In this document: one piece after another, positions 1 through 64,000 of the stretch
Position numbering within the stretch: the first letter of the stretch is position 1
Layout: each line of letters starts with the position of its first letter
IMG/VR virus record: IMGVR_UViG_3300031521_000027
Coordinates: 1 to 64,000 of that record
DNA length: 64,000 nt
From: a virus
Direction: 5' to 3' (one strand)
Made by a program: the position numbers and the translations under genes
Notes under the pieces: model-generated
What the model was told of the DNA's origin: nothing
What the model saw: the letters and a program-made list of their open reading frames with translations, nothing else
Database searches by the model: none

Positions 1-1
1 C

Positions 2-562
2 AACCCCGGGGACCGCAAGCTGGTGGTGGCCGACTGCACCGAGGCGGTGAAGGCCATCGAGCCGATCCTGCTGAAGTACGTCGTGCCGTTCGACTTCGAG
101 GCCGACAAGCACTTCGAGGCGGAGATCCTGATCAACCACCCGCGCACTGGGGAGCCCGAGCAGATCATCCTCAACGGCTACATGGACATCCTCGTGCGCG
201 ACGACAAGGGCCGCTGGATCGTCTGGGACGTCAAGCACACCAAGGACGAGTCCTACTGGCGCAAGACCGTCGGCCAGCTCGGTTTCTACGATCTCGCCGT
301 TGAGCTGATGTTCGGGCAGGCCACGGCCATGACCGGGCTCTTCCAGCCGCTGTGCAAGGAGCGGGTCAAGGCCTACAAGCCGACCGTCGATTCCAGAAAC
401 CAGCTCCTCCAGAGGATCCTCGGCATGGCCAACGACATCCTGCTGGACATCAAGACCCCGGTCGAGGGAACTGGTCCCTGCGGTTTTTGTCCTACACGTC
501 ATGCGTGTACCAAGTTCGAGCCCATCATTGATAAGCAGGGCAAGAAGAGGATCTCAATGTGA
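2..562 (+). CDS. Cas4/RecB-like PD-(D/E)XK exonuclease (5' truncated)
   Basis: GYMDILVRD...WDVKH catalytic motif, QLGFY motif, C-terminal CxxCxxxxxC; frame is open from the window start. Confidence 0.8.
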   Translation, partial: NPGDRKLVVADCTEAVKAIEPILLKYVVPFDFEADKHFEAEILINHPRTGEPEQIILNGYMDILVRDDKGRWIVWDVKHTKDESYWRKTVGQLGFYDLAVELMFGQATAMTGLFQPLCKERVKAYKPTVDSRNQLLQRILGMANDILLDIKTPVEGTGPCGFCPTRHACTKFEPIIDKQGKKRISM

Positions 563-1122
563 CTGAGACATGGCTTCCCATCTTGGGGTATGGGGGCTAC
601 TACGAGGTGTCCGATCTCGGCAGAGTTCGGGCTCTGGCTCGCGTTGTCACCTACTCCACTGGAGGGAAGCGAAGTTATCCGGGAAGGATTCTTGTTCCCT
701 TCATGGGCCCCAGAGGTTACTGGTTGGTGGCGGTGTCCTACAGGAGCAAGACGTCACTTCCTGCGGTTCACTCCTTGGTGGCCAAGGCCTTCCATGGACC
801 TCGTCCTGAGGGGCTGGAGTGCAGGCACCTAGACGGGGACCGAGACAACAACCGGGTGTCCAATCTTCAGTGGGGAACTCACTCGGAGAACCGACTGGAC
901 CAGATTGCCCATGGAACTGATACCAAGCGGAATCGAACACACTGCCCTCGGGGCCATCCCTTGCAGGAACCCAATCTCTGCTTACGGCAGTGGGAGAACG
1001 GTCGCCGAGCCTGTAGGTCCTGTGCAGCAGCCAGAGAGTTCGTGTCCAGACATCCCTTAGCTGATTTCAAGCTGGAGGGTGACAGGTACTACAACCAGTT
1101 CGTTCTGAGCCTCAGCGCCTGA
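559..1122 (+). CDS. NUMOD4-HNH homing endonuclease
   Basis: N-terminal WLPILGYGGYYEVSDLGRVR (NUMOD4); HLDGDRDNNRVSNL HNH motif; lower GC than neighbours. Confidence 0.9.
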   Translation: MTETWLPILGYGGYYEVSDLGRVRALARVVTYSTGGKRSYPGRILVPFMGPRGYWLVAVSYRSKTSLPAVHSLVAKAFHGPRPEGLECRHLDGDRDNNRVSNLQWGTHSENRLDQIAHGTDTKRNRTHCPRGHPLQEPNLCLRQWENGRRACRSCAAAREFVSRHPLADFKLEGDRYYNQFVLSLSA

Positions 1123-1125
1123 GAG

Positions 1126-1139
1126 GCGTATCAGTGAGG
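1126..1139 (+). promoter_or_regulatory. Phage middle-promoter motif (GCGTATC AGTGAGG)
   Basis: Copy of the recurring GCGTAYC-A(G/A)T motif, upstream of ATG 1156. Confidence 0.6.
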
Positions 1140-1155
1140 GGAGAGGAGGCCAACC

Positions 1156-1404
1156 ATGGCCGCTATTGAAGATCAGATCCGTGAGGTCCGTGGGGCCATC
1201 GCGCAGGTGCAGAACAAGAAGGCACGCTCCGCCGTCGAGCTGGAGAACGCCAAGTCCCGGCTCGCGGATGCGCGCAAGGTGCTGAAGGACGAGTTCGGCG
1301 TCGAGACCAACGAGGAAGCCAAGTCCAAGCTCACCGAGCTGCGGGCCGAACTGGACTCCGCCGTCGCCGAGATCGAGGCCTCACTGGTAGAGGCCGGGGC
1401 GTGA
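1156..1404 (+). CDS. Small coiled-coil hypothetical protein
   Basis: GGAGG RBS, heptad-rich sequence, typical codon usage. Confidence 0.75.
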   Translation: MAAIEDQIREVRGAIAQVQNKKARSAVELENAKSRLADARKVLKDEFGVETNEEAKSKLTELRAELDSAVAEIEASLVEAGA

Positions 1405-1622
1405 TCACAGCTCTCGTCACCGTCGGTGCTGTCCTGCTGGTGGGAGGGCTGGTGATCTACGCTGCCCTTTCCAACACCGCTCCTGAGCCTTCACCGCTGG
1501 TGATCTGCACGGTGTGCGTCATGGGGTTCTCTGCGTGGGAGAAGGCTGTTGAGCATCTCCAGCTCGCCCACATCTCGAAGGTCCCTGACGATCTCTCTGA
1601 CATCGAGCTTGACTCTAGGTAA
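1401..1622 (+). CDS. Small membrane protein with C2H2-like zinc motif
   Basis: N-terminal hydrophobic helix; CxxC...HxxxxH; GTGA overlap with previous gene. Confidence 0.6.
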   Translation: MITALVTVGAVLLVGGLVIYAALSNTAPEPSPLVICTVCVMGFSAWEKAVEHLQLAHISKVPDDLSDIELDSR

Positions 1623-1637
1623 GGACAGTCTTATACT
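1609..1637 (+). promoter_or_regulatory. Host SigA-type promoter
   Basis: TTGACT-17 bp-TATACT upstream of ORF 1677. Confidence 0.8.
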
Positions 1638-1676
1638 AGAGACGTCAACCCAGATTCACGAAACAAGGCGGTCAGC

Positions 1677-2312
1677 ATGAGCAAGGGCAAGTACGACAAG
1701 CTGCGCAGGGGCCTGATGGCCAATCCCATCGCGGTCACCCGGCGTCTCCCCGGCCAGCCCCCGGCACCCATCACCGAGCCCGTGCAGGACGCTCTCCCGC
1801 TGAGCGGGATGCAGCCCGGCGAACTGGTGATGATCAAGGGCACGACCCCCAAGCTCGTGGACGCTCCCTACACCGGGGTCGAGGTCAGGGTGGCTCAGTT
1901 CCTCGCGGAGGAAGCCGACATCGTCGTCACGGCAGTGCCGATGGACACCATGCCGGAGAAGCTGCTGAGCAACACCGACCGAGGCCTCAAGGGTCTGGCC
2001 AAGGGCCTCATGCTGAAGGAGGAGGGCCAGACCAAGGCACTCACCGGAGCAGCGGCATGGGCCGAGCGCGCCAACGCGTGGATCGTCAAGCTCCCGGCAG
2101 GCACGCTCTTCTCCGCCAACGAGCTGGTGAGGGCTGTCGACCTGCCCCACCCGGACACCGACACGCCGAACCGCAACAACGCCGTCGGTGCGCTGTTCTC
2201 CTCCGCCTCTCGCAGGGGCCTGATGCGCAAGACCGGGAACTACAAGCCGAGCAACAACTCGGCCAACCGGGGTGCCGTCGTGGCCATCTGGATGCGGACG
2301 GACGCGAAGTGA
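1677..2312 (+). CDS. Hypothetical protein (possible C-terminal winged helix)
   Basis: Long ORF with genome-typical codon bias behind a promoter and RBS. Confidence 0.7.
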   Translation: MSKGKYDKLRRGLMANPIAVTRRLPGQPPAPITEPVQDALPLSGMQPGELVMIKGTTPKLVDAPYTGVEVRVAQFLAEEADIVVTAVPMDTMPEKLLSNTDRGLKGLAKGLMLKEEGQTKALTGAAAWAERANAWIVKLPAGTLFSANELVRAVDLPHPDTDTPNRNNAVGALFSSASRRGLMRKTGNYKPSNNSANRGAVVAIWMRTDAK

Positions 2313-2587
2313 GCGGGGATCCGAACGTCCGCTGGCTGGTCGTCACCAATGCTCCAGCCGCCACCGTCGAGCGGTACCTCTACAGCACCGCCCACCGGGT
2401 GGTCAGCTACGACAACCCGAACTACAACCACCCGACCCACCTCGTGGTCGTGATGGCCCGCAGCAACGTCGAGTACATCGCCAACTACCAGTCCGACCGG
2501 ATGCTCTCCGGCCTGATGGGGTCCAAGGTGTGTGAGACCTACCTTGAGGCTCTGGATGCCATCCTCGACGTCACCCGCGATTCCTGA
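2309..2587 (+). CDS. Hypothetical protein
   Basis: GTGA-coupled start at 2309 within track ORF 2057-2587. Confidence 0.65.
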   Translation: MSGDPNVRWLVVTNAPAATVERYLYSTAHRVVSYDNPNYNHPTHLVVVMARSNVEYIANYQSDRMLSGLMGSKVCETYLEALDAILDVTRDS

Positions 2588-2600
2588 AAGGAGGCTCCCG

Positions 2601-3041
2601 ATGCGAGCTGCAATCTTCGACATGGACGGCACGCTCGCTGACGTGCGGAGCATCCGGCACTTCGTGAACGGACCCGTCAGGAACTTCGACGCCTTCCACC
2701 GCGCCAGCGTGAACGTGCCCGCCAACCAGTGGGTGGTGAAGCGCGCGCAGGCTCTGCACGCCTCCGGGGTGGCCATCCTCGTGGTGACCGCCCGGGTGCA
2801 TCGTTTCCGGAATCACACCGCGTGGTGGCTGGCCATGCACGATGTGCCGAGCGACGGCCTGTGGATGCGCAACGATGATGACCAGCGTCCGGACTTCTTC
2901 GTGAAGGCCGACATCCTGAAGCGCATCCTCGATCTGGGCTACACCCCGATCCGTGCGTTTGACGACAACCCCGCCGTGATCAAGCTCTGGCAGAGTCACG
3001 GCATCCCCACCACCATCGTCCCGGGCTGGGAGGCCTCATGA
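2601..3041 (+). CDS. HAD-family phosphatase (T4 PNKP phosphatase-domain-like)
   Basis: IFDMDGTLAD motif I, VVTAR motif II, MR..D.RPD..VK, FDDNP motif IV; GGAGG RBS. Confidence 0.85.
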   Translation: MRAAIFDMDGTLADVRSIRHFVNGPVRNFDAFHRASVNVPANQWVVKRAQALHASGVAILVVTARVHRFRNHTAWWLAMHDVPSDGLWMRNDDDQRPDFFVKADILKRILDLGYTPIRAFDDNPAVIKLWQSHGIPTTIVPGWEAS

Positions 3042-3241
3042 ACAAGGTTCTGAAACAGGCAGTCGAAGACGCCTCGTACGAGCGCAGCGGCAGCGGTCAG
3101 GGAGTACCCACCAAGAAGGAGCTGGCCAAGCTCCTGAAGAAGGTCGAGAAGCTCAACAAGGGGGGCAACGAGACCCTCTACGACTACATCGACGCCACCC
3201 ACGACCTGATCAACGCCCTGCTGGTGAAGCTCTATGTCTGA
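3038..3241 (+). CDS. Hypothetical protein
   Basis: ATGA-coupled short ORF. Confidence 0.6.
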   Translation: MNKVLKQAVEDASYERSGSGQGVPTKKELAKLLKKVEKLNKGGNETLYDYIDATHDLINALLVKLYV

Positions 3242-4460
3242 CCAGATGAGCCTGCTCGAACTCAGCGAGCTGGAGGACGACCTTGTCCCCGAGATCCTGC
3301 CGTCGTCGGCGTCGCTGTCGATCAAGGCCGACGTCGCCAAGCTGAAGGCGCTGTTCTCCCGGGCCAACGGGGTCACACCCGTCCGGGAGATCGTGCCGGG
3401 CACGGCCTTCGCGCTGTTCGAGGCTGTTCCCACCACCTCCGAGGTGGCCGCGCATCTCCGGATCACGGCCACCGACGGGGAGCAGACGGTCTCCGTGGTG
3501 GAGGACGGTGTCGACGTCAAGGTGCCCGGCGCTGTCCTGCTGCCGCCCAAGCGGATGCTGGACATCCTGAAGCTGGCTCCGACCACCCGGGTCGACATCA
3601 CTGTGGTGGGCTCCACCGCTCTGGTGCGCTCGGGCCGCGCCCGCTGGACCGTGCAGGTACCTGTGGGGGAAATGAACCTGCTGGGGCTCGACGAGGTTTC
3701 TGGAATCAAGCTGGCTCCTGTGCCGGTGGTTCCCTTCCTGTGCGCCCTGATGGCTGCCCGCAAGGCTGCCTCCACCTCAGACGCCCGGGTGTCCCTGATG
3801 CAGGTCAAGGTCAAGGACTCCGCCATCGTCGCCTGCGACGGGGGACGGCTGCACAAGGCCACCGTGGCGGGGCTCGACCCGGCCATGGACACCACCATCC
3901 CGGTGCGGACGGTCGACGAGCTGATCAAGGCCCTCGACGGGGCCGACGAGTTGCTCATGGGCTTCGACGAGCGCCATCTGGTGTTCCGGGTGGGGGCCGA
4001 CTCCATCGTGGCCCAGAGGATGCTCCTGCCGTTCCCTGACGTGCAGTCCCTGCTGCTCGGGCCGCAGATCACCAACACCCTCGGGCTGCTGGTGGATCGC
4101 AACGAGCTGTACGAGGCGATCAAGCGGGTGCGGATCAACGCCGACCCTGACATCGCCGTGGTGTCCCTCAGCATCGTCAGGGGGGCCCGTAGCGCCACGG
4201 ACTGGGCTCTGGAGGTCAAGAGTAGGGACCGGGCAGGCAACACGGCGCAGGAGGTCGTGGAGTGCCAGTGGAAGGGCAAGCCGAAGGAGGTCTTCTACAA
4301 CCATCACTACCTCACCGATCTGCTGGAGGTGTGCATCGCCGACACGCTGATGCTGAGGATGGGCGGGGACACCAAGGCCAACCGCACGCCGCTGCTGATC
4401 GACGACACGGACGCAGGGGTGATGGGCATCATCCAGCAGACGACGGACCACTGGTCATAG
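3234..4460 (+). CDS. dnaN: DNA polymerase III beta subunit (sliding clamp)
   Basis: ITATDGE, VACDGGRL, FPDV and YNHHYLTDLL motifs; length fits a three-domain beta clamp. Confidence 0.85.
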   Translation: MSDQMSLLELSELEDDLVPEILPSSASLSIKADVAKLKALFSRANGVTPVREIVPGTAFALFEAVPTTSEVAAHLRITATDGEQTVSVVEDGVDVKVPGAVLLPPKRMLDILKLAPTTRVDITVVGSTALVRSGRARWTVQVPVGEMNLLGLDEVSGIKLAPVPVVPFLCALMAARKAASTSDARVSLMQVKVKDSAIVACDGGRLHKATVAGLDPAMDTTIPVRTVDELIKALDGADELLMGFDERHLVFRVGADSIVAQRMLLPFPDVQSLLLGPQITNTLGLLVDRNELYEAIKRVRINADPDIAVVSLSIVRGARSATDWALEVKSRDRAGNTAQEVVECQWKGKPKEVFYNHHYLTDLLEVCIADTLMLRMGGDTKANRTPLLIDDTDAGVMGIIQQTTDHWS

Positions 4461-4488
4461 GCTGCGCGCAGTCGCGTTGCGCCGACAG

Positions 4489-4523
4489 GAAGCCCGGAGG
4501 TGTTAGTGGCCCTCCGGGCTTTC
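4489..4523 (+). terminator. Intrinsic terminator hairpin
   Basis: AAGCCCGGAGG / CCTCCGGGCTT stem downstream of dnaN. Confidence 0.75.
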
Positions 4524-4556
4524 GCTTGCCCACCGGTAGGTTGATTCCAGAAACAG

Positions 4557-4585
4557 TTGACATGCAGAGCCCAAGTGACTATAGT
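4557..4585 (+). promoter_or_regulatory. Host SigA-type promoter
   Basis: TTGACA-17 bp-TATAGT upstream of ORF 4619. Confidence 0.85.
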
Positions 4586-4618
4586 TAGGGACAGGTCAAC
4601 AACACAGAAGGAATCACA

Positions 4619-5020
4619 ATGGCTGCACTGCCCGACGGTCTCACGCAGGCCGACCTCGACCGCTACGCCCAGCTCGACGCTGGCATCGCCGCGCTCGCCG
4701 AAGAGCACAAGATCCTCAACGCCAAGATCAAGAAGGCTCACCTCGACGCCGGTCTTTCCGGAAAGAAGACGCTGGTCTACCCCAGCGACAAGTACGGCGC
4801 GATCATCGTCAAGCTCAACGAGCAGCGCAGGCTCGACATGGAGGCACTGGCCGAGAAGTACGTCGAGGAGCAGTTCCCGCAGTACTTCATCCACTCCCTC
4901 GACACCAAGGCCATCCCCGCCGATGAGCTGGACGTCTTCCGTACCAAGGTCGTGCAGACCCTGTCCATCGACCGGGAGAACGCCGAGCCCGCCGTCTCGC
5001 CGAAGCGCGTGCAGGTCTGA
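4619..5020 (+). CDS. Hypothetical protein
   Basis: AAGGA RBS, strong codon bias, follows SigA promoter. Confidence 0.75.
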   Translation: MAALPDGLTQADLDRYAQLDAGIAALAEEHKILNAKIKKAHLDAGLSGKKTLVYPSDKYGAIIVKLNEQRRLDMEALAEKYVEEQFPQYFIHSLDTKAIPADELDVFRTKVVQTLSIDRENAEPAVSPKRVQV

Positions 5021-5280
5021 TGGTGGCAACCATGACGGTTCGCAGCGAGGTTCGGGGAACCGTGCCTCAGCTGCGGATCTTCGCCCGCATGACGGGCACC
5101 CAGACCCAGCGCACCCTGCGCGTGGATGGCCAGCGCTCGCTGACCCAGAACATCACCACGGCAGCGCTGATGGTGGGCAGGGTGGAAGCTACGAAGCGCG
5201 GTCTCGATCCTGCCTCTGTGCGGGTCGTTCAGCAGTTGGAGGATGGCTATGGGCACGTCGCCCTTCTGGAGGGGCTGTGA
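5020..5280 (+). CDS. Hypothetical protein
   Basis: TGATG-coupled ORF. Confidence 0.6.
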   Translation: MVATMTVRSEVRGTVPQLRIFARMTGTQTQRTLRVDGQRSLTQNITTAALMVGRVEATKRGLDPASVRVVQQLEDGYGHVALLEGL

Positions 5281-5447
5281 GGTCGGCAGAGAGGCTCTCG
5301 AAGACCTCCGTGTGCAAGGACCACACTCTGGTGGCGGTGCTGTCCATGATGGTGGACTTCGGGACCGCATTCACGGTCAGGACCACCGTCCCTGCGACCT
5401 GCCAGCACTGCGCCCTCCCCGCCTACACGACGGTGTCCCGGCTGTGA
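5277..5447 (+). CDS. Small putative zinc-binding protein
   Basis: GTGA-coupled; CxxH...CxxC. Confidence 0.55.
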   Translation: MRSAERLSKTSVCKDHTLVAVLSMMVDFGTAFTVRTTVPATCQHCALPAYTTVSRL

Positions 5448-5722
5448 AGTACATGTGGTCAGGGACGCCGGAGGGAGAAGCGCTGGAGGCCAGCATCTCG
5501 AAGGCTGTGCACGACATGCTGGCCAAGCGGGACGGTCTGCTGGAGGAGATGTGCATGGCGATGATCTTCGAGGGCAGGCGTGGGCTCAAGGTCGTCGAGT
5601 CGCTGGAGACCATGACCGTCGAACTGTCCGATGAGGTGCCCTTGGGAGAGATCCACTGGCACCGGGACTACACCCCCGCGTTGGACTTCAGCGTCGAAGA
5701 TTTTCTGCGCTCGAAGTCGTAA
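5444..5722 (+). CDS. Hypothetical protein
   Basis: GTGA-coupled start at 5444. Confidence 0.6.
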   Translation: MKYMWSGTPEGEALEASISKAVHDMLAKRDGLLEEMCMAMIFEGRRGLKVVESLETMTVELSDEVPLGEIHWHRDYTPALDFSVEDFLRSKS

Positions 5723-5823
5723 ACCACTATGTAACCTTTAACTAACTACCCCCGTAGGGGGAGTAAGGCTCATCGAGTCCTTGGTCTCTGATCGAGGGCT
5801 CGCTGCGTTTTCGGGTCCGATCC

Positions 5824-5837
5824 GCGTACCAGTAGTT
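5824..5837 (+). promoter_or_regulatory. Phage middle-promoter motif, leaderless
   Basis: GCGTACC AGTAGTT followed directly by GTG 5838. Confidence 0.65.
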
Positions 5838-6794
5838 GTGAAGCTGTTCCCCTACCCCGAGTGTGGCGACTCTTCTGACGTCCTCGGGTGGATGAAGGGC
5901 AACGCCAACCGGTACCTCCACACCTTCCGCCGCACGAGCACTCCGTTCCCGGATGTCGACATGCTCAGCGACTGGGTCTTCACGGTCAGTGTGAAGCTCC
6001 ACCGACCGTTAGGCGCTACCGAACGGTCCTACCTGCTCACAGCGGACATGGCTGTCTCGGCGGCGGAGTACGCGCTGGAGCACTACGACCCCGAGCACGA
6101 GTGCTTCGAGAAGGCCCACCGTGGGGGCTGCCGGTCCAAGCGGGTCTCGCCGCTGTTGGGCATGGTCAAGGATCTGGCCTACATGAGCGCGGCGCAGGTG
6201 GCGGCGAAGCTCGGCATCAGCCGTCAGCACGCGACCCGGTTGCGCAAGCGTGTGGTCGCCGACGCCCCCCAAGACGTTTCCGAAAAAGAGATTGATGCAC
6301 TCATTGGGCACCCCGGTTGGTCTGGCGACGTTCTGAGGCGTACCAGTAGTCATGGACACATTGGATTCGCTGGTCGTCAGGGCCCGCCAGCGCCGTCGGC
6401 AGATCGATGTGGCGCAGGGTGGGGTCCGGGCGGTGCTGTTGCGGGGCAAGGAGCTGACCACCGAGGTGTCAGACCTGTCCGCACTGGTGGAGGAGCTGGA
6501 CCGCGTGACGGTGCTGCTGAACTCGCTGGGGGAGGAGCGGCAGCTTGCCGCCCAGTCCAGCATCGAGGAGCTGGTCACCCGGGGCCTGCGGATGATCTTC
6601 GACGACACCCTGAGCTTCCACATCGTGCAGGCCGTGAAGGGCAAGACCGCAGTGGTCGAGTTCGTGGTCCGCACGACGCTGGGCAACGACGTCATCGAGA
6701 CCCCGGTGATGGACGCCCGGGGCGGTGGCCTTGCCGCCGTGATCGGCTTCCTGCTGCGGTTCGTCGTCATGCTGATGGGTCGCGATCCCCGTGA
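5838..6794 (+). CDS. PriCT-1/HTH protein resembling the C-terminal half of ColE2/pAL5000-type Rep; portion beyond about 6310 doubtful
   Basis: LHRPLGATE...AVSAAEY, RGG.RSKR, and HTH MSAAQVAAKLGISRQHATRLR; 3' part overlaps gene 6352 out of frame. Confidence 0.5.
   Translation: MKLFPYPECGDSSDVLGWMKGNANRYLHTFRRTSTPFPDVDMLSDWVFTVSVKLHRPLGATERSYLLTADMAVSAAEYALEHYDPEHECFEKAHRGGCRSKRVSPLLGMVKDLAYMSAAQVAAKLGISRQHATRLRKRVVADAPQDVSEKEIDALIGHPGWSGDVLRRTSSHGHIGFAGRQGPPAPSADRCGAGWGPGGAVAGQGADHRGVRPVRTGGGAGPRDGAAELAGGGAAACRPVQHRGAGHPGPADDLRRHPELPHRAGREGQDRSGRVRGPHDAGQRRHRDPGDGRPGRWPCRRDRLPAAVRRHADGSRSP
6338..6351 (+). promoter_or_regulatory. Phage middle-promoter motif, leaderless
   Basis: GCGTACC AGTAGTC followed directly by ATG 6352. 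Confidence 0.7.
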
Positions 6795-7002
6795 CTCCAC
6801 GATCATGGTGCTGGACGAGATCTTCGCCCACGTGAGCGCGGAGTACCTCGAACCGACAGGGCAGTTCCTGCGCGAGGTCGTCGACCGCACCGGGGTCCAG
6901 ATCATCATGGTCACCCACCAGCCAGAGTTCGCCCAGTACGCCGACCGGGTCTACAACTTCTCCACCACCAACGGCAAGACCGTTGTGAAGGACGTTTCCT
7001 GA
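6352..7002 (+). CDS. SbcC/Rad50-like ABC ATPase, C-terminal half
   Basis: Coiled coil, signature-like RGGG, Walker B IMVLDE, D-loop-like IFAHVS, H-loop MVTHQ; no Walker A. Confidence 0.8.
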   Translation: MDTLDSLVVRARQRRRQIDVAQGGVRAVLLRGKELTTEVSDLSALVEELDRVTVLLNSLGEERQLAAQSSIEELVTRGLRMIFDDTLSFHIVQAVKGKTAVVEFVVRTTLGNDVIETPVMDARGGGLAAVIGFLLRFVVMLMGRDPRDSTIMVLDEIFAHVSAEYLEPTGQFLREVVDRTGVQIIMVTHQPEFAQYADRVYNFSTTNGKTVVKDVS

Positions 7003-7003
7003 A

Positions 7004-7240
7004 ATGAATGTTGATCCCGGTATGCCCCGCAAGGTCCTGCGCTGGGCCCACGAGCACGGCGGGGTGCACACCGACTGCCTCATCTCCGGCAAGCCCTGCG
7101 AGAGCTGCGAGAGGGTCATCATCTCCGCGTTCGACCACTTCTACGGCCACGCCACCGACATCGGTGAGGTACTGGCCTTGGTCGTCGCCGACTACCGGCA
7201 GGACATCCTTGCCGACGAACAGGAAGCCCCTCATGCCTGA
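7004..7240 (+). CDS. Hypothetical protein (Cys/His motifs)
   Basis: Coupled short ORF with HxxC...CxxC. Confidence 0.55.
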   Translation: MNVDPGMPRKVLRWAHEHGGVHTDCLISGKPCESCERVIISAFDHFYGHATDIGEVLALVVADYRQDILADEQEAPHA

Positions 7241-7391
7241 GAACGTCAAGGTCCATGTGTCCCTGCTGGCAGCCGCCACGCTGGTTGCGGTGATGTGCCT
7301 GTACGGCTTCTGGTTCTACTCGCACTGCTTCTACATCCCGTTTCAGGACGCTCCTGCCGGGTGCTTCGGCTCGTTCGTGACGAGCAAGTGA
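7233..7391 (+). CDS. Small membrane protein
   Basis: AGGA RBS, hydrophobic helix. Confidence 0.55.
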   Translation: MPENVKVHVSLLAAATLVAVMCLYGFWFYSHCFYIPFQDAPAGCFGSFVTSK

Positions 7392-8518
7392 TGAGCGACG
7401 CCGACACAGCCCCACTGGCCCTGAAGTACCGGCCACAGGTGTTCCCCGATCTGGTGGGTCAGCGGCTCAACGCCACCGTGCTCCAGCGGATGGTCGACAC
7501 CGACCGGGTCCCACACGCCCTGCTCTTCTCCGGCCCGTCCGGGGTGGGCAAGACCACAGCCGCCCGGGTGCTCGCCTCCCAGATGGGGGCCTCCGATGTG
7601 ATCGAGGTGGACGCTGCCAGCAATGGGGGCGTGGACCAGATCCGCAAGCTGCTGGACGTGGCCCGGTTCTCCACAGGAGGGGCCCACAGGGTCATGGTGC
7701 TGGACGAGGCACACAGCATCACCCGGCAGGGCTTCGAGGCCCTCCTGAAGACGCTGGAGGAGCCGCCGAGCAATACCGTGTTCGTGCTGGTCACCACCGA
7801 GCCCCACAAGATCCCCGGCACCGTGCTGAGCAGGCTGGTGGAGTTCCAGTTCCGCGCCGTCCCCGACGCCGACGTGCTGGACCGGGTGATGGTGATCGCC
7901 CAGAAGGAGTCGATCCCTGCCGAGTTCGACCTGATCAACCACATCGTCCGGCTGGCAGGTGGCAACGTCCGCACCGCGCTGATGGCACTGGACCAGACGT
8001 GGCGCGCACAGGTGACCACCATGGCTGACTACCAGCGCCTGACGGGGGAGCACGACACGGCACCAGCCCTGCTGGAGGCCTGCGCCTCCGGCGACCACTC
8101 CCGGGTCTTCGAGGTGCTGGACACCCAGCTGTCCTCGGTGGGCTCGCCCGGCCAGATCACCGCTGAGCTGGTCTCCTGCCTGAGGGACCTGCTGGTGCTG
8201 CGCGCCGGAGGCACCCTGAAGGTGTCGGGGGAGGACTACGAGGTCCGCCATGGGCTGGCACTGAAGCTGGAGCCGGAGCGGTTGCTTGCTGCGATCCGGG
8301 TGTTGTGGGAGGTCAAGACCAAGATCCGCTCCGACGACCCCAGAGGGGTGCTGGAGATGGCGCTGGTGCTGGTCACCGAGGCGTTCACCAAGGGCAAGGA
8401 CATCATCCCCAAGGTCATGGCGATGGCCGTCCCTGCTCCATCCACTGAGGAGGTTCAGACCCCCCGGAGGATGAGCCTTTCCGACCTCCAGCGGTTTGCT
8501 CCGGCTGCATCTGTATGA
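7391..8518 (+). CDS. dnaX: DNA polymerase III gamma/tau-like clamp loader ATPase
   Basis: LALKYRPQ.F.DLVGQ, GPSGVGKTT, EVDAASNGGVDQIR, LDEAH, LLKTLEEPP, TVLSR. Confidence 0.92.
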   Translation: MSDADTAPLALKYRPQVFPDLVGQRLNATVLQRMVDTDRVPHALLFSGPSGVGKTTAARVLASQMGASDVIEVDAASNGGVDQIRKLLDVARFSTGGAHRVMVLDEAHSITRQGFEALLKTLEEPPSNTVFVLVTTEPHKIPGTVLSRLVEFQFRAVPDADVLDRVMVIAQKESIPAEFDLINHIVRLAGGNVRTALMALDQTWRAQVTTMADYQRLTGEHDTAPALLEACASGDHSRVFEVLDTQLSSVGSPGQITAELVSCLRDLLVLRAGGTLKVSGEDYEVRHGLALKLEPERLLAAIRVLWEVKTKIRSDDPRGVLEMALVLVTEAFTKGKDIIPKVMAMAVPAPSTEEVQTPRRMSLSDLQRFAPAASV

Positions 8519-8521
8519 GTT

Positions 8522-8552
8522 TTGCACCGATTCAGTTCTCCCGTTGTAGGCT
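8522..8552 (+). promoter_or_regulatory. Possible SigA-type promoter
   Basis: TTGCAC-19 bp-TAGGCT upstream of the glycosyltransferase cassette; spacing is suboptimal. Confidence 0.35.
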
Positions 8553-8591
8553 GCTCGCGAGGCCGGGGGGACTCTTACCTATTTTGGAGGA

Positions 8592-9200
8592 ATGGCCTTG
8601 ACATCCTTGCTCGCCCCCACAGTCCCAGCCACCACCGGCCTCCCCGAACTTTGGATCCTGTCCATCGTGAAGTCCGGCAAGTTCGTGGACGTACCCTCCG
8701 CGTATTCAGCCATGCGGGTCCCCGCTGAGCGCGCCGTGGTGGTCTCGGAGTATCCGCTGCACTTCCATCGCCGGACGGCAGAGAATCCGGTCATCCTCGG
8801 GGCCTACCGGGACTCCATGCTGTGGAACGCAGGCCTTGACCACATCGCCGCCCAGCAGCCCGCAGACGCCATCTGGGACGTCCTCCTGCTCGATCCGACA
8901 GCACCATTGCCCCTGCGCCACGCGGACAGCCTCAGGCACCACATGCGTACGCTGGACGTGTGGATGGCCGAGCCAGACCTCTTCGATGTGATCGGACCTC
9001 GCGCTCACCAGACCTTCTTCGGAAACGAGCCTGATCAGGCTCACCCCAGCGCCGTCGTGGTGTCCGGAGAGATGAAGGTCCGCTTCGACCCACGTGTCTA
9101 CGACGGAGCAGACGCATGGGCGGACTACTGCCGCCGTACCCGTTACGTCGGAGGATCCGTGCTCGTCTCCACCACTGCCCTGAGGGAGCACGTTTCATGA
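8592..9200 (+). CDS. Hypothetical protein (possibly a degenerate GT-A glycosyltransferase)
   Basis: GGAGG RBS; WNAGLD...VLLLD pattern; first gene of the coupled cassette. Confidence 0.55.
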   Translation: MALTSLLAPTVPATTGLPELWILSIVKSGKFVDVPSAYSAMRVPAERAVVVSEYPLHFHRRTAENPVILGAYRDSMLWNAGLDHIAAQQPADAIWDVLLLDPTAPLPLRHADSLRHHMRTLDVWMAEPDLFDVIGPRAHQTFFGNEPDQAHPSAVVVSGEMKVRFDPRVYDGADAWADYCRRTRYVGGSVLVSTTALREHVS

Positions 9201-9886
9201 ATGTCGTCGTGACCTCCCTCCTGACCAAGGAGCCCGACCCGATGCGGGGCCGGAAGTGGGATGCCGATCCCTCGATTCTGGAAACGTGGGCAGCGTCCAT
9301 CAAGGGTGCCACCCCTGTCGTGATCGCCGACGAACTCACCACCACCCCGCAGGGGGTGCAGCTGGTCAACTCCTCCGATCTGGCGTCTCCCAACGTCCCC
9401 TCCGGTGGCCCGTACTTCAACCGGTGGGTCTACTTCCTCCAGTGGCTCTACCTCAACGAGCACAGCCTCGACAAGGTGTGGCTGACCGACGGCTCGGACG
9501 TGACCATGCTCCGGGAGCCGTGGGATCAGATGGAGGAAGGCGTCCTGTATGTCGGCAGCGAGGAGCAGCACCTCGTGGGCTGCGACTGGATGCGCAACAT
9601 CAACCACCACCCCTCCCCCATCGAGCAGCTGTTCATCGACTCCGAGCGGGACCTGCTGCTGCTCAACGCCGGTCTGGTGGGGGGCCACGTCAAGACCGTG
9701 CAGGCGTTCCTCGCCGCACTGCTGGTGCAGTGGGCCGGAGCTGGCTGGCCCACCAAGTCGGACATGGCGATCTTCAACTTGACGGCGTATTGCAACGCCC
9801 CCGCCCGCGTCGTCACCGGAGAACTCGTACACACCACCTTCTGGGCCAACGCCGACAACGGCACAGCGTGGTGGCAGCACAAGTGA
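9197..9886 (+). CDS. GT-A fold glycosyltransferase-like protein
   Basis: VWLTDGSDV metal-binding motif, LLNAGLVGG, SDMAIFN, terminal WWQHK. Confidence 0.7.
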   Translation: MNVVVTSLLTKEPDPMRGRKWDADPSILETWAASIKGATPVVIADELTTTPQGVQLVNSSDLASPNVPSGGPYFNRWVYFLQWLYLNEHSLDKVWLTDGSDVTMLREPWDQMEEGVLYVGSEEQHLVGCDWMRNINHHPSPIEQLFIDSERDLLLLNAGLVGGHVKTVQAFLAALLVQWAGAGWPTKSDMAIFNLTAYCNAPARVVTGELVHTTFWANADNGTAWWQHK

Positions 9887-9908
9887 TCACCCCCAAGAAG
9901 GAGTCCTG

Positions 9909-10418
9909 ATGCACGAAGAGGCAATGAGTTGGGTCCGCCAGTGGGAGACCCACGACCCCGAGATGATCGTGATCGAACTCGGATCCCGCAACACCAGCGG
10001 CAGAGGGATCCGCCAGTTCTTCACCGGCACCCAGTACATCGGGATCGACGCCGTCGATGGCCCGGACGTGGATCTGGTTGCCAACGCGGCCACCGTGCGC
10101 CCCAGCAAGCCGGTGGATCTGGTGGTCTGCTGCGAGCTGCTGGAGCACACCCCGTACTGGCGTGAGATCCTCAACAACGCCTTCCTGATGCTGAAGCCGG
10201 GTGGTCGGCTGATCGTCACCTGTGCAGGCCCCGGGAGAGGCGTCCACGGCGTCAACCACGATGACCCGGACCAGCCCGGCTGGTACGGCAACGTCCCCAT
10301 CCATGCGATTGATCAGGTCCTGTCAGCTCAGGGGTGGGAGGGCGTCGAGGTCAGCGAGGTGCCACACACCACCGAACTCGGCGGCACCGACAGCCGTGCG
10401 ACGGCGGTCCACCCATGA
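9909..10418 (+). CDS. Class I SAM-dependent methyltransferase
   Basis: VIELGSR, YIGID...GPDVD, VDLVVCCELLEH, LKPGGRLIVT. Confidence 0.85.
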   Translation: MHEEAMSWVRQWETHDPEMIVIELGSRNTSGRGIRQFFTGTQYIGIDAVDGPDVDLVANAATVRPSKPVDLVVCCELLEHTPYWREILNNAFLMLKPGGRLIVTCAGPGRGVHGVNHDDPDQPGWYGNVPIHAIDQVLSAQGWEGVEVSEVPHTTELGGTDSRATAVHP

Positions 10419-11155
10419 TGACCAAGGCCATCTTCCTCACCGCCTACGACCGGCCCGAGCTGCTGGCCCGGACCATGCGGTCGTGGGAACTCGTCCGGGG
10501 CGTGCTCGGGGTGCCCTTCCTCGTGATGATCGAGCCCGGACCCAAGGCGGAGGAGTGCGCCGCCATCGTCGAGGCCTCCTTCGTGAGGATGGGCCACCTC
10601 GCGTCCCACGTCGAGGTCAACCCCACCCGCTACGGTGTCCTCCACCACCCGTGGGTGGGCTTCGAGAAGATGTTCAAGAACTTCGACTTCGTCATCCGGG
10701 CAGAGGACGACCTGTGCGTCTCCGACGACGTGCTGGAGTACTTCGACTGGGCGGAGGCAGCCTTCAGAGATGATTCTGAGGTGGCCACGGTGCACGCCTA
10801 CACCGACGGTCCCGGATCCGACCCTGAGGTGGTGCAGGTCCTCTCCGAGTTCAACCCGTGGATATGGGGCACGTGGAAGAACGTCTGGCATGACGTCCTC
10901 GGCCCGACGTGGGACCACGACTACTCGACCTTCAACGGCACCCCCGGCAACCAGTCGGGATGGGACTGGAACCTCAACACCCGGATCTTCCCCCAGCTCG
11001 GGCTGTCCGGTGTGTTTCCTGAAATGAGTCGCGTCGACAACATCGGCGTCTACGGCATCCACGGCACCGCTGAGAACTTCCGCACCGCCGAGAGCTTCCG
11101 TCCACTCCATGCGCGTGGGGGGTATCGAATGAAGGGCCGATCTTCAGAGGTGTGA
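10415..11155 (+). CDS. GT-A glycosyltransferase (GT13/GnT-I-like motifs)
   Basis: LTAYDRPELL, EDDLCVSDD, FNPWIWGTW, WDWNL, SRVDNIG..G.HG. Confidence 0.75.
   Translation: MMTKAIFLTAYDRPELLARTMRSWELVRGVLGVPFLVMIEPGPKAEECAAIVEASFVRMGHLASHVEVNPTRYGVLHHPWVGFEKMFKNFDFVIRAEDDLCVSDDVLEYFDWAEAAFRDDSEVATVHAYTDGPGSDPEVVQVLSEFNPWIWGTWKNVWHDVLGPTWDHDYSTFNGTPGNQSGWDWNLNTRIFPQLGLSGVFPEMSRVDNIGVYGIHGTAENFRTAESFRPLHARGGYRMKGRSSEV
11135..11145 (+). promoter_or_regulatory. Phage late-promoter motif GGCCGATCTTC, leaderless
   Basis: Exact motif 6 nt before GTG 11152. Confidence 0.7.
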
Positions 11156-11598
11156 CGAGTCTGCCTCCGGAAGATGAGGCCCCCGAGCTGGGGGTCGCCT
11201 TCCAGCTGCCTGCCGACGTGCTGGCCAAGCCTGAGCTGGCTGAGCTGTACCTGACGTCCGTGCGGAAGCTACAGGCCGAGTCCCGGGGCATTCCGATGCA
11301 CACCGTGCAGGAGTTCCTGCTGGAGCGGATCGCGACCAAGTACGTGATGCTGCGCTACCACGAGATCTACGGCGGCTGGCGCGGCGTGAACTCTGAGAAG
11401 GACGCCACCGCCCAGTGGCTGGACATGGTCAAGGAGTGGAACAAGGTTCTGGCCACTGGCCACGAGCAGCTGCGTGCGGCGTTCCTCGACGAGTTCACCA
11501 GCATTGCCATGAAGGGCGTCGAGCTGATTGAGGACAAGCCCACCCGGCAGATGCTGCTGCTCCACTTCAAGGAGCAGTTCGCAGCTGCTGGCTACTGA
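11152..11598 (+). CDS. Putative terminase small subunit
   Basis: Helical 148-aa protein two genes upstream of terL; call rests on position. Confidence 0.45.
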   Translation: MTSLPPEDEAPELGVAFQLPADVLAKPELAELYLTSVRKLQAESRGIPMHTVQEFLLERIATKYVMLRYHEIYGGWRGVNSEKDATAQWLDMVKEWNKVLATGHEQLRAAFLDEFTSIAMKGVELIEDKPTRQMLLLHFKEQFAAAGY

Positions 11599-11608
11599 AA
11601 GAGGATCC

Positions 11609-12370
11609 ATGGACAGCAACGAAATCGACCTGATCCTCAAGCTCGCCGCTGCGGGACCGTGCTCACTGGACAGCTCCCCGAAGAAGAACTGGGTGGAGAA
11701 GGCTGGGGGCCTGCCGAACTACATCTGCCACATCGCCAAGGGCGTCATGAAGTCCGGCAAGTCCAAGGGACAGGCTATTGCCATCGCCGTCTCCCGGTGC
11801 AAGGTTTGGGCAGCTGGTGGTGGCGACGTCGATGCCGACACCCGGGGCAAGGCAGCCAAGGCCGTCTCCGAGTGGGAAGCGCTGAAGGGCAAGAACGCGG
11901 CCAAGAAGATCGTCAAGGCCTCCCGCCACGACGGCTTCGAGTACCTGATGCTGACCAACGTCGGCTCCTTCAACACCGAGATGATCCGCAGCGCGTGGAA
12001 CGCCCGTGAGCGCGCGATCCGCAAGGCCAAGGAAGCTGCTCACCGCTCCGAGCACGGCGATGGGCCGTTCTCCATGGACTCTCCCGTCCTGATGCACGAG
12101 TACAGCTGGATCCGGGAGCTGTGGACCGACTACATCATCGTCGAGGTCGAGGGCCGTGAGGGCTCCGAGTTCCACAAGGTCCCCTACACCGTCGAGGGCA
12201 CCGACGTGGAGTTCGGCGACCCGACCGAGGTCAAGCAGGAGTGGGTGGATGCCCCCGAAGAGGACAAGCTCACCGAGGCCGAAGAGGACCTCCTCGAAGA
12301 CGTCATCAACATGAAGAACAGCGACCCCAGCTTCCTCGCGAAGATCCAGAAGATCGCGCAGCGGGGGTAG
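11609..12370 (+). CDS. Head-module hypothetical protein
   Basis: NWVEKAGGLPNYI..IA...AIAIAV motif of a kind seen in actinophage head-assembly regions; acidic C-terminus. Confidence 0.6.
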   Translation: MDSNEIDLILKLAAAGPCSLDSSPKKNWVEKAGGLPNYICHIAKGVMKSGKSKGQAIAIAVSRCKVWAAGGGDVDADTRGKAAKAVSEWEALKGKNAAKKIVKASRHDGFEYLMLTNVGSFNTEMIRSAWNARERAIRKAKEAAHRSEHGDGPFSMDSPVLMHEYSWIRELWTDYIIVEVEGREGSEFHKVPYTVEGTDVEFGDPTEVKQEWVDAPEEDKLTEAEEDLLEDVINMKNSDPSFLAKIQKIAQRG

Positions 12371-12373
12371 CCC

Positions 12374-14260
12374 GTGACCGTCTTGTGGACACCCACCTCA
12401 GCTGGCGCGGCGTCCCGCTTCGACATCGACCCGGGATACCACGCACGCTCGGCGGCGGAGGAGATCTTCGCTGAGGAGCCGGTACCCCTTCAGGTCTTCG
12501 TGCAGGACAAGGGGTACCTCGGCGCGGAGTGGATGCTCTCCGACATCCAGTACGAGCTGGTCCGGGTGATCGAGCGGGTCTACCTCCAGAAGACCTTCAT
12601 CGACATGGGCGACTGGTTCGGCGGCTACTGGGCCAAGCCCTACCCAATGAAGAACCTGATCGCCGCTGAGTGGGGCAAGGGTGGCGGCAAGGACTCCACC
12701 GTGCGCGTCGCGGCCATGCGGGTCGCCTACCTGCTGATGTGCCTGCGGTCCCCCCAGCGCTACTTCAACATGCCTGAGGACGACTCGATCCACATCCTGA
12801 ACATCGCGGCCAACTCCGCGCAGGCCAACCGCGCGTTCTTCGAGCCGCTGACCCGGATGGTCAAGCGGGGCTGGTTCAAGGACAAGGCCGAGCCCAAGCG
12901 CGACACCATCGAGTACGCCAAGAACATCACCGCCATTTCCGGCCACTCCGACGCGGAGTCGCAGGAAGGCCTGAACATCATCCTCGGCATCGCCGACGAG
13001 ATCGATGCCTTCAAGGCTGCGGGCGAGATGATCGGTCAGGGCAACAGGGCCCGGGAGGCAAGCACCTCCGCTGAGTCGATCCTGAAGATGCTCAAGACCT
13101 CCGCCTCCACCCGTTTCCCCGAGAGCTACAAGCGGGCGGCGATCTCCTACCCCCGCTACCTCGGCTCCACGATCCAGCAGCTGATCGCAGAGGCAGAGCA
13201 GGACATCCTCGACGTCGGCTTCGAGCAGTCGATCTACTTCGCCTCCGGCCCGTACGCCACGTGGGACGTCAACCCCCGTATTTCTGGAAAGGACGCCTTC
13301 GCTTCGGACTACCGCAAGGACCCCGAAGAGGCAGCGGCCAAGTACGAGTGTCGCCCCTTCCGCGCCACCGACTCCTACTTCCGCAACCCGGCCATCTTCC
13401 GGCAGGCCGTCGACCGCCCGGACCAGCCCATTCAGGTCGACTACAAGGTTGTCGAAACCACCAGCAAGGCCACAGGCCAGACCGTGCGTGGCTGGGAGCC
13501 GGTCTTCACCTTCGCCGCCGACTTCCGTCCCGTCGCAGGGGCCCGCTACGCCATGCACGGTGACCTCGCGGTCAAGGGCGACAGGGCCGGGATCGCCATG
13601 AGCCACGTCGAGAAGTGGGTTGATCAGACCGAGACCATGGAGGACGAGACCGGCTACGTCTCCTCCTACACGACCACGGCTCCCCACGTCCGCAACGACT
13701 TCACCATCAACTTCTCCGCCGACATCGCCGCCATCGACTACGAGCGGGGCGAGAAGGAGGTCCTCCCCCGGGAGATCCAGATCCGCTGGGCCCGCAAGCT
13801 CTGCTTCGAGCTGATCAAGCGCGGCTTCTGGATCGGGTCCTTCACCTTCGACGGCTTCCAGAGCGTCGACACGATCCAGATCCTGACCTCCCACGGCATC
13901 CTCTCGGAGCGGGTTTCCACCGACCTGAAGCCTGATCTCTGGAAGACCCTGAAGGACGTTGCCAGCGACAGTCGGCTCAAGATGCCGTTCAGTCAGCGCC
14001 TCCAGAACGAGCTGGAGGGCCTGTCCCGAGTTAATGGCAAGGTTGACCACCCCATGAACGGGTCGAAAGACGAAGCAGACGCCTTCGTGTGCTCTATCGT
14101 GGGAGCAATCGGTATAGGCGGCGAGGAAACCCCCGACGGCGAGGCCATCGACTCAGGCGGCTCTCTCTTCATGATCGGGGAGCAGCTGGCTCCACTGGAG
14201 TATGGACAGGGAGCCTTCGAGCTTCCATTCGGCATGAAGGGGATGAGCATCGGTGTCTAG
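12374..14260 (+). CDS. terL: Terminase large subunit
   Basis: Walker A GKGGGKDS, Walker B GIADEID, RNase H-like HGDLA, FDGFQS, SKDEADA. Confidence 0.9.
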   Translation: MTVLWTPTSAGAASRFDIDPGYHARSAAEEIFAEEPVPLQVFVQDKGYLGAEWMLSDIQYELVRVIERVYLQKTFIDMGDWFGGYWAKPYPMKNLIAAEWGKGGGKDSTVRVAAMRVAYLLMCLRSPQRYFNMPEDDSIHILNIAANSAQANRAFFEPLTRMVKRGWFKDKAEPKRDTIEYAKNITAISGHSDAESQEGLNIILGIADEIDAFKAAGEMIGQGNRAREASTSAESILKMLKTSASTRFPESYKRAAISYPRYLGSTIQQLIAEAEQDILDVGFEQSIYFASGPYATWDVNPRISGKDAFASDYRKDPEEAAAKYECRPFRATDSYFRNPAIFRQAVDRPDQPIQVDYKVVETTSKATGQTVRGWEPVFTFAADFRPVAGARYAMHGDLAVKGDRAGIAMSHVEKWVDQTETMEDETGYVSSYTTTAPHVRNDFTINFSADIAAIDYERGEKEVLPREIQIRWARKLCFELIKRGFWIGSFTFDGFQSVDTIQILTSHGILSERVSTDLKPDLWKTLKDVASDSRLKMPFSQRLQNELEGLSRVNGKVDHPMNGSKDEADAFVCSIVGAIGIGGEETPDGEAIDSGGSLFMIGEQLAPLEYGQGAFELPFGMKGMSIGV

Positions 14261-16136
14261 TACCGCTGTTGAGGACAAGACCAAGAAGCCCTCCGACCAG
14301 ACCTCGGAGATCCCTGCACTGGGCTTCGAGCAGGGTGTGGACTCCTCCTTGGCGTACACCACCCCGTTCAACCCCGTCGGCATGGGCCTGAAGAAGACCC
14401 CCACCGAGGACCTCAACGAGGTGCTCAAGGACGAGTACGACGTCCAGCGCCCCACCACCCGCCAGCTGGTCACCATGCGCCGCCTCGACGGCCACGCACG
14501 GGCCCTGTACCGCCTCCTGACGCTGCCGATCCGCGCCTCGCTGGTGTCGGCCACCTTCAAGCCTGCTGACGGCGGAGAGGCCGAAGGCAAGTTCATGGAG
14601 AACGTCTTCCGGACGGCCCCGGCCAACGGTGGCATGACCACCACCTTCCAGCGCTTCATCGGCCAGATGCTCGGAGCCCTGTTCGAGGGCTTCGCTTGTT
14701 TCGAGAAAGTGTTCTGGATCCCCACCAAGGGCCCACTCAAGGGCAAGGTCACCCTCCAGAAGCTGGCCTACCGTCCCTCCGACACCATGACCTTCGTCTC
14801 GGACAAGACAGGAGGCTTCGCCGGGCTCCGTCAGCGCGCCGTCACCGGGGGCAAGGTCACCGACGTCTTCATCGAGCCCGAGTACGCGTTCTACTACGCC
14901 GCGCAGGAGGACGAGCGCAAGTTCTACGGCGTCTCCTTCTTCGAGTCCGCGTTCCCGCACTACGACGCCAAGGCCAAGGCCTACTTCACTGCCCACCTCG
15001 CAGCCCAGCGGGCAGCCGTAGGCACCCGGATCGGCACTGTCCCCCCGAACGCCTCCCAGAACGCCAAGACCGAGTTCGCCCGGAACCTGAGCAGCCTCGC
15101 GCTGGCCCAGTGGATGATGATGCCCGAGGGCTTCAAGGTCGAGGTGCTGAAGGAGGGCGGAACCTTCGACTTCCTGAACCTCATCAACCACCACAACCAC
15201 ATGATGAGCGAGTCCGTCCTCGCGGCCTTCTTCGACGCGGACACGGGTGGGGGCTCCGGTGAGTCCGGTGCGCTGGTGAACTTCGCCAAGCCCGGGGATG
15301 ACATGTTCATCCTGATGCTGCGGGCGATCATGGACGACGTCGCCAACCAGATCAACCACTACATCATCCCCCAGCTGATCGACTACAACTTCGACGGTGG
15401 CAAGTACCCGACCTTCACGTGGGGCACCTTCACCGACGAGCAGCGCGCGGCCATCGCAGCCACCTTCGACAAGCTCGCCACCGCAGGCCAGAGCGCCAAC
15501 GTCTCCGAGGAGTTCATGCGGGAGCTGGAGAAGACGCAGGCCAAGGACATGGGGCTGGAGATCGACTGGGAGAAGGTCGAAGCACGCGAGGCCGAGGAGA
15601 AGGCCGCAGCTGCCGCCCAGTTCGCCCCCGGAGGCGTGCCGGGAGCGGACCCAGCTCTGGGTGCCGGGGGAGTCCCCGGAGACCCCACAGCAGGCCCTCT
15701 CGGGCCGGACGGGCAGCCTCTGCCTCCTGACCCCGCGCTGGAGATGTCCGATGAGGAGCTGGCGTCGATGAACTCCCTCGGGGATGTCATCGGGTACATG
15801 GCCGATCAGGCGGACAAGATCGCCGACTCGCGTGGCCTTCCGTCCTCGGAGGAGCAGCAGGCCAGCCAGACCGCACCCACAGCAGGCCAGCCGCTCGTTC
15901 CGGCCCAGCCTGTCGCAGCGCCCGCCGTGCCGGGCCAGCCCGCAGCTCCTGCTGTCCCCGGACAGCCCCCCAAGGCCAAGAAGCCCAAGGCTCTCAAGCC
16001 CGGCAAGTTCGGCAAGCCGCCGACGGTGGTCAAGGCCCCCAAGCCCGGTCAGGTCGCACTCTCCGGCATCTCGGACGACATGATGGATTGGGCCGACCGC
16101 ATGTTGGCCCTCAGCAACGCCTCTGAAGGAGTATGA
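14253..16136 (+). CDS. Portal protein (DUF935/Mu gp29-like) with Pro/Ala-rich C-terminal extension
   Basis: Follows terL; EGFACFEKVF, FYGVSFFESAF, INHYIIPQLIDYNF motifs. Confidence 0.85.
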   Translation: MSSTAVEDKTKKPSDQTSEIPALGFEQGVDSSLAYTTPFNPVGMGLKKTPTEDLNEVLKDEYDVQRPTTRQLVTMRRLDGHARALYRLLTLPIRASLVSATFKPADGGEAEGKFMENVFRTAPANGGMTTTFQRFIGQMLGALFEGFACFEKVFWIPTKGPLKGKVTLQKLAYRPSDTMTFVSDKTGGFAGLRQRAVTGGKVTDVFIEPEYAFYYAAQEDERKFYGVSFFESAFPHYDAKAKAYFTAHLAAQRAAVGTRIGTVPPNASQNAKTEFARNLSSLALAQWMMMPEGFKVEVLKEGGTFDFLNLINHHNHMMSESVLAAFFDADTGGGSGESGALVNFAKPGDDMFILMLRAIMDDVANQINHYIIPQLIDYNFDGGKYPTFTWGTFTDEQRAAIAATFDKLATAGQSANVSEEFMRELEKTQAKDMGLEIDWEKVEAREAEEKAAAAAQFAPGGVPGADPALGAGGVPGDPTAGPLGPDGQPLPPDPALEMSDEELASMNSLGDVIGYMADQADKIADSRGLPSSEEQQASQTAPTAGQPLVPAQPVAAPAVPGQPAAPAVPGQPPKAKKPKALKPGKFGKPPTVVKAPKPGQVALSGISDDMMDWADRMLALSNASEGV

Positions 16137-16564
16137 GCATGGCCCTCGCAACCGCCGCAGGTTCGGCATCAGGCCGGAAGGTCCGCACGACTGAGGGAGC
16201 CCGCTTCTTCGGGGTTCCCATCGGCACCGAGATCGGGAACCGTTTCGACCCGAACACGCAGGCCTCCACCCGGGCGATGACCATGACCCGTCTGGTCAGC
16301 CTCCAGCGCCAGTTCGAGATCGCCAAGGAGACCGGCAACATCAACGAGATGCGCAACGTGCAGGAGGTCTTCACCACCGCCGTGAAGGAGTACGCCGCCA
16401 ACACCGGACAGCTCACCGACGTGATCGACGACCTCGTGGCCTCCCGTGGCCGGGCCGACAAGGCGCTGGGACAGAAGACCCCCGGGCAGGCCGATGCTCC
16501 CACCCCCGCCGCTCCCGCTGAGGCACCCGCTGCCCCTGAGGCCGCAGCAGCTCCCACGGCCTGA
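16133..16564 (+). CDS. Small head-associated protein with VRTxEG..(F/Y)GxPIG motif
   Basis: ATGA-coupled to portal; N-terminal motif shared with ORF 17641. Confidence 0.7.
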   Translation: MSMALATAAGSASGRKVRTTEGARFFGVPIGTEIGNRFDPNTQASTRAMTMTRLVSLQRQFEIAKETGNINEMRNVQEVFTTAVKEYAANTGQLTDVIDDLVASRGRADKALGQKTPGQADAPTPAAPAEAPAAPEAAAAPTA

Positions 16565-16567
16565 TCG

Positions 16568-17383
16568 GTGCCCAGCTTCGGAGACCAGATCGAGTCGGCC
16601 CGACGGACCAACCTCGCCGTCCGGGCTCTGGAGGCTTCCTCCCGGCAGCGGATCATGGTGATCTTCGAGGCGTGGGCCAAGGGCGACTACACCGCAGCCT
16701 CCGTCCGCTGGGCGCTGGAGGCCGTCGTCAGGGACGCCTACCGCTCCGCTGCCACCGTCGGCCTTGCCCACATCGCTGAACAGGCCGGGATCCCCCGCTG
16801 GAAGCCCCGCTGGCTCCCGAAGAACGTGATCAAGTCCTCCTACCTCGACGGGCTCGTGGCTGACGTCCAGCGGAACCTCCGCGACTACAAGGCCAGTCCC
16901 GGCAAGCCCGAGGATCTGGTGCGGGTTGTTTCCAGAATCAGTCACAGCGCTGGTGTGGCCGCAGCCCGGGGCCAGACAGACGCCCTGCTCCGCAGTGCCA
17001 AGGAGCTGTCCTCCAGCGGCGGCTTCATCGTCCGCAAGTTGTGGCAGGCCAACTTCATCGACCACGTCCCCTGCGAGCTGTGCGCCGACCTGCACGACAC
17101 CGAGGTGGCACTGGAGGCCGAGTACCCGGCAGACAACCGGATGAAGGTCTACGGCGACCTCAAGGGTCCGCCCCGACACCCCCGCTGCCTGTGCCATCTG
17201 GTCATCGTGATCGTCGGGCTGGAGAACTATCTGGAGGAGGACGGGGAGGTCACCGGAGATGTTTCTGAGCCCCAGACGATGTCCGCCTCCGCCGTCAAGA
17301 AGCTCCGCCCCGGCTTCCTCGCCAGCATCATGAAGTGGCTCCGCAAGCTCGAACGCTTTCTGAGGAGCGAATCCAGTGACTGA
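16568..17383 (+). CDS. MuF/SPP1 gp7-like minor head protein
   Basis: KLW...PCELC..LH and PPRHPRCLC motifs. Confidence 0.8.
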   Translation: MPSFGDQIESARRTNLAVRALEASSRQRIMVIFEAWAKGDYTAASVRWALEAVVRDAYRSAATVGLAHIAEQAGIPRWKPRWLPKNVIKSSYLDGLVADVQRNLRDYKASPGKPEDLVRVVSRISHSAGVAAARGQTDALLRSAKELSSSGGFIVRKLWQANFIDHVPCELCADLHDTEVALEAEYPADNRMKVYGDLKGPPRHPRCLCHLVIVIVGLENYLEEDGEVTGDVSEPQTMSASAVKKLRPGFLASIMKWLRKLERFLRSESSD

Positions 17384-17612
17384 GCAGACCATCGCCCACG
17401 AGACCGTCCGGTTCCACTTCGACAGCCTGTTGGGAGCCACCCGGGGACTGATCGCTGTACTGGTTGACGCCGCCACATCTGAGCGTGAGTACCGCTTCAC
17501 CGGGCTCTCCCCGGCGTCCATTCTGAGGTCCGGATTGGTGCTCGAAGGGGACGTGGCCGATCTTCTACAGAGCATCGAAAGCATCAAGGGCTGTACCCGA
17601 AGCGACGGGTGA
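17376..17612 (+). CDS. Hypothetical protein
   Basis: AGGAG RBS, overlapping start. Confidence 0.45.
   Translation: MTEQTIAHETVRFHFDSLLGATRGLIAVLVDAATSEREYRFTGLSPASILRSGLVLEGDVADLLQSIESIKGCTRSDG
17555..17565 (+). promoter_or_regulatory. Phage late-promoter motif GGCCGATCTTC
   Basis: Exact motif 75 nt upstream of giant ORF 17641. Confidence 0.6.
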
Positions 17613-17640
17613 ACTACTCAGAACGGACGGCAGGACAATA

Positions 17641-20600
17641 GTGCTCCTCCAGCTCAGCAACATCAGTGATCCCGAGGTAGTCGAGCTGGCCAACAACCTG
17701 CTCCTCCTCAGCAAGGGAGACAGGCACGTCCGGACCCCCGAGGGTTCCCGCAAGTACGGCCTGCCCATTGGTGCACTGATCACGCTCGACGCCATCGCTC
17801 GCGCGGACAAGCGCTTCCCCAACACCCCCGTCCCCGAGGATCGCGCGGCAGCAGCGGGCGGCTCCGGTGGTGGAGACGGTCCCAAGGGCCCCAAGGGTCC
17901 GAAGGGTCCCAAGACCCCGGACAAGCCTGAGCCGCCCAAGACCCCCCGGGCGAAGAAGACCGCTGAAGAGATCAAGCAGGTCATCGCCGACTCCCCCGAC
18001 CTCGACGTCAAGACCGCCCAGTTCACGAAGCTGGAAGGCGACCACACCGTCATGGTGGGGGAACACCCGCACCGGCTGCCTGCCGGGTCCAAGGTGTTCC
18101 GGCTCAACGGCGACAAGTCCGTGGCCATCGCGCGCACCCCCGACCACAACCTCTACCTGCTCACCCCCAAGGGCCGCGCGCTGGACCTGCGGGACCGCAA
18201 CACCGAGAACCAGCTCAACGAGCGTCTCGACAACATGCAGGCCAACGACCCCGACTTCACCATGGAGACCCTCGGCGTCGACCCGACTGACCCCACCGCC
18301 AACAGTGCGGACGTCAACGTTCCTGCCGGTGCCCCGGGCCCGGACGGCACCCCCGCGCCGGACGTCAATCTGGAGGAGATGGCCTCCCGCCTCGACAAGA
18401 TGTCGGCGGAGTCCACCGACCCGGAGCAGGCCAAGCAGTACAAGGAGCTGGCCACCCAGATGCGCGCCGGGAACGGCCCGCAGCGGCTCGCCCTGCCCGA
18501 CAAGAACTCCAAGGACAAGACCAAGACTTCCCCCGATGGCACGCCGGACGCAGCCCCAGACCCCGGCCCCCGGCGTGCCATCCCCCCGAAGCCGGTACCC
18601 ACCCGGAAGCGCCGGGAGGTCGCCCCGAAGGATGCTCCGCCGCAGGACCCGGCCACGATGGACGACAACCACCTGAAGGCCGTCCACGAGGACCTCAGCG
18701 CGGCCAAGGACATCCACCCGACCAACAAGGAGCTGGCCGACCGGCACGCCGCAATCACCGCTGAGAAGGACAAGCGCGCGACAGCCAAGGAGCTGGACAA
18801 GGCCAAGTCGAAGCTCAACGGCGCGGAGGCAGCTTCCCCGGCTTCCGAACCGAAGGGTCGCTCCGACGGCAAGATCGGGCACAACGCCGTTCCGGACGCC
18901 AACCGGGACAAGGCGATCACTGCCGACGTCGCAGCCAACGGCATCGACGGAGAGAAGAAGAGCCCGAAGCAGGACAAGCTCCCTCTCAAGCCGGACGCTC
19001 CCGCCGAGCCCCAGCCAGCCCCCACGATGTCGACCGAGGCCTTCGGCGACCGCAGGCTCAGCGCCGCCGACATGCGCGCGCAGGGCATCACTGCCGGGGA
19101 GGGCAAGTTCTCCACCCCGGTCACCAACCGCAAGGACGTCCTGAACGCCCGGGTGGGCGACAAGTTCCTCACCAAGAACCGGTACAGCGGTGGCCTGTGG
19201 GGCATGGAGGCCGACGGCCAGATCCACCTGCTCTCCGACGACGGTGACCACACCGAGATCTCCATGTCCCCCACGGAGTTCGCCGACCTGATGGAGCCGC
19301 ACCCGCTGTACGGGACCACGGACTTCTACGCTTTTTCTGGAAACAGGAACAACCAGAACGCACACCCGACGTCCAAGCCCGGCGACAAGGTCAACGCCCC
19401 GTGGGTCGAGCAGGCTGCGGTCGGCTCCGTCGCACAGGACGGCACCGGGATCGTCGGCAAGAAGAACGCCGATGGCACCTACGACACCCCCATCGGCAAG
19501 GTCACGCAGGACTTCTACCTGCCCAGCGACGTCGCCGGGGATGACTCGGTCGTCGTCCGCAACGGCCCGGACCCGGATCAGAAGCCCGTCGGAGCCACCG
19601 TCCAGCTGGCCACCACCAACGACCTCGCGGACGTCCCGCAGGGTGACGCCATCGTGCTCGGTGATGGGGAAGTCTCCATCGAGCGCAGGTCCGACGGCAC
19701 CTACGAGGCCGACCTCAACGGCCTGCGGATCCCGATGTCGGAAGACAACGTCGGGCACTACATCGAGAACGGTGACCAGCCCGCGTGGCACGTCCCCAAT
19801 CAGGACATCTCGGGCACCCCCTCGAAGGACAGCTGGAACGAGGGCGACCGGCTCGCGCGCATCGACGATGTGAACGCACAGGAGCCCGGCACCGAGATCC
19901 ACCTCGCTGGGGATGACGGCACCGACCACACCTACACGGTCATGCCTGACGAGCAGGTCATGAACAACGACGATCACACGGTCGTCCCCAACAGCGTCCT
20001 GAAGCCTGCCCTCGTCAACGGGAAGGTGACCGTCGGCAAGCAGCACGTCGAAGGCGACCCCGTACCGACGGTGCCCGAGCGCCACATCGAGAACGTCAGC
20101 GACTACGTCCCCGGCGACAAGATTCAGGAGTACGCCCACCTCCGGGAGATGCGCCCCGGCCAGCAGGTCACCATCTACGTGAAGTCGTCCAAGAACGGTG
20201 GCCGGTCCCTGCCGGTCGTCCTGACCCGCACTGACGACACGCAGGACAACTCCGGCTTCATGTTCCTCGTGGGACGCCGTGGCGCGGGCTACAACTCCTT
20301 CGGCGAGAACAACGCCGCCATCTTCTCAGCCATCAACGACGGTCGTCTGCACTTCGGGGACATCACCAACCTGCCCGGCTCCCGCCCGCACGACATGATC
20401 GACACCAACTGGGACACTACCCCCAACATCGATCTGTACGAGGGCGGCCCCAAGGTCTCCCAGAAGGACCTGTGGGACTTCATCAACGCGCAGGTCTACT
20501 CCCGCTCGATGCAGTCCTCGTACTACAACGTCGACCTGCTGCCCCCGGGCTCGATCTTCCGTTCGCAGGAGGTACGCAACCACCTCTCCGAGCTGGCGAT

Positions 20601-23600
20601 CAAGAAGTACAGCACCTACGGCCCGGACGGCAGGATCCTCGTCCCAGCGCGGCACAAGCCCGCCATGATCCGCTTCGCCGCCGAGAAGCTCGGGTTCGAG
20701 TACACCGAGCCGGGCGCAGTCATCATCCCCGACAACGTGACCATGGCTGACTTCCACCAGCGGGTCACGGTCGGGCGCTACGTCAACGGCGTCTCCCCGA
20801 GCGCCGAGCGGGTCAACATGGGCCCGGAGCAGATGGACGTGACGCTGGCCGACCTCAAGGTTGCCCGCTCGATCATCTCCAACATGCTGACCTCCAATCA
20901 GGAGAAGGCACTGGCTCGCCAGCTCGGCCTCTCGCCCCGGGACAGCACCCCGGACAAGATCCTGAAGCGGGTCATGGCCATGCGCGGATCGCCGTTGCAG
21001 GACATGAACGTCTCCCTCGGCGTCGCCGCCTACTTCGGCATGAAGCGGGACCGCGACGGCATCCGTCAGGGCAACATCACCGCCGCCCGCCAGCACGACA
21101 AGACCCGCAACAAGAAGCTCTTCCTCCAGATGATTCAGGAGCAGGCGGAAGGTCGGCCCCCGGGCTACTACGGCATCCCCGAGGAAGAGTCGTGGCAGCG
21201 CGAGGACGCCCACGGCATCGCCAGCGGACCTGTTTTCAGAAACCACTCGGTGCTCCAGAGGCCTGCCCTCAACAGCGACAACGACCCGACGGCCAAGCCC
21301 CGCTGGGACACCCCGCAGGGATCGGCAGACGCTCCTGCTGCTCCGACCACCCCGGACATCCCGGAAATCCCGGCCACGCCAGCAGCTCCTGAGGCTCCTG
21401 CTGCTCGGGACCTCACCGGGTGGGCTCCTTCCAACCTCTCCGCTTCTGAGCACAACGGGCGAGCCCGGTTCACCATCACGTCCTTGGCCTTGATCGACAG
21501 GGCTCGGGACCGTCAGGTGCGGGTCACCTACGACAACCCTGACAGTGGGGACGCCAGTTCCGACCGGACGCTGAGGTACAGCTCCGGAGGACGGATGTTC
21601 GTCGACATCAATACCGGAGACGCCTTCGATCAGAGTGAGGTCGCTTCGTGGGCGACCTTGCATGGCTACGAGTTCTACCTGCCCGACGGCAACGCTCCCG
21701 CCACGCCGGACACCACTCCTGCTCCGGAGGCAGCCGCCCCCAACGCACCGGCAGCGGCTACCCCGCCTCCTCCGGACTACAACTTCGACACCGGTCAGAT
21801 CACCCCGGCACCCGAGCCGTCCCAGACGAACGGCTCTGTCGAGCCCGCAGACCGTGGTGGCGCGGACACCCCGAGGGAGCCTGCTACCCCCATCGACGTC
21901 CCCTCGCTGGTCAACCAGCCCATCGGGACCCGGGTCAGGGTCAACGGGTCGGTCGGCATTGATGACCGCTTCATGATGGCCACCATCGACAGGGACGTCC
22001 ACGGCAACCGGGTCATCCGGATGGCCTCCGGTCGGGAGTGGCCGCTGACCGAGGAGCGGATGAACACCGCTGTCGGCGGAGGCAACACCTTCGAGGTCGT
22101 GCACGGCATGAACGGCACGGACTCGGTCAGTGTCGACGAGATGCTCAACGCACCCCTCGGGTCGGTCTTCGAGTACAAGTACCCGAACGGCCAGATCGTC
22201 CGGCTCACCGTCACCTCCGATGGACTGGAGCTGACCGACGGCACCATCTGGACTCGCTCCCGCAGGGGCATCTTCTCGCTGGCCTCCACGGGCTCCTTCC
22301 ACCGTGATCCCATGCCTGCCGCCCCGGCTACGCCGGACGTTCCTGACGTCCCCGAGGCGGGCCTGACGCGCGCCACGACCGCCGAGCAGCTGATCAACCT
22401 GCCCGAGGGTGCCCACGTCCGGGTGACCAACCGGAGCGGCGATACCTTCGACACCGCGGCAGGCTTCAACGAGTTCGGAGACCCCACGCTGCGGACGGAG
22501 AGCGGCGGCGGCTTCCACCGGAGCGAGTCCTTCTTCAGCAGCTACATGTCCTCCGGCTACACCTTCGACATCAACGACGCGACGGCAGCTCCCTCGGATC
22601 CCCGGTTCACTCCGGGAGGCACCTTCAACGGCACAGACATCCGGGAAGCCCCGGTGGGCTCCCACATCCGTGGGTCCTCCGGCACCGAGTGGGTCGTGAC
22701 CGGGTCGGGCATCTCCGACATCAGCGGGTCCACCAACTGGCCCTTCAGCACCGTCGCGTCGCACAACGCCACGTTCACCTACATGGGCGACCACGCCCCG
22801 GTGACGCGGTCCTCCGTGGGCTCCGGTGTGGGCATGACCCGGGGCTCCAGCGTGGACGCCCGCAACCTCTTGCAGGTCCCCGACGACCACTGGGTCCAGT
22901 GGGGCACCGGAGGCTACTGGCGGCGTCGTGGCAGCGTGCTGGTCTCCCGCAGTGGGGGCTCGGTACGCCGGATCCGCAACATCGACCGGAGCACCGCCTT
23001 CACCTACGCAGGGGAGAGCCTCAATGGCGCTACTCCGGCACGGGCTCCTCGTGGAGTCACCATCGACCGGCCAAGCGCCGGATCGTGGACTCCGGTCAGT
23101 GCTGAGGTCATCAACCGCTACGACGCGCCGAAGCCGGAACTCAGCTCGGTCGGGTTTGATGAAACGAACACCACGCCCATGCAGGACTACCTCTACACCG
23201 CTGAGGGCGAGGCCGATCTCAAGGCTGGCATCGAGCACGCCCTGCGCGAGGCTGGGGTCACCCGCTTCTCTGTCTCGGTCAGTGGGACCAGCTACGGCTT
23301 CAACATCAGCTACACCACCCCGAAGGGCACCACCCGCCTCAACCGCTCCTTCCGGAGCAATGGCACCCGGGTGGAGAACGGCGAAGCGCACTCCGACGGT
23401 GGCTACATGGCCGAGACGCAGGACCACCTGTTCGCCTTCTACAGGCAGCACGGGATCGAGGAGGTCGAAGTTCACGGCCTGTCTGGCTCCGGATGGAACG
23501 GTGGCCACACGTGGATCCGTCGCGGCTTCAGGCCCGACCCGAACCACGAGAGCCAGAACCAGCAGGCGTTCGCAGGGCACCTCCAGAACCTCGACAGGGT

Positions 23601-23931
23601 CATCGCGGAGATCAACTCCGGCGCTCTCCCGCACTACAACGAGTTCTTGGAGCAGGCGAAGGACCTCCGCACACGGATGGCCAAGCTGATGTCCGATTGG
23701 CTGCGTCTCCCGGAGTCCCAGCGCAACGGCAGTCTGTACGAGTTGCAGCGCGAGCTGAGCTACTTGGGCGAGGTTCGCGACGCCAATGGGAAGACTCGTC
23801 AGCACCCGCCGTCGATTGGGTGGAGACTGTTGGGGAACACTTCTCGTGGAGCCACCCACCACGGCTTCTGGTACTACGGCATCCACGACCTCAACCACTA
23901 CTTCACGAACGGGAGGAGCACACGTGCCTGA
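17641..23931 (+). CDS. Giant (2096 aa) multidomain head-region protein, putative internal/ejected protein with C-terminal GNAT-like domain
   Basis: Uninterrupted ORF with typical codon bias between MuF and protease genes; internal repeats; C-terminal GIEEVEVH...GGHTWIRRGF. Confidence 0.8.
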   Translation: MLLQLSNISDPEVVELANNLLLLSKGDRHVRTPEGSRKYGLPIGALITLDAIARADKRFPNTPVPEDRAAAAGGSGGGDGPKGPKGPKGPKTPDKPEPPKTPRAKKTAEEIKQVIADSPDLDVKTAQFTKLEGDHTVMVGEHPHRLPAGSKVFRLNGDKSVAIARTPDHNLYLLTPKGRALDLRDRNTENQLNERLDNMQANDPDFTMETLGVDPTDPTANSADVNVPAGAPGPDGTPAPDVNLEEMASRLDKMSAESTDPEQAKQYKELATQMRAGNGPQRLALPDKNSKDKTKTSPDGTPDAAPDPGPRRAIPPKPVPTRKRREVAPKDAPPQDPATMDDNHLKAVHEDLSAAKDIHPTNKELADRHAAITAEKDKRATAKELDKAKSKLNGAEAASPASEPKGRSDGKIGHNAVPDANRDKAITADVAANGIDGEKKSPKQDKLPLKPDAPAEPQPAPTMSTEAFGDRRLSAADMRAQGITAGEGKFSTPVTNRKDVLNARVGDKFLTKNRYSGGLWGMEADGQIHLLSDDGDHTEISMSPTEFADLMEPHPLYGTTDFYAFSGNRNNQNAHPTSKPGDKVNAPWVEQAAVGSVAQDGTGIVGKKNADGTYDTPIGKVTQDFYLPSDVAGDDSVVVRNGPDPDQKPVGATVQLATTNDLADVPQGDAIVLGDGEVSIERRSDGTYEADLNGLRIPMSEDNVGHYIENGDQPAWHVPNQDISGTPSKDSWNEGDRLARIDDVNAQEPGTEIHLAGDDGTDHTYTVMPDEQVMNNDDHTVVPNSVLKPALVNGKVTVGKQHVEGDPVPTVPERHIENVSDYVPGDKIQEYAHLREMRPGQQVTIYVKSSKNGGRSLPVVLTRTDDTQDNSGFMFLVGRRGAGYNSFGENNAAIFSAINDGRLHFGDITNLPGSRPHDMIDTNWDTTPNIDLYEGGPKVSQKDLWDFINAQVYSRSMQSSYYNVDLLPPGSIFRSQEVRNHLSELAIKKYSTYGPDGRILVPARHKPAMIRFAAEKLGFEYTEPGAVIIPDNVTMADFHQRVTVGRYVNGVSPSAERVNMGPEQMDVTLADLKVARSIISNMLTSNQEKALARQLGLSPRDSTPDKILKRVMAMRGSPLQDMNVSLGVAAYFGMKRDRDGIRQGNITAARQHDKTRNKKLFLQMIQEQAEGRPPGYYGIPEEESWQREDAHGIASGPVFRNHSVLQRPALNSDNDPTAKPRWDTPQGSADAPAAPTTPDIPEIPATPAAPEAPAARDLTGWAPSNLSASEHNGRARFTITSLALIDRARDRQVRVTYDNPDSGDASSDRTLRYSSGGRMFVDINTGDAFDQSEVASWATLHGYEFYLPDGNAPATPDTTPAPEAAAPNAPAAATPPPPDYNFDTGQITPAPEPSQTNGSVEPADRGGADTPREPATPIDVPSLVNQPIGTRVRVNGSVGIDDRFMMATIDRDVHGNRVIRMASGREWPLTEERMNTAVGGGNTFEVVHGMNGTDSVSVDEMLNAPLGSVFEYKYPNGQIVRLTVTSDGLELTDGTIWTRSRRGIFSLASTGSFHRDPMPAAPATPDVPDVPEAGLTRATTAEQLINLPEGAHVRVTNRSGDTFDTAAGFNEFGDPTLRTESGGGFHRSESFFSSYMSSGYTFDINDATAAPSDPRFTPGGTFNGTDIREAPVGSHIRGSSGTEWVVTGSGISDISGSTNWPFSTVASHNATFTYMGDHAPVTRSSVGSGVGMTRGSSVDARNLLQVPDDHWVQWGTGGYWRRRGSVLVSRSGGSVRRIRNIDRSTAFTYAGESLNGATPARAPRGVTIDRPSAGSWTPVSAEVINRYDAPKPELSSVGFDETNTTPMQDYLYTAEGEADLKAGIEHALREAGVTRFSVSVSGTSYGFNISYTTPKGTTRLNRSFRSNGTRVENGEAHSDGGYMAETQDHLFAFYRQHGIEEVEVHGLSGSGWNGGHTWIRRGFRPDPNHESQNQQAFAGHLQNLDRVIAEINSGALPHYNEFLEQAKDLRTRMAKLMSDWLRLPESQRNGSLYELQRELSYLGEVRDANGKTRQHPPSIGWRLLGNTSRGATHHGFWYYGIHDLNHYFTNGRSTRA

Positions 23932-24337
23932 CACGGCTCCGATGACTCTGGACTACCTGCTGGCCTACGCCAAGTCGCTGGACGAGGGGAAGCCCTTCGA
24001 GTTCGCGGCTACCACCGACTGGCCCGACGACATCGCGTCGATCCTCGGTCAGGTGCAGGATGCCCGGCCCCTCGACAAGGCCACTGAGAAGGCCCTGAAG
24101 GACGCCTACGCCGAGTGGGAGGCCGACGGCTACCCCACTCCGGTCGTGGACTACGACGACGACGAGTACCTGACGGAGGGCTCGGAGCCCGGGGGTCCCC
24201 AGCCGGTGGAGGATGCCGGACTCTTCGGGGACACTGACTTCGAGCCGACCAAGCCCGCCGACCCTTCGCAGTCAGATGCAGCTCCGGCTCCTGAGGCCAC
24301 CCCAGCTCCCGTGGAGGGCACACCTCCTGTGGCCTGA
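23924..24337 (+). CDS. Small acidic hypothetical protein
   Basis: GGAGG RBS, GTG 23924, overlaps the end of the giant ORF. Confidence 0.7.
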   Translation: MPDTAPMTLDYLLAYAKSLDEGKPFEFAATTDWPDDIASILGQVQDARPLDKATEKALKDAYAEWEADGYPTPVVDYDDDEYLTEGSEPGGPQPVEDAGLFGDTDFEPTKPADPSQSDAAPAPEATPAPVEGTPPVA

Positions 24338-24348
24338 GGCCGATCTTC
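24338..24348 (+). promoter_or_regulatory. Phage late-promoter motif GGCCGATCTTC, leaderless
   Basis: Exact motif 6 nt before ATG 24355. Confidence 0.75.
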
Positions 24349-24354
24349 TCAGGC

Positions 24355-25446
24355 ATGGATGAGTTCGTAGTCGTACCCGGCCCGCGAGGCTCTCGCTTCG
24401 TCGAGCTGGCGCGGTCCAGCTCCGGGCGTGTTTTCCGAAAGCAGATCCTCCACTACGGCGAGCTGAAGTACCCGGGCGTCAAGGGTGGCTCCGTCAAGGT
24501 CGACGAGAAGTTCGCTGACGTCCTCATCGCCAACTTCGCCGCAGGCGTGGCCGACATCGTTCAGGTCCCCAAGGTGGGGGACAACAACGAGCACACCGAG
24601 GATCCCGACCGCAACATCGGCGAGGTCATCAAGGTCCTGAAGCAGGCCGACGGGGTCTACGTCGACATCGACGTCCGCACCGACGACGCCGACAAGATGG
24701 GCAAGACCCTCCTCGGGGCCTCCGCCATGCTCCACCTCGACTACATGGACACCACCAGCGGTTCTCGCGTGGGTCCGACCCTCCTGCACACAGCCATCAC
24801 CAACCGTCCCTACGTGACCAACCTCCACGGTTTCGAGGAAGTGATCGCGGCCTCACGTGGTGGGGCCGATCTTGATAGGCAGGTGCTGGTCCTTACTCCG
24901 GCAGACAACGAGGAGAACTTCATGACTCTGGAAGAGACGCTCGCCGCTCTCAAGGCTGACCACGGCATCGACGTGACCGCCCTTCAGGCGCTGGCAGCGA
25001 CGGCGGAAGCGTCTGTCGCCCTGAGCAACAAGATTCAGGAGGAGCTGGTTGGTACCGGCCTCCTGACCCTGAGCAACACCGACGAGACGGTCTCTGCTGA
25101 GGTCCTCATCGGCGCTGTCGCCGAAGCGGGCAACAAGATCGTCGCCCTGACCGCCAAGGTCGACACCCTGATCGAGAGCGGTGCAAAGGCCGCTGCCGAG
25201 GCAGAGGTCGAGAAGCTGGTCCTCTCCGGCCACATCCTCCCGAAGAACAAGGAGGCCATGGTCGAGCTGAAGCTCTCCAACGCCGAGCTGTTCGACAAGA
25301 TCGTCCCCGAGAACCCCATCGTCAAGCTCTCCGCAGAGGGTGGCGCAGAGGTCATCGACGACGCACACGACAAGACGGTGGAGGACGAGATCGCTCGCCT
25401 CAGCGCCGTTGCCGACAGCCAGACCGCCGCGTACGTGCGCTCGTAG
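24355..25446 (+). CDS. Prohead protease-scaffold (Mu gpI-like)
   Basis: GPTLLHTAITNRPYV motif; coiled-coil C-terminal half; position before decoration and capsid genes. Confidence 0.8.
   Translation: MDEFVVVPGPRGSRFVELARSSSGRVFRKQILHYGELKYPGVKGGSVKVDEKFADVLIANFAAGVADIVQVPKVGDNNEHTEDPDRNIGEVIKVLKQADGVYVDIDVRTDDADKMGKTLLGASAMLHLDYMDTTSGSRVGPTLLHTAITNRPYVTNLHGFEEVIAASRGGADLDRQVLVLTPADNEENFMTLEETLAALKADHGIDVTALQALAATAEASVALSNKIQEELVGTGLLTLSNTDETVSAEVLIGAVAEAGNKIVALTAKVDTLIESGAKAAAEAEVEKLVLSGHILPKNKEAMVELKLSNAELFDKIVPENPIVKLSAEGGAEVIDDAHDKTVEDEIARLSAVADSQTAAYVRS
24864..24874 (+). promoter_or_regulatory. Internal late-promoter motif variant GGCCGATCTTG
   Basis: One mismatch to the motif, upstream of internal RBS and ATG 24922. 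Confidence 0.55.
24922..25446 (+). CDS. Nested in-frame scaffolding protein (Mu gpZ-like)
   Basis: GAGGAG RBS then in-frame ATG (MTLEETLAALK). Confidence 0.6.
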   Translation: MTLEETLAALKADHGIDVTALQALAATAEASVALSNKIQEELVGTGLLTLSNTDETVSAEVLIGAVAEAGNKIVALTAKVDTLIESGAKAAAEAEVEKLVLSGHILPKNKEAMVELKLSNAELFDKIVPENPIVKLSAEGGAEVIDDAHDKTVEDEIARLSAVADSQTAAYVRS

Positions 25447-25491
25447 TACTCAGCAGACCCGACCAGAACTCTCAGAAGGAGAACACCAGAA

Positions 25492-25881
25492 ATGACCACC
25501 GAATACTACGGCAACTCGATCCCGGGTCCCGGCTACGTCAGCTCCGACACCACCGTCGATGACGAGCTGCTCTACTCGACCGTCGCCTACACCCAGAAGG
25601 GCGTCACCCTCAAGCCGGGGCAGGGCGTCCTCAAGCTCGGCACCTTCATCAAGCAGGACCCGGGCACCAAGATGTACGTGGCCACGACCACGGCACCCGA
25701 GGGCGTTCTCCGCAAGAGCGTCAACACCGGCTCCGATGCCAACGGCCAGCGCTGGGCAGCCAACATCGTCCTCATGGGCATGTTGAAGCTCGACAAGGTC
25801 TCCGCCGCCAACTCCGGGGTCACCCTGACCTCGGTGCTCGGCGCACAGGTCAACACGGTGCTGGGCTTCTTCAAGTTCTGA
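25492..25881 (+). CDS. Head decoration protein (lambda gpD-like)
   Basis: GVTLKPGQGVLKLGT...EGVL pattern; directly before the capsid gene. Confidence 0.7.
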   Translation: MTTEYYGNSIPGPGYVSSDTTVDDELLYSTVAYTQKGVTLKPGQGVLKLGTFIKQDPGTKMYVATTTAPEGVLRKSVNTGSDANGQRWAANIVLMGMLKLDKVSAANSGVTLTSVLGAQVNTVLGFFKF

Positions 25882-25884
25882 GCA

Positions 25885-26060
25885 CTACCTCCCGGTCGGG
25901 ATTCTGAGGTGATGGAGGGGGCTTCCCCCTCCTGATCCTGAGTAGCTCGAAAGGCCAACTCAACACCAGATCAGGCAAGTGACCGGTAGCCAATCCGGGC
26001 CGCAGATCGGGCACCTAAGCCGGTGTCGCTGACTTCCCAGAAACTACTCTGGCGCGACGA
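25885..26060 (+). other. Structured intergenic leader of the capsid gene
   Basis: Several adjacent hairpins (GGAGGGGG/CCCCCTCC, CTGATC/GATCAG, GGCACC/GGTGTC, CCAGA/TCTGG). Confidence 0.45.
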
Positions 26061-26073
26061 AAGGACAACTTCA

Positions 26074-27132
26074 GTGCCCGAGATCTCCCTGCTCCAGCCC
26101 ACGGTTCTTCGTGGTGTGGTCGAGCGCTTCACGGCTCCCGAGTCGCTGGAGATGCTCAGCCGCGTCCCGCAGACCCCCCACCCCTTCCCCTCCGTGCAGT
26201 GGGAAGTCATCCGGGGCTCCCGCGCCATCGCCCGCCCGAACATCCCGAACTCCGAAGCACACATCGTGCCCCGGCTCGGTCGTTCGCAGCAGAGCGCGGC
26301 GTTCGTCTACCTTCGCGAGAAGAAGGTCTTCGAGCCCACCACGCTGCACTGGCTGCGTCAGGCCGCGAACTCCATCAGCGACCTGAGCAAGACCCGCGCC
26401 GAGGAGTCGGTGCTGCGTGAGGTCAAGGACCTCAACCAGCGCTTCGACAACTTCGCCGAGTTCCTGATCTGGCAGGCCCTCACCGGCACGCTGACCCTCG
26501 ACTACCCGGACGTTCAGGCGACCGTCGACTACAAGTTCCTGCCGTCGCACAAGGCGTCGGTCGCGGGCTCGTGGGCCACGGCCACCCCGGGTGCCATCGT
26601 CGAGGACATCCGCGCCCTCAAGCGGCTCATCACCCGCGACGGTCGGGTCCCGGCAGTCGAGGCGTACGCCACCGAGGTCACGATGGCGCACATCTTCAAC
26701 GCCTTCGCCAACGTCGGCGCAGCTTCCCCCGGCACTGCCGGTGGCATCCTGCTCTCCGACCGGATGAAGGACCAGTACTACCAGACCGGCATCCTGCCGG
26801 GCTTCATGGGCCTCAGCTGGAAGCCGCAGGAGGCAGTGTTCGATGCTGTCGGCGCGGCCTACACCTCCAACCCGACCATCCCGTCCGCCGAGCAGCGCTT
26901 CTTCGCTGACGACGCCCTGCTGATCGGCAACTTCACGGAGAACCGCCCCATCGAGCTGTTCGTCGGCCCCACCGCTGACGACGAGGCTCCGGACGGCTAC
27001 ACCGGCAAGTTCGCCAAGACGTGGAAGGACAAGGACCCGTCGGCTCGGCAGTACCTGCTGGAGTGGAACATCCTGCCGGTCATCACCCGGCCCGAGCAGT
27101 TCGTGTACGTCGCGGACGTCACCCCGGCCTGA
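26074..27132 (+). CDS. Major capsid protein (lambda gpE-like)
   Basis: EFLIWQALTG.L, VDY, W..ATP..IVEDI, KTW.DKDPS, LPVI.RP motifs; AAGGA RBS before GTG 26074. Confidence 0.85.
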   Translation: MPEISLLQPTVLRGVVERFTAPESLEMLSRVPQTPHPFPSVQWEVIRGSRAIARPNIPNSEAHIVPRLGRSQQSAAFVYLREKKVFEPTTLHWLRQAANSISDLSKTRAEESVLREVKDLNQRFDNFAEFLIWQALTGTLTLDYPDVQATVDYKFLPSHKASVAGSWATATPGAIVEDIRALKRLITRDGRVPAVEAYATEVTMAHIFNAFANVGAASPGTAGGILLSDRMKDQYYQTGILPGFMGLSWKPQEAVFDAVGAAYTSNPTIPSAEQRFFADDALLIGNFTENRPIELFVGPTADDEAPDGYTGKFAKTWKDKDPSARQYLLEWNILPVITRPEQFVYVADVTPA

Positions 27133-27147
27133 TCGCTCCAACCCCAA

Positions 27148-27177
27148 GGAGGGCTCCCACTTCGGTGGGGGCCCTTC
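27148..27177 (+). terminator. Terminator hairpin with UUCG loop
   Basis: GAGGGCTCCCAC-TTCG-GTGGGGGCCCTT after the capsid stop. Confidence 0.75.
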
Positions 27178-27186
27178 CCCTGTCTA

Positions 27187-27197
27187 GGCCGATCTTC
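27187..27197 (+). promoter_or_regulatory. Phage late-promoter motif GGCCGATCTTC
   Basis: Exact motif just after the terminator and before the RBS of 27220. Confidence 0.75.
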
Positions 27198-27219
27198 AGT
27201 AGTGACGAGAGGAGGAGTG

Positions 27220-27561
27220 ATGTTCGTACTGGACCTGAAGCCCGTGCGAGGAGACACCTTCTCCAAGACCATCCGGCTCAAGGACAAGACCACTGGGGAG
27301 CCTCTCGACCTGTCCCAGTGGTCGTGGCTCGCACAGGCCCGCAAGGACGCCGACGCCGACACCGTCATGGCCACCATCACCGTCGACACCACCCGGGCCG
27401 CGCAGGGCATCCTCACTCTCTCGATCCCTTCTGCAACCACCGAGACCATGAGCGCCGGGGTCTGGGATTTGCAAGGCACCAACATGGACGACGGGCGGGT
27501 GAAGACCTTCGGGAAGGGCACGACCGCCGTCCAGAAGGATGTGTCCCGCTCGACCTACTAG
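27220..27561 (+). CDS. Virion structural protein (GDT...PLDL...WDLQ type adaptor fold)
   Basis: RGDTF, PLDLS, GILTLSI, VWDLQ motifs common in virion accessory proteins. Confidence 0.6.
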   Translation: MFVLDLKPVRGDTFSKTIRLKDKTTGEPLDLSQWSWLAQARKDADADTVMATITVDTTRAAQGILTLSIPSATTETMSAGVWDLQGTNMDDGRVKTFGKGTTAVQKDVSRSTY

Positions 27562-27571
27562 GGGGTGTGTC

Positions 27572-27832
27572 GTGGACGAGGTATTTCTCGAAATAGCTGC
27601 CAGTGACGACCCCATCGTTGAAATCTTCGTGGACACCACTGAGGTCGTGGAGGTCTTCGAGGACTCCTTCGGCCCACAGGGATCCGAAGGACCAGAAGGC
27701 CCCGTAGGACCTTCAGATACCACTACGGCACTTGCTTTGGTCGATCACATAGAGAGCACGGACCCACATCCGAACGTGGTGTCCACCACCGCATTCGAGG
27801 ATTGGCTCGACGCCATGACTCCCGGGATCTGA
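27572..27832 (+). CDS. Acidic protein with short collagen-like repeat
   Basis: GPQGSEGPEGPVGP; H....DPHP. Confidence 0.55.
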   Translation: MDEVFLEIAASDDPIVEIFVDTTEVVEVFEDSFGPQGSEGPEGPVGPSDTTTALALVDHIESTDPHPNVVSTTAFEDWLDAMTPGI

Positions 27833-27845
27833 AGGAGAAGGAACG

Positions 27846-28337
27846 ATGGCTGTAGAGTTCACGACCAAGGCCCAGCTCGACGCGCTCAACGCGAAGATCG
27901 CAGCCAAGCTGAACACCCTCGCGAGCAGGATCGGTTCCCTGACCTCGCTGACCACGACCGCCAAGGGCTCGCTGGTTGCGGCCATCAACGAGCTTCAAGG
28001 TCTGCTCGCCTCCGCAGCCCTGATCAACGACGCAGCGGCCAACACCACCACGGCGTGGTCGGGCTCCAAGGTCACCTCCGCACTGGCGGCACTGAAGACC
28101 GAGATCCTCGGGGGCGCAGGTGGGGCCTACGACACCCTGAAGGAGCTTCAGGACCTCATCACGGCTGACGCCTCCGGGATGACTGCGCTGACCACCGCCA
28201 TCGGCAATCGGCTCCAGTTCGACACCACCCAGACGCTGACCGGTCCCCAGCAGACCCAGCTGCTTGCCAACGCGGGCATCACCGTGTCCGTCACTGACCT
28301 CGCCGCCGCCCTCGAAGCAGCCACCACAGGCATCTGA
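27846..28337 (+). CDS. Head/neck fibre-like protein
   Basis: IGSLTSLTTTAKGSLVAAINEL and AYDTLKEL motifs typical of fibre proteins. Confidence 0.65.
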   Translation: MAVEFTTKAQLDALNAKIAAKLNTLASRIGSLTSLTTTAKGSLVAAINELQGLLASAALINDAAANTTTAWSGSKVTSALAALKTEILGGAGGAYDTLKELQDLITADASGMTALTTAIGNRLQFDTTQTLTGPQQTQLLANAGITVSVTDLAAALEAATTGI

Positions 28338-29137
28338 TGGCCGTCGAGTTCGTCACCCTGAGCCAGCTCTCCAGCCTCATCTCCAAGGCTGCGGAGAAGC
28401 TGAACGCGCTCAACGCCAAGATCCATGGGGTCCCGGTGGGTGGCACGACTGGTCAGGTGCTGGAGAAGACCTCAGGCACGGACTACGCGGTCTCATGGGC
28501 TGACCCTACGGGGGGCGTAGGAGGCAGTTTCGGAACACTCGTGTACCGGGGCACCTACGACATCGGCACGGAGTACACCACAGGGGATGTCGTCAACCAC
28601 GCCCCGGTTGAGTTTCAGGATTCCTACCTGTTTGTGATGACGGGTACCGGGACGGGCTACGTGCCCTCGATGGAAGCCAACTCCGCCAGTGCTCTCTGGG
28701 TGCTGCTCACCGCAGGAAAAACCGCCGCCTCTCTCGAAGCACAGACCCTCATGGGGCCTGAAGAGAACTCGGTCCTGCTGTACGGGGGTGGAGGTATTGG
28801 CTGGGTGCCCGGGTTCGTCACCGTGGACAACACCGGCTGGAATGCGAACAACGCCTACAGCATCGGGAAGGTGGTCCGGTACTCCGTCGGAGCCACAGAC
28901 TTCTGGTACTGCACGAGTGCTGTCGCATCATCAGTGCCCGGGAACCTTCCCCCAGATCAGGACTACGTTAGCTGGACAGCGTTCTCCACGGCCTCCCATC
29001 CGATCCCAATAGCTGGGGGGACAGGGCAGGTGTTGACCAAGAACAGCGACGGAGACTTCGACATCATCTGGGCCGATGCTCCAGCCGCTGGATTGACCGC
29101 CCCGCAGGTTGCGGCGCGCATGTGGATAGGGGTGTAG
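28337..29137 (+). CDS. Fibre-like protein with carbohydrate-binding-type repeats
   Basis: Two GG.GQVL.K.S..D...W.D repeats; Y..GDVV and Y..GKVV motifs; MAVEF start shared with 27846. Confidence 0.6.
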   Translation: MAVEFVTLSQLSSLISKAAEKLNALNAKIHGVPVGGTTGQVLEKTSGTDYAVSWADPTGGVGGSFGTLVYRGTYDIGTEYTTGDVVNHAPVEFQDSYLFVMTGTGTGYVPSMEANSASALWVLLTAGKTAASLEAQTLMGPEENSVLLYGGGGIGWVPGFVTVDNTGWNANNAYSIGKVVRYSVGATDFWYCTSAVASSVPGNLPPDQDYVSWTAFSTASHPIPIAGGTGQVLTKNSDGDFDIIWADAPAAGLTAPQVAARMWIGV

Positions 29138-29141
29138 TTCC

Positions 29142-30479
29142 GTGATCATTCTCTCTGCGACCGACCAGCTGCTGGAGTTGGTGACCAGCTCGACGGCCAC
29201 CCTCGACGTGGTGGTCACCTACGCGGACCTCACCGACACCGGAGCCCTCCCGGGCTCTCACGAGATCGCCATCAACACCGCCACCACCACCACCATCTGT
29301 GACGCCCCGGATGTCTCCACCACACGAGCCATCAAGTGGATCTCGATCAGCAACAAGCACGCCACCACTGCGAGTTCGGTCACCATCCGCAAGAAGGTCG
29401 GAGCGACCTCCTACGACATCGAGAACACCCTCCTCGCTGCCGGTGAGCGCATGGCGTTCATGGACGGTGTCGGCGTCTCCCACTCGAACTCGGCAGGCAT
29501 TCCTCTCTCCGCAGGTGGCTTGGGCAACGCCGACGTCCAGATCTTCACCGTGGGTGGAACGTGGACCATGCCGACCTCCTTCACCCCCAAGGTCGTGATC
29601 GTGGAGGCCATCGGCGGCGGTGGTGGCGGTGGTGCAGGAGCTTCTCTGGCCACTGCGGTCGTTGCCAAGGGTGGCGGCGGCGGAGGAGGAGGATGTTGCG
29701 TCCACAGGGTCATGGCTGCCTCTGAGCTTTCCTCCACTGTGGCTGTTGGGCTCGGCACCGCAGGCACTGCTGGAGCCCGTGGTGCAGCTGGTGCAGCTGG
29801 TGGTAACGGAGGCGCTGGCGGCAACACGACCTTCGGGTCCTACGTGACCGCATACGGCGGCGGGGGTGGCAACGGTGGAGCGATCACGGCTGTCGTCACA
29901 GGTGGCGGCGGTGGGGGTGGTGCAGGCGGTCAGGGCAGCGTCGGGTCTACCTCGGGAGGGTCCGGAGGTGTTCCCACGGCAGGCACCAACGGCGCAGGCG
30001 GCGCAGGAGTTACGGGCACCGCAGCTGTGGCAACCACAGCCAACGCAGAGTTCGGAGGTGCCGGAGGCGCAGGCATCGCGGCCACCCCGGTGGCCAGCAG
30101 CCACGGAGGGTCTTCCCTGAAGGGCGGATCCGGGGGTGGCGCAGGAGGATCCCACTCGGCCACGACCACCAACATCGCCGGAGGCAACGGAGGGAAGTCC
30201 GGGACGTACACGGCAGGCAACGGTGGCGCTGTCGGCACGGACTCGACCACAGGGTCTGCTGGAGCCGGAACCGCTGGAGCTGCTGCCAACACCATGCAGG
30301 GTGGGTGCGGGGGTGGTGGCGGTGGCGTCACCCAGTTCGCAAGCGCTGCTGGAGGTAACGGCGGCAATGGTGGGCTCGGTGGTGGAGGTGGGGGCGGTGG
30401 CGGCGTCGGGATGAACCCGGGCCTCGGAGGCAACGGTGGAGCCGGGGGAACGGGCTACATGGTGGTCTACACCTACTGA
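29142..30479 (+). CDS. Glycine-rich virion protein
   Basis: IFT..GTWT.P, V.AIGGGGGGG and long Gly/Ala tracts. Confidence 0.75.
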   Translation: MIILSATDQLLELVTSSTATLDVVVTYADLTDTGALPGSHEIAINTATTTTICDAPDVSTTRAIKWISISNKHATTASSVTIRKKVGATSYDIENTLLAAGERMAFMDGVGVSHSNSAGIPLSAGGLGNADVQIFTVGGTWTMPTSFTPKVVIVEAIGGGGGGGAGASLATAVVAKGGGGGGGGCCVHRVMAASELSSTVAVGLGTAGTAGARGAAGAAGGNGGAGGNTTFGSYVTAYGGGGGNGGAITAVVTGGGGGGGAGGQGSVGSTSGGSGGVPTAGTNGAGGAGVTGTAAVATTANAEFGGAGGAGIAATPVASSHGGSSLKGGSGGGAGGSHSATTTNIAGGNGGKSGTYTAGNGGAVGTDSTTGSAGAGTAGAAANTMQGGCGGGGGGVTQFASAAGGNGGNGGLGGGGGGGGGVGMNPGLGGNGGAGGTGYMVVYTY

Positions 30480-30533
30480 GTCGCTGTGTGCGCCAAGGTA
30501 GGGACTCCGGTACCATTGTCCCAAGCGGTTACA

Positions 30534-30544
30534 GGCCGATCTTC
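30534..30544 (+). promoter_or_regulatory. Phage late-promoter motif GGCCGATCTTC
   Basis: Exact intergenic motif before ATG 30572. Confidence 0.75.
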
Positions 30545-30571
30545 AATAGAGACCCCGGGAGGGCAACAACA

Positions 30572-31174
30572 ATGGCTGACCCCAAGAAGCCAACGGACGC
30601 ACTGGTGGACAACTTCGACGACCTGCTCGACCTCACAGCCGACGACACGCCGGTCACTGAGGCACCGGCAGACACGGCTCCCGAGGACCCGGAAGAGGCC
30701 CGCATCCGCGAGCTGGAGGCCATGCTCTCCGCCCCGATGCCTTCCTTCGACGTCGTGGAAGAGCCGGTCGAGCTGACCGCAGCTCAGCTCCGGATCAAGG
30801 AGCTTGAGGACAAGATGGCCAAGCGCAACGCCATCATCGCTGAGAACTCCCCGACCCAGTACGCCAAGGCCGGGGACGGCGAGAAGTTCGTGATCCACTT
30901 CGTCTACGACGGCTTCGTGGCCTTCGGCGAGAACTGGTACCGGGGTCAGGAGCTGGAGTTCGAGATCGGCGGCGACGCCTTCAAGCGCACGCAGGACCGC
31001 ACCGGCAAGTCGTGGCTCGATCTCGCCAACGACCCCAACGCCCAGATCCGCCGCTGGGGCAAGCACTACTTCAGCCCGGGGCCGTTCGTGGCCTTCCCCG
31101 GCGAGACGTTCGATGACGACATGGTCGCTCAGGATGCTCGGCGTGGCCGGGCAGTCCCGCTGCCGCGAGCCTGA
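30572..31174 (+). CDS. Hypothetical protein
   Basis: GGAGG RBS; acidic N-terminus and coiled coil. Confidence 0.7.
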   Translation: MADPKKPTDALVDNFDDLLDLTADDTPVTEAPADTAPEDPEEARIRELEAMLSAPMPSFDVVEEPVELTAAQLRIKELEDKMAKRNAIIAENSPTQYAKAGDGEKFVIHFVYDGFVAFGENWYRGQELEFEIGGDAFKRTQDRTGKSWLDLANDPNAQIRRWGKHYFSPGPFVAFPGETFDDDMVAQDARRGRAVPLPRA

Positions 31175-31192
31175 CAGAAGGGAACCTGAGGG

Positions 31193-31732
31193 ATGGCATA
31201 CAAGACCTACGACCGGGAGATGATCGCGGCGTTCACAGGCAGGCCCGCAGCCTCATTTCCTGAAACGTTCATCGCCTCCTCCGCCATCCCTCAGGCCATG
31301 CTGCTGTTCAAGATCGGGACCTGCATCTTCGACCCCGAGCTGCTGACGGCTGACCAGCAGCAGCTGGTTGACTTCGCGATCATCTCCATGGCCGACGCCA
31401 TCCACCTCTCCGCTCCGTATCAGGCTGCCAAGGCCTCCCCGTTCAACTCCGAGTCCATCGGCTCCTACTCCTACTCGAAGGTGGCTCAGGCTGCCCAGAA
31501 GGGGCTGGAGACCGGCATCATGTGGTTCGACATGGCCGTCGGCCAGCTGTCGGTCTGTGACCGCGCGAGCGGGGACTTCCAGCGGGGCGGCATCGAGATG
31601 TTCGAGCACGACGGCACCTTCATCGCCGGACACCTTTCCGGAAACGTGGAGTACCTGTCCCCCGTGGACCGCCGCCTCTCGACCACCTTCGGCTGGGACC
31701 CCAACGCCTTGGTGATCGTCGAAGGGGTGTGA
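31193..31732 (+). CDS. Head-to-tail adaptor
   Basis: SESIGSYSYSK motif; position. Confidence 0.75.
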   Translation: MAYKTYDREMIAAFTGRPAASFPETFIASSAIPQAMLLFKIGTCIFDPELLTADQQQLVDFAIISMADAIHLSAPYQAAKASPFNSESIGSYSYSKVAQAAQKGLETGIMWFDMAVGQLSVCDRASGDFQRGGIEMFEHDGTFIAGHLSGNVEYLSPVDRRLSTTFGWDPNALVIVEGV

Positions 31733-31736
31733 CGAC

Positions 31737-32189
31737 GTGGAGCACCTGTTCAACTCCGCAGTGCGGGTCGAGCGACTCACGCTGACCGTTGACGACGGTG
31801 TCGCCACCATGGCCTACTCGCAGGCCACCGACCCGGACCCGGCGATCAACGACGCTCTCCAGTTCCTGCGGTGCCGACTCGACATGAACTTCATCCGCGA
31901 GGGCAAGGACGCACTCCCTGCCATGGTCGCGGGCAAGGCACCCGACCGGGTGGGCGTGATGCTCACAGGCCCCTACGCCCCCATCAGGGCCGGGGACCGC
32001 ATCGTGACCATCCCCAACGAGCGCGGAGCGATCCCGGTGGCTGGCACCTTCGAGATCCGCTCGATCCCTGACGAGGTCGTGGCCTTCGCCGACAGGCACC
32101 ACATCGAGGTCCAGATCATCGAGACCGGTCAGGAGCTGACCGGCGAGAACTGGCCGTCCGAAGAGCCCATTGAGGACTTCGTCCCATGA
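31737..32189 (+). CDS. Head-to-tail stopper
   Basis: IRAGDRI...GTFEI...HHIEV pattern; position. Confidence 0.65.
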   Translation: MEHLFNSAVRVERLTLTVDDGVATMAYSQATDPDPAINDALQFLRCRLDMNFIREGKDALPAMVAGKAPDRVGVMLTGPYAPIRAGDRIVTIPNERGAIPVAGTFEIRSIPDEVVAFADRHHIEVQIIETGQELTGENWPSEEPIEDFVP

Positions 32190-32563
32190 TCGAGGTCACC
32201 ACCGACTGGTCCGACGTGGAGCGCGAGCTGGACCGCCTCATGATGATGCCCACCATGAAGGCCAAGGCGGCACTGCACGCTGTGCTCGACTTCGGCTTCG
32301 CCCAGACTCAGGCCGCTGTCCACGTGGAGTCCGGAGCCCTGAAGGCGTCCGGCAAGATCTCAGTCTCAGGAGGCGGAGAGACGTGGGAGGGTGAGATCCA
32401 GTACGGCGGAGCTGGCCCGGTCGACTACGCCATCTACGAGAAGCGCCGGGGCACCCACTGGGTGGGGAAGTCCGCAGCCCGTGGCGACCACGACTTTATG
32501 AGACCATTGGCTGACTTGCACCCCCTGTGGGTGGAAGCGATGCTGGAAGGACTCCGGAAGTGA
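32186..32563 (+). CDS. Neck/tail-completion protein (HK97 gp10-like)
   Basis: VHVESGALKAS, DYAIYE, FMRP motifs. Confidence 0.7.
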   Translation: MIEVTTDWSDVERELDRLMMMPTMKAKAALHAVLDFGFAQTQAAVHVESGALKASGKISVSGGGETWEGEIQYGGAGPVDYAIYEKRRGTHWVGKSAARGDHDFMRPLADLHPLWVEAMLEGLRK

Positions 32564-33045
32564 AGCGCTGCACCATGTGTGGTGCGGTCAAGGACCTGAC
32601 CGAGTTCTACAAGTACCGCAAGGGCTACCGAGCTGAGTGCATCAGCTGTTGCAACAGGAGGTCATCGGCTCAGTACGAGAGCACGCGAGAGGCCACGGCG
32701 GAGACTCATGCCAAGTGGCGCAGGGGCAACCCTGACTACCTCCACGGATACCACCTGCTCTCCAAGTACGGCCTCACCCCTGCCCAGTACGACGCGCTGC
32801 TCGAATCCCAGAACGGGTGCTGTGCGGTCTGTAAGGAGCCGGAGACAGCCGTCCACCAGAAGACCGGCCTTCCCCGTCGGTTGGCAGTAGATCATGACCA
32901 TTCCTGTTGCCCCGGAGAGCGTTCCTGTGGGGCCTGTGTTCGAGGCCTACTGTGCTACTCGTGCAATACCGGACTGGGGGCTTTCCGGGACTCAGTGAGC
33001 AGGATTCAGTCCGCGCTCCGATACTTGGAAGGACTCCGGAAATGA
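32544..33045 (+). repeat. Direct repeat TGGAAGGACTCCGGAA(G/A)TGA flanking the endonuclease gene
   Basis: Copies at 32544-32563 and 33026-33045, one mismatch. Confidence 0.9.
32560..33045 (+). CDS. Endonuclease VII-like (HNH) free-standing homing endonuclease
   Basis: KYGLT...QNGCCAVC, LAVDHDH, VRGLLC..CN.GLG.F.D; flanked by a direct repeat. Confidence 0.85.
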   Translation: MKRCTMCGAVKDLTEFYKYRKGYRAECISCCNRRSSAQYESTREATAETHAKWRRGNPDYLHGYHLLSKYGLTPAQYDALLESQNGCCAVCKEPETAVHQKTGLPRRLAVDHDHSCCPGERSCGACVRGLLCYSCNTGLGAFRDSVSRIQSALRYLEGLRK

Positions 33046-33551
33046 CCGACCTCTCTCTGGCCATCCGCAACTACCTCGCGCAGGACGCTGGGCTGCGGGA
33101 GCTGCTGGGCCGCTCGATCAGCTGGGACACGTGGATCTTCGACGAGAACCCGATCAACGTGAAGGTGGAGAACACCGGCAAGTGCCTGCTCGTGATCAAT
33201 GAGGACGGCACGTGGACGTCCCCCAACGACCACAACACGATGCGCTTCCCCCGGGTCTACATCGACATCTGGGCCGACCCCACCCGCAACGAGGACCGCT
33301 CGGTCAAGGTCAACGACGCCAAGTCCAAGATCGAGCGCATCCAGAAGCTCCTCGACAAGCACCTGCACCTCACCGACGCAGGCACCCGGCAGGGGATGCC
33401 ATACATCTGGGGCACCACCGATCAGGTGGCCTCCAAGACGGGCGTGGTGGTCGCTGGGAGCCACCGCGTGGACGGACCCACCCTGTCTCCCATCCGGGAC
33501 ACCGACGGGGCCTACATGGGCCGCATGACCTACGGCGTGAACGTACCCTAA
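33042..33551 (+). CDS. Tail terminator-like protein
   Basis: ATGA-coupled; AIRNYL...L.ELLG, PRVYIDIW; position before the tail tube gene. Confidence 0.65.
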   Translation: MTDLSLAIRNYLAQDAGLRELLGRSISWDTWIFDENPINVKVENTGKCLLVINEDGTWTSPNDHNTMRFPRVYIDIWADPTRNEDRSVKVNDAKSKIERIQKLLDKHLHLTDAGTRQGMPYIWGTTDQVASKTGVVVAGSHRVDGPTLSPIRDTDGAYMGRMTYGVNVP

Positions 33552-33587
33552 GCAGTTTCCAAAAAGAGAGACCCAAGGAGGTCCAAG

Positions 33588-34748
33588 ATGAAGGTGTTGC
33601 TCCGCACACCGATGAGTCGGTACTCCGGCTATGGCAACGATGGGATCGGACTGGCGCAGGCATTGATGCGCGCCGGAGCCGACGTCTACCTACAGGCCAC
33701 CTCAGTGGACGCCCCCCTCCCGCAGGACGTGGCCAACCTGCTGACCAAGGAGCTGGCCGCTCCGTTCGACCTCTACATCAACCACGTCGACCCGGCCAAC
33801 CTCCAGTGCCCCGACGAGGTCGTACCCCACGCAGCGGTCAAGGTCGCATGGACCATGTGGGAGTACTCCAACCTGCTCAACCTCGCCAAGAAGTCTCGCA
33901 AGGACCTGCGCAAGCGGCTGAAGAACTTCGACGCCTTCATCGGCTACTCCGACGTCGACCCGGACTGCTTCCGGCCCTACTTCGACGGCCCGCTGTTCGT
34001 CCTTCAGGGCGGCTTCGACCCCGCCGAGTGGCCCCACATGTTCGACCGGGAGTGGGACACCAAGGAGTTCCACTTCGCCCAGATCGGTGTGCTCAGCGAG
34101 CGCAAGGATCCCTTCCGCACCATCGAGGCGTTCCGGCTCGCGCGCACCATGGACGCGGAGTTCTGGCGCTGGGCCCGGCTCAGCCTGAAGACCACTGCCC
34201 CCGGCCTGCACCACAAGATCGAGGACCTGTACCGGGACATCGACCCGGAGACCGGTGACGAGTTCTCCTCCCTGCGGATCTTCTACGACATCTGGCCGAC
34301 CGAGGTGGTCCGCCAGTTCTACAAGGTCCAGCACTGCCTGCTGGCCCCGTCCCGGGGTGAGGGCAAGAACGTCCCGGCGCTGGAGTTCATGAGCACCGGA
34401 GGCACGGTCATCGCCACCAACTGGGCAGGCCACACCCAGTGGCTCGACCCTGCCTACTCCTACCCGCTGGCCTACACGCTGGAGCCGGTCAGCTCTGATT
34501 TTCCAGAAACGTTCAACGCTCGGGCGTCCATCGAAGACCTCGCCCGGCTGATGATCCACGTCTTCCAGCACCGCAACGAGGCCCACGAGAAGGGCGAGCT
34601 GGCTGCCCGCATCATCCCGCAGGCACACAGCTGGGATGCCGTCGTGGCGAAGCTCTTCCTGAAGCTCAAGGACAACCTCCCCGCCGCTCAGGGCGAACGC
34701 CTGTGGACCTTGGCCCAGATCGCGAGAAGCGAACATGCAGATCGTTGA
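33588..34748 (+). CDS. GT-B (GT4-like) glycosyltransferase
   Basis: SGYGND, TMWE, ERKD, PSRGEGKNVPALEFMSTG..VIATNW. Confidence 0.85.
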   Translation: MKVLLRTPMSRYSGYGNDGIGLAQALMRAGADVYLQATSVDAPLPQDVANLLTKELAAPFDLYINHVDPANLQCPDEVVPHAAVKVAWTMWEYSNLLNLAKKSRKDLRKRLKNFDAFIGYSDVDPDCFRPYFDGPLFVLQGGFDPAEWPHMFDREWDTKEFHFAQIGVLSERKDPFRTIEAFRLARTMDAEFWRWARLSLKTTAPGLHHKIEDLYRDIDPETGDEFSSLRIFYDIWPTEVVRQFYKVQHCLLAPSRGEGKNVPALEFMSTGGTVIATNWAGHTQWLDPAYSYPLAYTLEPVSSDFPETFNARASIEDLARLMIHVFQHRNEAHEKGELAARIIPQAHSWDAVVAKLFLKLKDNLPAAQGERLWTLAQIARSEHADR

Positions 34749-34959
34749 GCTTCGCTGCCCAGTGGGACCACGCCGCCTGCTGGCCAAGACCGTTGTGGCC
34801 GGAGGACACCCCAAGATCGTGGACGGCAACCTCGTGGAGCTGTCCTGTGATGACTGCAAGAAGACCATGCGGCGGGAGGGGAAGCCGGTGCTGCGAGTGC
34901 TCCACCGGTTCAACCTGATCGGCGATCTGGTGGAGTCGGAGGCCGTCTACCAGCCCTGA
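34735..34959 (+). CDS. Small Com-like zinc-ribbon protein
   Basis: ELRCP....LL...VELSCDDC. Confidence 0.5.
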   Translation: MQIVELRCPVGPRRLLAKTVVAGGHPKIVDGNLVELSCDDCKKTMRREGKPVLRVLHRFNLIGDLVESEAVYQP

Positions 34960-34966
34960 GGGCTGA

Positions 34967-34977
34967 GGCCGATCTTC
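34967..34977 (+). promoter_or_regulatory. Phage late-promoter motif GGCCGATCTTC
   Basis: Exact intergenic motif before the tail tube gene. Confidence 0.75.
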
Positions 34978-35036
34978 AGAGGTAGGCAAGAACTCGAACC
35001 TGTTCACTTGCCAACTCGTTCTGAAGGAGATCGACC

Positions 35037-35615
35037 ATGGGCAACCCGACAGTTGAGGGTTTCAGCATCTCTCACGCCGCCATCCTTGACGGGGCCACCG
35101 GTCTCGAAGAGGAGTTTGGTGACATCTACGGCATCCGGTCTGGCTCCATGGAGCTTGATCAGGACAGCTACGACAACACCGGCGACGACACCATCCTGTC
35201 GACGTGGTACTGGGCCAACAAGGTCAACGTGACGGTGCAGGGCGGCTACATCCCGTTCCAGACCCTGTCGCTGATCTCCGGCTCGGTCGTGGCCAGCTCC
35301 GGCACGGGCGCGAACCAGACCTTCACTCTCCCCCTGTGGGAAGAGAACACGATGAACACCAAGCCGCGACCGATGGTCGTGCGGGTGCCGTCCAAGGACG
35401 CCGACGGTGTCGTGCGCCTGCTGGACTTCGTGCTCTACAAGGTCCAGTTCCAGCCCTTCAGCTTTGACGGCCCGTCGTACAAGGAAGGCCTGCTGCTGAA
35501 CTACAACGGTTCCGCACTGTTCTCCTCGACCGACGAGAAGGGCAACCCGGTCCTCGACAGCCGCACCGGCCAGCCGACCAAGCGCATCGGACACCTGCTG
35601 AGCCGTCCGCTCTGA
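35037..35615 (+). CDS. Major tail (tube) protein
   Basis: Strong RBS, beta-rich 192 aa, directly before chaperone and tape measure genes. Confidence 0.75.
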   Translation: MGNPTVEGFSISHAAILDGATGLEEEFGDIYGIRSGSMELDQDSYDNTGDDTILSTWYWANKVNVTVQGGYIPFQTLSLISGSVVASSGTGANQTFTLPLWEENTMNTKPRPMVVRVPSKDADGVVRLLDFVLYKVQFQPFSFDGPSYKEGLLLNYNGSALFSSTDEKGNPVLDSRTGQPTKRIGHLLSRPL

Positions 35616-35660
35616 CGCTGGAGCTGATTCCAAAAACAACTAAGTAGGAGAGAGAGTCGC

Positions 35661-36194
35661 ATGACGACCGGAAACACTGACATCGACACCTTGGCACCGG
35701 AGGCAACCCCGGTGGCTTTGGTGTCCGGCACCCAGATCAAGGTCGAGCGTCTCAAGACGCGGGCCCTGATGTCCCTGCTGAAGATCCTCACCCGAGGCGC
35801 ATCGGAGGTCTTGCCCACCCTGAGCTTCGACCCGAACACCTCCACCGAGGCGTTCACCGGCCAGCTGCTGGGGGCGGTCATCATCGCCATCCCGGAGGCG
35901 GAGGACGAGGCCGTCGAGTTCATCAACCGGATGGTCTTCCCGGCAGGTCTCCACGACGGGGCCCGCCTGACTGCCATCGAGAAGGCCGAGAACGAGCAGG
36001 CCGAAGCCGAGCTTCGTCTGGAGCTGGTTGACCCGGAGATCGATGACCTCGTCACCATCTTGGAGCAGATCATCAAGGTCGAGGCACCCCACATCGTGGC
36101 ACTGGGAAAACGTCTAGCTCTTCTGCTGAAGGTCCAGCAGACGAGCGCAGTCGCGAAGCAGGGCGCATCCTCGAAGAGAAGCTCGCGGTCCTAG
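35661..36194 (+). CDS. Tail assembly chaperone (gpG-like)
   Basis: Position; in-frame G GGA AAA slippery site at 36104-36110. Confidence 0.8.
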   Translation: MTTGNTDIDTLAPEATPVALVSGTQIKVERLKTRALMSLLKILTRGASEVLPTLSFDPNTSTEAFTGQLLGAVIIAIPEAEDEAVEFINRMVFPAGLHDGARLTAIEKAENEQAEAELRLELVDPEIDDLVTILEQIIKVEAPHIVALGKRLALLLKVQQTSAVAKQGASSKRSSRS

Positions 36195-36664
36195 ACCCCG
36201 ATGGCCTCCTCGGTGGGTTCTCAGCTGCCTTCGACCTCGTGTCGGCGGAGTACGGCTGGGCCGACGAGGTCATCTGGGAGCTTCCCCTCGCACGCTTCCG
36301 GCAGATCACCGCAGCCATCCAGCAGCGGCGCTTCTTCCAGAAACGAGATGAGGATGGCCGCTTCTCATGGCTGGCACGGAACCTCGCGGGGTTCATCGTC
36401 AACGGATACATGGCGGATGCGAAGGACAAGAAGGAGCCTCTGGCTCAGGCAGGGTCCCTCGCGTACGACGACATCGAGGCCGCAATGCTCGGGGCCACTC
36501 CCGACAGGCAGACCTCACCCTCTGTTCCGACAGAGAACGGCAAGGCACCTGACATCGATCCGAACGAGGCCATCGCTCGGGCACTAGCGAAGAACAGCAA
36601 CGGGTCCTTCGAGAGGCTCCGGGGCATGGTAGGGGGCCTCGACCAGCGGGGAAAGATGCTCTAG
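36110..36664 (+). CDS. Tail assembly chaperone -1 frameshift extension (gpGT-like)
   Basis: -1 frame is open from 36110 into track ORF 36239-36664. Confidence 0.75.
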   Translation, partial: TSSSSAEGPADERSREAGRILEEKLAVLDPDGLLGGFSAAFDLVSAEYGWADEVIWELPLARFRQITAAIQQRRFFQKRDEDGRFSWLARNLAGFIVNGYMADAKDKKEPLAQAGSLAYDDIEAAMLGATPDRQTSPSVPTENGKAPDIDPNEAIARALAKNSNGSFERLRGMVGGLDQRGKML

Positions 36665-36682
36665 GCACAAAGGAGGTGGGCA

Positions 36683-39600
36683 ATGGCTGAGAACGAGACT
36701 CGGGTCATCTACAAGGCCATTGCCGACTTCTCCGCTGTTGCCCGGGAGGCACGCAAGGCCAAGGCTGAGATCGCGGCTCTGAAGGCCGAGGAGGCTGGCC
36801 TCAACGCCGCGTCCGTCTCGGGGGCCAAGGCGTCCACAGCGGCCACGCAGGGCCACACCAAGGCCATCAGCAACGACACCAACGCCGTGCACGAGAGTGC
36901 CAACGCGCACCGGGATCACAACACCGTCCTCAAGGAGGGTGGAGCTGCTGCGAGCGCCCTCGGGAATGCCACCTCGAAGGCTGACACCGTCCTCAAGAGC
37001 GCCACCTCCACGATCTCCAAGCACGCTGGTGAGGCGCGGAGGATGGCCACCGAGACCGAGCGCGTCGGGGCGGCGCTGACTCCGGCAGCCTCCAAGATGA
37101 CCAACTTCCAGCGCGGGGTGCAGCGCGCGGTCCCGTGGGTCGAGAAGATCAACAACGGCTTCGACAAGCTCGGCAAGTGGCGACCCAAGCTGACGCCGCC
37201 TTTCATCGCGTTGGTCCCGATCATCGCTGGCCTGCTGTCCCTGATGAACCCTCTGGTGGCAGGCATCGGCGCACTGGGCGGCGCGGGCATCGGGCTGGCC
37301 TCCAGCCTCGGTCAGGTCGCCGGAGCGGCCCTCGCAGCCATCCCGGCACTGTTCTCCCTGCTCTCCATCGTCGGGGCCCTCAAGGTGGCCTTCAGCGGCA
37401 TCGGAGGGGTGTTCTCGGCCTTCAAGGCAGCGAAGAAGGCTGGAGCCTCAGGTGGGGGTGGCGGAGGCGGCGGTGGAAGCTCACAGGCCGAGATCTCGCA
37501 GGCCGAGAAGGTCGCCCGCGCCCGGGAGAACCTGCGCCGCGCCACGGAGAACCTGAAGTGGGCTGAAGAGGATCTCGCCGACGCCCGCAAGGACTACCTC
37601 CAGAGGCTGAAGGATCTGGAGCAGACCGCCAAGGATGCAGCTGCCTCGGAGAAGCGCCTCACCGCCCAGCGGGAGAACGCGGAGAAGAACCTCGCTCGGA
37701 TCTTGGCCGACCCGAACTCGACCAAGGCCGAGAAGATGGCCGCGCAGGCAGCCGTCGAGGACGCCAAGACCGCCGAGCAGAAGGCCAAGGACAACAACGC
37801 GAAACTTCAGGATGACCTGAAGGACATGAAGAAGAAGGGCATGAAGGGTGACCGGGCGGTCATCATGGCCCAGCGTGCCCTGACCGATGCCATCTGGGCT
37901 CAGCGGGACGCACAGATCGCGCTGATCAACGCCAAGAAGGGCGACGCCAAGGCCTCCGGTGGTGGGGCCTCCGCCAACAACGCGCTCGCCGCCGCACTGG
38001 CCAAGCTCTCCCCCTCGGCTCGCAAGTTCGTCGAGGCGATCCTCGCCATGGACAAGGCGTGGACCAAGGTCAAGAGGACCGTGCAGGAGTCCTTCTTCTC
38101 CAAGATCGTCAACGACACCGGCAAGCTGCGCTCGATGCTGCCCACCATCCAGAGCCTGCTGTCTGACACCGCAGGTGCGCTCGGCGACGTCGCCCACGAG
38201 TTCATCGGGATGATCTCCTCCCCGGAGTGGAAGAGCGACCTGATCCTGCTGGGCAAGCAGAACGTCCCTCTGATCCACGCCATCGGTGGCGGGCTGAACG
38301 TCCTGTGGGGCGTCTTCAAGGACCTCACCGTCATCGCGATGCCATTCCTGATCGAACTCGCCAAGGGGTTCAAGAAGGGTGCCGAGAACATCGCGGCCAT
38401 GGTCAAGGAGGCCCGCAAGAGCGGGTCCCTCAGCAAGTGGCTGATGGGTGACAAGGAGACCGGGTCGAAGGGTGTCCTCGGGACGCTGCGCCAGTGGTGG
38501 CAGATCATCAAGAACATCGCCAAGACCCTGTTCAACTTCGCCAAGGCGGCGGAGGCGTTCGGTGGTTGGATCACCGACGGTATCCAGAAGACCACCGAGG
38601 GCTGGCTGGCGTCCTCCGAGGCAGCCACCAAGAAGGGATCTCCTTTCAAGAAATGGCTTGAGGACATCAAGCCCCTCCTGTCCGAGATCTCCCGGATGTT
38701 CGGCACCTTCTTCAAGTGGTTCGGCAAGCAGGCTGCCGACCCGAAGAACATCAAGCAGATGACGGAGATCTTCAAGAAGATCACCGACGATCTTGGTCCC
38801 AAGCTGGCGTCACTGTTCGATGCCCTGAGCAAGGCCAACATTGGCCCCAAGTTCGTGGACTCGCTGATCAAGATCGTCGACCTGATCACCACACTGGTGG
38901 ATGGCCCCGGCACTGCGGTCTTCTTCGACACCCTGAACGGGCTCCTCGACATCCTGCTGACCGTCATCAAGATGCCAGTCATCGGCCCCGTCCTCCAGAT
39001 GCTCATCGGAGCCGCCGCAGCTATCGGAGCCATGTCCTTCGTGGCCAAGTTCACCGGCCTTGAGAACCTCATCGGGTGGCTGATCAAGCTCTACAAGACC
39101 GGTGGCATCCTCAAGTTCTTCGAGTCGCTGAAGACCGTCCTGATGAAGCTCTTCGGCATCACCGGGAAGCGGTACACCGGACTCAGCTTCATCAAGGCGA
39201 TGTTCTATGGGATCGCCGACGGAGCCAAGTTCCTTTTCGGAAAGCTCGGCAAGCTGTTCGGCCTGTTCAAGGGGCTGCCCAAGCTCCTCAGTGGGCTGAA
39301 GGGCTTCAAGTGGCTAGGCAGCCTGCTCGATGGCTTCAAGGTCCTCCTCTCCGGGGGAGGTCTGAAGGGCTTCTCCACCCTGATCAAGGGGTTCGGTAGC
39401 CTCAAGGGGTTCGCGTCGATCCTGAAGGGTGCAGGTGGCCCGCTCGCGGCCATCGCGTCGATTCTGGGCACCATCGTGGGCGACGTCATCTCGAACAACG
39501 CCCCCGAGGGCAAGGACGGATCCGGCCAGCGGCTCGGAGGCAACACCCTCTCCGGGGCAGCCACAGGCGCAGGCATCGGTGGCTCTGTCGGCCTGCTGTT

Positions 39601-41098
39601 CGGTGGCATCGGGGCAGTCCCCGGCGCGATCATCGGTGGGCTCATCGGAGCCCTCGTGGGATTCTTCGGCTCCGCCAAGGAGGACATCGACCAGTTCTTC
39701 ACCGACTTCGTCAAGGGGTGGAACGAGTTCTGGGGCACCACCCTCCCCAAGTGGTGGAACGACCTCACCGGGGGCATCAGCAAGTGGTTCGGCGACTTCG
39801 GCAAGCTGTGGGATGAGTACTGGGGGGTGCAGGTCCCCAAGTTCTGGAACGACCTCACCGGGGGCATCAGCAAGTGGTTCGGCGACTTCGGCAAGCTGTG
39901 GGATGAGTACTGGGGGGTGCAGGTCCCCAAGTTCTGGAACGACCTCGGCGCTGGGGCCACCAAGTGGTTCGACGACCTTGGCACCTCGTGGACCGACTTC
40001 TGGACCAAGACGTTCCCCTACTGGGCGGGGTACGCCTTGGGAGCCACCGTCAAGTGGTTCGAGGGCATCGGCCCGGCATGGACCACCTTCTGGACCGAGA
40101 CCTTCCCGAAGTGGGTCACCAGCGCCACGCTGGCAGTGGGTCAGTGGTTCGCAGGCATCGGAGCGGCGTGGACCACCTTCTGGACGGTCACCTTCCCGCT
40201 GTGGGTCACGCAGGCATCCGCAGCCGTCACCCAGTGGTTCGCAGGTATCGGGGTGGCATGGACCACCTTCTGGACGGTCACCTTCCCCGCGTGGATCTCC
40301 AGCGCGTCGGCTGCCGTCCGCTCGTGGATCTCCAGCATCGGCCCAGCGTGGAACAACTTCTGGGCAGTCACCTTCCCGAAGTGGCTGGCCAACGCCAAGG
40401 CGCAGATCCAGAAGTGGGTCTCCGGCATTGGTCCCATGTGGGACAAGTTCTGGAACGTGACGCTCCCCGGCTTCGGCAGGGATCTGGCCAAGATCGCCAC
40501 CGACTTCGTCGACAGTGTGAGCACCGCGTGGGGCCGTTGGTGGGACGGCGTCAAGAACACCATTGGCAAGTGGTGGACGGACTTCTGGGGCAACGCCGGA
40601 GCAGGGTTCGGTGCAGGGCATGGCGACGGTACCCAGACGCCCCACAACGGCGGAGAGATCCACCGTGCGGGTGGTGGCGGCGTCCCCGGACATGGCAACA
40701 GCGACACCGTGGCAGCACGACTCACTCCCGGTGAGTTCGTCGTCCGCAAGGGCATCGTCGACAGGGTCGGGATCGACAACCTCGTCAAGCTCAACTCGGG
40801 CGTCATGTCCTACGCCCAGCTGCTCGCGGCAGCCGCCAGCTCCTCGCGCAAGCCCAAGGACGGTGGCAGCCAGCTGGTCTTCAACGGTGGCGGTCTCGTG
40901 CCGACCATGGCACCCACCAACTCACCCGGTGGCGGCAGGGGCCCGAGTTTCGGGGGCGGTGGCAACACCACGGTCAACAGCGTGACCTTCGGCGACGTCA
41001 TCATCCAGAACCCGGTGCCTGAGCGTGCGACCAACTCGCTGACGACCAAGACCCAGCAGCTCGCCCATCTCGGACTGAACGCAGGTGACTTCAAGTGA
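36683..41098 (+). CDS. Tape measure protein
   Basis: 1471 aa, Ala/Gly-rich helical, Trp/Phe periodic repeats, C-terminal GGGVPG.GNSDTV.ARLTPGEFVV. Confidence 0.92.
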   Translation: MAENETRVIYKAIADFSAVAREARKAKAEIAALKAEEAGLNAASVSGAKASTAATQGHTKAISNDTNAVHESANAHRDHNTVLKEGGAAASALGNATSKADTVLKSATSTISKHAGEARRMATETERVGAALTPAASKMTNFQRGVQRAVPWVEKINNGFDKLGKWRPKLTPPFIALVPIIAGLLSLMNPLVAGIGALGGAGIGLASSLGQVAGAALAAIPALFSLLSIVGALKVAFSGIGGVFSAFKAAKKAGASGGGGGGGGGSSQAEISQAEKVARARENLRRATENLKWAEEDLADARKDYLQRLKDLEQTAKDAAASEKRLTAQRENAEKNLARILADPNSTKAEKMAAQAAVEDAKTAEQKAKDNNAKLQDDLKDMKKKGMKGDRAVIMAQRALTDAIWAQRDAQIALINAKKGDAKASGGGASANNALAAALAKLSPSARKFVEAILAMDKAWTKVKRTVQESFFSKIVNDTGKLRSMLPTIQSLLSDTAGALGDVAHEFIGMISSPEWKSDLILLGKQNVPLIHAIGGGLNVLWGVFKDLTVIAMPFLIELAKGFKKGAENIAAMVKEARKSGSLSKWLMGDKETGSKGVLGTLRQWWQIIKNIAKTLFNFAKAAEAFGGWITDGIQKTTEGWLASSEAATKKGSPFKKWLEDIKPLLSEISRMFGTFFKWFGKQAADPKNIKQMTEIFKKITDDLGPKLASLFDALSKANIGPKFVDSLIKIVDLITTLVDGPGTAVFFDTLNGLLDILLTVIKMPVIGPVLQMLIGAAAAIGAMSFVAKFTGLENLIGWLIKLYKTGGILKFFESLKTVLMKLFGITGKRYTGLSFIKAMFYGIADGAKFLFGKLGKLFGLFKGLPKLLSGLKGFKWLGSLLDGFKVLLSGGGLKGFSTLIKGFGSLKGFASILKGAGGPLAAIASILGTIVGDVISNNAPEGKDGSGQRLGGNTLSGAATGAGIGGSVGLLFGGIGAVPGAIIGGLIGALVGFFGSAKEDIDQFFTDFVKGWNEFWGTTLPKWWNDLTGGISKWFGDFGKLWDEYWGVQVPKFWNDLTGGISKWFGDFGKLWDEYWGVQVPKFWNDLGAGATKWFDDLGTSWTDFWTKTFPYWAGYALGATVKWFEGIGPAWTTFWTETFPKWVTSATLAVGQWFAGIGAAWTTFWTVTFPLWVTQASAAVTQWFAGIGVAWTTFWTVTFPAWISSASAAVRSWISSIGPAWNNFWAVTFPKWLANAKAQIQKWVSGIGPMWDKFWNVTLPGFGRDLAKIATDFVDSVSTAWGRWWDGVKNTIGKWWTDFWGNAGAGFGAGHGDGTQTPHNGGEIHRAGGGGVPGHGNSDTVAARLTPGEFVVRKGIVDRVGIDNLVKLNSGVMSYAQLLAAAASSSRKPKDGGSQLVFNGGGLVPTMAPTNSPGGGRGPSFGGGGNTTVNSVTFGDVIIQNPVPERATNSLTTKTQQLAHLGLNAGDFK
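39755..39946 (+). repeat. Exact 90-nt tandem repeat in the tape measure gene
   Basis: 39755-39844 is identical to 39845-39934, with a partial third copy. Confidence 0.9.
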
Positions 41099-41934
41099 CC
41101 AACACGACCCCGGTCTACTGGGATGTGGACGGCGTCTCGATCCAGAACTTCGCATGGAACATCCGCACCCTCACAGGCCGCAGCGGCGTCGCCAACTTCC
41201 GGGGCTCCAACGTGAACCTCGCCTACTACCCGGGCACCTTCCACAAGGCCAAGACCATCGATTCCAAGGCCTTGTCGCTGTCCATGTGGGTACAGGGCTC
41301 CACGGCTGACGGCGGGGCTCCTACGGCCCGCAGCACCGAGCTGGAGTTCCAGAAGAACTGGAGGGCCCTGCGCCAGCTCTTCTGGAGGGACGACTCGATG
41401 CCCTTCACGTTGACCAAGCGCTGGATCGATCCGGACACCTTCGAGGTCATGTCCGCCTCCGCACTGGTGGAGAACACCGGGGTCATGGCCCCCACCATGC
41501 AGGGCAACGCGCACGCCACCTTCTCCGTCGACCTGCTCATGCTGGAGGGCCTGTTCTTCGGTGAGGAGCAGACCACCGTGGTCGAGGCGGGGGAGACGGT
41601 CGTGATCGCCAACCCCGGGGACGCGCGCACCCACAAGATCACGATGGACTTCGAGGGTCAGCTGACCAACCCGGTCCTCACCAATGCAACATTCGCCCCC
41701 CAGAACTGGGTCAAGTTGGGGTCTTCGGTCGCTATTGCCGATACAGTGACCTTGGACGTGGACAAGATGTCTGCAAGACGCGATTCCGACGGGGCGAACC
41801 TGATTGGAGCGGTCACGCGTTCGGGTATGCGGCAATGGTTCGGACTCGCCTCCGGAAGCAACATTGTGACACTGACCCGGGATGCTGGCTCCGGTCAGGC
41901 AATCATCAAGTGGCGTCCCGCGTACTTCGACTAG
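41095..41934 (+). CDS. Distal tail (Dit-like) protein
   Basis: Follows TMP; NPGD, W..L..G.N.V, terminal WRPAY. Confidence 0.7.
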   Translation: MTNTTPVYWDVDGVSIQNFAWNIRTLTGRSGVANFRGSNVNLAYYPGTFHKAKTIDSKALSLSMWVQGSTADGGAPTARSTELEFQKNWRALRQLFWRDDSMPFTLTKRWIDPDTFEVMSASALVENTGVMAPTMQGNAHATFSVDLLMLEGLFFGEEQTTVVEAGETVVIANPGDARTHKITMDFEGQLTNPVLTNATFAPQNWVKLGSSVAIADTVTLDVDKMSARRDSDGANLIGAVTRSGMRQWFGLASGSNIVTLTRDAGSGQAIIKWRPAYFD

Positions 41935-41944
41935 GAGATCCGAC

Positions 41945-42796
41945 ATGGCAGGCAACTACGCCGACGTGCCCTCGTGGCGCATGGCATACGACCGCGACGG
42001 CACGCAGGGCTTCAAGATGAACTCCGGCGTTCTGACGCAGCTGACCAACGCCAATCTCATCACGATCAACAACGAAGCTGACGACTACATCAACATCGGC
42101 ATCAGCCAGAATCAGGCTGGGTACCTGATCCTCCTGTTTCCTGAAAAGAGAGACCTCGACGGATACTGGATCACGGGCAGTGACAGGGACAACTTCAGCG
42201 CGCAGGTGCAGACCTCGACGAACACCACGAACGGGTCCGATGGCACGTGGACGAACCTCGGCGGCACCTACAGCGTGGTCGAGGCGGTTGTACCGAACTA
42301 CCGGCTCCACGCTCAGTCGGCCACAGCCCTCGGGATCCGGGGCGTCCGGATCTCCGCAGGAGCTGGGCTGGGCACTGGGTTCAACCCCGCAGCTGTCCAC
42401 CTCTACGGTGAGATTTCCGCAGGCCAGAGCATCGACCGGCTCGCGCTGTGGCACCCCACCCTTGATGAGCGCATCACCCCGGCGTACTTCGACTGGGGCA
42501 ACGTCCCCCGTAACACCTCTGCCTCCCGCACCTTCCGGGTGAAGAACCTCGCCGCAGCGAAGACGGCGAACACCGTCCGGGTGGCCATGGAGTCCTTGAC
42601 CGATGGATCCCCCTCGGTACCGGCACAGCACACCTTGTCCATCGGCGGCGGGTCCTACCTGCCACAGCAGACCATCGCCACGCTGGCCCCCGGAGCCCTC
42701 TCCGACGTCCTCACCCTCCGCAGGATCACCCCCGCCAACGCACAGCTGAGTCTCAGCGCCTTCCGGGTGTTCGCCGAAGCAGCGACGTGGAGCTGA
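41945..42796 (+). CDS. Minor tail protein, paralog 1 of 3
   Basis: MAGNY..SWRM..D.DGTQ, FPEKRDLD, FDWG.VPR shared with the next two genes. Confidence 0.75.
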   Translation: MAGNYADVPSWRMAYDRDGTQGFKMNSGVLTQLTNANLITINNEADDYINIGISQNQAGYLILLFPEKRDLDGYWITGSDRDNFSAQVQTSTNTTNGSDGTWTNLGGTYSVVEAVVPNYRLHAQSATALGIRGVRISAGAGLGTGFNPAAVHLYGEISAGQSIDRLALWHPTLDERITPAYFDWGNVPRNTSASRTFRVKNLAAAKTANTVRVAMESLTDGSPSVPAQHTLSIGGGSYLPQQTIATLAPGALSDVLTLRRITPANAQLSLSAFRVFAEAATWS

Positions 42797-42802
42797 TGAG
42801 CC

Positions 42803-43657
42803 ATGGCAGGTAACTACCCGAACGCGCCGTCATGGCGCATGGGATACGACACGGACGGCACTCAGGGCTACCGCGTCGTGCGCGGGGTGGTCACACCCCT
42901 CAGCGGGACCGACTTGGTGAACCTGAACAACGAGGCCACCGGGGATGCCGTCTTGACTGCCTTCGGCATGTTCGATTACGGGGAGGTCGTCCTCATCTTC
43001 CCGGAGAAGCGGGATCTCGACGCCTTCTTCGGTAAGGGCAGGACGGGAGGTCTCGGAGGAGGCACCGCCACGGTCACAACCTCAGTCGACTCCACCAATG
43101 GGGTGGATGGGACATGGACCACCGCAGGCACCTTCGCCATCGGAACGTTCAGCGACGGCAACGCCAAGGTGGCTCCGGACTACCGCGAAGCTGTCAGCAC
43201 CACCAAGCTGGGCATTCAAGCAGTGAAGTTCGCCGGAGCCTCCGCCCTGATGGCCATCCACATCTACGGAGAGATCACCGCAGGTCAGACGCTGGACCGC
43301 CTCCTCGTGTGGCACCCCACCCTCGACGAGCGGGTCTCTCCCTCGTGGTTCGACTGGGGTGATGTGCCCCGCAACTCTTCGGACACCCGGCAGTTCCGGA
43401 TCAAGAACATGTCCCCCACCAAGACGGCGACCAACGTCCGGGTGGCCATGGAGGTGCTGACCAACCAGAGCCCGTCGGTACCGGGCCAGCACGCCCTGTC
43501 CCTCAACGGAGGGTCCTACACGGCGCAGCAGACGATCTCCACGCTGGCCCCCGGCGCAGTCTCTGGCATCCTCACCCTCCGGAGGCTCACCCCCGCCAAT
43601 GCCCAGCTGGGTGCCGGATCCTTCCGGGTGTTCTCGGAGGCCCAGTCATGGGCCTGA
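42803..43657 (+). CDS. Minor tail protein, paralog 2 of 3
   Basis: Same conserved blocks. Confidence 0.75.
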   Translation: MAGNYPNAPSWRMGYDTDGTQGYRVVRGVVTPLSGTDLVNLNNEATGDAVLTAFGMFDYGEVVLIFPEKRDLDAFFGKGRTGGLGGGTATVTTSVDSTNGVDGTWTTAGTFAIGTFSDGNAKVAPDYREAVSTTKLGIQAVKFAGASALMAIHIYGEITAGQTLDRLLVWHPTLDERVSPSWFDWGDVPRNSSDTRQFRIKNMSPTKTATNVRVAMEVLTNQSPSVPGQHALSLNGGSYTAQQTISTLAPGAVSGILTLRRLTPANAQLGAGSFRVFSEAQSWA

Positions 43658-43669
43658 CAGGAGACGGCT

Positions 43670-44473
43670 ATGGCCGGTAACTACCCCGATGCCACCTCGT
43701 GGCGGATGGCCATCGACAAGGACGGCACACAGGTCTACCGGTTGTCCGGCGACACCCTCTCGCAGCTGTCCGCAGCCGATCTGGTGAACCTGAACAACGA
43801 GACCGTGCAGACGGCTGTGTCCGGAGGCGACGAGCTGATCGTCATCTTCCCGCAGAAGCGTGACCTCGACGGCTACTTCCTGCGGTCCTCAGGAGGCGTG
43901 ATCGGGGTGAAGACCTCGGTCGACTCCACCAATGGGGTGGACGGCACGTGGGTCACTGGAGTGTCCACCGCTGGCGGCGGCTCCACCATCAGCCCGGACT
44001 ACCGCGCATACTCCAGCACCACCAAGCTGGGCATCAAGGCTGTGAAGTTCACAGCTCCCGGGAGCCTCACCGCACTTCACCTGTACGGAGAGAACACGGT
44101 GGGTCAGAGCCTTGACCAGTTGATCCTGTGGAGCGCCTTCGGAGACGAGCGGGTCTCCCCCTCCAACTTCGACTGGGGCAACGTCCCGAGGTCCTCGACC
44201 GATGACCGCTACTTCCGGGTGAAGAACACCTCCACCCTGCTGACGGCGCGCAACGTCGTGGTGGCCATGGAGTCCCCGACAGACTCCACTCCGTCGGCCC
44301 AGCTGGAGCACATCATCGCGAAGGACACCCTGTTCCTTGCCCAGCAGACCATCGGAGCCATCGGACCCGGAGCCATCTCCGGGGTCCTCACCCTCCGGAG
44401 GATCACCCCATCCAACGCACAGCTGGGACTGCACACGTTCCGCCTGTATGCCGAAGCAGAGTCTTGGAGCTGA
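43670..44473 (+). CDS. Minor tail protein, paralog 3 of 3
   Basis: Same conserved blocks. Confidence 0.75.
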   Translation: MAGNYPDATSWRMAIDKDGTQVYRLSGDTLSQLSAADLVNLNNETVQTAVSGGDELIVIFPQKRDLDGYFLRSSGGVIGVKTSVDSTNGVDGTWVTGVSTAGGGSTISPDYRAYSSTTKLGIKAVKFTAPGSLTALHLYGENTVGQSLDQLILWSAFGDERVSPSNFDWGNVPRSSTDDRYFRVKNTSTLLTARNVVVAMESPTDSTPSAQLEHIIAKDTLFLAQQTIGAIGPGAISGVLTLRRITPSNAQLGLHTFRLYAEAESWS

Positions 44474-44476
44474 CCG

Positions 44477-44887
44477 ATGTCCACTGTGAACGCCCGCAAC
44501 ATCTCGCTCCGCTCCCACTTCGGGGCAGACAAGAGCGCCGTCGCCCTGCCCACCCTGTACTTCGCCCTCTTCAACGGCGACCCCGAAGGAGCCGGTGTCG
44601 AGCCGACCTCCACAGGTGGGTACGCCCGCAAGGCCGTGACCAACGACATCGCCCTCTGGGGCACCATCGGTGGGTCGGCGGTCTCGGTGACCAACGCCAC
44701 CGACATCGTCTTCGCCACGGCCACAGGGGTCTACTCGCAGGCCAGCCTGACCCACTGGGCAGCCTTCGACAACTCAGCAGGAGGAGTCCTGACATATGCA
44801 GGACCCCTGACCGCCACCGTCGCCGTGAGCGGTGCAGGGGATGTCCCCCGCATCGTCGCCGGGGGCCTGACCATCACCCAGCAGTAG
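44477..44887 (+). CDS. Minor tail protein
   Basis: LYFALF..DP...G.E...GGYAR, I.F..AT, THW..FD...GG. Confidence 0.75.
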   Translation: MSTVNARNISLRSHFGADKSAVALPTLYFALFNGDPEGAGVEPTSTGGYARKAVTNDIALWGTIGGSAVSVTNATDIVFATATGVYSQASLTHWAAFDNSAGGVLTYAGPLTATVAVSGAGDVPRIVAGGLTITQQ

Positions 44888-44897
44888 GAGTCGGACC

Positions 44898-45812
44898 ATG
44901 GCCTTCTTGGACACCGGAGGAACCGGAGCGCTACGCAAGCTCACTGGCGTAGCGACTGTTGCCGTGTCCGCGTGGGCCGTCTCCCAGATCGAGCCATCCG
45001 ATACCACCACCAGCCCGACCACCACGGTCACCCTGAAGGTGCTGGTCTCCTCCTCCGACGCCAGCAACACCGACGTGCAGATTCAGGTGGCGACAGAGAA
45101 CACCTTCTCCTCCCCCGTGGTGGATGTGACCCTCACCAACAAGCCGGACGGCTTCGTGACGGCGCTGGCGTCCGGTCTGGTCAACCTGACCAACTACTAC
45201 TGGCGAGCCCGAGCTGCCCAGACCGGCACCACCGCGTGGACTGTGTGGAGCCCGATCTGGTCCTTCGGCATCAACACAGTGGTCGGAGCTGCCTGCTCCT
45301 ACGTGTACTCCAACTTCGGCATCGACCCGGCCATGGTCGGCTCAGACGCTGAGTACGTTTTCCAGAACTTCGGCATCGAGCAGGTCCACGAGGATGTCGC
45401 ACAGGAGTACGTCAACTACAACCATGGCGTGGAGGTCACCCGCAGGTCGGTCGCGGTCGAGTACGTCCACGAGGGAGACGTCAACACAGGCACCCCTGAC
45501 CCCCGGATCTGGTTCGTCACTCCCGACAACGGCAGGGCGGGGGACGGCATCCGAATCTTCGGCTTCGGCTTTGGCGATCTTCAGAGTCAGTACGCCGGAT
45601 CGCTGGAGTGGAGGAATGGTGTGGAGTGGGATCCGCTCAGCGTCACGTCGTGGCAGACCTTCCCCCCGACCGTGAACGCCTACACAGCCGCCCGGCAGAT
45701 GGACATGCTCTCGGGTGAGATGGACATGCAGCACACCGTGATCGAAGTCCAGATCCCCGTCGAGGCTGTCCCCCCGGGCGTCTCCTTCCGCTTGGTTACG
45801 GACGGCTCCTGA
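44898..45812 (+). CDS. Minor tail protein with FN3/Ig-like domains
   Basis: QVAT...F, L...TNYYWRARA, WS.IWSF; IPT-like P..GRAGD.I.IFG.GFG. Confidence 0.7.
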   Translation: MAFLDTGGTGALRKLTGVATVAVSAWAVSQIEPSDTTTSPTTTVTLKVLVSSSDASNTDVQIQVATENTFSSPVVDVTLTNKPDGFVTALASGLVNLTNYYWRARAAQTGTTAWTVWSPIWSFGINTVVGAACSYVYSNFGIDPAMVGSDAEYVFQNFGIEQVHEDVAQEYVNYNHGVEVTRRSVAVEYVHEGDVNTGTPDPRIWFVTPDNGRAGDGIRIFGFGFGDLQSQYAGSLEWRNGVEWDPLSVTSWQTFPPTVNAYTAARQMDMLSGEMDMQHTVIEVQIPVEAVPPGVSFRLVTDGS

Positions 45813-48800
45813 TGACCATCCGCATCTCGAACACCGTCTGGGTCACGGTCAAGCCCCCGGTCCCGCTGGAGAACACCGGCTGGGAGTTCGTGATCCTGAG
45901 CCCGGACGACTGGGCCACCGTCATCGCGCGGATCAACACCTTCTCGGACATGTCCTACGGCGACTCCTCCGCCGAGCAGGGCTCTGGGTCGATCACCCTT
46001 GACGCGGGCGCTCCCGTCCTGACCGAGCCCCTGCCGTCGGGTATCGCGGGCACGATCCTCGACCGTGAGTACCTGTGGAAGGTCTACGAGAACGGAGCCT
46101 TCCGGGGCGAGTGGCTCGGGCAGGATGTCGAGAAGGACGTCGTCGCAGGTGAGGACGGCGGTGAGCAGGTCACCATCGCTGGGCAGGGCACCCTGTCCGT
46201 CCTCCAGTGGGGCGTCATGGTCCCGATGCTGGCCTTCGATGATGAGGCCCTGACCGATGCCTTCGTGTCCAAGGACTTCCTCGGGGTGCACGCAGCGACT
46301 GCTCTGGTGTGGCTGATCGGCCACATTCAGGGTCGCGGGGGACTCATGTTCCTCGACCTGACATTTGACGAGTACACGGACTCCAAGGGTCAGCCGTGGA
46401 CCGACCTTCAGGACGTCAGCGTTAGCCCCGGAGAGACCCCTCTGGACCTCCTCCAGAGGTTCTCTGACTCCTTCGGGTGGGAGTTCACGATGATGGAGGG
46501 CTTCCGGCTCTTCATCTCGCAGGATTCCGTCGGCTCCCACCGGGAGTCGGAGATCAAGTTCTTCATCGGCGGAGACCAGAAGAGTCACACCTACAAGTCC
46601 TCCACCCGGACGATTGCCAACCACATCTACACCCCGGCTGCCGACGGCTCCATGGCCACCGCAGTGGGCACCTCCGACGCCACCCCGCACATCCGTGAGG
46701 GCTGGGCTGAGGGTGGCAGCGAGACCTCCGCAACGGCAGCGGCAGCCGTCGCTGAGTCCAACCTTGAGATGTTCCAGAACAAGCTGGTGGGACGGACCCT
46801 CTCCATCGTCGCCCGCGAGGGTCGGATCCCCTTTGACGACTTCGGGATCAACGACTGGGTCACGGTCGAGAACGGCGACAAGGACCCCGTCACGGGTGAG
46901 TACCAGACCGAGGTCGTGCAGGTCTCCAGCCTCAGCATCGGGATCAACTCCAACACCGAGGTCACCTACGAGCTGACCGTGATGACCAAGTTCGAGACGG
47001 TCGCGCTCCGGCTCACCCGGCTGCTCGACAAGATGGGAGGCTCGGCGCTGGGAGGCACCTCCTCCACCCCGATCTCCTCCGGCAGCGAAGCACAGGCCAC
47101 CGTCGCCTTCGCCCTGCTCAAGGACGTGCACCTCGCCTCCGCGCTGGGTGGGGACGTCCTGACCTACTCACAGGCCGGGGGAGTCTTCCCCGTGACACTG
47201 GGGCTCGACTACCTCAAGGACGTCGACACCGCCACGGTCGCTCCCGTCTCCGGGCAGGTCCTGAAGTGGAACGGCATCCAGTGGGTCCCCGGCGTCGGCG
47301 CAGCTGGCCCCACCACTCTTGCCACCCAGACGGACGTCACTGTCGTCGGGCTGGCCAACGGTCAGGTCTTGGTGTGGAACTCCACCACCGGCAAGTGGAC
47401 CCCCGCCACGCCATCGTCCGGAGTCACCACGCTGGCAGCCCTCACTGACGTGATCACCACCGGGATCGCCTCCGGCAAGGTCCTGACGTGGAACGGCACC
47501 AAGTGGGCCCCGGCAACCCCCGCCACCGTGATCACCGCGCTCGCGGGCTTGACCACTGATGTGGACACCACCGGAGCTGTTTCCGGAAAGGTGCTCGCCT
47601 ACAACGGCACCAAGTGGGTGCCCACCACCCCGACAGGTGGAGGCACCACCGCCCTCGCTGGCCTCACCACCGACGTCGACACTTCCGGAGTTGTTTCCGG
47701 AAAGGTGCTTGGCTTCAACGGCACCAAGTGGGTACCTGTCTCCCAGACAGGGGGCGGAGGCGCACTCCCCATAGGCGGCGCTGTCGGAGACGCCCTCCGG
47801 AAGAACTCGGTCACCGACGGGGACGCCCTGTGGACATCCGGAGGGGTGTTCTACGAGAACGGCTACACCCCCGGCAAGACGTACCTGCCCGGCCAGATCA
47901 TGCTCCGCAACGGGATCCTCTGGTTGTGTGTCACCTCGAACATGACCGACCCGTTGAACTCCGGCTCGGCGAGCACCACCACCGGGGTCGACGGCACCGC
48001 CTTCACTCGGAACAACTGTGCATCGGTGGACACCACCAACCATGTGGTCACCCTGATCAACAACGCGGGCAGTGCTGTCGCCTCGGTGATCAGCAACGAG
48101 ACCTTCATATTCGCCACCCCCCTGACCCTGAAGTGGCGAGGCAGCACCACTACTGTGGCGGACGCCCTTGCCATCGGCATCGTCTCCTCCACCCAGTCAG
48201 CCACGGTCGCGACCACCGTGGAGGCCCTCCCCTCGTTCTACGGGGTGGTGTGGGACGTCTTCAACAACCTCCTGAAGTGCTACGTCGCAGGGGTCGTTCT
48301 GGCTGACACCATGGCGCTGGCGTCCGACACCAACGACGACGTCTGGGAGATCCGGTACGCCGCCACTTCGATCAGCCTCTACTCCTCAGCGGGTCTCCTG
48401 ATCAAGACGTGGACGGTCGGCAACTACGCCGCTATGGGAGCCACCTTCCGACCGGCTGCGGGAGCCCGCACAGGCGGCTCCGCTGGAGTCTTCAAGATCT
48501 ACGGGTCCCCTGTCATGCCGGGCACCGCATCCGACTGGGTCTCCGTCGGCAAGGCCGTTGTCGGTGCTCCGGCCACGGTGGTTCAGCCCGTCGCCATTGG
48601 CGACCTCGTCACAGCTAGTGCCACAGGGACGCAGTACACACCGACCGTCGTGGGAGTCACGGCAGCCACAGTCATTGACGCCAACCCAGCCAATCAGGCC
48701 AGCAACGCTTTCGACGGCAACTCGGCCACCTACTGGCACAGCACCAACGCGATGCCCCAGTGGATCGCCGCTCAGTTCTCCGCCATCGCCAAGGTGGTGT

Positions 48801-50524
48801 CCGTCTCGATCCGCATCTACACCTTCTCGGCCAACCGCAGCCCCCGAGACTTCATGATTCAGGGGTCGAGCGACGGCACCACGTGGGTGGACCTGACGAC
48901 CTACACCGGCATCACGTGGCTCATCGGACAGACCCAGTCCTTCGCGGTCACCACAACGACCGCCTACCTCCACTACCGGATCTACATCAGTGCAAGCAAC
49001 GGCGACAACTACCAGACCATCCCGGAGATCGTCTTCACGGCAGCGATGCCGGGGGCCACCACGCTTCCTGTGGCAGCTACGGCGGGCAAGGTCTTGACCT
49101 CCGACCCCACCGCAGCTACGGGGATGAAGTGGGATACCGCCACAGGTGGTGGGGCATCCACCCTTGACTCCCTCACCGACGTCGCCACCGCTGGAGCTGT
49201 TTCTGGAAAGGTGCTGGGATACACCGGCACCCAGTGGGAGCCAGTCACCCCCTCAGGTGGCAGCGGAGGCAGCAGCGATGGGATGAAGGCTGTCTGGACG
49301 AAGAGGCTGGACGCGTCCGGGATGGCCGACCTCACCGGGTGGACATCGCGCTCAGGCACGTGGACCTCCGGTGGTGCGTATGGCGTGAACCAGACCTCAA
49401 CCTTGCAGGACAGCTGGCTGGAGTTCAACACCGATCTGGGGGTCAAGGCCCGTGCGGTGCAGTGCACCGTCCGGATCACCGCCGACGGGACCGGGCTCGG
49501 CGTCGGGTTCTACTCCTCCGGAGCGTGGGCAGCTGGCGGGCTGGGTATCGGTCTCCAGCGGGCAGGCGCAGTGTCCAAGATCTGGTGGGACAGGTACGGG
49601 GTCGGGGGCTCGACGTTCACGATGGCGACATCACTCGCGCTGGACACCGACTACGTCCTGTCGGTCTACCAGTCCGTTGTGCTCCCCACTCTGTTCGACG
49701 TCTACGTCGACCACGTCTATCAGGTCACGATCACGGCTGCCGGAGCAGTCAACACGGGGCGGGTCGGTCTCTACTCGCGGACGGAGACCGGATGGATCCG
49801 CAACGTCACTGTCTGGACAGGCGAACTGTCCGGGTCGAATCCCGAGACCCCCGTGGTTGCCCCAGCCGCTGGAATCGGCGACCGCCGCTGGAACGTCCCG
49901 GTTGGCTGGACGTCCTTTGATGAGTTCAACAACGCCTCACTGGACGCCGCGTGGGTGCGAGTCGACAAGTCGGGAGGCACCGCCCGAGCGGTCTGGACTG
50001 AGGCTGCTGACGTCCTGTCTGTGTTCAACAACGGAGAGGACGCAGCCTCCGAACTGCACGCCATGATGCGCCCCCTGTCTGGTGTGGGGGGAAGTCTGAT
50101 CGCCGGAGACGCGTTCGTGACCCACCTGAGCCTGAACGGCTCTAACGGCGCTTACGTCATGGGGGGACTCGTCCTCGCCGACGGAGTCACATCGGGGGCT
50201 GGAACCCAGCTCATCACGCTGTCGTTCACCAACAATGGGGCCCTCAGCGTGGATACCCGAGTGATGACGAACTATCAGGTAGCCGGGGCGCAGTCCACAA
50301 CGGTTGGGTACCCCCATGGTCCGCTGTACGAGCGGCTGGTCTTCCTTGGGGGTACTACGTGGCGGACAGACATCTCTCCTGATGGAGTGTCGTGGGTGCC
50401 CGGGACCACCGTGTCGTGCGCGATCACCCCCACCCATGTCGGGGTGCACTGTTCCTCGTGGGGGAGTGGGATCAAGGGAGTCTCGTCGTACGAGTTCATC
50501 CGGCGTGTGGCCGGAGTGACCTGA
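45812..50524 (+). CDS. Large tail tip/fibre adhesin (hub-like N-terminus, fibre repeats, lectin and F5/8 discoidin domains)
   Basis: Repeated L..L.DV...G.VL.WNGT.W.P units; AFDGN..TYWHS...QGS.DG..W...YRI discoidin motif. Confidence 0.8.
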   Translation: MTIRISNTVWVTVKPPVPLENTGWEFVILSPDDWATVIARINTFSDMSYGDSSAEQGSGSITLDAGAPVLTEPLPSGIAGTILDREYLWKVYENGAFRGEWLGQDVEKDVVAGEDGGEQVTIAGQGTLSVLQWGVMVPMLAFDDEALTDAFVSKDFLGVHAATALVWLIGHIQGRGGLMFLDLTFDEYTDSKGQPWTDLQDVSVSPGETPLDLLQRFSDSFGWEFTMMEGFRLFISQDSVGSHRESEIKFFIGGDQKSHTYKSSTRTIANHIYTPAADGSMATAVGTSDATPHIREGWAEGGSETSATAAAAVAESNLEMFQNKLVGRTLSIVAREGRIPFDDFGINDWVTVENGDKDPVTGEYQTEVVQVSSLSIGINSNTEVTYELTVMTKFETVALRLTRLLDKMGGSALGGTSSTPISSGSEAQATVAFALLKDVHLASALGGDVLTYSQAGGVFPVTLGLDYLKDVDTATVAPVSGQVLKWNGIQWVPGVGAAGPTTLATQTDVTVVGLANGQVLVWNSTTGKWTPATPSSGVTTLAALTDVITTGIASGKVLTWNGTKWAPATPATVITALAGLTTDVDTTGAVSGKVLAYNGTKWVPTTPTGGGTTALAGLTTDVDTSGVVSGKVLGFNGTKWVPVSQTGGGGALPIGGAVGDALRKNSVTDGDALWTSGGVFYENGYTPGKTYLPGQIMLRNGILWLCVTSNMTDPLNSGSASTTTGVDGTAFTRNNCASVDTTNHVVTLINNAGSAVASVISNETFIFATPLTLKWRGSTTTVADALAIGIVSSTQSATVATTVEALPSFYGVVWDVFNNLLKCYVAGVVLADTMALASDTNDDVWEIRYAATSISLYSSAGLLIKTWTVGNYAAMGATFRPAAGARTGGSAGVFKIYGSPVMPGTASDWVSVGKAVVGAPATVVQPVAIGDLVTASATGTQYTPTVVGVTAATVIDANPANQASNAFDGNSATYWHSTNAMPQWIAAQFSAIAKVVSVSIRIYTFSANRSPRDFMIQGSSDGTTWVDLTTYTGITWLIGQTQSFAVTTTTAYLHYRIYISASNGDNYQTIPEIVFTAAMPGATTLPVAATAGKVLTSDPTAATGMKWDTATGGGASTLDSLTDVATAGAVSGKVLGYTGTQWEPVTPSGGSGGSSDGMKAVWTKRLDASGMADLTGWTSRSGTWTSGGAYGVNQTSTLQDSWLEFNTDLGVKARAVQCTVRITADGTGLGVGFYSSGAWAAGGLGIGLQRAGAVSKIWWDRYGVGGSTFTMATSLALDTDYVLSVYQSVVLPTLFDVYVDHVYQVTITAAGAVNTGRVGLYSRTETGWIRNVTVWTGELSGSNPETPVVAPAAGIGDRRWNVPVGWTSFDEFNNASLDAAWVRVDKSGGTARAVWTEAADVLSVFNNGEDAASELHAMMRPLSGVGGSLIAGDAFVTHLSLNGSNGAYVMGGLVLADGVTSGAGTQLITLSFTNNGALSVDTRVMTNYQVAGAQSTTVGYPHGPLYERLVFLGGTTWRTDISPDGVSWVPGTTVSCAITPTHVGVHCSSWGSGIKGVSSYEFIRRVAGVT

Positions 50525-50571
50525 GTTGCGACACGCCGGGCGTGACCTACGACACTAGGTAGTAGGTTTCT

Positions 50572-50580
50572 TGATACGAT
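50572..50580 (+). promoter_or_regulatory. Extended -10 SigA-type promoter, leaderless
   Basis: TG-A-TACGAT 7 nt before GTG 50588; GACAC motifs upstream. Confidence 0.45.
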
Positions 50581-50587
50581 CTGCTCC

Positions 50588-50746
50588 GTGCCAGAGTCCT
50601 TGCTCGAACGCCTCCGCCCCATGTGGGCTGCTGCTGTATCGGCTTTTCTCTCTGACCCGTCGTATGCCATTGAGATGGCCACCGTCGGGAGCCAGCAGGC
50701 AGTAGTTGTCGCCCGTTCTGAGGACATGGAGTTCAGCGGCGTATAA
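50588..50746 (+). CDS. Small 52-aa hypothetical protein (not in ORF track)
   Basis: GTG...TAA open frame filling the gap: MPESLLERLRPMWAAAVSAFLSDPSYAIEMATVGSQQAVVVARSEDMEFSGV. Confidence 0.45.
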   Translation: MPESLLERLRPMWAAAVSAFLSDPSYAIEMATVGSQQAVVVARSEDMEFSGV

Positions 50747-50752
50747 GTGGTC
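50739..50752 (+). promoter_or_regulatory. Phage middle-promoter motif variant (GCGTATA AGTGGTC)
   Basis: Precedes GGAGG RBS and TTG 50768 of the SNF2-sigma pair. Confidence 0.55.
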
Positions 50753-50767
50753 AGGAGGAATAATCCC

Positions 50768-52498
50768 TTGCCACTCAACTTTGACGTCCGGAACTTCACC
50801 GAAGCTCGCCGTGAGCAGCTCGCGTGGAGGATCCACCAGTCCGTGAACTGGAAGCTCCCGCCCCTGAAGGTGTGGAACTACGACCTGTGCCGCATCCATG
50901 CGCGCGGGTGGGTCGAGGAGATCCGTGACACCGACGGTGAGGTCAAGACCCACACCGTCTACGACCGGCCCAAGCCCGGCTGCCGGGACTGTGGGATCCA
51001 CTTCCGCAGGCACCAGCACATCGGGGTGGCGTGGCTCTATTTCAAGAAACACGCCCTGCTGGCTGACACCATGGGATCGGGCAAGACCACCGAGGCTGGC
51101 GGGCTGATCGCCATGCTGATCGAGACCGGGGAGCTGTCCCTCTTCCGTGACAGATCCAGCGCCCACGGTGGCAAGGGTCGAGTCATCATCGTGCCCCGGT
51201 CCCCCGCCCTCCACCAGTGGCGCACCGAGCTTCTCCGGATGATGCCCAGCCTGAACATCCTCGTCTCCGAAGGCACCCGCAAGCAGCGCACCCAGTTCTA
51301 CCTCCAGCCGTGGCAGGTCCTCCTGATCGGGCCTGAGATGCTGCGCAACGACTACCAGCTGCTGGAGAACTTCGACCTCTCCCTCTTCCTCACCGACGAC
51401 ATCGACGCCCTCCGCAACCCCACCACCGAGACCTCCTACGTGCTGGACCGGATGGGTGCCCGGGGGGTCGAGGGCCTGCGTCCCGGCACCGACCGCTACG
51501 TCATCATGACCGGCACCCCCCTCCAGAAGCGCCTGCCCGAGCTGCACGCGGTGCTGGACGGCATCGGGGGCACCCTCGCGCTGGGCAGCATGGACTCCTT
51601 CGTCCACCGCCACGTCCGCAAGGCCACCATCACCGAGTACGACCGGAAGTCAGGCAAGGACATCCGCAAGGAGGTCGTGGTCGGCTACCGGGACCTCGGT
51701 ACGGTCAAGGCCCGGATCGCCCCGCTCGTGCTCCGCCGCACCGCCGCCGACCTCGACGACGTCGACCTGCCCACGATCATCCCCAACGACGTCATGCTCG
51801 ACCTCTACCCCGTGCAGCGGGCCAAGTACACCGAGCTGCGCAAGGGCGTGCTGAAGATCATCCGCGAGGAGGGCACGCAGGTGAAGCGCCCCAACGCGCT
51901 GGCCAAGATCCACTACGGTGCGGCCATCTGTGCAGGGCTCGCCGCGCTTGGGGAAGAGGACGGCCCCGGGACCAGCGTCAAGCTCGACTGGGTGGTCAAC
52001 CAGCTCACCGAGGGTGGGCTCAGCGAGCGCGGCGAGAAGGTGGTCGTGTTCGCCAACCTGAAGAACACCGTCAGGGCCCTCCAGATCCGGCTCAAGGAGG
52101 AGGGTGTGGGCTTCGTCACGGTGTGGGGGCAGGAGAACGACAAGGTCAAGCGCGCAGCCTCACAGGAGCGGTTCTGGACCGACCCGAAGTGCAAGGTGCT
52201 GATCGGCACCAAGGCCATCGAGCAGTCCCTGAACCTTCAGGTCTCCCGGCACCTCGTCAACATTGACATGATCTTGAACCCAGCGAGAATGGAGCAGTTG
52301 GCCGGACGTATTCGCCGCGACGGCTCGGCCTTCCAGCACGTCTACGTGCACAACCTCCTGACCATCAATACGCAGGAGGAGAAGTACCTCCCCCTGCTGG
52401 AGCGTGAAGCAGCGCTGGCCGCGCACATCTGGGACGAGGATTCCCAGCTGTTCACTGCCCTCTCACCCTTGGCCCTTCTACAGCTCATTTCCGGATGA
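50768..52498 (+). CDS. SNF2/SWI2-family helicase-like ATPase
   Basis: LLADTMGSGKT, P...LHQW..EL, MTGTPLQ, KVVVF, LNLQ, NPARMEQLAGRIRR.G; Walker B reads DDID. Confidence 0.85.
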   Translation: MPLNFDVRNFTEARREQLAWRIHQSVNWKLPPLKVWNYDLCRIHARGWVEEIRDTDGEVKTHTVYDRPKPGCRDCGIHFRRHQHIGVAWLYFKKHALLADTMGSGKTTEAGGLIAMLIETGELSLFRDRSSAHGGKGRVIIVPRSPALHQWRTELLRMMPSLNILVSEGTRKQRTQFYLQPWQVLLIGPEMLRNDYQLLENFDLSLFLTDDIDALRNPTTETSYVLDRMGARGVEGLRPGTDRYVIMTGTPLQKRLPELHAVLDGIGGTLALGSMDSFVHRHVRKATITEYDRKSGKDIRKEVVVGYRDLGTVKARIAPLVLRRTAADLDDVDLPTIIPNDVMLDLYPVQRAKYTELRKGVLKIIREEGTQVKRPNALAKIHYGAAICAGLAALGEEDGPGTSVKLDWVVNQLTEGGLSERGEKVVVFANLKNTVRALQIRLKEEGVGFVTVWGQENDKVKRAASQERFWTDPKCKVLIGTKAIEQSLNLQVSRHLVNIDMILNPARMEQLAGRIRRDGSAFQHVYVHNLLTINTQEEKYLPLLEREAALAAHIWDEDSQLFTALSPLALLQLISG

Positions 52499-53241
52499 AA
52501 GCAGTGACAATGACCGCCGCCACCCCCGTCCCCCTCTCCGACTACCAGAGCGAGTTGGTCAGGACCCACGTGGGCCTTGCCCAGAGCATTGCAATGTCTT
52601 TCTGGAAACGAGCCGCATCGGAAGTGGACCGCGACGAGATCGTGGCCATCGCCTATCAGGGGCTGATCACCGCCGCCCAGAGGTACGAACCCAACATCGT
52701 CCCGGAGAACGACCCGGACGTGGCGCTGCCCCCTGTTGCACTGACGTTCGGCCAGTACGCCAAGCGCCGCATCGGGGGAGCCATTCAGGACTGGATGCGC
52801 CAGCTGGACCACGTCCCCCGCAGGCAGCGCACCATCTACAAGGACATGCAGGAGCTGGCCCCCGGCAGGAGCCCTGAGGAGACCGCAGAGATCCTCGGGA
52901 TCGACGTCAACCGGGTCCGTGCGATCACCCACGCAGTCGAGTGCCCCCCGGTCTCACTGGACGACATGGCAGGCGACAGCGACCGGGGCAACATGGCTCC
53001 CCCAGCTGAGGGAGGCACCGAGGGATCAGTCGCAGCCCACATGCTTCAGGAGGCCATGGTCGAGGTCATGGAGGGGATGCCGTCGTTCGAGAAGTCGGTC
53101 ATCGTCCTGCGGTACTACATGGGCATGAGCTTCCCCCAGATCGCCGCCGAGCTGGGCTCCAGCGTGTCCACCGTCAAGGTCACCCACCAGCAGCAGATCC
53201 TGCTGATCCACGCCGCCATGGTCCAGACTGCGCGCTCCTGA
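52495..53241 (+). CDS. RNA polymerase sigma factor, FliA/WhiG (sigma-28) type
   Basis: GLITAAQRYEP, F..YA..RI.GAI.D..RQLDHVPR, VSLD, region 4 LRYY.GMSF.QIA..LG. Confidence 0.88.
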   Translation: MKAVTMTAATPVPLSDYQSELVRTHVGLAQSIAMSFWKRAASEVDRDEIVAIAYQGLITAAQRYEPNIVPENDPDVALPPVALTFGQYAKRRIGGAIQDWMRQLDHVPRRQRTIYKDMQELAPGRSPEETAEILGIDVNRVRAITHAVECPPVSLDDMAGDSDRGNMAPPAEGGTEGSVAAHMLQEAMVEVMEGMPSFEKSVIVLRYYMGMSFPQIAAELGSSVSTVKVTHQQQILLIHAAMVQTARS

Positions 53242-53266
53242 TCACCTGCGTCTGGGACCTCCTCAG

Positions 53267-53280
53267 GCGTACCAGTAAGT
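53267..53280 (+). promoter_or_regulatory. Phage middle-promoter motif (GCGTACC AGTAAGT)
   Basis: Intergenic, upstream of 53299 and the dnaB operon. Confidence 0.75.
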
Positions 53281-53298
53281 GAAGCCCGAAGGAGCCCC

Positions 53299-53493
53299 AT
53301 GACCGATCCGCAGTACGACCTGTCCCCCGACGATGCCGTCATCCAGATGCACGCCAACCTGACGGCCATGAAGGCGGACCCGAACCGGAAGCAGCTGACC
53401 GGCATGACTCCCGACGACGCCTTCGACCTCGGGTACGGCGCGTGCCTGCTCGACTACTCCGCCCTCACCGGGCCCAAGCCTGAAGAGAACTGA
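53299..53493 (+). CDS. Small hypothetical protein
   Basis: AAGGAG RBS. Confidence 0.6.
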   Translation: MTDPQYDLSPDDAVIQMHANLTAMKADPNRKQLTGMTPDDAFDLGYGACLLDYSALTGPKPEEN

Positions 53494-53494
53494 C

Positions 53495-53746
53495 ATGGCT
53501 CACATCCCCAAGCCCTTCTCCCGTCCCAGCATCAGCCTCAACACCTCGGGCAGGCGCTGGGTCCAGACCCGCGCGTGGGACCTCGACACAGGGGACATCG
53601 TGCAGGACATGGGCATGGTCAAGGAGATCGAGAAGCACGTGACCACGACCAAGATCTCCTTCGCCTCCGGGCTGTCGTTCGTTTTCACAAACGACACCGT
53701 CATGCGCGCCTTCACGCTTGGAGAGTCCGTTGGCATCAGCCTCTGA
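53495..53746 (+). CDS. Small hypothetical protein
   Basis: Typical codon use; A.DL..GDIV beta-barrel-like motif. Confidence 0.6.
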   Translation: MAHIPKPFSRPSISLNTSGRRWVQTRAWDLDTGDIVQDMGMVKEIEKHVTTTKISFASGLSFVFTNDTVMRAFTLGESVGISL

Positions 53747-55199
53747 ACACTCCCAGATCGTCCTCTCGGCCATCTTGGCGGGCAGGCGCGATCTGCTGGA
53801 GAAGGCTGTCGCCCACCTGACGCCAGCCCACTTCCCGGAGAAGGTCCACGCCGACCTCTTCACCATGCTCATGCGCTTCTCGGACTACACCGGGGGCGCG
53901 GTCATGCCGCTGAAGTACCTCGACGACAACCTCCGTGGCCGCATGGAGCCGGGCAAGGCTCAGCTGTTCACCGAGACCTACGAGATGCTGTCGGAGACCA
54001 CGACAGAAGATTCTGAGTTCGCGTGGTCCCTCCAGCAGCTGCGCGAGCTGGCTGCCGACAAGACCACAGGCGAAGCCCTGACTGAGGCCATGGAGATCCT
54101 GCGCCGAGGCAAGACCATCGACAACCAGACCTATCAGGGCCACAACGATGCCCGCGCTCGCCTGCTGGAATCGTTTCAGGAAATCGACCGTGAGCTGGTT
54201 CGGCAGGACGCGCCGGAGGGGGACCTCGCAGACGAGGCCACCGAGATGAAGGCCGACTACGCCGAGCGGAAGAACGCGCGCCTCAAGGGTGTGTCCTCCG
54301 GCATCCGGTTCGGCATCGACGAGCTGGACCGCAAGATCGGTGGGCTCCAGCCGGGAGAGCTGGTGCTGCTCGCGGGCTACTCCAGCGACGGCAAGTCCTC
54401 CCTGTGCGTCCAGCTCGCGTGGAGCGCCGCCGTGGAGCAGGGACAGAACGTGGTCTTCCTGACCACCGAGACCCTGCGTCCCCAGATCCGCCGCAAGATC
54501 ATCGCCCGCCACTCCAAGCTGCCGATCTTCGAGACACCCGAGGGCCTTAACACCCGGGATCTGAAGGCAGGCACCTTGACGGATGAGCAGGAACTCATCC
54601 TCCCCCGGGTGATCGACGACCTCGCCAAGAACCCCGCCTACGGCAAGATCTACATCGCGCAGGTCCCTCGGGCGGCAGGCATCGCCAGCATCGAGCAGAG
54701 GCTGCTGCGGATCCAGCGGAAGTTCAACATCAAGCTGGTCATCGCCGACTACCTCGCGCTGCTGATCGCCGAGCGCAGACGCACCACGGCCCGGGAGGAG
54801 TACGCCGAGGTGCTGAAGAACGCCAAGCTCCTGTCGGTCGCCTTCGACAACGGGCGGGGAGTGGCCTTCGTGTCCCCGTGGCAGGTCTCCAGACAGCACA
54901 GGGAGGCCGCAGAGAACCTCGGGCAGTACACGTCCGCCGCGCTCTCCGAGACGGCTGAGGCGACGAACTCCTCCGACGTGATCGTCAGCCTGCTGGCCCC
55001 CACCGACAACACCGACCGGCACGCCGACGTCACCTTCCAGATCCTGAAGAACCGGGACGGCGAGACGGCCAACGGCATGATCGTCGAGGTCGACTACGCC
55101 ACCTGTCACTTCCGCAGCAAGCGGATGCTGGGAGCCCTCGGTACGGGTGGTCTCGACTACTCCACCAACGGCACCATGGAAAGCCTGCTGAGCGCCTGA
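53730..55199 (+). CDS. dnaB: DnaB-like replicative helicase
   Basis: GIDELDRKIGGLQPGELVLLAG...GKS, VVFLTTE, LVIADYL, WQVSR, LKNRDGE. Confidence 0.9.
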   Translation: MASASEHSQIVLSAILAGRRDLLEKAVAHLTPAHFPEKVHADLFTMLMRFSDYTGGAVMPLKYLDDNLRGRMEPGKAQLFTETYEMLSETTTEDSEFAWSLQQLRELAADKTTGEALTEAMEILRRGKTIDNQTYQGHNDARARLLESFQEIDRELVRQDAPEGDLADEATEMKADYAERKNARLKGVSSGIRFGIDELDRKIGGLQPGELVLLAGYSSDGKSSLCVQLAWSAAVEQGQNVVFLTTETLRPQIRRKIIARHSKLPIFETPEGLNTRDLKAGTLTDEQELILPRVIDDLAKNPAYGKIYIAQVPRAAGIASIEQRLLRIQRKFNIKLVIADYLALLIAERRRTTAREEYAEVLKNAKLLSVAFDNGRGVAFVSPWQVSRQHREAAENLGQYTSAALSETAEATNSSDVIVSLLAPTDNTDRHADVTFQILKNRDGETANGMIVEVDYATCHFRSKRMLGALGTGGLDYSTNGTMESLLSA

Positions 55200-55205
55200 G
55201 CTGAG

Positions 55206-55219
55206 GCGTATCAATAGGT
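55206..55219 (+). promoter_or_regulatory. Phage middle-promoter motif, leaderless
   Basis: GCGTATC AATAGGT followed directly by ATG 55220. Confidence 0.7.
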
Positions 55220-55348
55220 ATGAGCGATTACGACGACGGCGAGGGAGGCCTTGAGGCCATCTTCTCGATTCTCTACGGCATGGTGTACCTCTTCATCGTG
55301 CTCCCACTCGCATGGCTGGCCAAGAAGATGGGACTACTGGATGACTGA
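55220..55348 (+). CDS. Small 42-aa membrane protein (not in ORF track)
   Basis: MSDYDDGEGGLEAIFSILYGMVYLFIVLPLAWLAKKMGLLDD; single hydrophobic helix. Confidence 0.6.
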   Translation: MSDYDDGEGGLEAIFSILYGMVYLFIVLPLAWLAKKMGLLDD

Positions 55349-55781
55349 CGTGGAGCGGGTCAACTGGCACGCGGACCTGCTCAACGTGGTCGACGAGCCG
55401 ATGATCCTCTCCCTGATCCGCTACGACATGGACGCGGATCGTCAGCCTCACCCAGAGGGGGAGCTGGTCTCCTCCTACCTGCTGGGCACCCGCCAGCACG
55501 CGCCGATCATCGACCTCGACTTCCCCCACCACTACGTGCCGAGCACCAACGGTGGGCACGGTCACCTCTACATCGACACCCCCATGTCCCAGCCGAAGAT
55601 GATGCTCCTGCTGTGGGCCCTGCGGGTGACCGGTGTGATCGAGCAGGGCAACTTCTGGTGGTCACTGCGCCGGGGCGGGACCTTCGTCCGCCGACCCGAG
55701 GTGAAGAAGACCGAGGCTGAGAACACCCACTACACCTTCGGGATGTTCTTCAAGCTGAGGAACCATCGTGGAGAGAGCTGA
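55341..55781 (+). CDS. Hypothetical protein with AEP primase-like motifs
   Basis: PIIDLD and STNGGHGHLY resemble AEP motifs I and II. Confidence 0.55.
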   Translation: MTDVERVNWHADLLNVVDEPMILSLIRYDMDADRQPHPEGELVSSYLLGTRQHAPIIDLDFPHHYVPSTNGGHGHLYIDTPMSQPKMMLLLWALRVTGVIEQGNFWWSLRRGGTFVRRPEVKKTEAENTHYTFGMFFKLRNHRGES

Positions 55782-56331
55782 GCTGCTCCGGATCGCCAAC
55801 GAGAGAGTCTCGATCACCAAGGCCTGCAACATGATCGGGATGAACGTCAGCGACTACGCCGCCGCGTCGATGAAGGTCTACTGCCCCTTCGGCGAGATCT
55901 TCCATCAGGACGGTGGAATGTCGAAATCCATGCGGATCTACGCCGAGTCCAACAGCGCCTTCTGCTTCGCTGGGTGCGGCTACTACGACCCGGTCAAGCT
56001 CATCTCCACCAGTAGGGACATCTCCGAGGAAGATGCAGCGGAGGCCCTGCTGGAGGAGACTGGGTACGTAGCACCCAACTATCAGGATCAGTGGGACGCG
56101 CTGATGTCCGAGAAGCCAGTGGTCGACACGGCAGACTTGGCCGAAGCCCTCAAGGTTGCGTGCGCCAGAATGGTCCCGAACTGGGAGGAACGCCAGTTCG
56201 ATGAAGCGGTCTCGCACAAGCTCACCCAATGCCTCGCTCTCCTCCGCAAGGTCCACACCGATGATGACGCCACGAACTGGCTGAGCATCACCAAGAAGGT
56301 CATGAAGGCAACGATGGAGGCACGGGCATGA
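55768..56331 (+). CDS. DnaG-type CHC2 zinc-finger protein (no TOPRIM domain)
   Basis: CPF...H.D...SMRIY....AFCFAGC...D. Confidence 0.75.
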   Translation: MERAELLRIANERVSITKACNMIGMNVSDYAAASMKVYCPFGEIFHQDGGMSKSMRIYAESNSAFCFAGCGYYDPVKLISTSRDISEEDAAEALLEETGYVAPNYQDQWDALMSEKPVVDTADLAEALKVACARMVPNWEERQFDEAVSHKLTQCLALLRKVHTDDDATNWLSITKKVMKATMEARA

Positions 56332-56570
56332 GCACGGACGAGAAGCTGGGGAACCTCCCCCAGCTGGAGGGCTGGGTCAACCTCACCGAGGCCGCAGAGA
56401 TCTTGGGCATCTCCCGACAGCACGCGTACCGACGTGCACGTTTGGCCAATGAGGGCAAAATGGGTGGCTGGAAGACGGTGTGTCGCATTGGCACCAAACC
56501 GAGTTATGTGGTAGCTCTTTCCGAGCTTCAGGAGGAGCTGCTTGTGACACGCCCGGATCGCAGACGTTAG
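56328..56570 (+). CDS. Small HTH DNA-binding protein
   Basis: LTEAAEILGISRQHAYR. Confidence 0.75.
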   Translation: MSTDEKLGNLPQLEGWVNLTEAAEILGISRQHAYRRARLANEGKMGGWKTVCRIGTKPSYVVALSELQEELLVTRPDRRR

Positions 56571-56649
56571 TTGCATATGTCACCCCTCAGGGCTATGGTC
56601 AGACACAGCTTCACTCCCGTTGCCACTACGCCTCATGGTCGGATATACT
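56571..56649 (+). promoter_or_regulatory. Tandem host SigA-type promoters
   Basis: TTGCAT-17-TATGGT (56571-56599) and TTGCCA-18-TATACT (56620-56649) upstream of sigma gene 56740. Confidence 0.7.
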
Positions 56650-56739
56650 TCGTCTTGCAGCTGGAGGGTTCACGCCCTTCACCTCCTGCCTAAGTTGACC
56701 GCTTAGCGAGTGACGGGCTCCCATTAAGGAGTCCGTCAC

Positions 56740-57465
56740 TTGGCGTTTTACGAGAAACAAGCGGTCAACTTATCGGTCACCCCATGGAGGATTTCTGTGC
56801 CCAGTCTTACCGTTTCCCCCCGCACCATCACGCAGGCCGGAAGGCCCTCATCGTCGAGGTATCCGGACTTCGTCCCAGCCAACTACACCGAGCTGTTCGA
56901 CCACTACTACCCTTACGTCCGGGGCATCGTCTTCAAGTCCGGCATCGACTCCCAGAGCTGTGCGGACGTGACCATGTCCATCCTTGAGAAGTTCTTCGCC
57001 CACGACGTGCTGGCCGACTTCAACCCCGAGTTCACCTCCACCCATGGTGGGGTCACCCGCAAGGCCATGTTCCGGACCTTCCTGTCCGGCTTCGTCAAGA
57101 TCTACGTCCGGCACCACCGGGACCGCCAGATCATCACCAAGGCTCGCGAGGCCATCTCGCTCGACGCACCAGCCGGTGACGACAACACGTGGATGGACTA
57201 CTACGGGGAGACCCACGTCGACACCTACGATCAGCTGATGATCGAGGATGCCGTCCTCACCGTGCAGGACCACCTTGCCACCCTCTCCGACCCCCGGGGC
57301 CGCTGCGAGATGCTGGACCTGTTCAACATGACCTTGGAGCACTCGGTCACCTACGGCAGCCCCAACGTTGAAATCCTGTCCCAGTACTTCGAGGTCTCCG
57401 AGACCACGATCCGGAACCGGCTGAAGGCCCTGCGCGCCGAGATCCATGAGGTCTTCGAGTCATGA
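56740..57465 (+). CDS. RNA polymerase sigma factor, ECF-like (alternative start GTG 56797)
   Basis: Region 2-like YTELFDHYYPYV...ADV...FRTFL...VRHHR; region 4 HTH LSQYFEVSETTIRNRL. Confidence 0.7.
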   Translation: MAFYEKQAVNLSVTPWRISVPSLTVSPRTITQAGRPSSSRYPDFVPANYTELFDHYYPYVRGIVFKSGIDSQSCADVTMSILEKFFAHDVLADFNPEFTSTHGGVTRKAMFRTFLSGFVKIYVRHHRDRQIITKAREAISLDAPAGDDNTWMDYYGETHVDTYDQLMIEDAVLTVQDHLATLSDPRGRCEMLDLFNMTLEHSVTYGSPNVEILSQYFEVSETTIRNRLKALRAEIHEVFES

Positions 57466-58238
57466 TCAAGATGCCCGTCACGGTGCTGGGCATGTTCGAT
57501 GACCTGCCGCCGATCTCGCTCTTCGTCGGGCCTGCGTCGGTCGGCAAGTGGACCATCGCTGAAGCCCTCGGTCGCCACTTCTACAACTCCTTCGGCGTCA
57601 TCCGGGTCCGGGCCCTCACCATGGACGCCGCCCGGGACCTCACCGTGCTGTCCAACTTCTCCTCCCCCCGGCTGGTCATCGCCCGGCTCACCCGGTCCAC
57701 GGAGGCAGCCCAGAACGTGCTGCTGAAGACGCTGGAGGAGTGCTCGACCACGGCCACCAAGTTCATCCTGATCGACACTGAGCTGCCCCCTGAGACGATC
57801 ACCTCGCGGTGCACCGTCTACCGCTTCCCGCTGCTCACCGACGCGGCTGTGGAGGAGATCCTGCTGAACCGGAACTTCAGCGCGGTCGAGGCCAAGAGGC
57901 TGGCACTGGCTGCCGGGGGGCAGATGCGCAACGCCCTCAATCGAGGCGATACGGTCGACACCAAGCAGGTCGTGCTGTCGGCCCTGCGTGCGATCACCGA
58001 GAGGGACCCCGACACTCTGGACGACCTCGCCGTGAAGTGGAGCGACGAGCACTCCGAACTCATGGTGACGCTATGCACCGAGGCCATCTCCGGGCGCTAC
58101 CGGATCTTCAACTCTGAGGAGATCGAGGGCATCGGCAGGAAGCTGCCCCTGCGGATCCTGATCGCGCTAGGCCCCGGGATACGTCCGAGGCTGGTCGTAC
58201 GCTCCAGCTTGATGGGCGTGCTGAGGAGCGAGTGGTGA
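57462..58238 (+). CDS. holB: Clamp loader delta-prime-like subunit
   Basis: LFVGPASVGK.T.A, AAQNVLLKTLEE, TITSRC. Confidence 0.8.
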   Translation: MIKMPVTVLGMFDDLPPISLFVGPASVGKWTIAEALGRHFYNSFGVIRVRALTMDAARDLTVLSNFSSPRLVIARLTRSTEAAQNVLLKTLEECSTTATKFILIDTELPPETITSRCTVYRFPLLTDAAVEEILLNRNFSAVEAKRLALAAGGQMRNALNRGDTVDTKQVVLSALRAITERDPDTLDDLAVKWSDEHSELMVTLCTEAISGRYRIFNSEEIEGIGRKLPLRILIALGPGIRPRLVVRSSLMGVLRSEW

Positions 58239-58522
58239 GCGAAGAGCTGTGCGAGAAGACCGACATGCCGAAGTATTCGTGCGCCCACTGTCAGGGCATC
58301 AAGGAGGAACCCGTGGCTGTTTTCGGAAACGCTGATGTGCAGGAGTTCGAGCTGATCGGACGCCGCTTTCAGGCTGTCTACGGCGGGGTGTGCACGATCA
58401 ACTTCGACCACATCGTCAAGCGGCAGGACTGGGTCTCCAAGGTCCAGTTCTCCGACAACCCGATGCTGCCGGTGAGCGGTGTGGCCTGCGCCCAGTGCGT
58501 CCGGGTCCTGCCGCACGCCTGA
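58235..58522 (+). CDS. Small Cys-rich zinc-binding protein
   Basis: C...CAHC, C....H, CAQC. Confidence 0.6.
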   Translation: MSEELCEKTDMPKYSCAHCQGIKEEPVAVFGNADVQEFELIGRRFQAVYGGVCTINFDHIVKRQDWVSKVQFSDNPMLPVSGVACAQCVRVLPHA

Positions 58523-58989
58523 TGAGACCTACACAGGAAATCCGGCGCTTCTTCGCCAAGACCCTTGATGAAGACCGGGGGTACATCACTCCCTGCGTGA
58601 TCTGGACCGGCAGGAAGGTGAATGGGTACGGGGTGTTCGATCTCCAGCGCGATGACAACTCCGGCCCGCGTGCTGTGAAGGCCCACCGGTACTCCTACGG
58701 ACTGCTTCACGGAGAGCAGCACATCCGCAGCGCCGTGGTGGGTCGCGAGGACGAGATTGACCACCTCTGCTTGCAGCGGGACTGCGTCAGGGAAGGTCAT
58801 CTTGAACTCGTGACCCTGAAGGTCAACCGCCAGCGGATGCACGACGTCCACCGGACAGAGATGTGCAAGAGAGGTCTCCACCTTCGCGCTGAGTTCGAGC
58901 GGATCAAGTCGACCGGCGCTCCGTACTGCTTGGGGTGTCAGAGGATCAACGATGCTAAGCGTCGTCCTCGTAAGAAGAGGGAGGTCTGA
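58522..58989 (+). CDS. HNH endonuclease
   Basis: CVIWTG...NGYG.F, KAHR.SY, IDHLC..R.CV...HLE.VT...N. Confidence 0.85.
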   Translation: MRPTQEIRRFFAKTLDEDRGYITPCVIWTGRKVNGYGVFDLQRDDNSGPRAVKAHRYSYGLLHGEQHIRSAVVGREDEIDHLCLQRDCVREGHLELVTLKVNRQRMHDVHRTEMCKRGLHLRAEFERIKSTGAPYCLGCQRINDAKRRPRKKREV

Positions 58990-59986
58990 CATCGCCACCT
59001 TCAGTGGCTGGCTGACCGGGACCAAGAAGACCCCTGAGCCCCGGCAGATCACGTGGGTGTGCGGGCCGGAGGTCGTGCTTGTGGAGGAGGTCGTCCGGAG
59101 CGTCTCGGAGTTCCTCGCCCCCGAGCCGTGGAACCGGGTCAGCCTCGTGGCCGGAGATGATTCTGAGCGGGACATCTGGGCCGCGCTGGACCAGCACCCG
59201 ATGGACACCTCACCCCGGCTGGTGATCGTCCGGCACGTCGAGAAGATCCATGAGTGGGACCGCTTCGTGCAGTGGGTCAAGGACCGCTCGCGCAACCCCC
59301 GGACCTACGTGGTCATGGTCTCCTCCGAGGCGGCTGTTCCGAAGACCGAGCCCACCCCGGAGGAGCGCAGACACGGTACCCGCCCGGAGCCCCTCCCGCA
59401 CATAGCCTGTATCGGATCCAAGGGCCACGTGGTGGAGTGCAAGCCGTTCACCTCGGCCACCGCGCTGCGCTCCGTGGAGTGGGTCCAGTCGAAGGCCCCC
59501 ATGCGGGACGGCATCGCCCGGCACCTGCTCACCCGCTCGAACTGGAACCTGCGGCTGGTCCGCGACATCTGCCTGAAGCTCGCCGTGTTCCCCGGTGAGA
59601 TCACCATCTCAGTGGTCAACACCCTGCTGGCCGAGCAGCCCCGGGACAGCTTCACCGACGCCCTGCTGGCGCTGGACCGCAAGACCGCACTGCTCGCCGC
59701 CGAGTCGATCCCTCGCGAGGAGGTCGGGCGCATCATCGGCCTGCTGGACGCGAAGCTCGACAAGGCTGGGATGATCCATGACATGCAGGTGGACCACAAG
59801 TCACCCGGCGACATGGCCAAGGCTCTGGGTCCGCAGGCGTTCCTGCTCACCGAGCTGATGAACGTCTCCAAGCACTACAACGCCAAGCGCAGGCTCGCGA
59901 TCCGCAGGACGCTGGCCGTGGTCGACGAGGCCTACCGCTCCGGGCAGACAACGGGTCTGCTCGAAGTTGTCGTGGCGTTCTGGTGA
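58952..59986 (+). CDS. holA: Clamp loader delta-like subunit (start uncertain)
   Basis: W.CG.E.VL.EE, P.....RLVIVR, W.........I...A..L....NL......KL pattern of HolA; size about 340 aa. Confidence 0.65.
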   Translation: MLSVVLVRRGRSDIATFSGWLTGTKKTPEPRQITWVCGPEVVLVEEVVRSVSEFLAPEPWNRVSLVAGDDSERDIWAALDQHPMDTSPRLVIVRHVEKIHEWDRFVQWVKDRSRNPRTYVVMVSSEAAVPKTEPTPEERRHGTRPEPLPHIACIGSKGHVVECKPFTSATALRSVEWVQSKAPMRDGIARHLLTRSNWNLRLVRDICLKLAVFPGEITISVVNTLLAEQPRDSFTDALLALDRKTALLAAESIPREEVGRIIGLLDAKLDKAGMIHDMQVDHKSPGDMAKALGPQAFLLTELMNVSKHYNAKRRLAIRRTLAVVDEAYRSGQTTGLLEVVVAFW

Positions 59987-59987
59987 G

Positions 59988-60001
59988 GCGTACCAGTAAG
60001 T
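59988..60001 (+). promoter_or_regulatory. Phage middle-promoter motif (GCGTACC AGTAAGT)
   Basis: Intergenic, upstream of the polymerase operon; identical to the 53267 copy. Confidence 0.75.
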
Positions 60002-60031
60002 GGAGCACCCCGCAGATCAAGGAGAACTGAC

Positions 60032-60223
60032 ATGGACTGGGCAACGTACTGGATCCTGCTGGCGCAGGCAGGCATCGCTCTCGTAGCGCTGGCCGTGCCG
60101 CTGTCGTTCGCCATCGCGGTGGCAGGAGCAGGTGTCAAGGCAGCCATGAAGAGTGCGGGCTCAGCTGAGGTCCCGCAGGCTCCCCTGACCCAGAACACCT
60201 ACACCTTCCCGCCGACCAAGTGA
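60032..60223 (+). CDS. Small membrane protein
   Basis: AAGGAG RBS, hydrophobic helix. Confidence 0.6.
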   Translation: MDWATYWILLAQAGIALVALAVPLSFAIAVAGAGVKAAMKSAGSAEVPQAPLTQNTYTFPPTK

Positions 60224-62829
60224 CCACTCGCAACTACGGAGCCCTCCGGGAGGCCTACGGGTCCAAGGGTGCGGTCTCCTTCATCGACCGGATCACAGCC
60301 AGCGGTAAGCCCTTCGACTTCGACATCGAGGCGGGCTACACCGGGGACGACAAGAAGGGTGTCTCCCTCCAGCAGTACCACCCCGACTACCTCGTGGTCG
60401 GCATCTCCTTCACGGTCTCCACCGAGTGGGCCCGCTACATCCCCTTCGCCCACGACAGCGGCGGCAACATCGACGACATCGTCCCGGTGGCCCGCGCCTT
60501 GTGGCGGCTGCTCAGCTCCGGGCAGGGGATCGCCCACAACGCAGCCTACGAACTCAAGGGCATGTCCCGGTGGTTTCGTGAAACGTTGTGGAACGACGAC
60601 GAGCTGGGCGAAGAGATCCGACGCACCAAGGGCATGTTCCCGATCCTCGCTGACACGATGCTGCTGGTCTGGCTCGCCGCCTGCTACGACCCGCTCCGCG
60701 TCGGCAAGGACCTGAAGTCGGTGGCCAAGGCCGCGTTCGGCATGGAGATGACCCACTTCGACGACCTCTTCCCCACCACTGACACCGACCTCGGCCCGGC
60801 CATGAAGCGGGGTGGCAAGCCGTACATCCGGTTCAACACCCGCAACTCCTACAGCCCCGTGATCGTGGGCTACGCCTGTGAGGACTCCGTCGCCTCCTTC
60901 ATGGTCTGGGAGAAGCACTACGAGGCCCTCAAGGACACGTTCATCTTCAAGACCGAGATGGCCCTGCTCCCGGGACTGGTGGAGATGGAGGCCGGGGTCA
61001 TCGATCCGGAGACCGGGGTCGCCTCCGGCAACATGTTCTTCCACTGGCCCAACGTCCGCAAGAAGTCCGAGGAGGCCCTGCGCTTCGCCACCCTCATGGG
61101 TGAGGAGATTCAGGACCAGCTGGGCAAGCGGCTGAACAAGACCATCAACATCAACCTGAACTCGGTCCCGCAGCTGGCCAAGGTCCTGTTCGACGAGAAG
61201 CCCGACGGCCTCGGCCTGCCAGTGAAGGTGCGCTCGGAGAAGACCGGGGCACCCAGCACCAGCGACGACGCCCTGAAGGTGATTGCCAAGTCCGACCCGA
61301 TCATCAAGATGATCCTTGAGTACCGGCAGGTGGTGAAGCTCAACGGGTCCTACCTGACCAAGTTCATCAACGAGCTGGGCTACTCCGGCACCGGCTACGT
61401 CTTCCCCAACCACAACCAGTTCGGTGCCCTCACCGGGCGGCTCTCGGTGGATCAGGTCAGCTACCAGCAGTGGCCCAAGCCGTACCACTTCCAGCTGCTG
61501 TCCGGGCTCACCTTCGACCTCAACTTCCGGGACCTGTTCATCTCCCCGGACCACTTCCGGATCGTCGGCTTCGACTACGCCAACGTGGAGATGCGGATCG
61601 CCGGGGCCCTGTCCGGTGAGCGCAAGATCATCGACGCCTTCAACAACGGGCTCGACCTCCACAAGTCCACCGCCTCGGCCACCTTCAAGGTCAGCCTCGA
61701 AGATGTCACCAAGAAGCAGCGGCAGTCGGCCAAGACCCTGAACTTCGCCACCCTCTTCGGGTCCGGTGCAGGGAACATCGCCGAGATGCTGACCAGCCCC
61801 TCCGACCCGGTGACCAAGGAGGACGCCGAGCAGATGCTGGAGGACTACTTCGCTGGGTACCCAGCGCTGGCCGATTGGATCGCCAGCCAGAAGGCGCACG
61901 GTCGTGAGTCCAAGGAGGTCCGCACCCACTTCGGTCGGCTCTACACCATCTGGGAGCACTACCAGCCCAAGGAGTGGATCAAGGCCAAGGGTGACCGGAT
62001 GTCGGTCAACGCACCGATTCAGGGCACCGCCGCCGACATCCTCAAGATCGCCATGGTCCGTGCCAAGAAGGCCATCAAGGAGGCCGGGCTGGAGGACCTC
62101 GTCCGGATGACCCTGACCGTCCACGACGCGCTGGAGTTCCTCGTCCACGAGTCCGTCTCCACCCAGCAGGTCATCGACCTGATCGAGCCCTGCGTCAACT
62201 TCCCGGTGCCCGGCTTCCCGCTGGAGATCCGGGCGGACTGGCACGAGGGCTACCAGTGGGGTGCCCAGACCGAGGTCCGGCTCGACGAGAACAAGCAGAT
62301 CAAGAGCTTCGACATCGAGGTGGAGCTGCCGTGGCTGAAGGAGTCCCACTACTGGGAGGGCTCCACGCTGCACGAGGTGCTGGACCAGTACTACGCGTGG
62401 GAGGCAGGCTTCTTCGGCTTCTCCGCCCCGTACTACGCCACCCGCAACCCAGACTTCTCCCTGCCCGAACCCGCAGATGCCTCCCAGCAGCCCGACGTTG
62501 CCGCTGTGGAGCCTGAGGAGGAGGACCCGGGGTGGTTCCACAGCGCGGAGCACAACGCCGCACTGCTGCCCCCCAAGACCGCCACGGTGACCATCTCCGA
62601 GATGCCCGACGAGGAGCAGTGGCTGAAGTTCACCACCTACCTCGACTTCCGGCAGGGTGTGGACACGGTCAAGGTCGAGACCCCGGAGGGTGTCGTCACG
62701 CTCGACGGCACGTTCCGGATCTCCCCGGACGATCAGCCAGCCATCAGCCTCATCCTCGGAGGGGCCGGTCTGGTGATCGCTGACGACGTGGCCGACGCCG
62801 ACGACGTGATGGCAGGGATGCTGGTATGA
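60220..62829 (+). CDS. polA: Family A DNA polymerase with 3'-5' exonuclease and extra C-terminal domain
   Basis: Exo FDIE, HNAAYE, YACED; TGRLS; motif A DYANVEMR; motif B RQSAKTLNFATLFG; NAPIQGTAAD; motif C VHDAL. Confidence 0.92.
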   Translation: MTTRNYGALREAYGSKGAVSFIDRITASGKPFDFDIEAGYTGDDKKGVSLQQYHPDYLVVGISFTVSTEWARYIPFAHDSGGNIDDIVPVARALWRLLSSGQGIAHNAAYELKGMSRWFRETLWNDDELGEEIRRTKGMFPILADTMLLVWLAACYDPLRVGKDLKSVAKAAFGMEMTHFDDLFPTTDTDLGPAMKRGGKPYIRFNTRNSYSPVIVGYACEDSVASFMVWEKHYEALKDTFIFKTEMALLPGLVEMEAGVIDPETGVASGNMFFHWPNVRKKSEEALRFATLMGEEIQDQLGKRLNKTININLNSVPQLAKVLFDEKPDGLGLPVKVRSEKTGAPSTSDDALKVIAKSDPIIKMILEYRQVVKLNGSYLTKFINELGYSGTGYVFPNHNQFGALTGRLSVDQVSYQQWPKPYHFQLLSGLTFDLNFRDLFISPDHFRIVGFDYANVEMRIAGALSGERKIIDAFNNGLDLHKSTASATFKVSLEDVTKKQRQSAKTLNFATLFGSGAGNIAEMLTSPSDPVTKEDAEQMLEDYFAGYPALADWIASQKAHGRESKEVRTHFGRLYTIWEHYQPKEWIKAKGDRMSVNAPIQGTAADILKIAMVRAKKAIKEAGLEDLVRMTLTVHDALEFLVHESVSTQQVIDLIEPCVNFPVPGFPLEIRADWHEGYQWGAQTEVRLDENKQIKSFDIEVELPWLKESHYWEGSTLHEVLDQYYAWEAGFFGFSAPYYATRNPDFSLPEPADASQQPDVAAVEPEEEDPGWFHSAEHNAALLPPKTATVTISEMPDEEQWLKFTTYLDFRQGVDTVKVETPEGVVTLDGTFRISPDDQPAISLILGGAGLVIADDVADADDVMAGMLV

Positions 62830-63332
62830 GCAACGAGTCCGACTTCGAGGCCCAGATCATGGCGTGGGTCACTGAGACGCTGGAGCTTCGCCACGGTGAG
62901 GCAGGGGACCCCAAGGGCAGGCTGCGCGGTGCTGAGCAGGAGAGCATCGCGGAGATGACCGACCTGCTGCTGCGGGTCAGGGCACGCGCCGACCGGGTCG
63001 ACGAGCTGCTGAGCAAGGTCACCCTCGCTCGGGGCCGGGCACGTAGGGCCAAGGAGGAGGCAGCCTTCACCGCTGACCGAGCCCTGATGCAGGCCACCCA
63101 GATCCGGGGGGCGAAGAGGACCGAGTTCTCCTCCGCCGCCGAGCGGGCAGCCGACGCCAAGCTGGATTCGTTTGAGGAAAGAAGGGTGGCTTATCTTAGG
63201 GACAGATTGGTATCGGTTACCAATGATGCCCACGAAGTGATTTCACAGGTTCACTGGCAGCTGGACGCCATCCGCAAGGACCTGCGCGCCTCGCTCCACG
63301 CCCTCCAGTTCGAGTCCTCGCTGGAACGGTGA
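62826..63332 (+). CDS. Coiled-coil hypothetical protein (possibly a UvsY-like mediator)
   Basis: All-helical 168 aa between pol and SSB; function inferred from context only. Confidence 0.5.
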   Translation: MSNESDFEAQIMAWVTETLELRHGEAGDPKGRLRGAEQESIAEMTDLLLRVRARADRVDELLSKVTLARGRARRAKEEAAFTADRALMQATQIRGAKRTEFSSAAERAADAKLDSFEERRVAYLRDRLVSVTNDAHEVISQVHWQLDAIRKDLRASLHALQFESSLER

Positions 63333-63360
63333 CGTCATTCTGCGGATTGTCAGTGCTGAT

Positions 63361-63374
63361 CCGTACCATTAGTT
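63361..63374 (+). promoter_or_regulatory. Phage middle-promoter motif variant (CCGTACC ATTAGTT)
   Basis: Intergenic, upstream of the SSB-like gene. Confidence 0.55.
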
Positions 63375-63427
63375 AGAAGCCAACGAGTCCGGAACTATCC
63401 GGCTCCCGGGAAACAAGAAAGAGACAG

Positions 63428-64000
63428 ATGCCCAGAGTCACATTCGAGGAAGAGAACAGGGTTGCAGTCACGAACTACGACTACCCGAAGCTCAAGCTCA
63501 AGAACGGGGAGCGCGCCCGCATCCTCGTTGGTCTGGAGAACCCCGTCATGGAGTTCGTCCACACCCTCCGCAAGCCGCAGATCATCAACGGCGTCGTGCA
63601 GATGGAGACCAAGGAGCGCAAGGACAAGTCCACGTTCGAGGACTACAAGACCGACTTCATCACCAAGGCGATCTGCATGGGCGACGCCACCATCCTCGGC
63701 GAGAAGGGCAGCGACCCCAAGAACTGCCCGATGTGCAAGCTGGCCAAGGACTTCCCCGACTACGCGCAGGAGCCGCAGCGCCGCTACGCCATGCACGTGA
63801 TCCGCTACCGCACCAAGGCCGGGACCACCACGCTCCAGACGCCGTACTCGGTCGAGGTCCTCGTGTGGGGCTTCGCCGACAAGGTGTTCAACAAGCTGAT
63901 CGACGCCAAGAAGGAGTGGACCGACCTGCGCAAGCACGACCTGCTCCTCGGCCCGTGCTCCAGCGAGAACTTCCAGCAGTTCGACATCGCCGTCGCGGCG
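63428..64000 (+). CDS. T4 gp32-like single-stranded DNA-binding protein (3' truncated; not in ORF track)
   Basis: ATG 63428 frame is open to the window end; LKLKNGERARI, ICMG...CPMC, RRYAMHVI, VLVWGF pattern. Confidence 0.65.
   Translation, partial: MPRVTFEEENRVAVTNYDYPKLKLKNGERARILVGLENPVMEFVHTLRKPQIINGVVQMETKERKDKSTFEDYKTDFITKAICMGDATILGEKGSDPKNCPMCKLAKDFPDYAQEPQRRYAMHVIRYRTKAGTTTLQTPYSVEVLVWGFADKVFNKLIDAKKEWTDLRKHDLLLGPCSSENFQQFDIAVAA

Follow-up and report, generated by a model that had tools for sequence, protein, structure and literature searches.

Why should a phage carry the same short palindrome, TTTC-NN-GAAA, about once every 2–3 kb along its DNA, genes included, and which protein reads it? 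The phage is uncultured, with Microbacterium-type bacteria as its host type and a genome of ~125 kb, of which the available record (G000; 82 kb) is 66% complete; the stretch analysed here, referred to as the window, is a 64,000-nt part of that record. The window holds 19 perfect copies, each located exactly where an earlier note on this DNA had placed it, against 0.18 expected from dinucleotide shuffles (maximum 2), with the copies at 47580, 47694 and 49200 being non-independent because all fall within one repeated protein module. Across the whole record, 25 perfect copies are present. The perfect sites, none of which is assigned to a strand, are:

4755–4764: perfect site TTTCCGGAAA, within a CDS
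6995–7004: perfect site at a gene junction, between the stop of 6352–7002 and the next gene's start
11015–11024: perfect site within a CDS
13281–13290: perfect site within a terminase-like CDS
14699–14708: perfect site within the portal CDS, kept in G002
19334–19343: perfect site within a 2096-aa CDS
27584–27593: perfect site, intergenic
31256–31265: perfect site within a CDS, kept in G004/G002
31635–31644: perfect site within a CDS; half-sites kept and spacer changed in G004
34500–34509: perfect site within a CDS, kept in G004
38644–38653: perfect site within a tape-measure-like CDS; spacer differs in G004
42137–42146: perfect site within a CDS
47580–47589: perfect site in the repeated module of a 1570-aa CDS
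47694–47703: perfect site in the repeated module of the 1570-aa CDS
49200–49209: perfect site in the repeated module of the 1570-aa CDS
51040–51049: perfect site in the SNF2 helicase CDS, the sole intragenic site also kept in the distant relative G003
52599–52608: perfect site in the sigma-1 CDS, kept in G004
54174–54183: perfect site in the DnaB CDS, kept in G004, absent from G003
60574–60583: perfect site GTTTCGTGAAAC, as the earlier note had read it from 60573, in the PolA CDS; kept in G004, absent from G003

Most copies had been described as intragenic and in differing reading frames, and indeed 17 of the 19 are coding (6 in frame 0, 7 in frame 1 and 4 in frame 2), compared with 0.28 expected under a codon-preserving shuffle; for the record, the corresponding values are 19 and 0.46. 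Of the two non-coding copies in the window, one is at a gene junction and the other is intergenic. The sites force A/T-rich codons that are rare in this phage, as had also been claimed, with TTT making up 3.4% of Phe codons and AAA 1.9% of Lys codons.

Perfect and one-mismatch copies together number 42 in the window, against 5.9 expected; all 19 one-mismatch copies listed previously are real, and four more were found, at 9193, 23155, 24831 and 50567. The following variant sites, likewise without an assigned strand, were mapped:

390–399: variant site ATTCCAGAAA, of an enriched variant class
1654–1663: variant site ATTCACGAAA, after the -10 of promoter 1609 and before the ATG at 1677
2580–2589: variant site ATTCCTGAAA
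2804–2813: variant site TTTCCGGAAT
3697–3706: variant site TTTCTGGAAT
4544–4553: variant site ATTCCAGAAA, 3 nt upstream of the -35 box TTGACA of promoter 4557
6277–6286: variant site TTTCCGAAAA
9193–9202: variant site TTTCATGAAT
9275–9284: variant site ATTCTGGAAA
16929–16938: variant site TTTCCAGAAT
21233–21242: variant site TTTTCAGAAA (GTTTTCAGAAAC)
24431–24440: variant site TTTTCCGAAA, kept in G002
33556–33565: variant site TTTCCAAAAA, preceded by a stop codon and followed by the RBS of 33588; G003 has a site at the same place
39234–39243: variant site TTTTCGGAAA
58320–58329: variant site TTTTCGGAAA (GTTTTCGGAAAC), kept in G004

The spacing of the half-sites is strict. From pools of 63 TTTC and 61 GAAA half-sites in the window, TTTC-Nx-GAAA was counted 19 times with N2, five times with N1, once with N5 and never with N0, N3, N4 or N6–N12, and the five N1 copies are themselves N2 sites altered by a C>T or G>A substitution. 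Enrichment is therefore restricted to N2 among spacers N0–N12, which includes the N0–N6 range singled out by the earlier note. In full, the palindrome is a symmetric 14-mer, YGTTTC-NN-GAAACR, with symmetric flanks and no downstream signal. Specificity resides in the inner C/G and the outer G/C, the variants tolerated on the two half-sites are mirror images of each other, and left and right half-site variants assort independently, compensatory doubles not being in excess.

Comparison with related phages demonstrates selection on the half-sites. Between G000 and its close relatives G004/G002, the half-sites are identical at 111 of 112 (99%), compared with 88.5% in the flanks and 86% in the spacer (p = 6e-5). 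Individual sites turn over in the distant relative G003 while the enrichment persists, and density and even spacing are retained in distant relatives despite this turnover. Intersite distances are more even than chance in G000, G003, G004 and G007 (CV 0.65–0.73 versus about 0.95), and the density in the phage is ~90 times that of a Microbacterium chromosome. The earlier proposal of a dimer-type site dispersed genome-wide is supported by this symmetry and DNA-level selection, and the palindrome is best explained as the putative operator of a protein.

The sites also occupy a fixed position at early promoters, exemplified in the window by the following element:

4557–4585, + strand: sigma-A-type promoter TTGACA-N17-TATAGT, its -35 box abutted by the palindrome site at 4544

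At five of the eight host-type early promoters in G000, the -35 box is preceded by a site 3–4 nt away, and four of six promoters carry an upstream site in G004, where about 0.006 per promoter would be expected; the operator thereby covers about -51 to -38 of sigma-A-type early promoters. The promoter contexts previously ascribed to the copies at 1654, 4544 and 56748 are correct. The promoter-adjacent sites are mostly outside the window, and the earlier note had only glimpsed this position.

Two helix-turn-helix segments in the window may be considered as readers:

56328–56570, + strand: HTH-B, an 80-aa winged-helix (HTH_17-like) protein and the candidate palindrome reader
6120–6345, + strand: HTH-A, a tentative gene model inside ORF 5781–6794 whose HTH segment LGISRQHATR is paralogous to HTH-B; a possible second reader
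Putative HTH-B target, oligonucleotide form of the palindrome: GTTTCNNGAAAC

HTH-B, encoded in the replication (middle) gene block, was the first binder candidate named in the earlier note and is the best candidate found; it tracks the motif across phages. Its Pfam HTH_17 score lies under the curated cut-off, while its AlphaFold model shows a beta-alpha-alpha-wing-alpha fold (pLDDT 79), and the nearest solved structures in Foldseek, all with weak E-values, are RacA-DNA, RdfS, BldC, Pukovnik Xis and P2 Cox. The protein is present in G004/G002, G003, G006, G007 and G009 and absent from G005, G010 and G011. G007 carries 11 copies, exclusively N2-spaced, although by DnaB it is further away than phage Magritte, the closest cultured relative; in G008, the recognition helix (S/T)RQH(A/S)Y is replaced by TKQGVHA, and the genome has zero sites. 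Enrichment is only weak in G006 and G009 (both 54–55% GC), which encode HTH-B, and nine independent metagenome loci bearing HTH-B contain five sites against 0.23 expected. The DnaB tree is poorly resolved, and the co-occurrence of HTH-B and motif therefore rests on few independent contrasts.

We consider it quite plausible, if a little short of an even chance, that HTH-B reads the operators, controlling early promoters and using the remaining sites as a genome-wide landing lattice. Two copies of HTH-B would read the operator as two independent half-sites, the recognition helices contacting the outer GTTTC blocks while the wings meet over the free central NN; the protein could pair only on DNA, as does the RacA domain on its 14-bp ram palindrome. 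Bound beside the -35 box, it would contact RNA polymerase, and the likeliest effect on early transcription would be shut-off or damping, since the early promoters are already near consensus and HTH-B belongs to the replication gene block. The ~40 remaining copies, intragenic at a rare-codon cost, would form a phage-specific lattice. Starting from it, HTH-B could coat or bridge the entire phage DNA, or mark it in some other way; such coating may serve to silence, organise or protect the DNA.

The geometry proposed for HTH-B is modelled on RacA of Bacillus subtilis, whose monomeric MerR-like winged helix recognises a 14-bp palindrome as a 'wing dimer' on dispersed ram sites, followed by DNA coating (PMC4914108). 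The two sites share their 14-bp length, specific outer bases and a free centre; however, the ram site is GC-rich, and RacA is a cellular sporulation protein anchored at the pole by a long C-terminal coiled coil, which HTH-B lacks. RacA is the top structural neighbour of HTH-B, with a weak match (E about 0.05, 16% identity).

The assignment of HTH-B as binder is provisional, because Magritte has a related lattice (18 WTTC-N1-GAAW and 12 WTTC-N2-GAAW, some adjoining -35 boxes) and no gene of the HTH-B family, profile search included. Sites of this class can thus be read by some other protein, which may be the reader in the present phage as well. The sites could accordingly be operators of a different phage protein that is common to Magritte, with HTH-B tracking the motif through shared ancestry and the function still being promoter control and a genome-wide array; we regard this as a serious, though rather unlikely, alternative. 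Further candidate binders may be encoded in the part of the genome missing from the 66%-complete record; moreover, the intergenic site downstream of recA is retained in Magritte too, and several small proteins are present in lattice-bearing genomes and absent from G008. Against this, the best-fitting alternative (53299–53493, Magritte gp48) is strongly acidic and unlikely to bind DNA, and no other DNA-binding domain of matching distribution was found. In addition, an unrelated Microbacterium chromosomal island encodes an HTH-B homologue, and 4 of the 12 sites in that genome are intergenic and no more than 9 kb away from it; HTH-B and sites are what the island has in common with the phage, its other scanned genes being of quite different kinds.

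The promoter-adjacent position, about -50 to -40, would also suit an element read by the host that boosts early promoters and attracts polymerase, either an UP-like T-tract/A-tract for the RNA polymerase alpha subunits (the E. coli UP-element core consensus is TTTT-N3-AAA) or the site of a host regulator, and Magritte shows the same placement without HTH-B. We find this improbable, as the inner C/G and outer G/C are specific, N2 is strict and symmetry extends to 14 bp, and most sites have no downstream promoter element while their half-sites are still under selection. Furthermore, the Microbacterium genome has only about eight sites outside the island, and therefore no host regulon, and a common host polymerase leaves the variation in spacing among related phages (N1 and N2 in Magritte) unexplained.

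Dimeric restriction-modification enzymes typically recognise short interrupted palindromes, and the even genome-wide spread, at ~90 times the density in a host-type genome, would be in keeping with a self mark, set or read by a phage methyltransferase, another modification enzyme or a nuclease. The fixed place beside -35 boxes nevertheless points towards transcription, no candidate enzyme tracks the motif, and we are aware of nothing that would make a modification site enriched instead of simply tolerated, which makes such targets a distinctly improbable explanation.

The earlier note had compared the sites to parS and Noc binding sites (NBS), and to stoperators and phiC31 CIRs. The half-site GTTTC is identical to that of parS, the dispersed intragenic sites resemble stoperators and NBS, and Cluster A stoperators, CIRs, KorB/OB and ParB/parS are all cases of one regulator exerting genome-wide control from many dispersed sites, some intragenic. 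As memberships, both comparisons fail. The N4 spacing of parS is unused, with zero N4 copies, and the ParB_N domain that KorB and ParB require was found neither in G000 and G004 nor in the complete lattice-bearing relatives G003 and G007. No tyrosine or serine integrase was found either, complete relatives included, and the stoperators of the temperate Cluster A mycobacteriophages are asymmetric and oriented with transcription, in contrast to the symmetric sites here (PMC4351075). A partition or occlusion system or a temperate immunity repressor is thus very improbable. Least credible of all is a hairpin in RNA or single-stranded DNA serving as a processing, pausing or priming signal: every copy is transcribed, because all genes are on one strand, and several occupy the gap from a stop codon to the following ribosome-binding site, but the stem is merely 4–6 A/U-rich pairs, one-sided stem-breaking variants are common with compensated doubles at chance frequency (11 singles and no doubles in G000; 14 and 2 in G007), and the promoter-upstream copies are excluded from those promoters' transcripts.

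Returning to HTH-B as the candidate reader, small winged-helix regulators of comparable build are known, including D29 Gp36, a MerR-like repressor of phage genes in a lytic mycobacteriophage (PMC12266134), and BldC of actinobacteria (PMC5859096). These and P2 Cox resemble HTH-B in being 60–90 aa winged-helix proteins with no effector domain, and as transcriptional regulators they assemble on repeats in the DNA; they do so head to tail on direct repeats at one or few loci, whereas the repeats here are inverted and genome-wide. In the literature, the nearest parallel is the unexplained 17-bp dyad repeat of Cluster O mycobacteriophages, TGTTCGGNNNCCGAACA, which has >30 copies, about a third in coding DNA, and was predicted to be the target of a protein dimer (Cresawn et al. 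2015, PMC4351075). Both are short dyad-symmetric repeats with a free centre, dispersed over a genome that belongs to an apparently lytic actinobacteriophage with a clamp gene of its own, although they differ in sequence and length and the copies here are mostly intragenic. To that case, the present sites add half-site selection, even spacing, a fixed placement at the -35 boxes of early promoters, and a candidate binder that can be named.

The window corresponds to bases 17942–81941, read on the reverse strand, of an 81.9-kb IMG/VR viral contig with an estimated completeness of 66% (CheckV). Its GC content is 64%, and the convincing genes all lie on the + strand with GC3 near 0.88. Gene content includes a family A polymerase, DnaB and SNF2 helicases, a beta clamp with clamp-loader subunits, RecA and a Mu-type portal, together with a sigma factor gene (sigma-1, 52495–53241, phrog_351) and a second sigma-like helix-turn-helix (HTH) protein (56740–57465). 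A nucleotide search of phage records gave no match to this DNA; among cultured phages, the nearest relative is Magritte, a Microbacterium phage (133 kb) which has the same gene order and a PolA 48% identical to that of our phage. Microbacterium/Microbacteriaceae as the host group is indicated also by the contigs carrying relatives of HTH-B, a small winged-helix protein of this phage.

The window contains 19 copies of the palindrome TTTCNNGAAA where 0.18 are expected, upholding the excess of TTTC-NN-GAAA claimed in the earlier note, and the whole record contains 25. Its enrichment far exceeds that of every other 4-N(0–6)-4 palindrome (−log10 P ~53). The 63 TTTC and 61 GAAA tetramers of the window pair 19 times across a two-base spacer (N2), five times at N1 and once at N5, with no pairs at the remaining spacings within 0–12, so that N2 is favoured throughout the N0–N6 range that the note had proposed to compare. 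A shuffle preserving protein sequences and per-gene codon usage, likewise proposed there as a null, predicts 0.28 coding copies in the window, where 17 are observed. All three reading frames are represented among these, and the codons used are very rare elsewhere (TTT, 3.4% of Phe; AAA, 1.9% of Lys); 21%–30% of the genome's TTT and AAA codons fall within sites. Perfect and one-mismatch copies together number 42 in the window (5.9 expected), including all 19 one-mismatch copies listed previously and four additional ones. Across the 82-kb record there are 25 perfect copies, 19 of them in coding DNA, and ~20 variants, most sites being intragenic.

Alignment of 60 sites from this record (G000) and the complete relative G003 yielded a consensus of approximately YGTTTC-NN-GAAACR, in which the information is symmetric and reaches outwards to Y-G on the left of the core and C-R on its right. 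No sequence signal was detected further out than ±3 bp in these 60 sites, so a promoter element at a set distance is absent. Copies with an N1 spacer prove to be N2 sites that carry a C>T or G>A change (as in GTTTTCGGAAAC), and tolerated variants mirror each other across the palindrome:

Position 1, T>A: 5 copies; mirror position 10, A>T: 5 copies; each expected at most 0.06 times
Position 4, C>T: 6 copies; mirror position 7, G>A: 4 copies; each expected at most 0.06 times

Single half-site variants are common and compensated doubles occur at chance level, with 11 singles and 0 doubles (0.6 expected) in G000 and 14 singles and 2 doubles (3.0 expected) in the complete relative G007. This independent assortment fits independent protein half-sites and speaks against an RNA or DNA hairpin. 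Eight of the ten ATTC/GAAT half-site variants are clustered at 390–9284, within the first 10 kb, where there are only two perfect sites; they may form a lower-affinity class or one specific to HTH-A, a paralogue of HTH-B.

In the close relatives G004 and G002 (89% PolA identity), the eight half-site positions are identical in 111 of 112 cases, compared with 88.5% for the flanks and 86% for the two spacer positions (Fisher p = 6e-5), which answers in the affirmative the question of conservation raised in the note. In G003 (59% PolA identity), ordinary GC-rich codons stand in place of most intragenic sites, as in TTTCAGGAAA > TTCCAGAACA, and the genome retains 11 perfect copies and 14 copies of GTTT-N4-AAAC. 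Between G000 and G003, site positions turn over while density is maintained. Spacing is also more even than random in G000, G003, G004 and G007 (coefficient of variation 0.65–0.73 versus ~0.95; P of 0.005 to 0.06 each). The site is thus symmetric, under selection and evenly spread. Half-site conservation above the synonymous background, the tolerance of rare codons, and turnover with density and even spacing retained provide quantitative support for the maintenance of dispersed phage palindromes by selection on the DNA itself.

Kinship with known dispersed sites was examined at the level of both site and protein. ParB/parS and Noc/NBS systems combine a 16-bp palindrome, with TTTC and GAAA 4 bp apart, with a protein carrying the ParB N-terminal (CTPase) domain. 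The window has 0 copies of TTTC-N4-GAAA against 19 at N2, and PF02195 (ParB_N) had no match in G000, G004 or the complete genomes G003 and G007, although control genomes matched; the likeness to parS and Noc sites drawn earlier is not sustained. Cluster A stoperators, the other comparison made there, are asymmetric and oriented with transcription, in temperate phages with an integration or partition system. Here the flanks show symmetry out to ±3 bp and the variants mirror one another, and the same four genomes had no match to tyrosine (PF00589) or serine (PF00239) integrases. HTH-B as an excisionase or recombination directionality factor is likewise rejected, there being no cognate integrase in the complete relatives. 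With neither ParB_N nor an integrase, membership in the ParB/Noc, excisionase and temperate-repressor systems is removed.

Among published cases, the closest is a 17-bp dyad repeat of Cluster O mycobacteriophages, described from a lytic phage with 34 copies, of which a third fall in coding DNA (PMC4351075). In both cases a single short repeat with dyad symmetry is present genome-wide in tens of copies, partly in coding DNA; the two differ in sequence (YGTTTCNNGAAACR here, TGTTCGGNNNCCGAACA there). Dispersed palindromes in lytic actinobacteriophages have been on record since at least 2015 without a binder or function, and the present case also links such sites to a fixed place at early promoters and gives a concrete candidate reader. 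A literature search for the motif string returned nothing, and one for a Microbacterium-phage motif nothing useful; what is new here is the motif, its geometry at promoters, the quantification of selection and of even spacing, and a candidate reader family that also occurs in unrelated chromosomal islands.

The record contains eight sigma-A-type early promoters, TTGACA-N17-TAAGAT/TATACT. In most of them AGAGACAT comes next, which would make some of the transcripts leaderless, a form of mRNA typical of actinobacteria. At 75907–75945 and 77479–77517, beyond the window end, the promoters read TTGACA-N17-TAAGAT-AGAGAC-ATG, and transcripts would start at or beside the ATG. At five of the eight, a site ends 3–4 nt upstream of the −35 box (~0.006 expected per promoter):

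4544: promoter-adjoining site within the window
75893: promoter-adjoining site beyond the window
77465: promoter-adjoining site beyond the window
80030: promoter-adjoining site beyond the window
80993: promoter-adjoining site beyond the window

Four of six early promoters in G004 have a site at the same place. At host-type early promoters the site thus occupies a constant place, abutting the −35 box. An UP element, an A/T-rich block at −40 to −60 that is effective only beside its promoter, would fit the position at these five promoters, but ~40 other copies are conserved without a promoter element at any fixed distance. Loading of an AlpA/Q-type antiterminator, whose binding element lies between −35 and −10 and which places one monomer with a ring at the RNA exit channel, is at variance with a symmetric site upstream of −35 and with HTH-B being far smaller than an AlpA-type protein (PMC9371919). 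As a promoter for phage sigma factors the site is dismissed: it has no conserved element downstream, and its placement relative to two further promoter-like repeat classes, GGCGTACCAGTAG and GGCCGATCTTC, is not constant.

Other intergenic sites lie between a stop codon and a ribosome-binding site (33556, 66434/66462, 70724 and 79503, plus many in relatives), and the site in the region downstream of recA is kept in G000, G004, G007, G003, G006 and Magritte. The repeat GGCCGATCTTC is found upstream of structural genes (11135, 17555, 24338, 27187, 30534 and 34967 in the window; 68410 and 71117 in the record); it resembles the sigma-28/WhiG −10 element GCCGATAA and may be a late promoter class for sigma-1. 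A further repeat, (T)GAGGCGTACCAGTAG, usually ends 0–30 nt before a start codon (5823, 6337, 53266, 55205 and 59987 in the window; 69665 and 72878 in the record). Its placement relative to the palindrome is not constant, and it may be the promoter class of one phage sigma factor.

Pfam scans found few DNA binders among ~50 proteins scanned. Two small HTH paralogues with the common peptide LGISRQHA were absent from the automated gene calls:

56328–56570, + strand: HTH-B, 80-aa winged-helix protein, candidate reader of the palindrome
Inside ORF 5781–6794: HTH-A, the LGISRQHA paralogue of HTH-B

HTH-B scores 23.6 bits against Pfam HTH_17 (E 6e-5; curated cut-off 27 bits), with no PHROG match and no PDB sequence match. 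Its AlphaFold model (pLDDT 78.8) has a strand-helix-turn-helix-wing-helix arrangement (E16–18, H19–26, H30–42, wing strand 60–63, H64–74). The best Foldseek matches were 5i44, 8dgl, 6ama, 4j2n and 4lhf (TM 0.5–0.7, weak E-values), the nearest solved structures being the RacA-DNA complex, RdfS, BldC, Pukovnik Xis and P2 Cox. The family has 392 representatives among 1.84 billion, and no cultured phage encoding HTH-B was found. The ORF containing HTH-A continues for 440 nt in another frame over the well-supported gene 6352–7002, which could be explained by a frameshift, by an error in the sequence or by a genuine overlap; a palindrome variant with an A5 run lies just upstream of this overlap, at 6277.

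Across the relatives, the site co-occurs with the HTH-B family, a link that is correlative throughout.

HTH-B and TTTC-N2-GAAA sites in relatives.
G004 / G002: HTH-B 89% identical; 19 sites per 60 kb / 13 per 57 kb
G003 (complete): HTH-B 67% identical; 11 sites per 128 kb
G007 (complete, DnaB 52%): HTH-B 41%; 11 sites per 126 kb, N2 only, flanks CA…TG
G006, G009 (54–55% GC): HTH-B 61% and 41%; 4 and 3 sites, weak
G008: HTH-B recognition helix changed to TKQGVHA; 0 sites, TGTCTA-N5-TAGACA instead
G005, G010, G011: HTH-B absent; sites at chance level

Enrichment was weak in G006, which served as a prediction test of the link. Nine independent metagenome loci with HTH-B relatives (66 kb in total) held 5 perfect N2 sites against 0.23 expected. 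In a 2.4-Mb Microbacterium metagenome-assembled genome, a homologue lies in a chromosomal island of 61% GC (L093, on a 788-kb contig) with genes for a Rep_1-like protein, a MORC-like ATPase (HATPase_c_3), a serine resolvase, TY-Chap2, AAA_13 and a Type ISP restriction enzyme. Of the 12 sites in this genome, four are at most 9 kb from the homologue, intergenic and flanked by YG…CR as in the phage; outside the island there is ~1 site per 300 kb, and the phage, with 1 per 3.3 kb, is ~90 times denser. The island has the look of a mobile defence element controlled through the same palindrome. The small winged-helix candidate family travels with the motif into unrelated chromosomal islands. At a further locus (L095, G013:C3:312500–315500), a pair of perfect sites 19 bp apart overlaps the −10 of a TTGACA-N15-TAGTTT promoter beside a tRNA-like 3' fragment, in what resembles the boundary of an integrated element.

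In Magritte, even a profile search detected no member of the HTH-B family. When half-site variants are counted, a lattice becomes visible in this phage (ATTTCAGAAAT, ATTCNNGAAA), with WTTC-N1-GAAW 18 times, WTTC-N2-GAAW 12 times and other spacings at most twice, and some ATTTCAGAAAT copies lie 3–5 nt upstream of −35 boxes. A related lattice therefore exists without HTH-B. For this reason, and because the DnaB tree of the relatives is largely unresolved, we consider the case for HTH-B as the reader to be about evenly balanced. The best presence/absence fit to the broad lattice is that of a 64-aa ORF (53299–53493; Magritte gp48), found in all lattice-bearing genomes and undetected in G008 and G005 by a profile search from Magritte, but its product is strongly acidic and so an unlikely DNA binder. 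Its gene lies just after sigma-1, and the protein may partner the sigma factor or RNA polymerase.

Further palindromes of their own occur in each of these relatives, namely TTGCAATTGCAA in G003 and G006 (12–15 copies), GTTAC-N4-GTAAC in G007 (8 copies) and TGTCTA-N5-TAGACA in G008 (6 copies). It seems usual for a genome of this group of phages to have several operator families.

RacA offers a workable model of how a 14-bp site whose centre is free could be bound: its DNA-binding domain is a monomer that pairs as a wing dimer only when on a dispersed 14-bp palindrome, where it contacts bases close to the ends (PMC4914108). RacA has a C-terminal coiled-coil anchoring domain after the DNA-binding domain, whereas HTH-B, at 80 aa, has one short C-terminal helix. 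By analogy, two HTH-B molecules would bind each 14-mer (GTTTCNNGAAAC). Occupancy beside the near-consensus promoters would damp early transcription once the middle-block HTH-B gene is expressed, and the intragenic lattice would let HTH-B selectively coat, bridge or mark phage DNA, much as the earlier note had envisaged for a dimeric protein. For a small MerR-like repressor in a lytic actinophage, Gp36 of D29 is a published precedent (PMC12266134). Activation instead of repression, or a purely organisational role, are possible alternatives. The RacA-like reading can be extended to a lytic phage that keeps an even, genome-wide, high-affinity lattice for a minimal wing-dimer protein, so that phage DNA is marked or organised relative to host DNA by nucleated coating or bridging, as a chromatin- or centromere-like layer; the same protein would gate early promoters, and the protein-site pair would be a portable module that the phage shares with chromosomal defence or mobile islands of Microbacteriaceae. 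We regard this extended reading as rather unlikely in its entirety; should the lattice indeed serve to mark or organise phage DNA, RacA/ram, ParB/parS and Noc/NBS would have in it a simple counterpart from a virus.

Two other features of the window were observed. Low-GC3 gaps at 563–1155, 32564–32906 and 58523–58951 translate to HNH/NUMOD-like endonuclease peptides and, judged from translation only, are probably homing endonucleases inserted between phage genes. Additionally, 45812–50524 encodes a 1570-aa protein with a galactose-binding-like domain and repeated G(A/V)VSGKVL modules, each of which carries one palindrome copy (47580, 47694 and 49200).

Follow-up and report, generated by a model that had tools for sequence, protein, structure and literature searches.

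Three promoter classes and two predicted phage sigma factors point to a probable early, middle and late transcription cascade in a viral contig related to Microbacterium phage Magritte

Bacillus phage SPO1 expresses its genes in a cascade in which host sigmaA is followed by gp28 and then by gp33/gp34. In this cascade, the host sigma serves the early genes, an early phage sigma serves the middle genes, and a middle product is the second sigma, used for the late genes, each with its own promoter consensus (PMC13401047). A phage sigma cascade is an ordinary strategy, but in the phage group studied here it has so far gone unrecognised.

The window, i.e., the whole stretch of DNA analysed, is 64 kb long and belongs to a viral contig of 82 kb. 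The contig makes up about two thirds of the roughly 115-135-kb genome of a lytic actinophage, and Microbacterium phage Magritte is its only named relative. The phage host is a high-GC Gram-positive bacterium. Three promoter-like classes are present in the window, every one on the coding strand. Across the whole contig, the forward orientation has 9 sites of the middle class, 7 exact late sites, and 9 early ones, and the reverse orientation has 0. For almost every site, a gene start follows within 76 nt, a distance at which just 8% of the positions would qualify. All three classes, with the gene contents expected of a cascade, are conserved in seven genomes; six related genomes (Magritte, G001, G002, G003, G004, and G005) carry them at orthologous genes. 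The GCGTAY and CGAT cores are invariant across the relatives, while the flanking bases have drifted, and each genome carries exactly two sigma-like ORFs.

Three promoter classes and two phage sigmas wired in the expected order argue for an early, middle, and late programme, and such a cascade, run by the two phage sigma factors, is in our judgment probable. Host RNA polymerase with its primary sigma (SigA) would use TTGACA-N17/18-TAnnnT promoters to express small early genes and, from tandem promoters followed by a long structured leader, the gene of an ECF-like two-domain sigma. The ECF-like sigma would then steer the host core enzyme to (T/C)TG-N18-GCGTAYCA, where GTA would occupy about -12 to -10, and turn on genes of replication, recombination, and nucleotide metabolism together with an SNF2 + FliA-like operon. 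Finally, the FliA-like sigma would read late promoters of the form gGCCGAT(C/A)T, a sigma-28-type composite extended -10 element without a -35 box, and these would drive the packaging, head, tail, and lysis genes. Both the pairing of sigmas with motifs and the temporal order are what we infer from the DNA.

The early class follows the SigA-type consensus TTGACA-N17/18-TAnnnT. Early promoters in the window, besides those of the ECF-like sigma gene, are:
1609..1637, + strand: SigA-type promoter TTGACT-N17-TATACT, upstream of ORF 1677-2312
4557..4585, + strand: SigA-type promoter TTGACA-N17-TATAGT, upstream of ORF 4619-5020

The latter is preceded by the half-palindrome TTCCAGAAA and followed by GGTCAAC. 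The majority of the early promoters lie outside the 64-kb window, and hence the claim that the whole circuit can be read from it was overstated.

The ECF-like sigma gene had been described as sitting behind tandem SigA-type promoters, and two were indeed found:
56571..56599, + strand: P1 of the ECF-like sigma gene, TTGCAT-N17-TATGGT (TTGCAT-N17-TAGGGT in G001)
56620..56649, + strand: P2 of the ECF-like sigma gene, TTGCCA-N18-TATACT (TTGCGA-N18-TACACT in G001)
56650..56796, + strand: structured leader of the ECF-like sigma gene
56740..57465, + strand: ECF-like (sigma2-sigma4) sigma gene

Both promoters are retained in the closest relative despite altered spacers, and the gene has its own SigA-type promoter in all six genomes whose leader was compared (6/6). 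Elements of the leader are an anti-Shine-Dalgarno CUCCU stretch, GTTGACC, a covarying hairpin with a T-rich run behind it, and GGTCAAC. Comparison with the relatives suggests GTG 56797 as the true start of the gene. No middle motif lies upstream of it, only SigA-type promoters, and the ECF-like gene is thus unlikely to be autoregulated. No anti-sigma gene was seen beside it; its downstream neighbour encodes a clamp-loader-like ATPase.

The product of ORF 56740 is predicted to be sigma-like from its modelled fold, together with weak profile matches. In the AF2 model, residues 40-138 match region 2 of sigmaE, SigW, SigC, and SigK (Z 7.4-8.4, rmsd about 3 A); against sigmaE region 2 bound to -10 DNA, the match has Z 8.4 and rmsd 3.1 A over 83/91 residues. 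Residues 160-241 match sigma region 4 (Z 7.5-7.9), and a disordered linker joins the two domains. The model thus has the two-domain sigma2-sigma4 layout without region 3, although the Z-scores are middling, a value of about 8 being in the range where helical folds may match through arrangement alone. With Foldseek, sigma factors made up 50/50 of the top matches. The closest structural matches of the model also include SigW and chain F of 9m7y, which we take to be the sigma of phage phiEco32. The entry 9m7y is a gp79-dependent RNAP promoter open complex (PMC12276001). The TIGR02937 model aligns end to end with the ECF-like protein (E 0.005, 16.5 bits) and with the G002 homologue (2.8e-6, 22.9 bits), at scores below the curated cut-off of 42.9 bits. 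The protein stays below every curated sequence cut-off, and with Pfam it gave an HTH match and no sigma domain; among 10 relatives, r4_2 was matched in 3/10 (E 0.002 or worse) and r2 in 1/10. Profile-profile comparison of the ECF-like and FliA-like families by hhalign aligned the C-terminal HTH alone, at a probability of 5%. The ECF label given to this gene earlier therefore agrees with the predicted fold and was overstated with regard to family-level sequence matches.

The middle class reads (T/C)TG-N18-GCGTAYCAGT. GCGTAYMADT occurs in 7 copies in the window, all on the + strand, against 0.16 expected:
1126..1135, + strand: middle motif GCGTATCAGT, upstream of ORF 1156
5824..5833, + strand: middle motif; leaderless GTG 5838 (+14)
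6338..6347, + strand: middle motif; leaderless ATG 6352 (+14) of the exonuclease gene
50739..50748, + strand: middle motif variant GCGTATAAGT, upstream of the SNF2 + FliA-like sigma operon
53267..53276, + strand: middle motif, upstream of small ORFs and a DnaB-like helicase gene
55206..55215, + strand: middle motif, upstream of ORF 55251 and a primase homologue
59988..59997, + strand: middle motif, upstream of ORF 60032 and the DNA polymerase I gene

The genes that follow encode an exonuclease, the SNF2 helicase with the FliA-like sigma, DnaB, primase, and PolA, and the earlier report of a GCGTAY motif ahead of replication/recombination genes and of the SNF2 + FliA-like pair is borne out. The ORF from GTG 5838 has a high GC3 and a C-terminal HTH. 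The site at 59988 has orthologous sites in Magritte, G001, G002, and G004, and at the 50739 site the relatives keep an A-variant, GCGTAYAA, in which position 6 is T or C.

Distances to the start codons help to place the motifs. Where no Shine-Dalgarno sequence precedes the start codon, its distance is fixed: +13 to +15 counted from the G of GCGTA, or +13 to +14 counted from the C in CGAT. Starts with a Shine-Dalgarno sequence are found at variable distances of 20 to 76 nt. In Magritte, where we used the independently annotated start codons, the distance is exactly +13 from the middle motif for gp46, 68, 77, 119, 130, 155, 168, 222, 228, and 233 (n=10) and from the late motif for gp19 and gp98 (n=2). 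The constant distance to start codons that lack a ribosome-binding site fixes the position of the predicted transcription start. Many of the middle and late transcripts are predicted to be leaderless, as are some of the early ones.

It is conceivable that the middle motif is read by the host SigA holoenzyme, alone or remodelled by the phage, so that only the late tier needs a phage sigma and the ECF-like protein is an HTH factor or appropriator. The weak middle -35, (T/C)TG, is TTG-like as in SigA promoters, stands at SigA-like spacing, and is not the ECF-typical AAC. In G005, several GCGTATAAC sites have a perfect TTGACA at SigA spacing (TTGACA-N14-GCGTATAAC), and the host sigma could read some of these. 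The lack of a significant Pfam sigma domain in the ECF-like protein and the HTH-only hhalign result point the same way. As a -10 hexamer, however, TAYCAN would miss the near-invariant final T, and it would stand just 4-5 nt from the leaderless start, whereas the SigA-type promoters of these genomes have TAnnnT plus 6 nt. The order of the modelled domains, one matching sigma2 and the next sigma4, is also the correct one, with nothing but sigma factors among the top fold matches, and the TIGR02937 alignment is full length. Hence, we consider SigA recognition of the middle motif unlikely. By elimination, and because GCGTAY includes the ECF-typical CGTA, the ECF-like protein is the putative reader of the middle motif.

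The second sigma-like gene lies in an operon downstream of the variant site:
50768..52498, + strand: SNF2-family helicase gene
52495..53241, + strand: FliA/WhiG-like group-3 sigma gene

The sigma start overlaps the SNF2 stop codon (ATGA), and the middle motif ahead of the operon is conserved in the relatives. No conserved host-type promoter was found for the FliA-like gene; the single host-like match upstream is not conserved. ORF 52495 encodes a clear sigma-70-family protein that is nearest to FliA/WhiG. Within about 240 aa, it contains sigma regions 2, 3, and 4 in a single polypeptide, with Pfam matches to Sigma70_r2 and r4 and a full region 4 (Sigma70_r4_2, E 6.5e-14). Residues 21-240 align to positions 1-221/224 of the FliA_WhiG model. 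The family profile has FliA and WhiG structures as its best matches (2e-24 to 6e-18), with SigA at 1e-12 or worse, and its alignment to FliA structures runs from end to end. The TIGR02479 score is far under the curated FliA/WhiG cut-off (77.4 vs 189.6 bits), which makes the protein a divergent FliA-like relative, outside the family by NCBIfam rules. The six sigma-28 residues that contact the -10 element are all kept (6/6): Y70, R74, D81, R84, R91, and R98 of E. coli FliA correspond to Y88, R92, D99, R102, R109, and R112. In E. coli FliA, R91 recognizes the GC extension, D81/R84/R74 the CG, and Y70 the flipped A-11 (PMC12784957; Koo et al. 2009 cited therein). G005 has Ser at the R91 position and a late motif without the GC extension.

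The late motif GGCCGATCTTC occurs in 6 exact copies on the + strand of the window, and the contig has no exact copy in reverse orientation. If one mismatch is tolerated, the matches number 10 versus 2.0 expected, and 0/100 shuffles reach 10. The exact copies and one internal site are:
11135..11145, + strand: late motif; leaderless GTG 11152 (+17); terminase and portal genes downstream
17555..17565, + strand: late motif, upstream of a 2096-aa virion-block ORF
24338..24348, + strand: late motif; leaderless ATG 24355 (+17) of the scaffolding gene
24864..24874, + strand: internal late-type motif with one mismatch within the scaffolding gene; in-frame GTG 24883 next
27187..27197, + strand: late motif between the terminator-like hairpin of the capsid gene and ORF 27220
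30534..30544, + strand: late motif, upstream of ORF 30572 (Magritte gp23 homologue)
34967..34977, + strand: late motif, upstream of the major tail protein gene 35037

Homology to Magritte identifies the genes that follow all six exact copies as packaging, head, or tail genes. Outside the window there is a seventh exact copy, and there the late motif precedes lysis genes. The restriction of this motif to packaging and structural genes, as first described, thus holds for the six window copies and fails beyond the window.

The leaderless starts place the late motif at -15..-8 or -16..-9. In the sigma-28 fliC promoter, the element is (-15)GCCGATAA(-8) (PMC12784957). At the start sites that we infer, the late motif has the sequence as well as the register of a sigma-28 -10 element, the element whose contact residues are kept in the FliA-like sigma. 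The late motif takes the form GCCGATCT in this genome and GCCGATAT in Magritte and G002. A -35 box, including the sigma-28 TAAA, is absent from the late promoters, and the information content upstream of -18 is nil in 5 genomes. Without TAAA, a co-factor may be needed.

A swapped or shared assignment, in which the middle motif belongs to the FliA-like sigma and the late motif to the ECF-like one, or a single sigma reads both as CG(T/A)(A/T) with different partners, can draw on the common register of the two motifs, which have their C within 1 nt of -13 and differ mainly at -11 and -10. TTG-type -35 elements are commoner with group 1-3 sigmas than with ECF sigmas, and a class without -35 could fit a minimal sigma. 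We nevertheless regard such an assignment as very unlikely: the late GCCGAT has the register of a sigma-28 element, and the contact residues of sigma-28 are present in the FliA-like protein. Moreover, with the FliA-like gene downstream of a middle motif and the ECF-like gene downstream of host-type promoters, a swap would activate virion genes ahead of those for replication, and the middle class would have no initiator. That the motifs are instead RNA-level signals (processing sites making leaderless mRNAs or translation start-associated sequences) or regulator binding sites is hardly credible, since, although they are very near start codons and some lie inside the end of the upstream gene, the start distance is constant only without a Shine-Dalgarno sequence, the late core is a sigma-28 -10 element, the middle motifs have a TTG at a set spacing upstream, and each genome has exactly two extra sigma-like proteins for two non-host motifs. 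All sequence-level predictions of the cascade that could be tested held; the observation in the earlier note is confirmed, and its interpretation as a cascade is supported.

Several known systems resemble parts of this arrangement. T4 late transcription (gp55, gp33, gp45 clamp) likewise uses a single extended -10-like element without -35, and this phage too encodes its own clamp-loader-like proteins. Unlike in T4, the late sigma here has a full region 4, and we found no evidence of a gp33-like co-activator or of clamp dependence. With ECF (group 4) sigmas such as B. subtilis SigW, and with the phiEco32 sigma, the ECF-like protein shares the predicted sigma2-sigma4 layout, and the CGTA of the middle -10, its GTA lying near -12 to -10, recalls the ECF sigmas with GTA/CGTA-type -10 elements. 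It differs from ECF sigmas in its scores under the sequence-family cut-offs, the TTG-like -35 of its putative promoters in place of AAC, and the lack of an adjacent anti-sigma gene and of autoregulation. Sigma-28 (FliA/WhiG) promoters are TAAA-N15-GCCGATAA, whereas the phage late GCCGAT(C/A)T, at -15/-16 to -8/-9, has no TAAA. The FliA-like protein is sigma-28-like in its six contact residues and in its best PDB and NCBIfam matches (FliA, WhiG), but it scores under the FliA/WhiG cut-offs, and no FlgM or RsiG partner was identified. While bacterial sigma-28 serves flagella or sporulation, this phage-borne gene would serve virion and lysis genes. SPO1 has a host in the Firmicutes rather than the Actinobacteria, and its sigmas are gp28 and the two-subunit gp33/gp34 rather than an ECF-like two-domain and a FliA-like group-3 protein; here, in addition, the late promoters lack a -35 and many predicted transcripts are leaderless. 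The cascade logic predicted from the sequence is the same as in SPO1: host-type promoters precede the first putative sigma gene, and the second follows middle promoters that the first would recognize.

The three-tier cascade proposed in the earlier note, in which host SigA transcribes the gene of an ECF-like sigma, this sigma reads a middle motif and switches on a FliA-like sigma, and the latter reads a late motif, is supported at the sequence level, where motifs, conservation, wiring and geometry agree. We consider the full model likely. That three promoter classes exist is much more certain, and that the ECF-like protein reads the middle motif is less certain, than the full model. The motif observation itself is confirmed and gains further weight from the leaderless geometry and from its conservation across seven genomes. 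The central features are as follows.

50739, plus strand: middle motif preceding the SNF2 and FliA-like sigma genes
50768-52498, plus strand: SNF2 gene
52495-53241, plus strand: FliA-like sigma gene
56571-56599 and 56620-56649, plus strand: tandem SigA-type promoters
56740-57465, plus strand: ECF-like sigma gene

The window (64% GC, all credible genes on the plus strand) comes from the minus strand of an IMG/VR viral contig of 81,941 bp, where it spans bases 17942-81941; the contig has a completeness rating of 66%. Megablast with 8 kb of sequence returned no DNA-level relative from the phage collection. Protein searches with the two regulators led to a single phage that has a name, Microbacterium phage Magritte (133 kb). 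Its homologues, gp60 (ECF-like) and gp47 (FliA-like), both carry the annotation 'DNA binding protein'; for either protein, nearly all homologues are metagenome proteins. The window and Magritte are collinear over the terminase, portal, scaffold, capsid, tail, tape measure and minor tail genes, and the shared order continues with SNF2 helicase, sigma, DnaB, primase, the second regulator, clamp-loader ATPases and PolA. The comparison also covered related IMG/VR genomes, namely the close G001 (60 kb) and the complete or near-complete G002, G003, G004 and G005 (124-137 kb). Each genome has exactly two sigma-like ORFs.

The window contains six exact copies of the late motif GGCCGATCTTC, always on the plus strand, and 10 matches versus 2.0 expected when one mismatch is allowed; the whole contig has seven exact forward copies and none in reverse. 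Seven copies of the middle motif GCGTAYMADT, all on the plus strand, lie in the window (0.16 expected), with two more beyond it. A SigA-type promoter scan revealed a third, highly uniform class, TTGACA-N17/18-TA(A/T)(G/A)(A/C)T, with three copies in the window (1609, 4557 and 56620), six beyond it (75.3-81.0 kb, window-oriented) and none on the reverse strand. Only 8% of plus-strand positions have a gene start at most 70 nt downstream; a gene start lies within about 76 nt at 7/7 exact late sites and 8/9 middle sites, or 9/9 if the ORF at 5838 is counted. Other candidates were discarded. The 8-mer CGATCTT[CG] is unspecific (15 forward versus 20 reverse copies), and only the longer element is specific. 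TGCCGATCTTC at 54520 inside DnaB persists in G001 solely as a piece of a conserved coding stretch, and no gene start is near. The G004 repeat GAAGAATTT has many copies in coding sequence; the true late motif of that genome is CGAT(A/G)GTAG.

Genes preceded by each promoter class
Early (SigA-type): small ORFs without known function and the ECF-like sigma gene
Middle: exonuclease and ATPase block; SNF2 plus sigma operon; DnaB block; primase block; PolA, SSB and RecA block; MazG-like pyrophosphohydrolase
Late, in the window: gp9-like, terminase and portal block; 2096-aa protein; scaffold gene; post-capsid genes; gp23-like gene; major tail gene
Late, beyond the window: 46-aa ORF plus endolysin-like gene

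The assignment of the middle motif to replication and recombination genes and to the SNF2/FliA-like sigma pair was borne out, the DnaB block, the primase block and the PolA, SSB and RecA block all being so preceded. The restriction of the late motif to packaging and structural genes holds within the window and fails beyond it, where the endolysin-like gene carries the motif too.

A palindrome, TTTCnnGAAA, lies directly 5' of early promoters (4540-4556 in the window; 75890-75906, 77462-77478, 80028-80042 and 80992-81006 on the window-oriented contig). GGTCAAC follows several of them near the start site and is also found downstream of early promoters in G002 and G004. This arrangement is a candidate operator at which a regulator of early genes would act.

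Each motif class recurs at the same genes in every relative, with drift in the flanking bases.

Late and middle motifs by genome
Window contig and G001: late gGCCGATCTTC; middle GCGTAYCAGT (window contig)
G002: late GAGGCCGATATCACATAG; middle GCGTATCAC
Magritte: late gG(C/T)CGATATCCCTGA; middle GCGTAYCAC
G004: late tG(C/T)CGAT(A/G)GTAG; middle GCGTAYAA
G003: late GGTCGATAGT; middle GCGTATCAC
G005: late nGCGATAGTA; middle GCGTATAC

Position-wise information content showed a weak (T/C)TG 18 nt upstream of GCGTA in the middle class and, for the late class, no signal further upstream than about -18. G005 (L037-L043) also has hybrid promoters, TTGACA-N14-GCGTATAAC, at 260, 14864, 121519, 133672 and 134953. 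They join a perfect host-type -35 to the middle-class core and might be used by host and phage sigma alike.

Start codons that lack a Shine-Dalgarno sequence keep a constant spacing to the motif; for those that have one, the spacing ranges from 20 to 76 nt. Counted from the G of GCGTA, the start is at +14 in the window contig (5838, 6352, 69680 and 72893) and in G004, at +13 in Magritte, G002 and G003, and at +15 in G005. From the C of CGAT it is at +14 in the window contig (11152, 24355 and 71134) and at +13 or +14 elsewhere. In Magritte, ten independently annotated start codons lie exactly +13 from the middle motif, and those of scaffold gp19 and gp98 exactly +13 from the late motif. The early class behaves likewise, with TAAGAT, six bases and then ATG. 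Actinobacteria often have leaderless mRNAs (PMC4633059), so that at these sites transcription most simply starts at the start codon itself.

This register touches several gene models. For Magritte gp9, gp125, gp189 and gp245, the annotated start is not the leaderless one that the motif predicts. In the Magritte record OR553905 (133168-133228 and 1-291), a middle motif and a leaderless ATG at 133181 lie 48 nt from the right end; gene 1, annotated from base 1, probably begins at 133181 and crosses the record ends. In the window, the leaderless GTG at 5838 opens a high-GC3 ORF (5838-6794) with a C-terminal HTH. It meets no stop before the exonuclease gene (6352) and continues in a different frame to 6794, an overlap that may reflect either an indel in the assembly or an unusual way for the gene to end; this stretch matches the arbitrary ends of the Magritte record. 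A late-type motif also lies about 526 nt inside the scaffolding gene of the window contig (24864-24885), Magritte (18889-18907), G002 (reversed, 56785-56803), G004 and G005. In three genomes an in-frame start codon follows 16 nt past the C of CGAT, which suggests that an internal, nearly leaderless transcript yields a nested scaffold protein shortened at its N-terminus.

In the Pseudomonas aeruginosa fliC promoter, (-15)GCCGATAA(-8), R97 (E. coli R91) recognises the GC extension; C-13 and G-12 are the targets of R80 and D87 (E. coli R74 and D81), and Y76 (E. coli Y70) forms a stack with the flipped A-11 (PMC12784957). The inferred starts put the phage late motif at -15 to -8 in Magritte and G003 and at -16 to -9 elsewhere. 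A profile of the phage sigma family scores 2e-24 to 6e-18 against FliA and WhiG structures and 1e-12 or worse against SigA. In the alignment, Y88, R92, D99, R102, R109 and R112 of the FliA-like protein in the window correspond to E. coli Y70, R74, D81, R84, R91 and R98. G005 has Ser at the R91 position and a late motif without the GC extension, a possible co-variation from one data point. Compared with sigma-28, the FliA-like protein appears sigma-28-like at the -10 element yet by curated rules is no family member, because it scores below the FliA/WhiG family cut-offs; the late promoters also lack a TAAA -35. In a reading to which we give little credence, these promoters, having no -35 although the sigma has a full region 4, would require that region 4 be held by a partner other than DNA. 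A phage clamp or clamp loader, for example, could be this partner and would couple late transcription to replication as in T4; the same reading makes the conserved leader RNA of the ECF-like sigma gene, with its anti-Shine-Dalgarno stretch and covarying hairpin, a possible timer of when the cascade starts. Directly 3' of the sigma gene, behind a middle motif, lies a pair of short conserved ORFs, 64 and 83 aa long (53299-53746; Magritte homologues gp48 and gp50), which are candidates for an anti-sigma or a late-transcription co-activator.

For the ECF-like protein, Pfam finds no sigma domain and a PHROGs search with its family gave no match. TIGR02937 aligns along its full length (E 0.005; G002 homologue 2.8e-6), and a PDB profile search with the family returned RpoE region 2 at E 0.056. 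An AlphaFold model from ten homologues (mean pLDDT 70, two domains well above) matched sigma factors exclusively in Foldseek, ECF sigmas first. Domain-wise, it aligns with region 2 of sigmaE on the -10 strand (Z 8.4, rmsd 3.1 Å, 83/91 residues), region 2 of SigW, SigC, SigK and CnrH (Z 7.4-7.6), and region 4 of sigma-28 and SigL (Z 7.5-7.9, rmsd 2.2-2.6 Å). The matches include a sigmaE region 2 engineered for GTAAAA binding and 9m7y chain F, which we take to be the phiEco32 sigma. By hhalign, the ECF-like and FliA-like families pair at a probability of 5%, with the HTH alone covered.

CGTA is part of the middle -10, and in the window phage its GTA falls at -12 to -10; ECF sigmas such as SigW use -10 elements of the CGTA/GTA type. 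Since the element is of this type and TAYCAN misfits the SigA hexamer, the ECF-like sigma is the best candidate reader, by fit and elimination; this is the weakest link. Some room is left for host SigA, given the TTG -35 of the class and the G005 hybrids. TAYCAN as a SigA hexamer would be without the final T and only 4-5 nt from the start, whereas the SigA-type promoters of the same genomes have TAnnnT plus 6 nt. If the two phage sigmas exchanged motifs, virion genes would be expressed first and no initiator would remain for the middle class.

With the ECF-like sigma as the putative middle reader, the wiring is consistent. Both SigA-type promoters that the earlier note placed before its gene recur in G001 with changed spacers, and at the corresponding position G002, G003, G004 and Magritte have a SigA-type -10, which is either of the extended form (TGn-TAnnnT) or accompanied by a -35; upstream of this gene there is no middle or late motif. 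The FliA-like gene start overlaps the SNF2 stop codon (ATGA) downstream of the middle motif, whose GCGTAYAA variant is kept at the same site in relatives. The sole host-like match upstream of the FliA-like gene, TTGACA-N16-GAGAAT at 52263 in SNF2, was rejected as its promoter, as the hexamers are not kept in G001, G002 or Magritte.

The ECF-like gene leader (56650-56796) has an architecture conserved in six genomes. An invariant CUCCU able to pair with the Shine-Dalgarno sequence is followed by GTTGACC, a terminator-like hairpin with compensatory changes in 12/25 predicted pairs, a T-rich run and GGTCAAC. The leader could exert translational or attenuation control of the first tier. Just upstream of the tandem promoters, 56328-56570 encodes an 80-aa HTH_17/Xis-like protein, a candidate regulator.

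These data provide a complete, testable wiring diagram for a 115-135-kb actinophage family so far known from one isolate, Magritte, plus metagenome contigs. They supply three promoter consensus sets together with predicted positions of the start sites, revised start codons for numerous genes, and a natural sigma-28-type extended -10 element that apparently works without a -35 on leaderless mRNAs. Orthogonal actinophage sigma/promoter pairs would make useful components for expressing genes in Actinobacteria. In our full-text literature search no account of an actinophage with a two-sigma cascade came up; sigma replacement as a mechanism is classical. phiEco32 has a single phage sigma of ECF-like fold (PMC12276001). 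In SPO1, host sigmaA is followed by gp28 and then by gp33/34 (PMC13401047), and the phage described here appears to follow the same logic of successive sigmas.

What the first reader, a model, noticed from the sequence alone, without database searches (positions are those of the whole stretch)
62560..62829. Family A polymerase carries a DnaE (Pol III alpha)-like C-terminal domain
Seen: after motif C and an acidic linker the protein ends in ATVTI...WLKFTTYLDFRQGVDTVKVETPEGVVTLDGTFRISPDDQPAISLILGGAGLV. Known, from memory of the family: the actinobacterial DnaE1 C-terminal domain follows the pattern L..vL..hpG...V.l......l.L...lrV.p...l...l..lLG...v, and in E. coli this region of alpha binds tau. 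Inference: a Pol III tethering domain has been grafted onto Pol A, which would link it to the loader. Caveat: the phage DnaX is short and seems to lack tau domain V, so the partner may be host tau or another protein.
Basis: inference. Interest (0 to 1): 0.7.

Follow-up and report, generated by a model that had tools for sequence, protein, structure and literature searches.

The report
Phage Pol A with DnaE docking domain
A phage family A DNA polymerase ends in a small domain that looks like a distant copy of the part of the bacterial replicase Pol III alpha that holds the clamp-loader subunit tau. The phage therefore seems to have rebuilt a bacterial-style replisome around a different polymerase, but what the domain binds is still unknown.

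Summary
Window 62560-62829 encodes the last 89 residues of an 869-aa family A polymerase (60220-62829). An AlphaFold model gives a confident beta-alpha-beta-beta-alpha-beta domain at aa 786-856.

- **Profile:** against 50 bacterial DnaE tails, profile-profile comparison gives P 1.3e-5 over the whole domain, while controls score 14 or less. Against full-length DnaE, only the last 80 columns match.
- **Plain HMMER:** HMMER and Pfam PF20914 do not see the link, so the homology is remote.
- **Distribution:** 118 of the 120 closest Pol A relatives carry the domain. They come from roughly 125-135 kb phages; the one cultured member is Microbacterium phage Magritte. Every relative tested encodes a beta clamp, a gamma-length DnaX and a delta-like subunit, and none has a Pol III alpha.

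One candidate ligand is a conserved C-terminal peptide on the phage DnaX; host tau is a rival. The scan has already reported the same kind of graft in other genomes.

The parts
60220..62829 (+). Family A DNA polymerase gene (869 aa): 3'-5' exonuclease and polymerase core plus a 190-aa C-terminal extension
   Evidence: ORF list and translation. Pfam PF00476 E 4e-77 over aa 306-680. NCBIfam PRK05755 matches aa 59-681. phrog_17 matches aa 24-692.
61135..62259 (+). Pol A catalytic domain (aa 306-680), motif C HDALEF at 62122-62139
62266..62445 (+). First added domain (aa 683-742): three strands and two helices, conserved across the clade, no known family
62446..62574 (+). Acidic, Pro-rich linker (aa 743-785) holding the short motif EEEDPGWFHS (62515-62544), which is conserved in close relatives only
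   Evidence: pLDDT 53-67. Consensus. The P.W motif is present in 34 of 120 relatives.
62575..62787 (+). DnaE-like C-terminal domain (aa 786-856): b1 786-791, a1 798-809, b2 812-821, b3 824-827, a2 836-846, b4 850-855. Clade-specific conserved residues are MP, QW..F, PG, TPEG, DQ and LILGGA
62788..62826 (+). Acidic-hydrophobic C-terminal tail (aa 857-869, ...DADDVMAGMLV), a possible clamp-binding or partner peptide; subfamily-specific
   Evidence: Alignment of tails. A strict form of the motif occurs in 39 of 120 relatives. Predicted helix at aa 860-867, pLDDT about 62. The function is inference only.
7391..8518 (+). Phage DnaX-like clamp-loader ATPase of gamma length (375 aa): domains I-III, a Pro/Ala linker and a conserved C-terminal peptide
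   Evidence: Pfam DNA_pol3_delta2 2.8e-23, AAA, DNA_pol3_gamma3. No tau domain V hit.
8465..8497 (+). Conserved C-terminal peptide of DnaX (RRMSLSDLQRF; family consensus R-K-L-S/T-L-x-E/D-L/M-R); candidate ligand of the Pol A C-terminal domain
   Evidence: Conserved in the window and 10 of 10 related phage genomes (alignment A4). Binding is not tested.
3234..4460 (+). Phage beta sliding clamp (DnaN-like, three domains)
   Evidence: Pfam PF00712, PF02767, PF02768. Present in 5 of 5 complete relatives.
57462..58238 (+). delta-prime-like AAA+ clamp-loader subunit
   Evidence: Pfam DNA_pol3_delta2 3.7e-7. phrog_5846 'clamp loader of DNA polymerase' 1.5e-11.
58952..59986 (+). delta-like clamp-loader subunit
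   Evidence: Weak Pfam DNA_pol3_delta_C hit, E 0.0018, below the cut-off. Conserved in 5 of 5 complete relatives.
53718..55199 (+). DnaB-like replicative helicase
   Evidence: Pfam DnaB_C 7.4e-24.

Best explanation
The last 85 or so residues of this phage family A polymerase form a beta-alpha-beta-beta-alpha-beta domain. It is a remote homologue of the C-terminal tau-binding domain of bacterial Pol III alpha (DnaE1). The domain hangs on a flexible acidic linker behind a second added domain, and it is a fixed feature of a whole Pol A clade. The related phages tested all encode a bacterial-type beta clamp, a gamma-length DnaX and a delta-like subunit, and none has a family C polymerase; a delta-prime-like subunit was identified in the window only. 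The domain most likely works as a docking module that tethers Pol A to the clamp loader, as the DnaE domain tethers alpha to tau. The best candidate ligand is the conserved C-terminal peptide (R-K-L-S-L-x-E-L-R) that sits on a Pro/Ala linker behind domain III of the phage DnaX, which would act as a minimal tau. Shown here: the fold, the remote homology, the conservation and the gene context. Inferred: that the domain binds anything, and what it binds.
For: Fold:
- AF2 gives pLDDT 94-96 over the domain.
- The Foldseek PDB top 7 hits are all Pol III alpha.

Profile:
- hhalign of 156 phage domains against 50 DnaE tails gives Prob 80%, P 1.3e-5 and 72 columns in the expected register.
- The reversed control scores 13.1, and 40 column shuffles score at most 13.9, against 34.0 for the real comparison.
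- Actinobacterial and non-actinobacterial DnaE subsets both match, at P 4.6e-5 and 1.6e-4.
- Against a full-length DnaE profile, the only hit is columns 1132-1210 of 1230.
- The tool's own hhalign, on smaller alignments, gives P 8.8e-4 in the same register.
- Weak reciprocal hmmsearch hits all land in the respective C-terminal domains.

Conservation:
- 118 of the 120 closest Pol A cores carry the domain.

Context:
- DnaX, beta, delta-like, delta-prime-like and DnaB genes are present.
- DnaX was found in 10 of 10 related genomes.
- 5 of 5 complete relatives have beta and delta-like genes and no PF07733.
- The DnaX C-terminal peptide is conserved in the window and in 10 of 10 related genomes.

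Established knowledge:
- In E. coli the alpha C-terminus binds tau domain V, with contacts at L1097/8, Y1119 and L1128 (PMC11869525).
- That paper's reference list cites Jergic et al. 2007, whose title names the unstructured tau C-terminus as the alpha-binding site.
Against: Plain HMMER does not connect the two families:
- There is no Pol III alpha among PDB sequences at E up to 10.
- There is no DnaE among the 150 best of 183 hits in 1.84 billion representatives.
- There is no PF20914 hit at E up to 10.

Other weaknesses:
- hhalign probability is 80% with deep alignments and 23% with small ones.
- The phage DnaX lacks tau domains IV/V. Its peptide does not resemble the bacterial tau C-terminal motif, which reads FFDAELDEE in E. 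coli and ELGAxVVEE in Actinobacteriota.
- One relative (L014) keeps the DnaX peptide although its Pol A domain has lost TPEG and LILGGA. The two therefore do not simply co-vary.
- The domain that precedes it is not the OB fold found in DnaE.
Confidence: 0.55

Rival explanations
1. The domain is homologous to the DnaE tail but docks on the host's tau, through tau's universal C-terminal motif and domain V, rather than on a phage protein. Pol A would then be plugged into host clamp-loader or helicase assemblies, possibly early in infection.
For: The homology to a tau-binding domain stands. The phage DnaX has no tau domain V. The 82-kb record holds no tau-type motif. Actinobacterial tau ends in a strongly conserved motif that could be a fixed target. 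Other reports of this scan describe phage PolB with the same domain in phages that lack clamp loaders (these are unchecked AI notes).
Against: The phage encodes its own complete clamp, clamp loader and helicase, so it has little need of host tau. The domain's most conserved residues (TPEG, QW, LILGGA) are clade-specific and absent from DnaE tails. The actinobacterial DnaE subset does not match better than the other bacteria, so there is no sign of mimicry of the host's DnaE1.
Confidence: 0.15
2. The domain is an unrelated or only analogous small alpha/beta domain, ferredoxin-like or KaiB-like. It would have another role, such as polymerase dimerisation, DNA binding or regulation, and the DnaE resemblance would carry no functional meaning.
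Against: Of 48,161 chains, the top two are both the same domain of the same protein family, also at the extreme C-terminus of a replicative polymerase. hhalign gives P 1.3e-5 with clean controls, and only the C-terminal domain of full-length DnaE matches. PF20914 is a narrow model that passes its own cut-off in only 1 of the 14 control genomes, while PF07733 shows 10 of them to carry DnaE.
Confidence: 0.15
3. The domain and/or the acidic-hydrophobic tail behind it bind another replisome part: the phage beta clamp, DnaB or the gp32-like SSB. The DnaX peptide would then serve a different contact, for example DnaB, as tau domain IV does in E. coli.
For: The extreme C-terminus (h-h-x-G-h-x-L, preceded by acidic residues) resembles the C-terminal clamp-binding peptides of other polymerases; this comparison is from memory and was not tested. 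The clamp, DnaB and SSB genes are all present. The DnaX peptide is kept where the Pol A domain has diverged.
Against: The tail motif is found in only about a third of the clade, while the domain is universal. No evidence of any kind exists for these contacts.
Confidence: 0.15

Closest known systems
C-terminal tau-binding domain of bacterial Pol III alpha (DnaE1): E. coli residues about 1078-1160 (PDB 5FKU/5FKV), Thermus aquaticus 1127-1205 (2HPI, 3E0D, 4IQJ); Pfam PF20914 covers E. coli 1100-1151
   Different: The host protein is family A, not family C. Identity is 16-18%, and HMMER and PF20914 find no match. The b2-b3 hairpin is shorter and carries a clade-specific TPEG. The domain is preceded by a non-OB domain and an acidic linker instead of the OB fold. 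No tau with domain V is encoded beside it.
Phages with Pol A plus a polIII-beta clamp and a gamma-like clamp-loader subunit (Ma-LMM01, RSL1; Kazlauskas and Venclovas 2011, PMC3201878)
   Same: A family A polymerase co-occurs with bacterial-type clamp and clamp-loader genes, which suggests a hybrid replicase.
   Different: That paper reports a single clamp-loader subunit and no docking domain on the polymerase. Here the set is DnaX, delta-like, delta-prime-like and beta, and the polymerase itself carries a DnaE-type tail. I did not examine the Ma-LMM01 or RSL1 polymerases.
E. coli tau C-terminus as the alpha-binding element (Jergic et al. 2007, cited in PMC11869525)
   Same: It is a short peptide at the end of DnaX on a flexible linker, like the conserved peptide at the end of the phage DnaX.
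   Different: The phage peptide (R-K-L-S-L-x-E-L-R) does not match the bacterial motif (FFDAELDEE or ELGAxVVEE), and no folded domain V precedes it.
Microbacterium phage Magritte gp69, annotated 'DNA polymerase I' (OR553905)
   Same: It is the only cultured relative: 48% identical over the whole protein, with the same extension and a syntenic replication module.
   Different: Its record annotates nothing about the C-terminal domain, and its clamp-loader genes are labelled only 'ASCE ATPase'.

Membership tests
Pol III alpha C-terminal (tau-binding) domain | beta-alpha-beta-beta-alpha-beta fold that superposes on the alpha C-terminal domain | tested here: met
Pol III alpha C-terminal (tau-binding) domain | Sequence-profile similarity to DnaE tails | tested here: met
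   hhalign P 1.3e-5, Prob 80%, 72 columns; controls score at most 13.9 against 34.0; only the C-terminal domain of full-length DnaE matches. With small alignments P is 8.8e-4. The relation is remote.
Pol III alpha C-terminal (tau-binding) domain | Match to the curated Pfam model PF20914 (DNA_pol_IIIA_C) | tested here: not met
   No hit at E up to 10. The model is narrow: it passes its cut-off in only 1 of the 14 control genomes, 10 of which carry DnaE by PF07733. This weighs little.
Pol III alpha C-terminal (tau-binding) domain | Lies at the extreme C-terminus of the replicative polymerase | tested here: met
   aa 786-856 of 869, and the only polymerase found in the record. No PF07733 in the record itself or in 5 complete relatives.
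Pol III alpha C-terminal (tau-binding) domain | Preceded by the DnaE OB-fold domain and an internal clamp-binding motif | tested here: not met
Pol III alpha C-terminal (tau-binding) domain | Binds tau (domain V and C-terminal peptide) | not testable with these tools
No wet-lab data exist.
Pol III alpha C-terminal (tau-binding) domain | A tau partner with domain V or the tau C-terminal motif encoded alongside | tested here: not met
   The phage DnaX has domains I-III only. No PF12170 hit; that model passed its cut-off in only 1 of the 14 control genomes. No [LFM][GD]Ax[VIL][VILE][DE] motif in any sense-strand ORF of the 82-kb record, which is 66% complete.
Family A DNA polymerase (Pol I-like) | Pfam PF00476 polymerase domain with motif C, plus an N-terminal 3'-5' exonuclease region | tested here: met
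   PF00476 E 4e-77 over aa 306-680. NCBIfam PRK05755 aligns aa 59-681. HDALEF at aa 635-640.

The most novel reading that the evidence does not exclude
The phage runs a 'minimal tau' system. A gamma-length DnaX would carry only a roughly 10-residue C-terminal peptide on a flexible linker, and that peptide would bind the DnaE-derived domain on Pol A. The tau-alpha coupling of bacterial replisomes would then be reproduced by a peptide-domain pair that can be moved between polymerase families (A here; B in other phages noted by this scan).
Probability: 0.3. Interest if true: 0.75.

Novelty: new variant of a known kind. Interest (0 to 1): 0.6.

Why it matters
If the domain does dock Pol A on a clamp loader, polymerase-to-loader coupling is a portable module that can be moved onto an unrelated polymerase family. 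Until now that coupling has been known only for family C Pol III alpha and tau.

It would also explain how a whole clade of large phages of actinobacteria pairs a bacterial-type clamp and clamp loader with a Pol I-type enzyme. The cultured member, Microbacterium phage Magritte, offers a small, tractable system for studying leading- and lagging-strand coupling.

No paper in the searchable library describes this domain on a family A polymerase. Public annotation of the cultured relative calls the protein simply 'DNA polymerase I'.

Tried and rejected
- **Complex prediction:** I tried to co-fold the Pol A tail with the DnaX C-terminal 41 residues.
- **HMMER searches:**
  - Single sequence and an 11-sequence profile against PDB sequences gave only chance hits such as transducin gamma and TrmB.
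  - The profile against 1.84 billion representatives gave 183 hits. The listed 150 are Pol A proteins, their fragments, or Ig-repeat proteins (TIG, He_PIG) that score through summed hairpins and are false positives. None is a DnaE.
- **Pfam, NCBIfam and PHROGs:** none of them matched the tail.
- **BFVD fold search:** nothing significant.
- **Catalytic-core swap idea:** I asked whether a 130-kb actinophage with a DnaE polymerase (Coruscant, Peregrin) had swapped its catalytic core for Pol A while keeping the tail. I rejected this, because their DnaE proteins end at the OB fold and lack the domain, and their replication modules have no annotated clamp-loader genes.
- **Downstream gene as partner:** I asked whether the translationally coupled 168-aa gene is the partner. 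It is conserved next to Pol A, but its only lead is UvsY-like, so it is more likely a recombination mediator.
- **Middle domain as a DnaE OB equivalent:** no support.
- **Aromatic residue and DnaX peptide:** the aromatic residue of the QW motif seems to track the DnaX peptide across 10 genomes. I judged this too few genomes, and too confounded by relatedness, to count as evidence.

Full report
**What is at the site.** The + strand ORF 60220-62829 encodes an 869-aa family A DNA polymerase. Pfam DNA_pol_A covers aa 306-680 at E 4e-77. NCBIfam Pol I models align from aa 59, so the 3'-5' exonuclease region is included. Motif C (HDALEF) is at aa 635-640.

About 190 residues follow the core, and no library recognises them (Pfam, NCBIfam, PHROGs). 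The finding's coordinates, 62560-62829, translate to the last 89 residues plus the stop, and the quoted string is present. The window is the end of an 81,941-bp IMG/VR virus record that is 66% complete, with 64.5% G+C.

**Anatomy of the extension.** I collected 23 homologues with the same tail, aligned them and folded the last 200 residues. The mean pLDDT was 83. The model has these parts:
- A first added domain, aa 683-742, with three strands and two helices (pLDDT 81-95).
- A poorly ordered acidic, Pro-rich linker, aa 743-785.
- A beta-alpha-beta-beta-alpha-beta domain, aa 786-856 (pLDDT 94-96).
- A 13-residue acidic-hydrophobic tail.

**Is the last domain DnaE-like? Structure.** The Foldseek search of the PDB returned Pol III alpha as its top seven hits: Taq 2HPI, 3E0D and 4IQJ, and E. 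coli 5FKU. VIA-align gave these ranges:

**Is the last domain DnaE-like? Sequence.** Plain HMMER does not see the relation:
- There is no Pol III alpha among PDB sequences.
- There is no DnaE among the 150 listed hits of a profile search of 1.84 billion representatives.
- There is no PF20914 hit. That model passes its own cut-off in only one of the 14 control genomes, although 10 of them carry DnaE by PF07733.

I therefore fetched 80 DnaE genes from Actinobacteria, Clostridia, Desulfobacterota, Bdellovibrionota and Gammaproteobacteria and took the tails of the 48 complete ones, plus those of E. coli and Streptomyces phage Indigo. I compared this profile with a 156-sequence profile of the phage domain:
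- hhalign gives Prob 80%, P 1.3e-5 and score 34.0 over 72 columns. It pairs b1, the helix, the h-PG turn, the hairpin, the R-[VI]-[ST]-P turn, the second helix ending in LLG/LGG, and b4.
- The reversed DnaE alignment scores 13.1, and 40 column shuffles score at most 13.9.
- Actinobacterial and non-actinobacterial subsets both match, at P 4.6e-5 and 1.6e-4.
- Against a full-length DnaE profile of 1230 columns, the only hit is columns 1132-1210, with score 28.8 against 12.2 for the next.
- The session's own hhalign tool, on smaller alignments, gives P 8.8e-4 in the same register.
- Weak reciprocal hmmsearch hits all fall inside the two C-terminal domains.

I conclude that this is remote homology, at about 80% confidence.

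**Distribution.** All 120 best homologues of the Pol A core (46-91% identity) are at least 781 aa long, and 118 carry the domain. One exception is truncated, and the other has a visibly diverged copy. Longer members hold inteins or other insertions in the core.

The clade is known almost only from metagenomes, in phage genomes of 124-137 kb. Microbacterium phage Magritte is the single cultured relative: its gp69 is annotated 'DNA polymerase I' and is 48% identical.

**Context.** The window also encodes:
- a three-domain beta clamp (3234-4460);
- a DnaX-like ATPase (7391-8518);
- a DnaB-like helicase (53718-55199);
- a delta-prime-like subunit (57462-58238);
- a delta-like subunit (58952-59986).

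No Pol III alpha catalytic domain is present in the record or in five complete relatives. Those five all have the clamp, the delta-like gene and DnaX. Pol A is therefore the only polymerase found in these records for this bacterial-type clamp and loader to serve. Pol A with a polIII-beta clamp and a gamma homologue has been noted before in Ma-LMM01 and RSL1 (PMC3201878), but without any docking domain.

**What might it bind?** In E. coli the alpha C-terminus contacts tau domain V, at L1097/8, Y1119 and L1128 (PMC11869525). That paper's reference list cites Jergic et al. 2007, whose title names the unstructured tau C-terminus as the alpha-binding site.

The phage DnaX has domains I-III only. 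Behind them, however, lies a Pro/Ala-rich linker and a C-terminal peptide, R-K-L-S/T-L-x-E/D-L/M-R (window 8465-8497). This peptide is conserved in the window and in all ten related genomes examined. It is my leading candidate for the ligand.

Three observations count against it:
- The peptide does not resemble the bacterial tau C-terminal motif, which I read from real sequences as FFDAELDEE in E. coli and ELGAxVVEE across Actinobacteriota.
- No such bacterial motif occurs in any sense-strand ORF of the 82-kb record.
- One relative keeps the peptide although its Pol A domain has lost the clade's TPEG and LILGGA signatures.

Host tau is thus a live rival, as are the clamp, DnaB and SSB.

**Other short motifs.** Close relatives share an EEEDPGWFHS-type motif in the linker and an h-h-x-G-h-x-L C-terminus preceded by acidic residues. 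By strict patterns, these are present in only 34 and 39 of 120 members. The C-terminal one resembles polymerase clamp-binding tails; that comparison is from memory and untested.

**Comparison with the known, and novelty.** The domain works like, and is probably derived from, the DnaE tau-binding domain. It is not a member by the curated Pfam model, it lacks the DnaE OB-fold neighbour, and it has no classical tau partner. I rate it a new variant of a known kind.

I found no paper describing it. Other reports of this scan describe the same kind of graft on Pol A, and on PolB, in other genomes. I reached my reading independently, before seeing them.

**Verdict.**
- The domain identity is supported.
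- The tethering function is inferred.
- The partner is unknown.

Noticed in passing
window 62826-63332 (+): A 168-aa predicted helical protein whose ATG overlaps the Pol A stop codon (ATGA). It is conserved directly downstream of Pol A in 11 related loci from 9 distinct phages (36-89% identity) and sits before the gp32-like SSB gene. It has no Pfam or PHROG hit. The ESM Atlas gives a weak lead to UvsY, the recombination mediator (11% of one cluster).
   Followed up: partly
window 8465-8497 (+), end of DnaX-like gene 7391-8518: A conserved C-terminal peptide, R-K-L-S/T-L-x-E/D-L/M-R, lies after a variable Pro/Ala linker in the phage DnaX of all 11 genomes examined. Its partner is unknown.
   Followed up: partly
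L120, L122, L124, L127-L156 (bacterial dnaX loci) and L126 (E. coli dnaX): Tau proteins of Actinobacteriota end in a conserved motif (h-h-x-x-E/G-L/F-G/D-A-x-V/I-V/I-E/D-E). It lines up with E. coli tau's FFDAELDEE near its alpha-binding C-terminus, which suggests one widespread tau C-terminal peptide.
   Followed up: partly
window 58390-58989 (+): An HNH/His-Me endonuclease-like ORF lies between the delta-prime-like and delta-like genes. It overlaps the small ORF 58232-58522 and the start of the delta-like gene, and may be a homing endonuclease inserted in the clamp-loader operon.
   Followed up: no
P0029, P0039, P0043, P0057, P0090, P0105, P0153, P0179, P0191, P0197, P0207, P0260: Many Pol A homologues of this clade are 1,130-1,480 aa long because of insertions in the core. 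Some carry Pfam PF14528 (LAGLIDADG), so they are probably inteins.
   Followed up: no
G001:C1:102576-103808 (relative's beta clamp gene): The beta-clamp match in one complete relative contains one in-frame TAG.
   Followed up: no
window 52495-53241 and 56740-57465 (+): A sigma-70 family protein (regions 2 and 4) and an HTH protein are embedded in the replication module, next to an SNF2-type helicase (50747-52498).
   Followed up: no
P0032, P0050, P0054, P0060, P0064, P0138, P0161, P0162: Long proteins hit the C-terminal domain profile through 6-12 short stretches each. The three that were scanned (P0032, P0064, P0161) are Ig-like repeat proteins (TIG, He_PIG, Big), so these are false positives of the profile search, not relatives.
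   Followed up: yes
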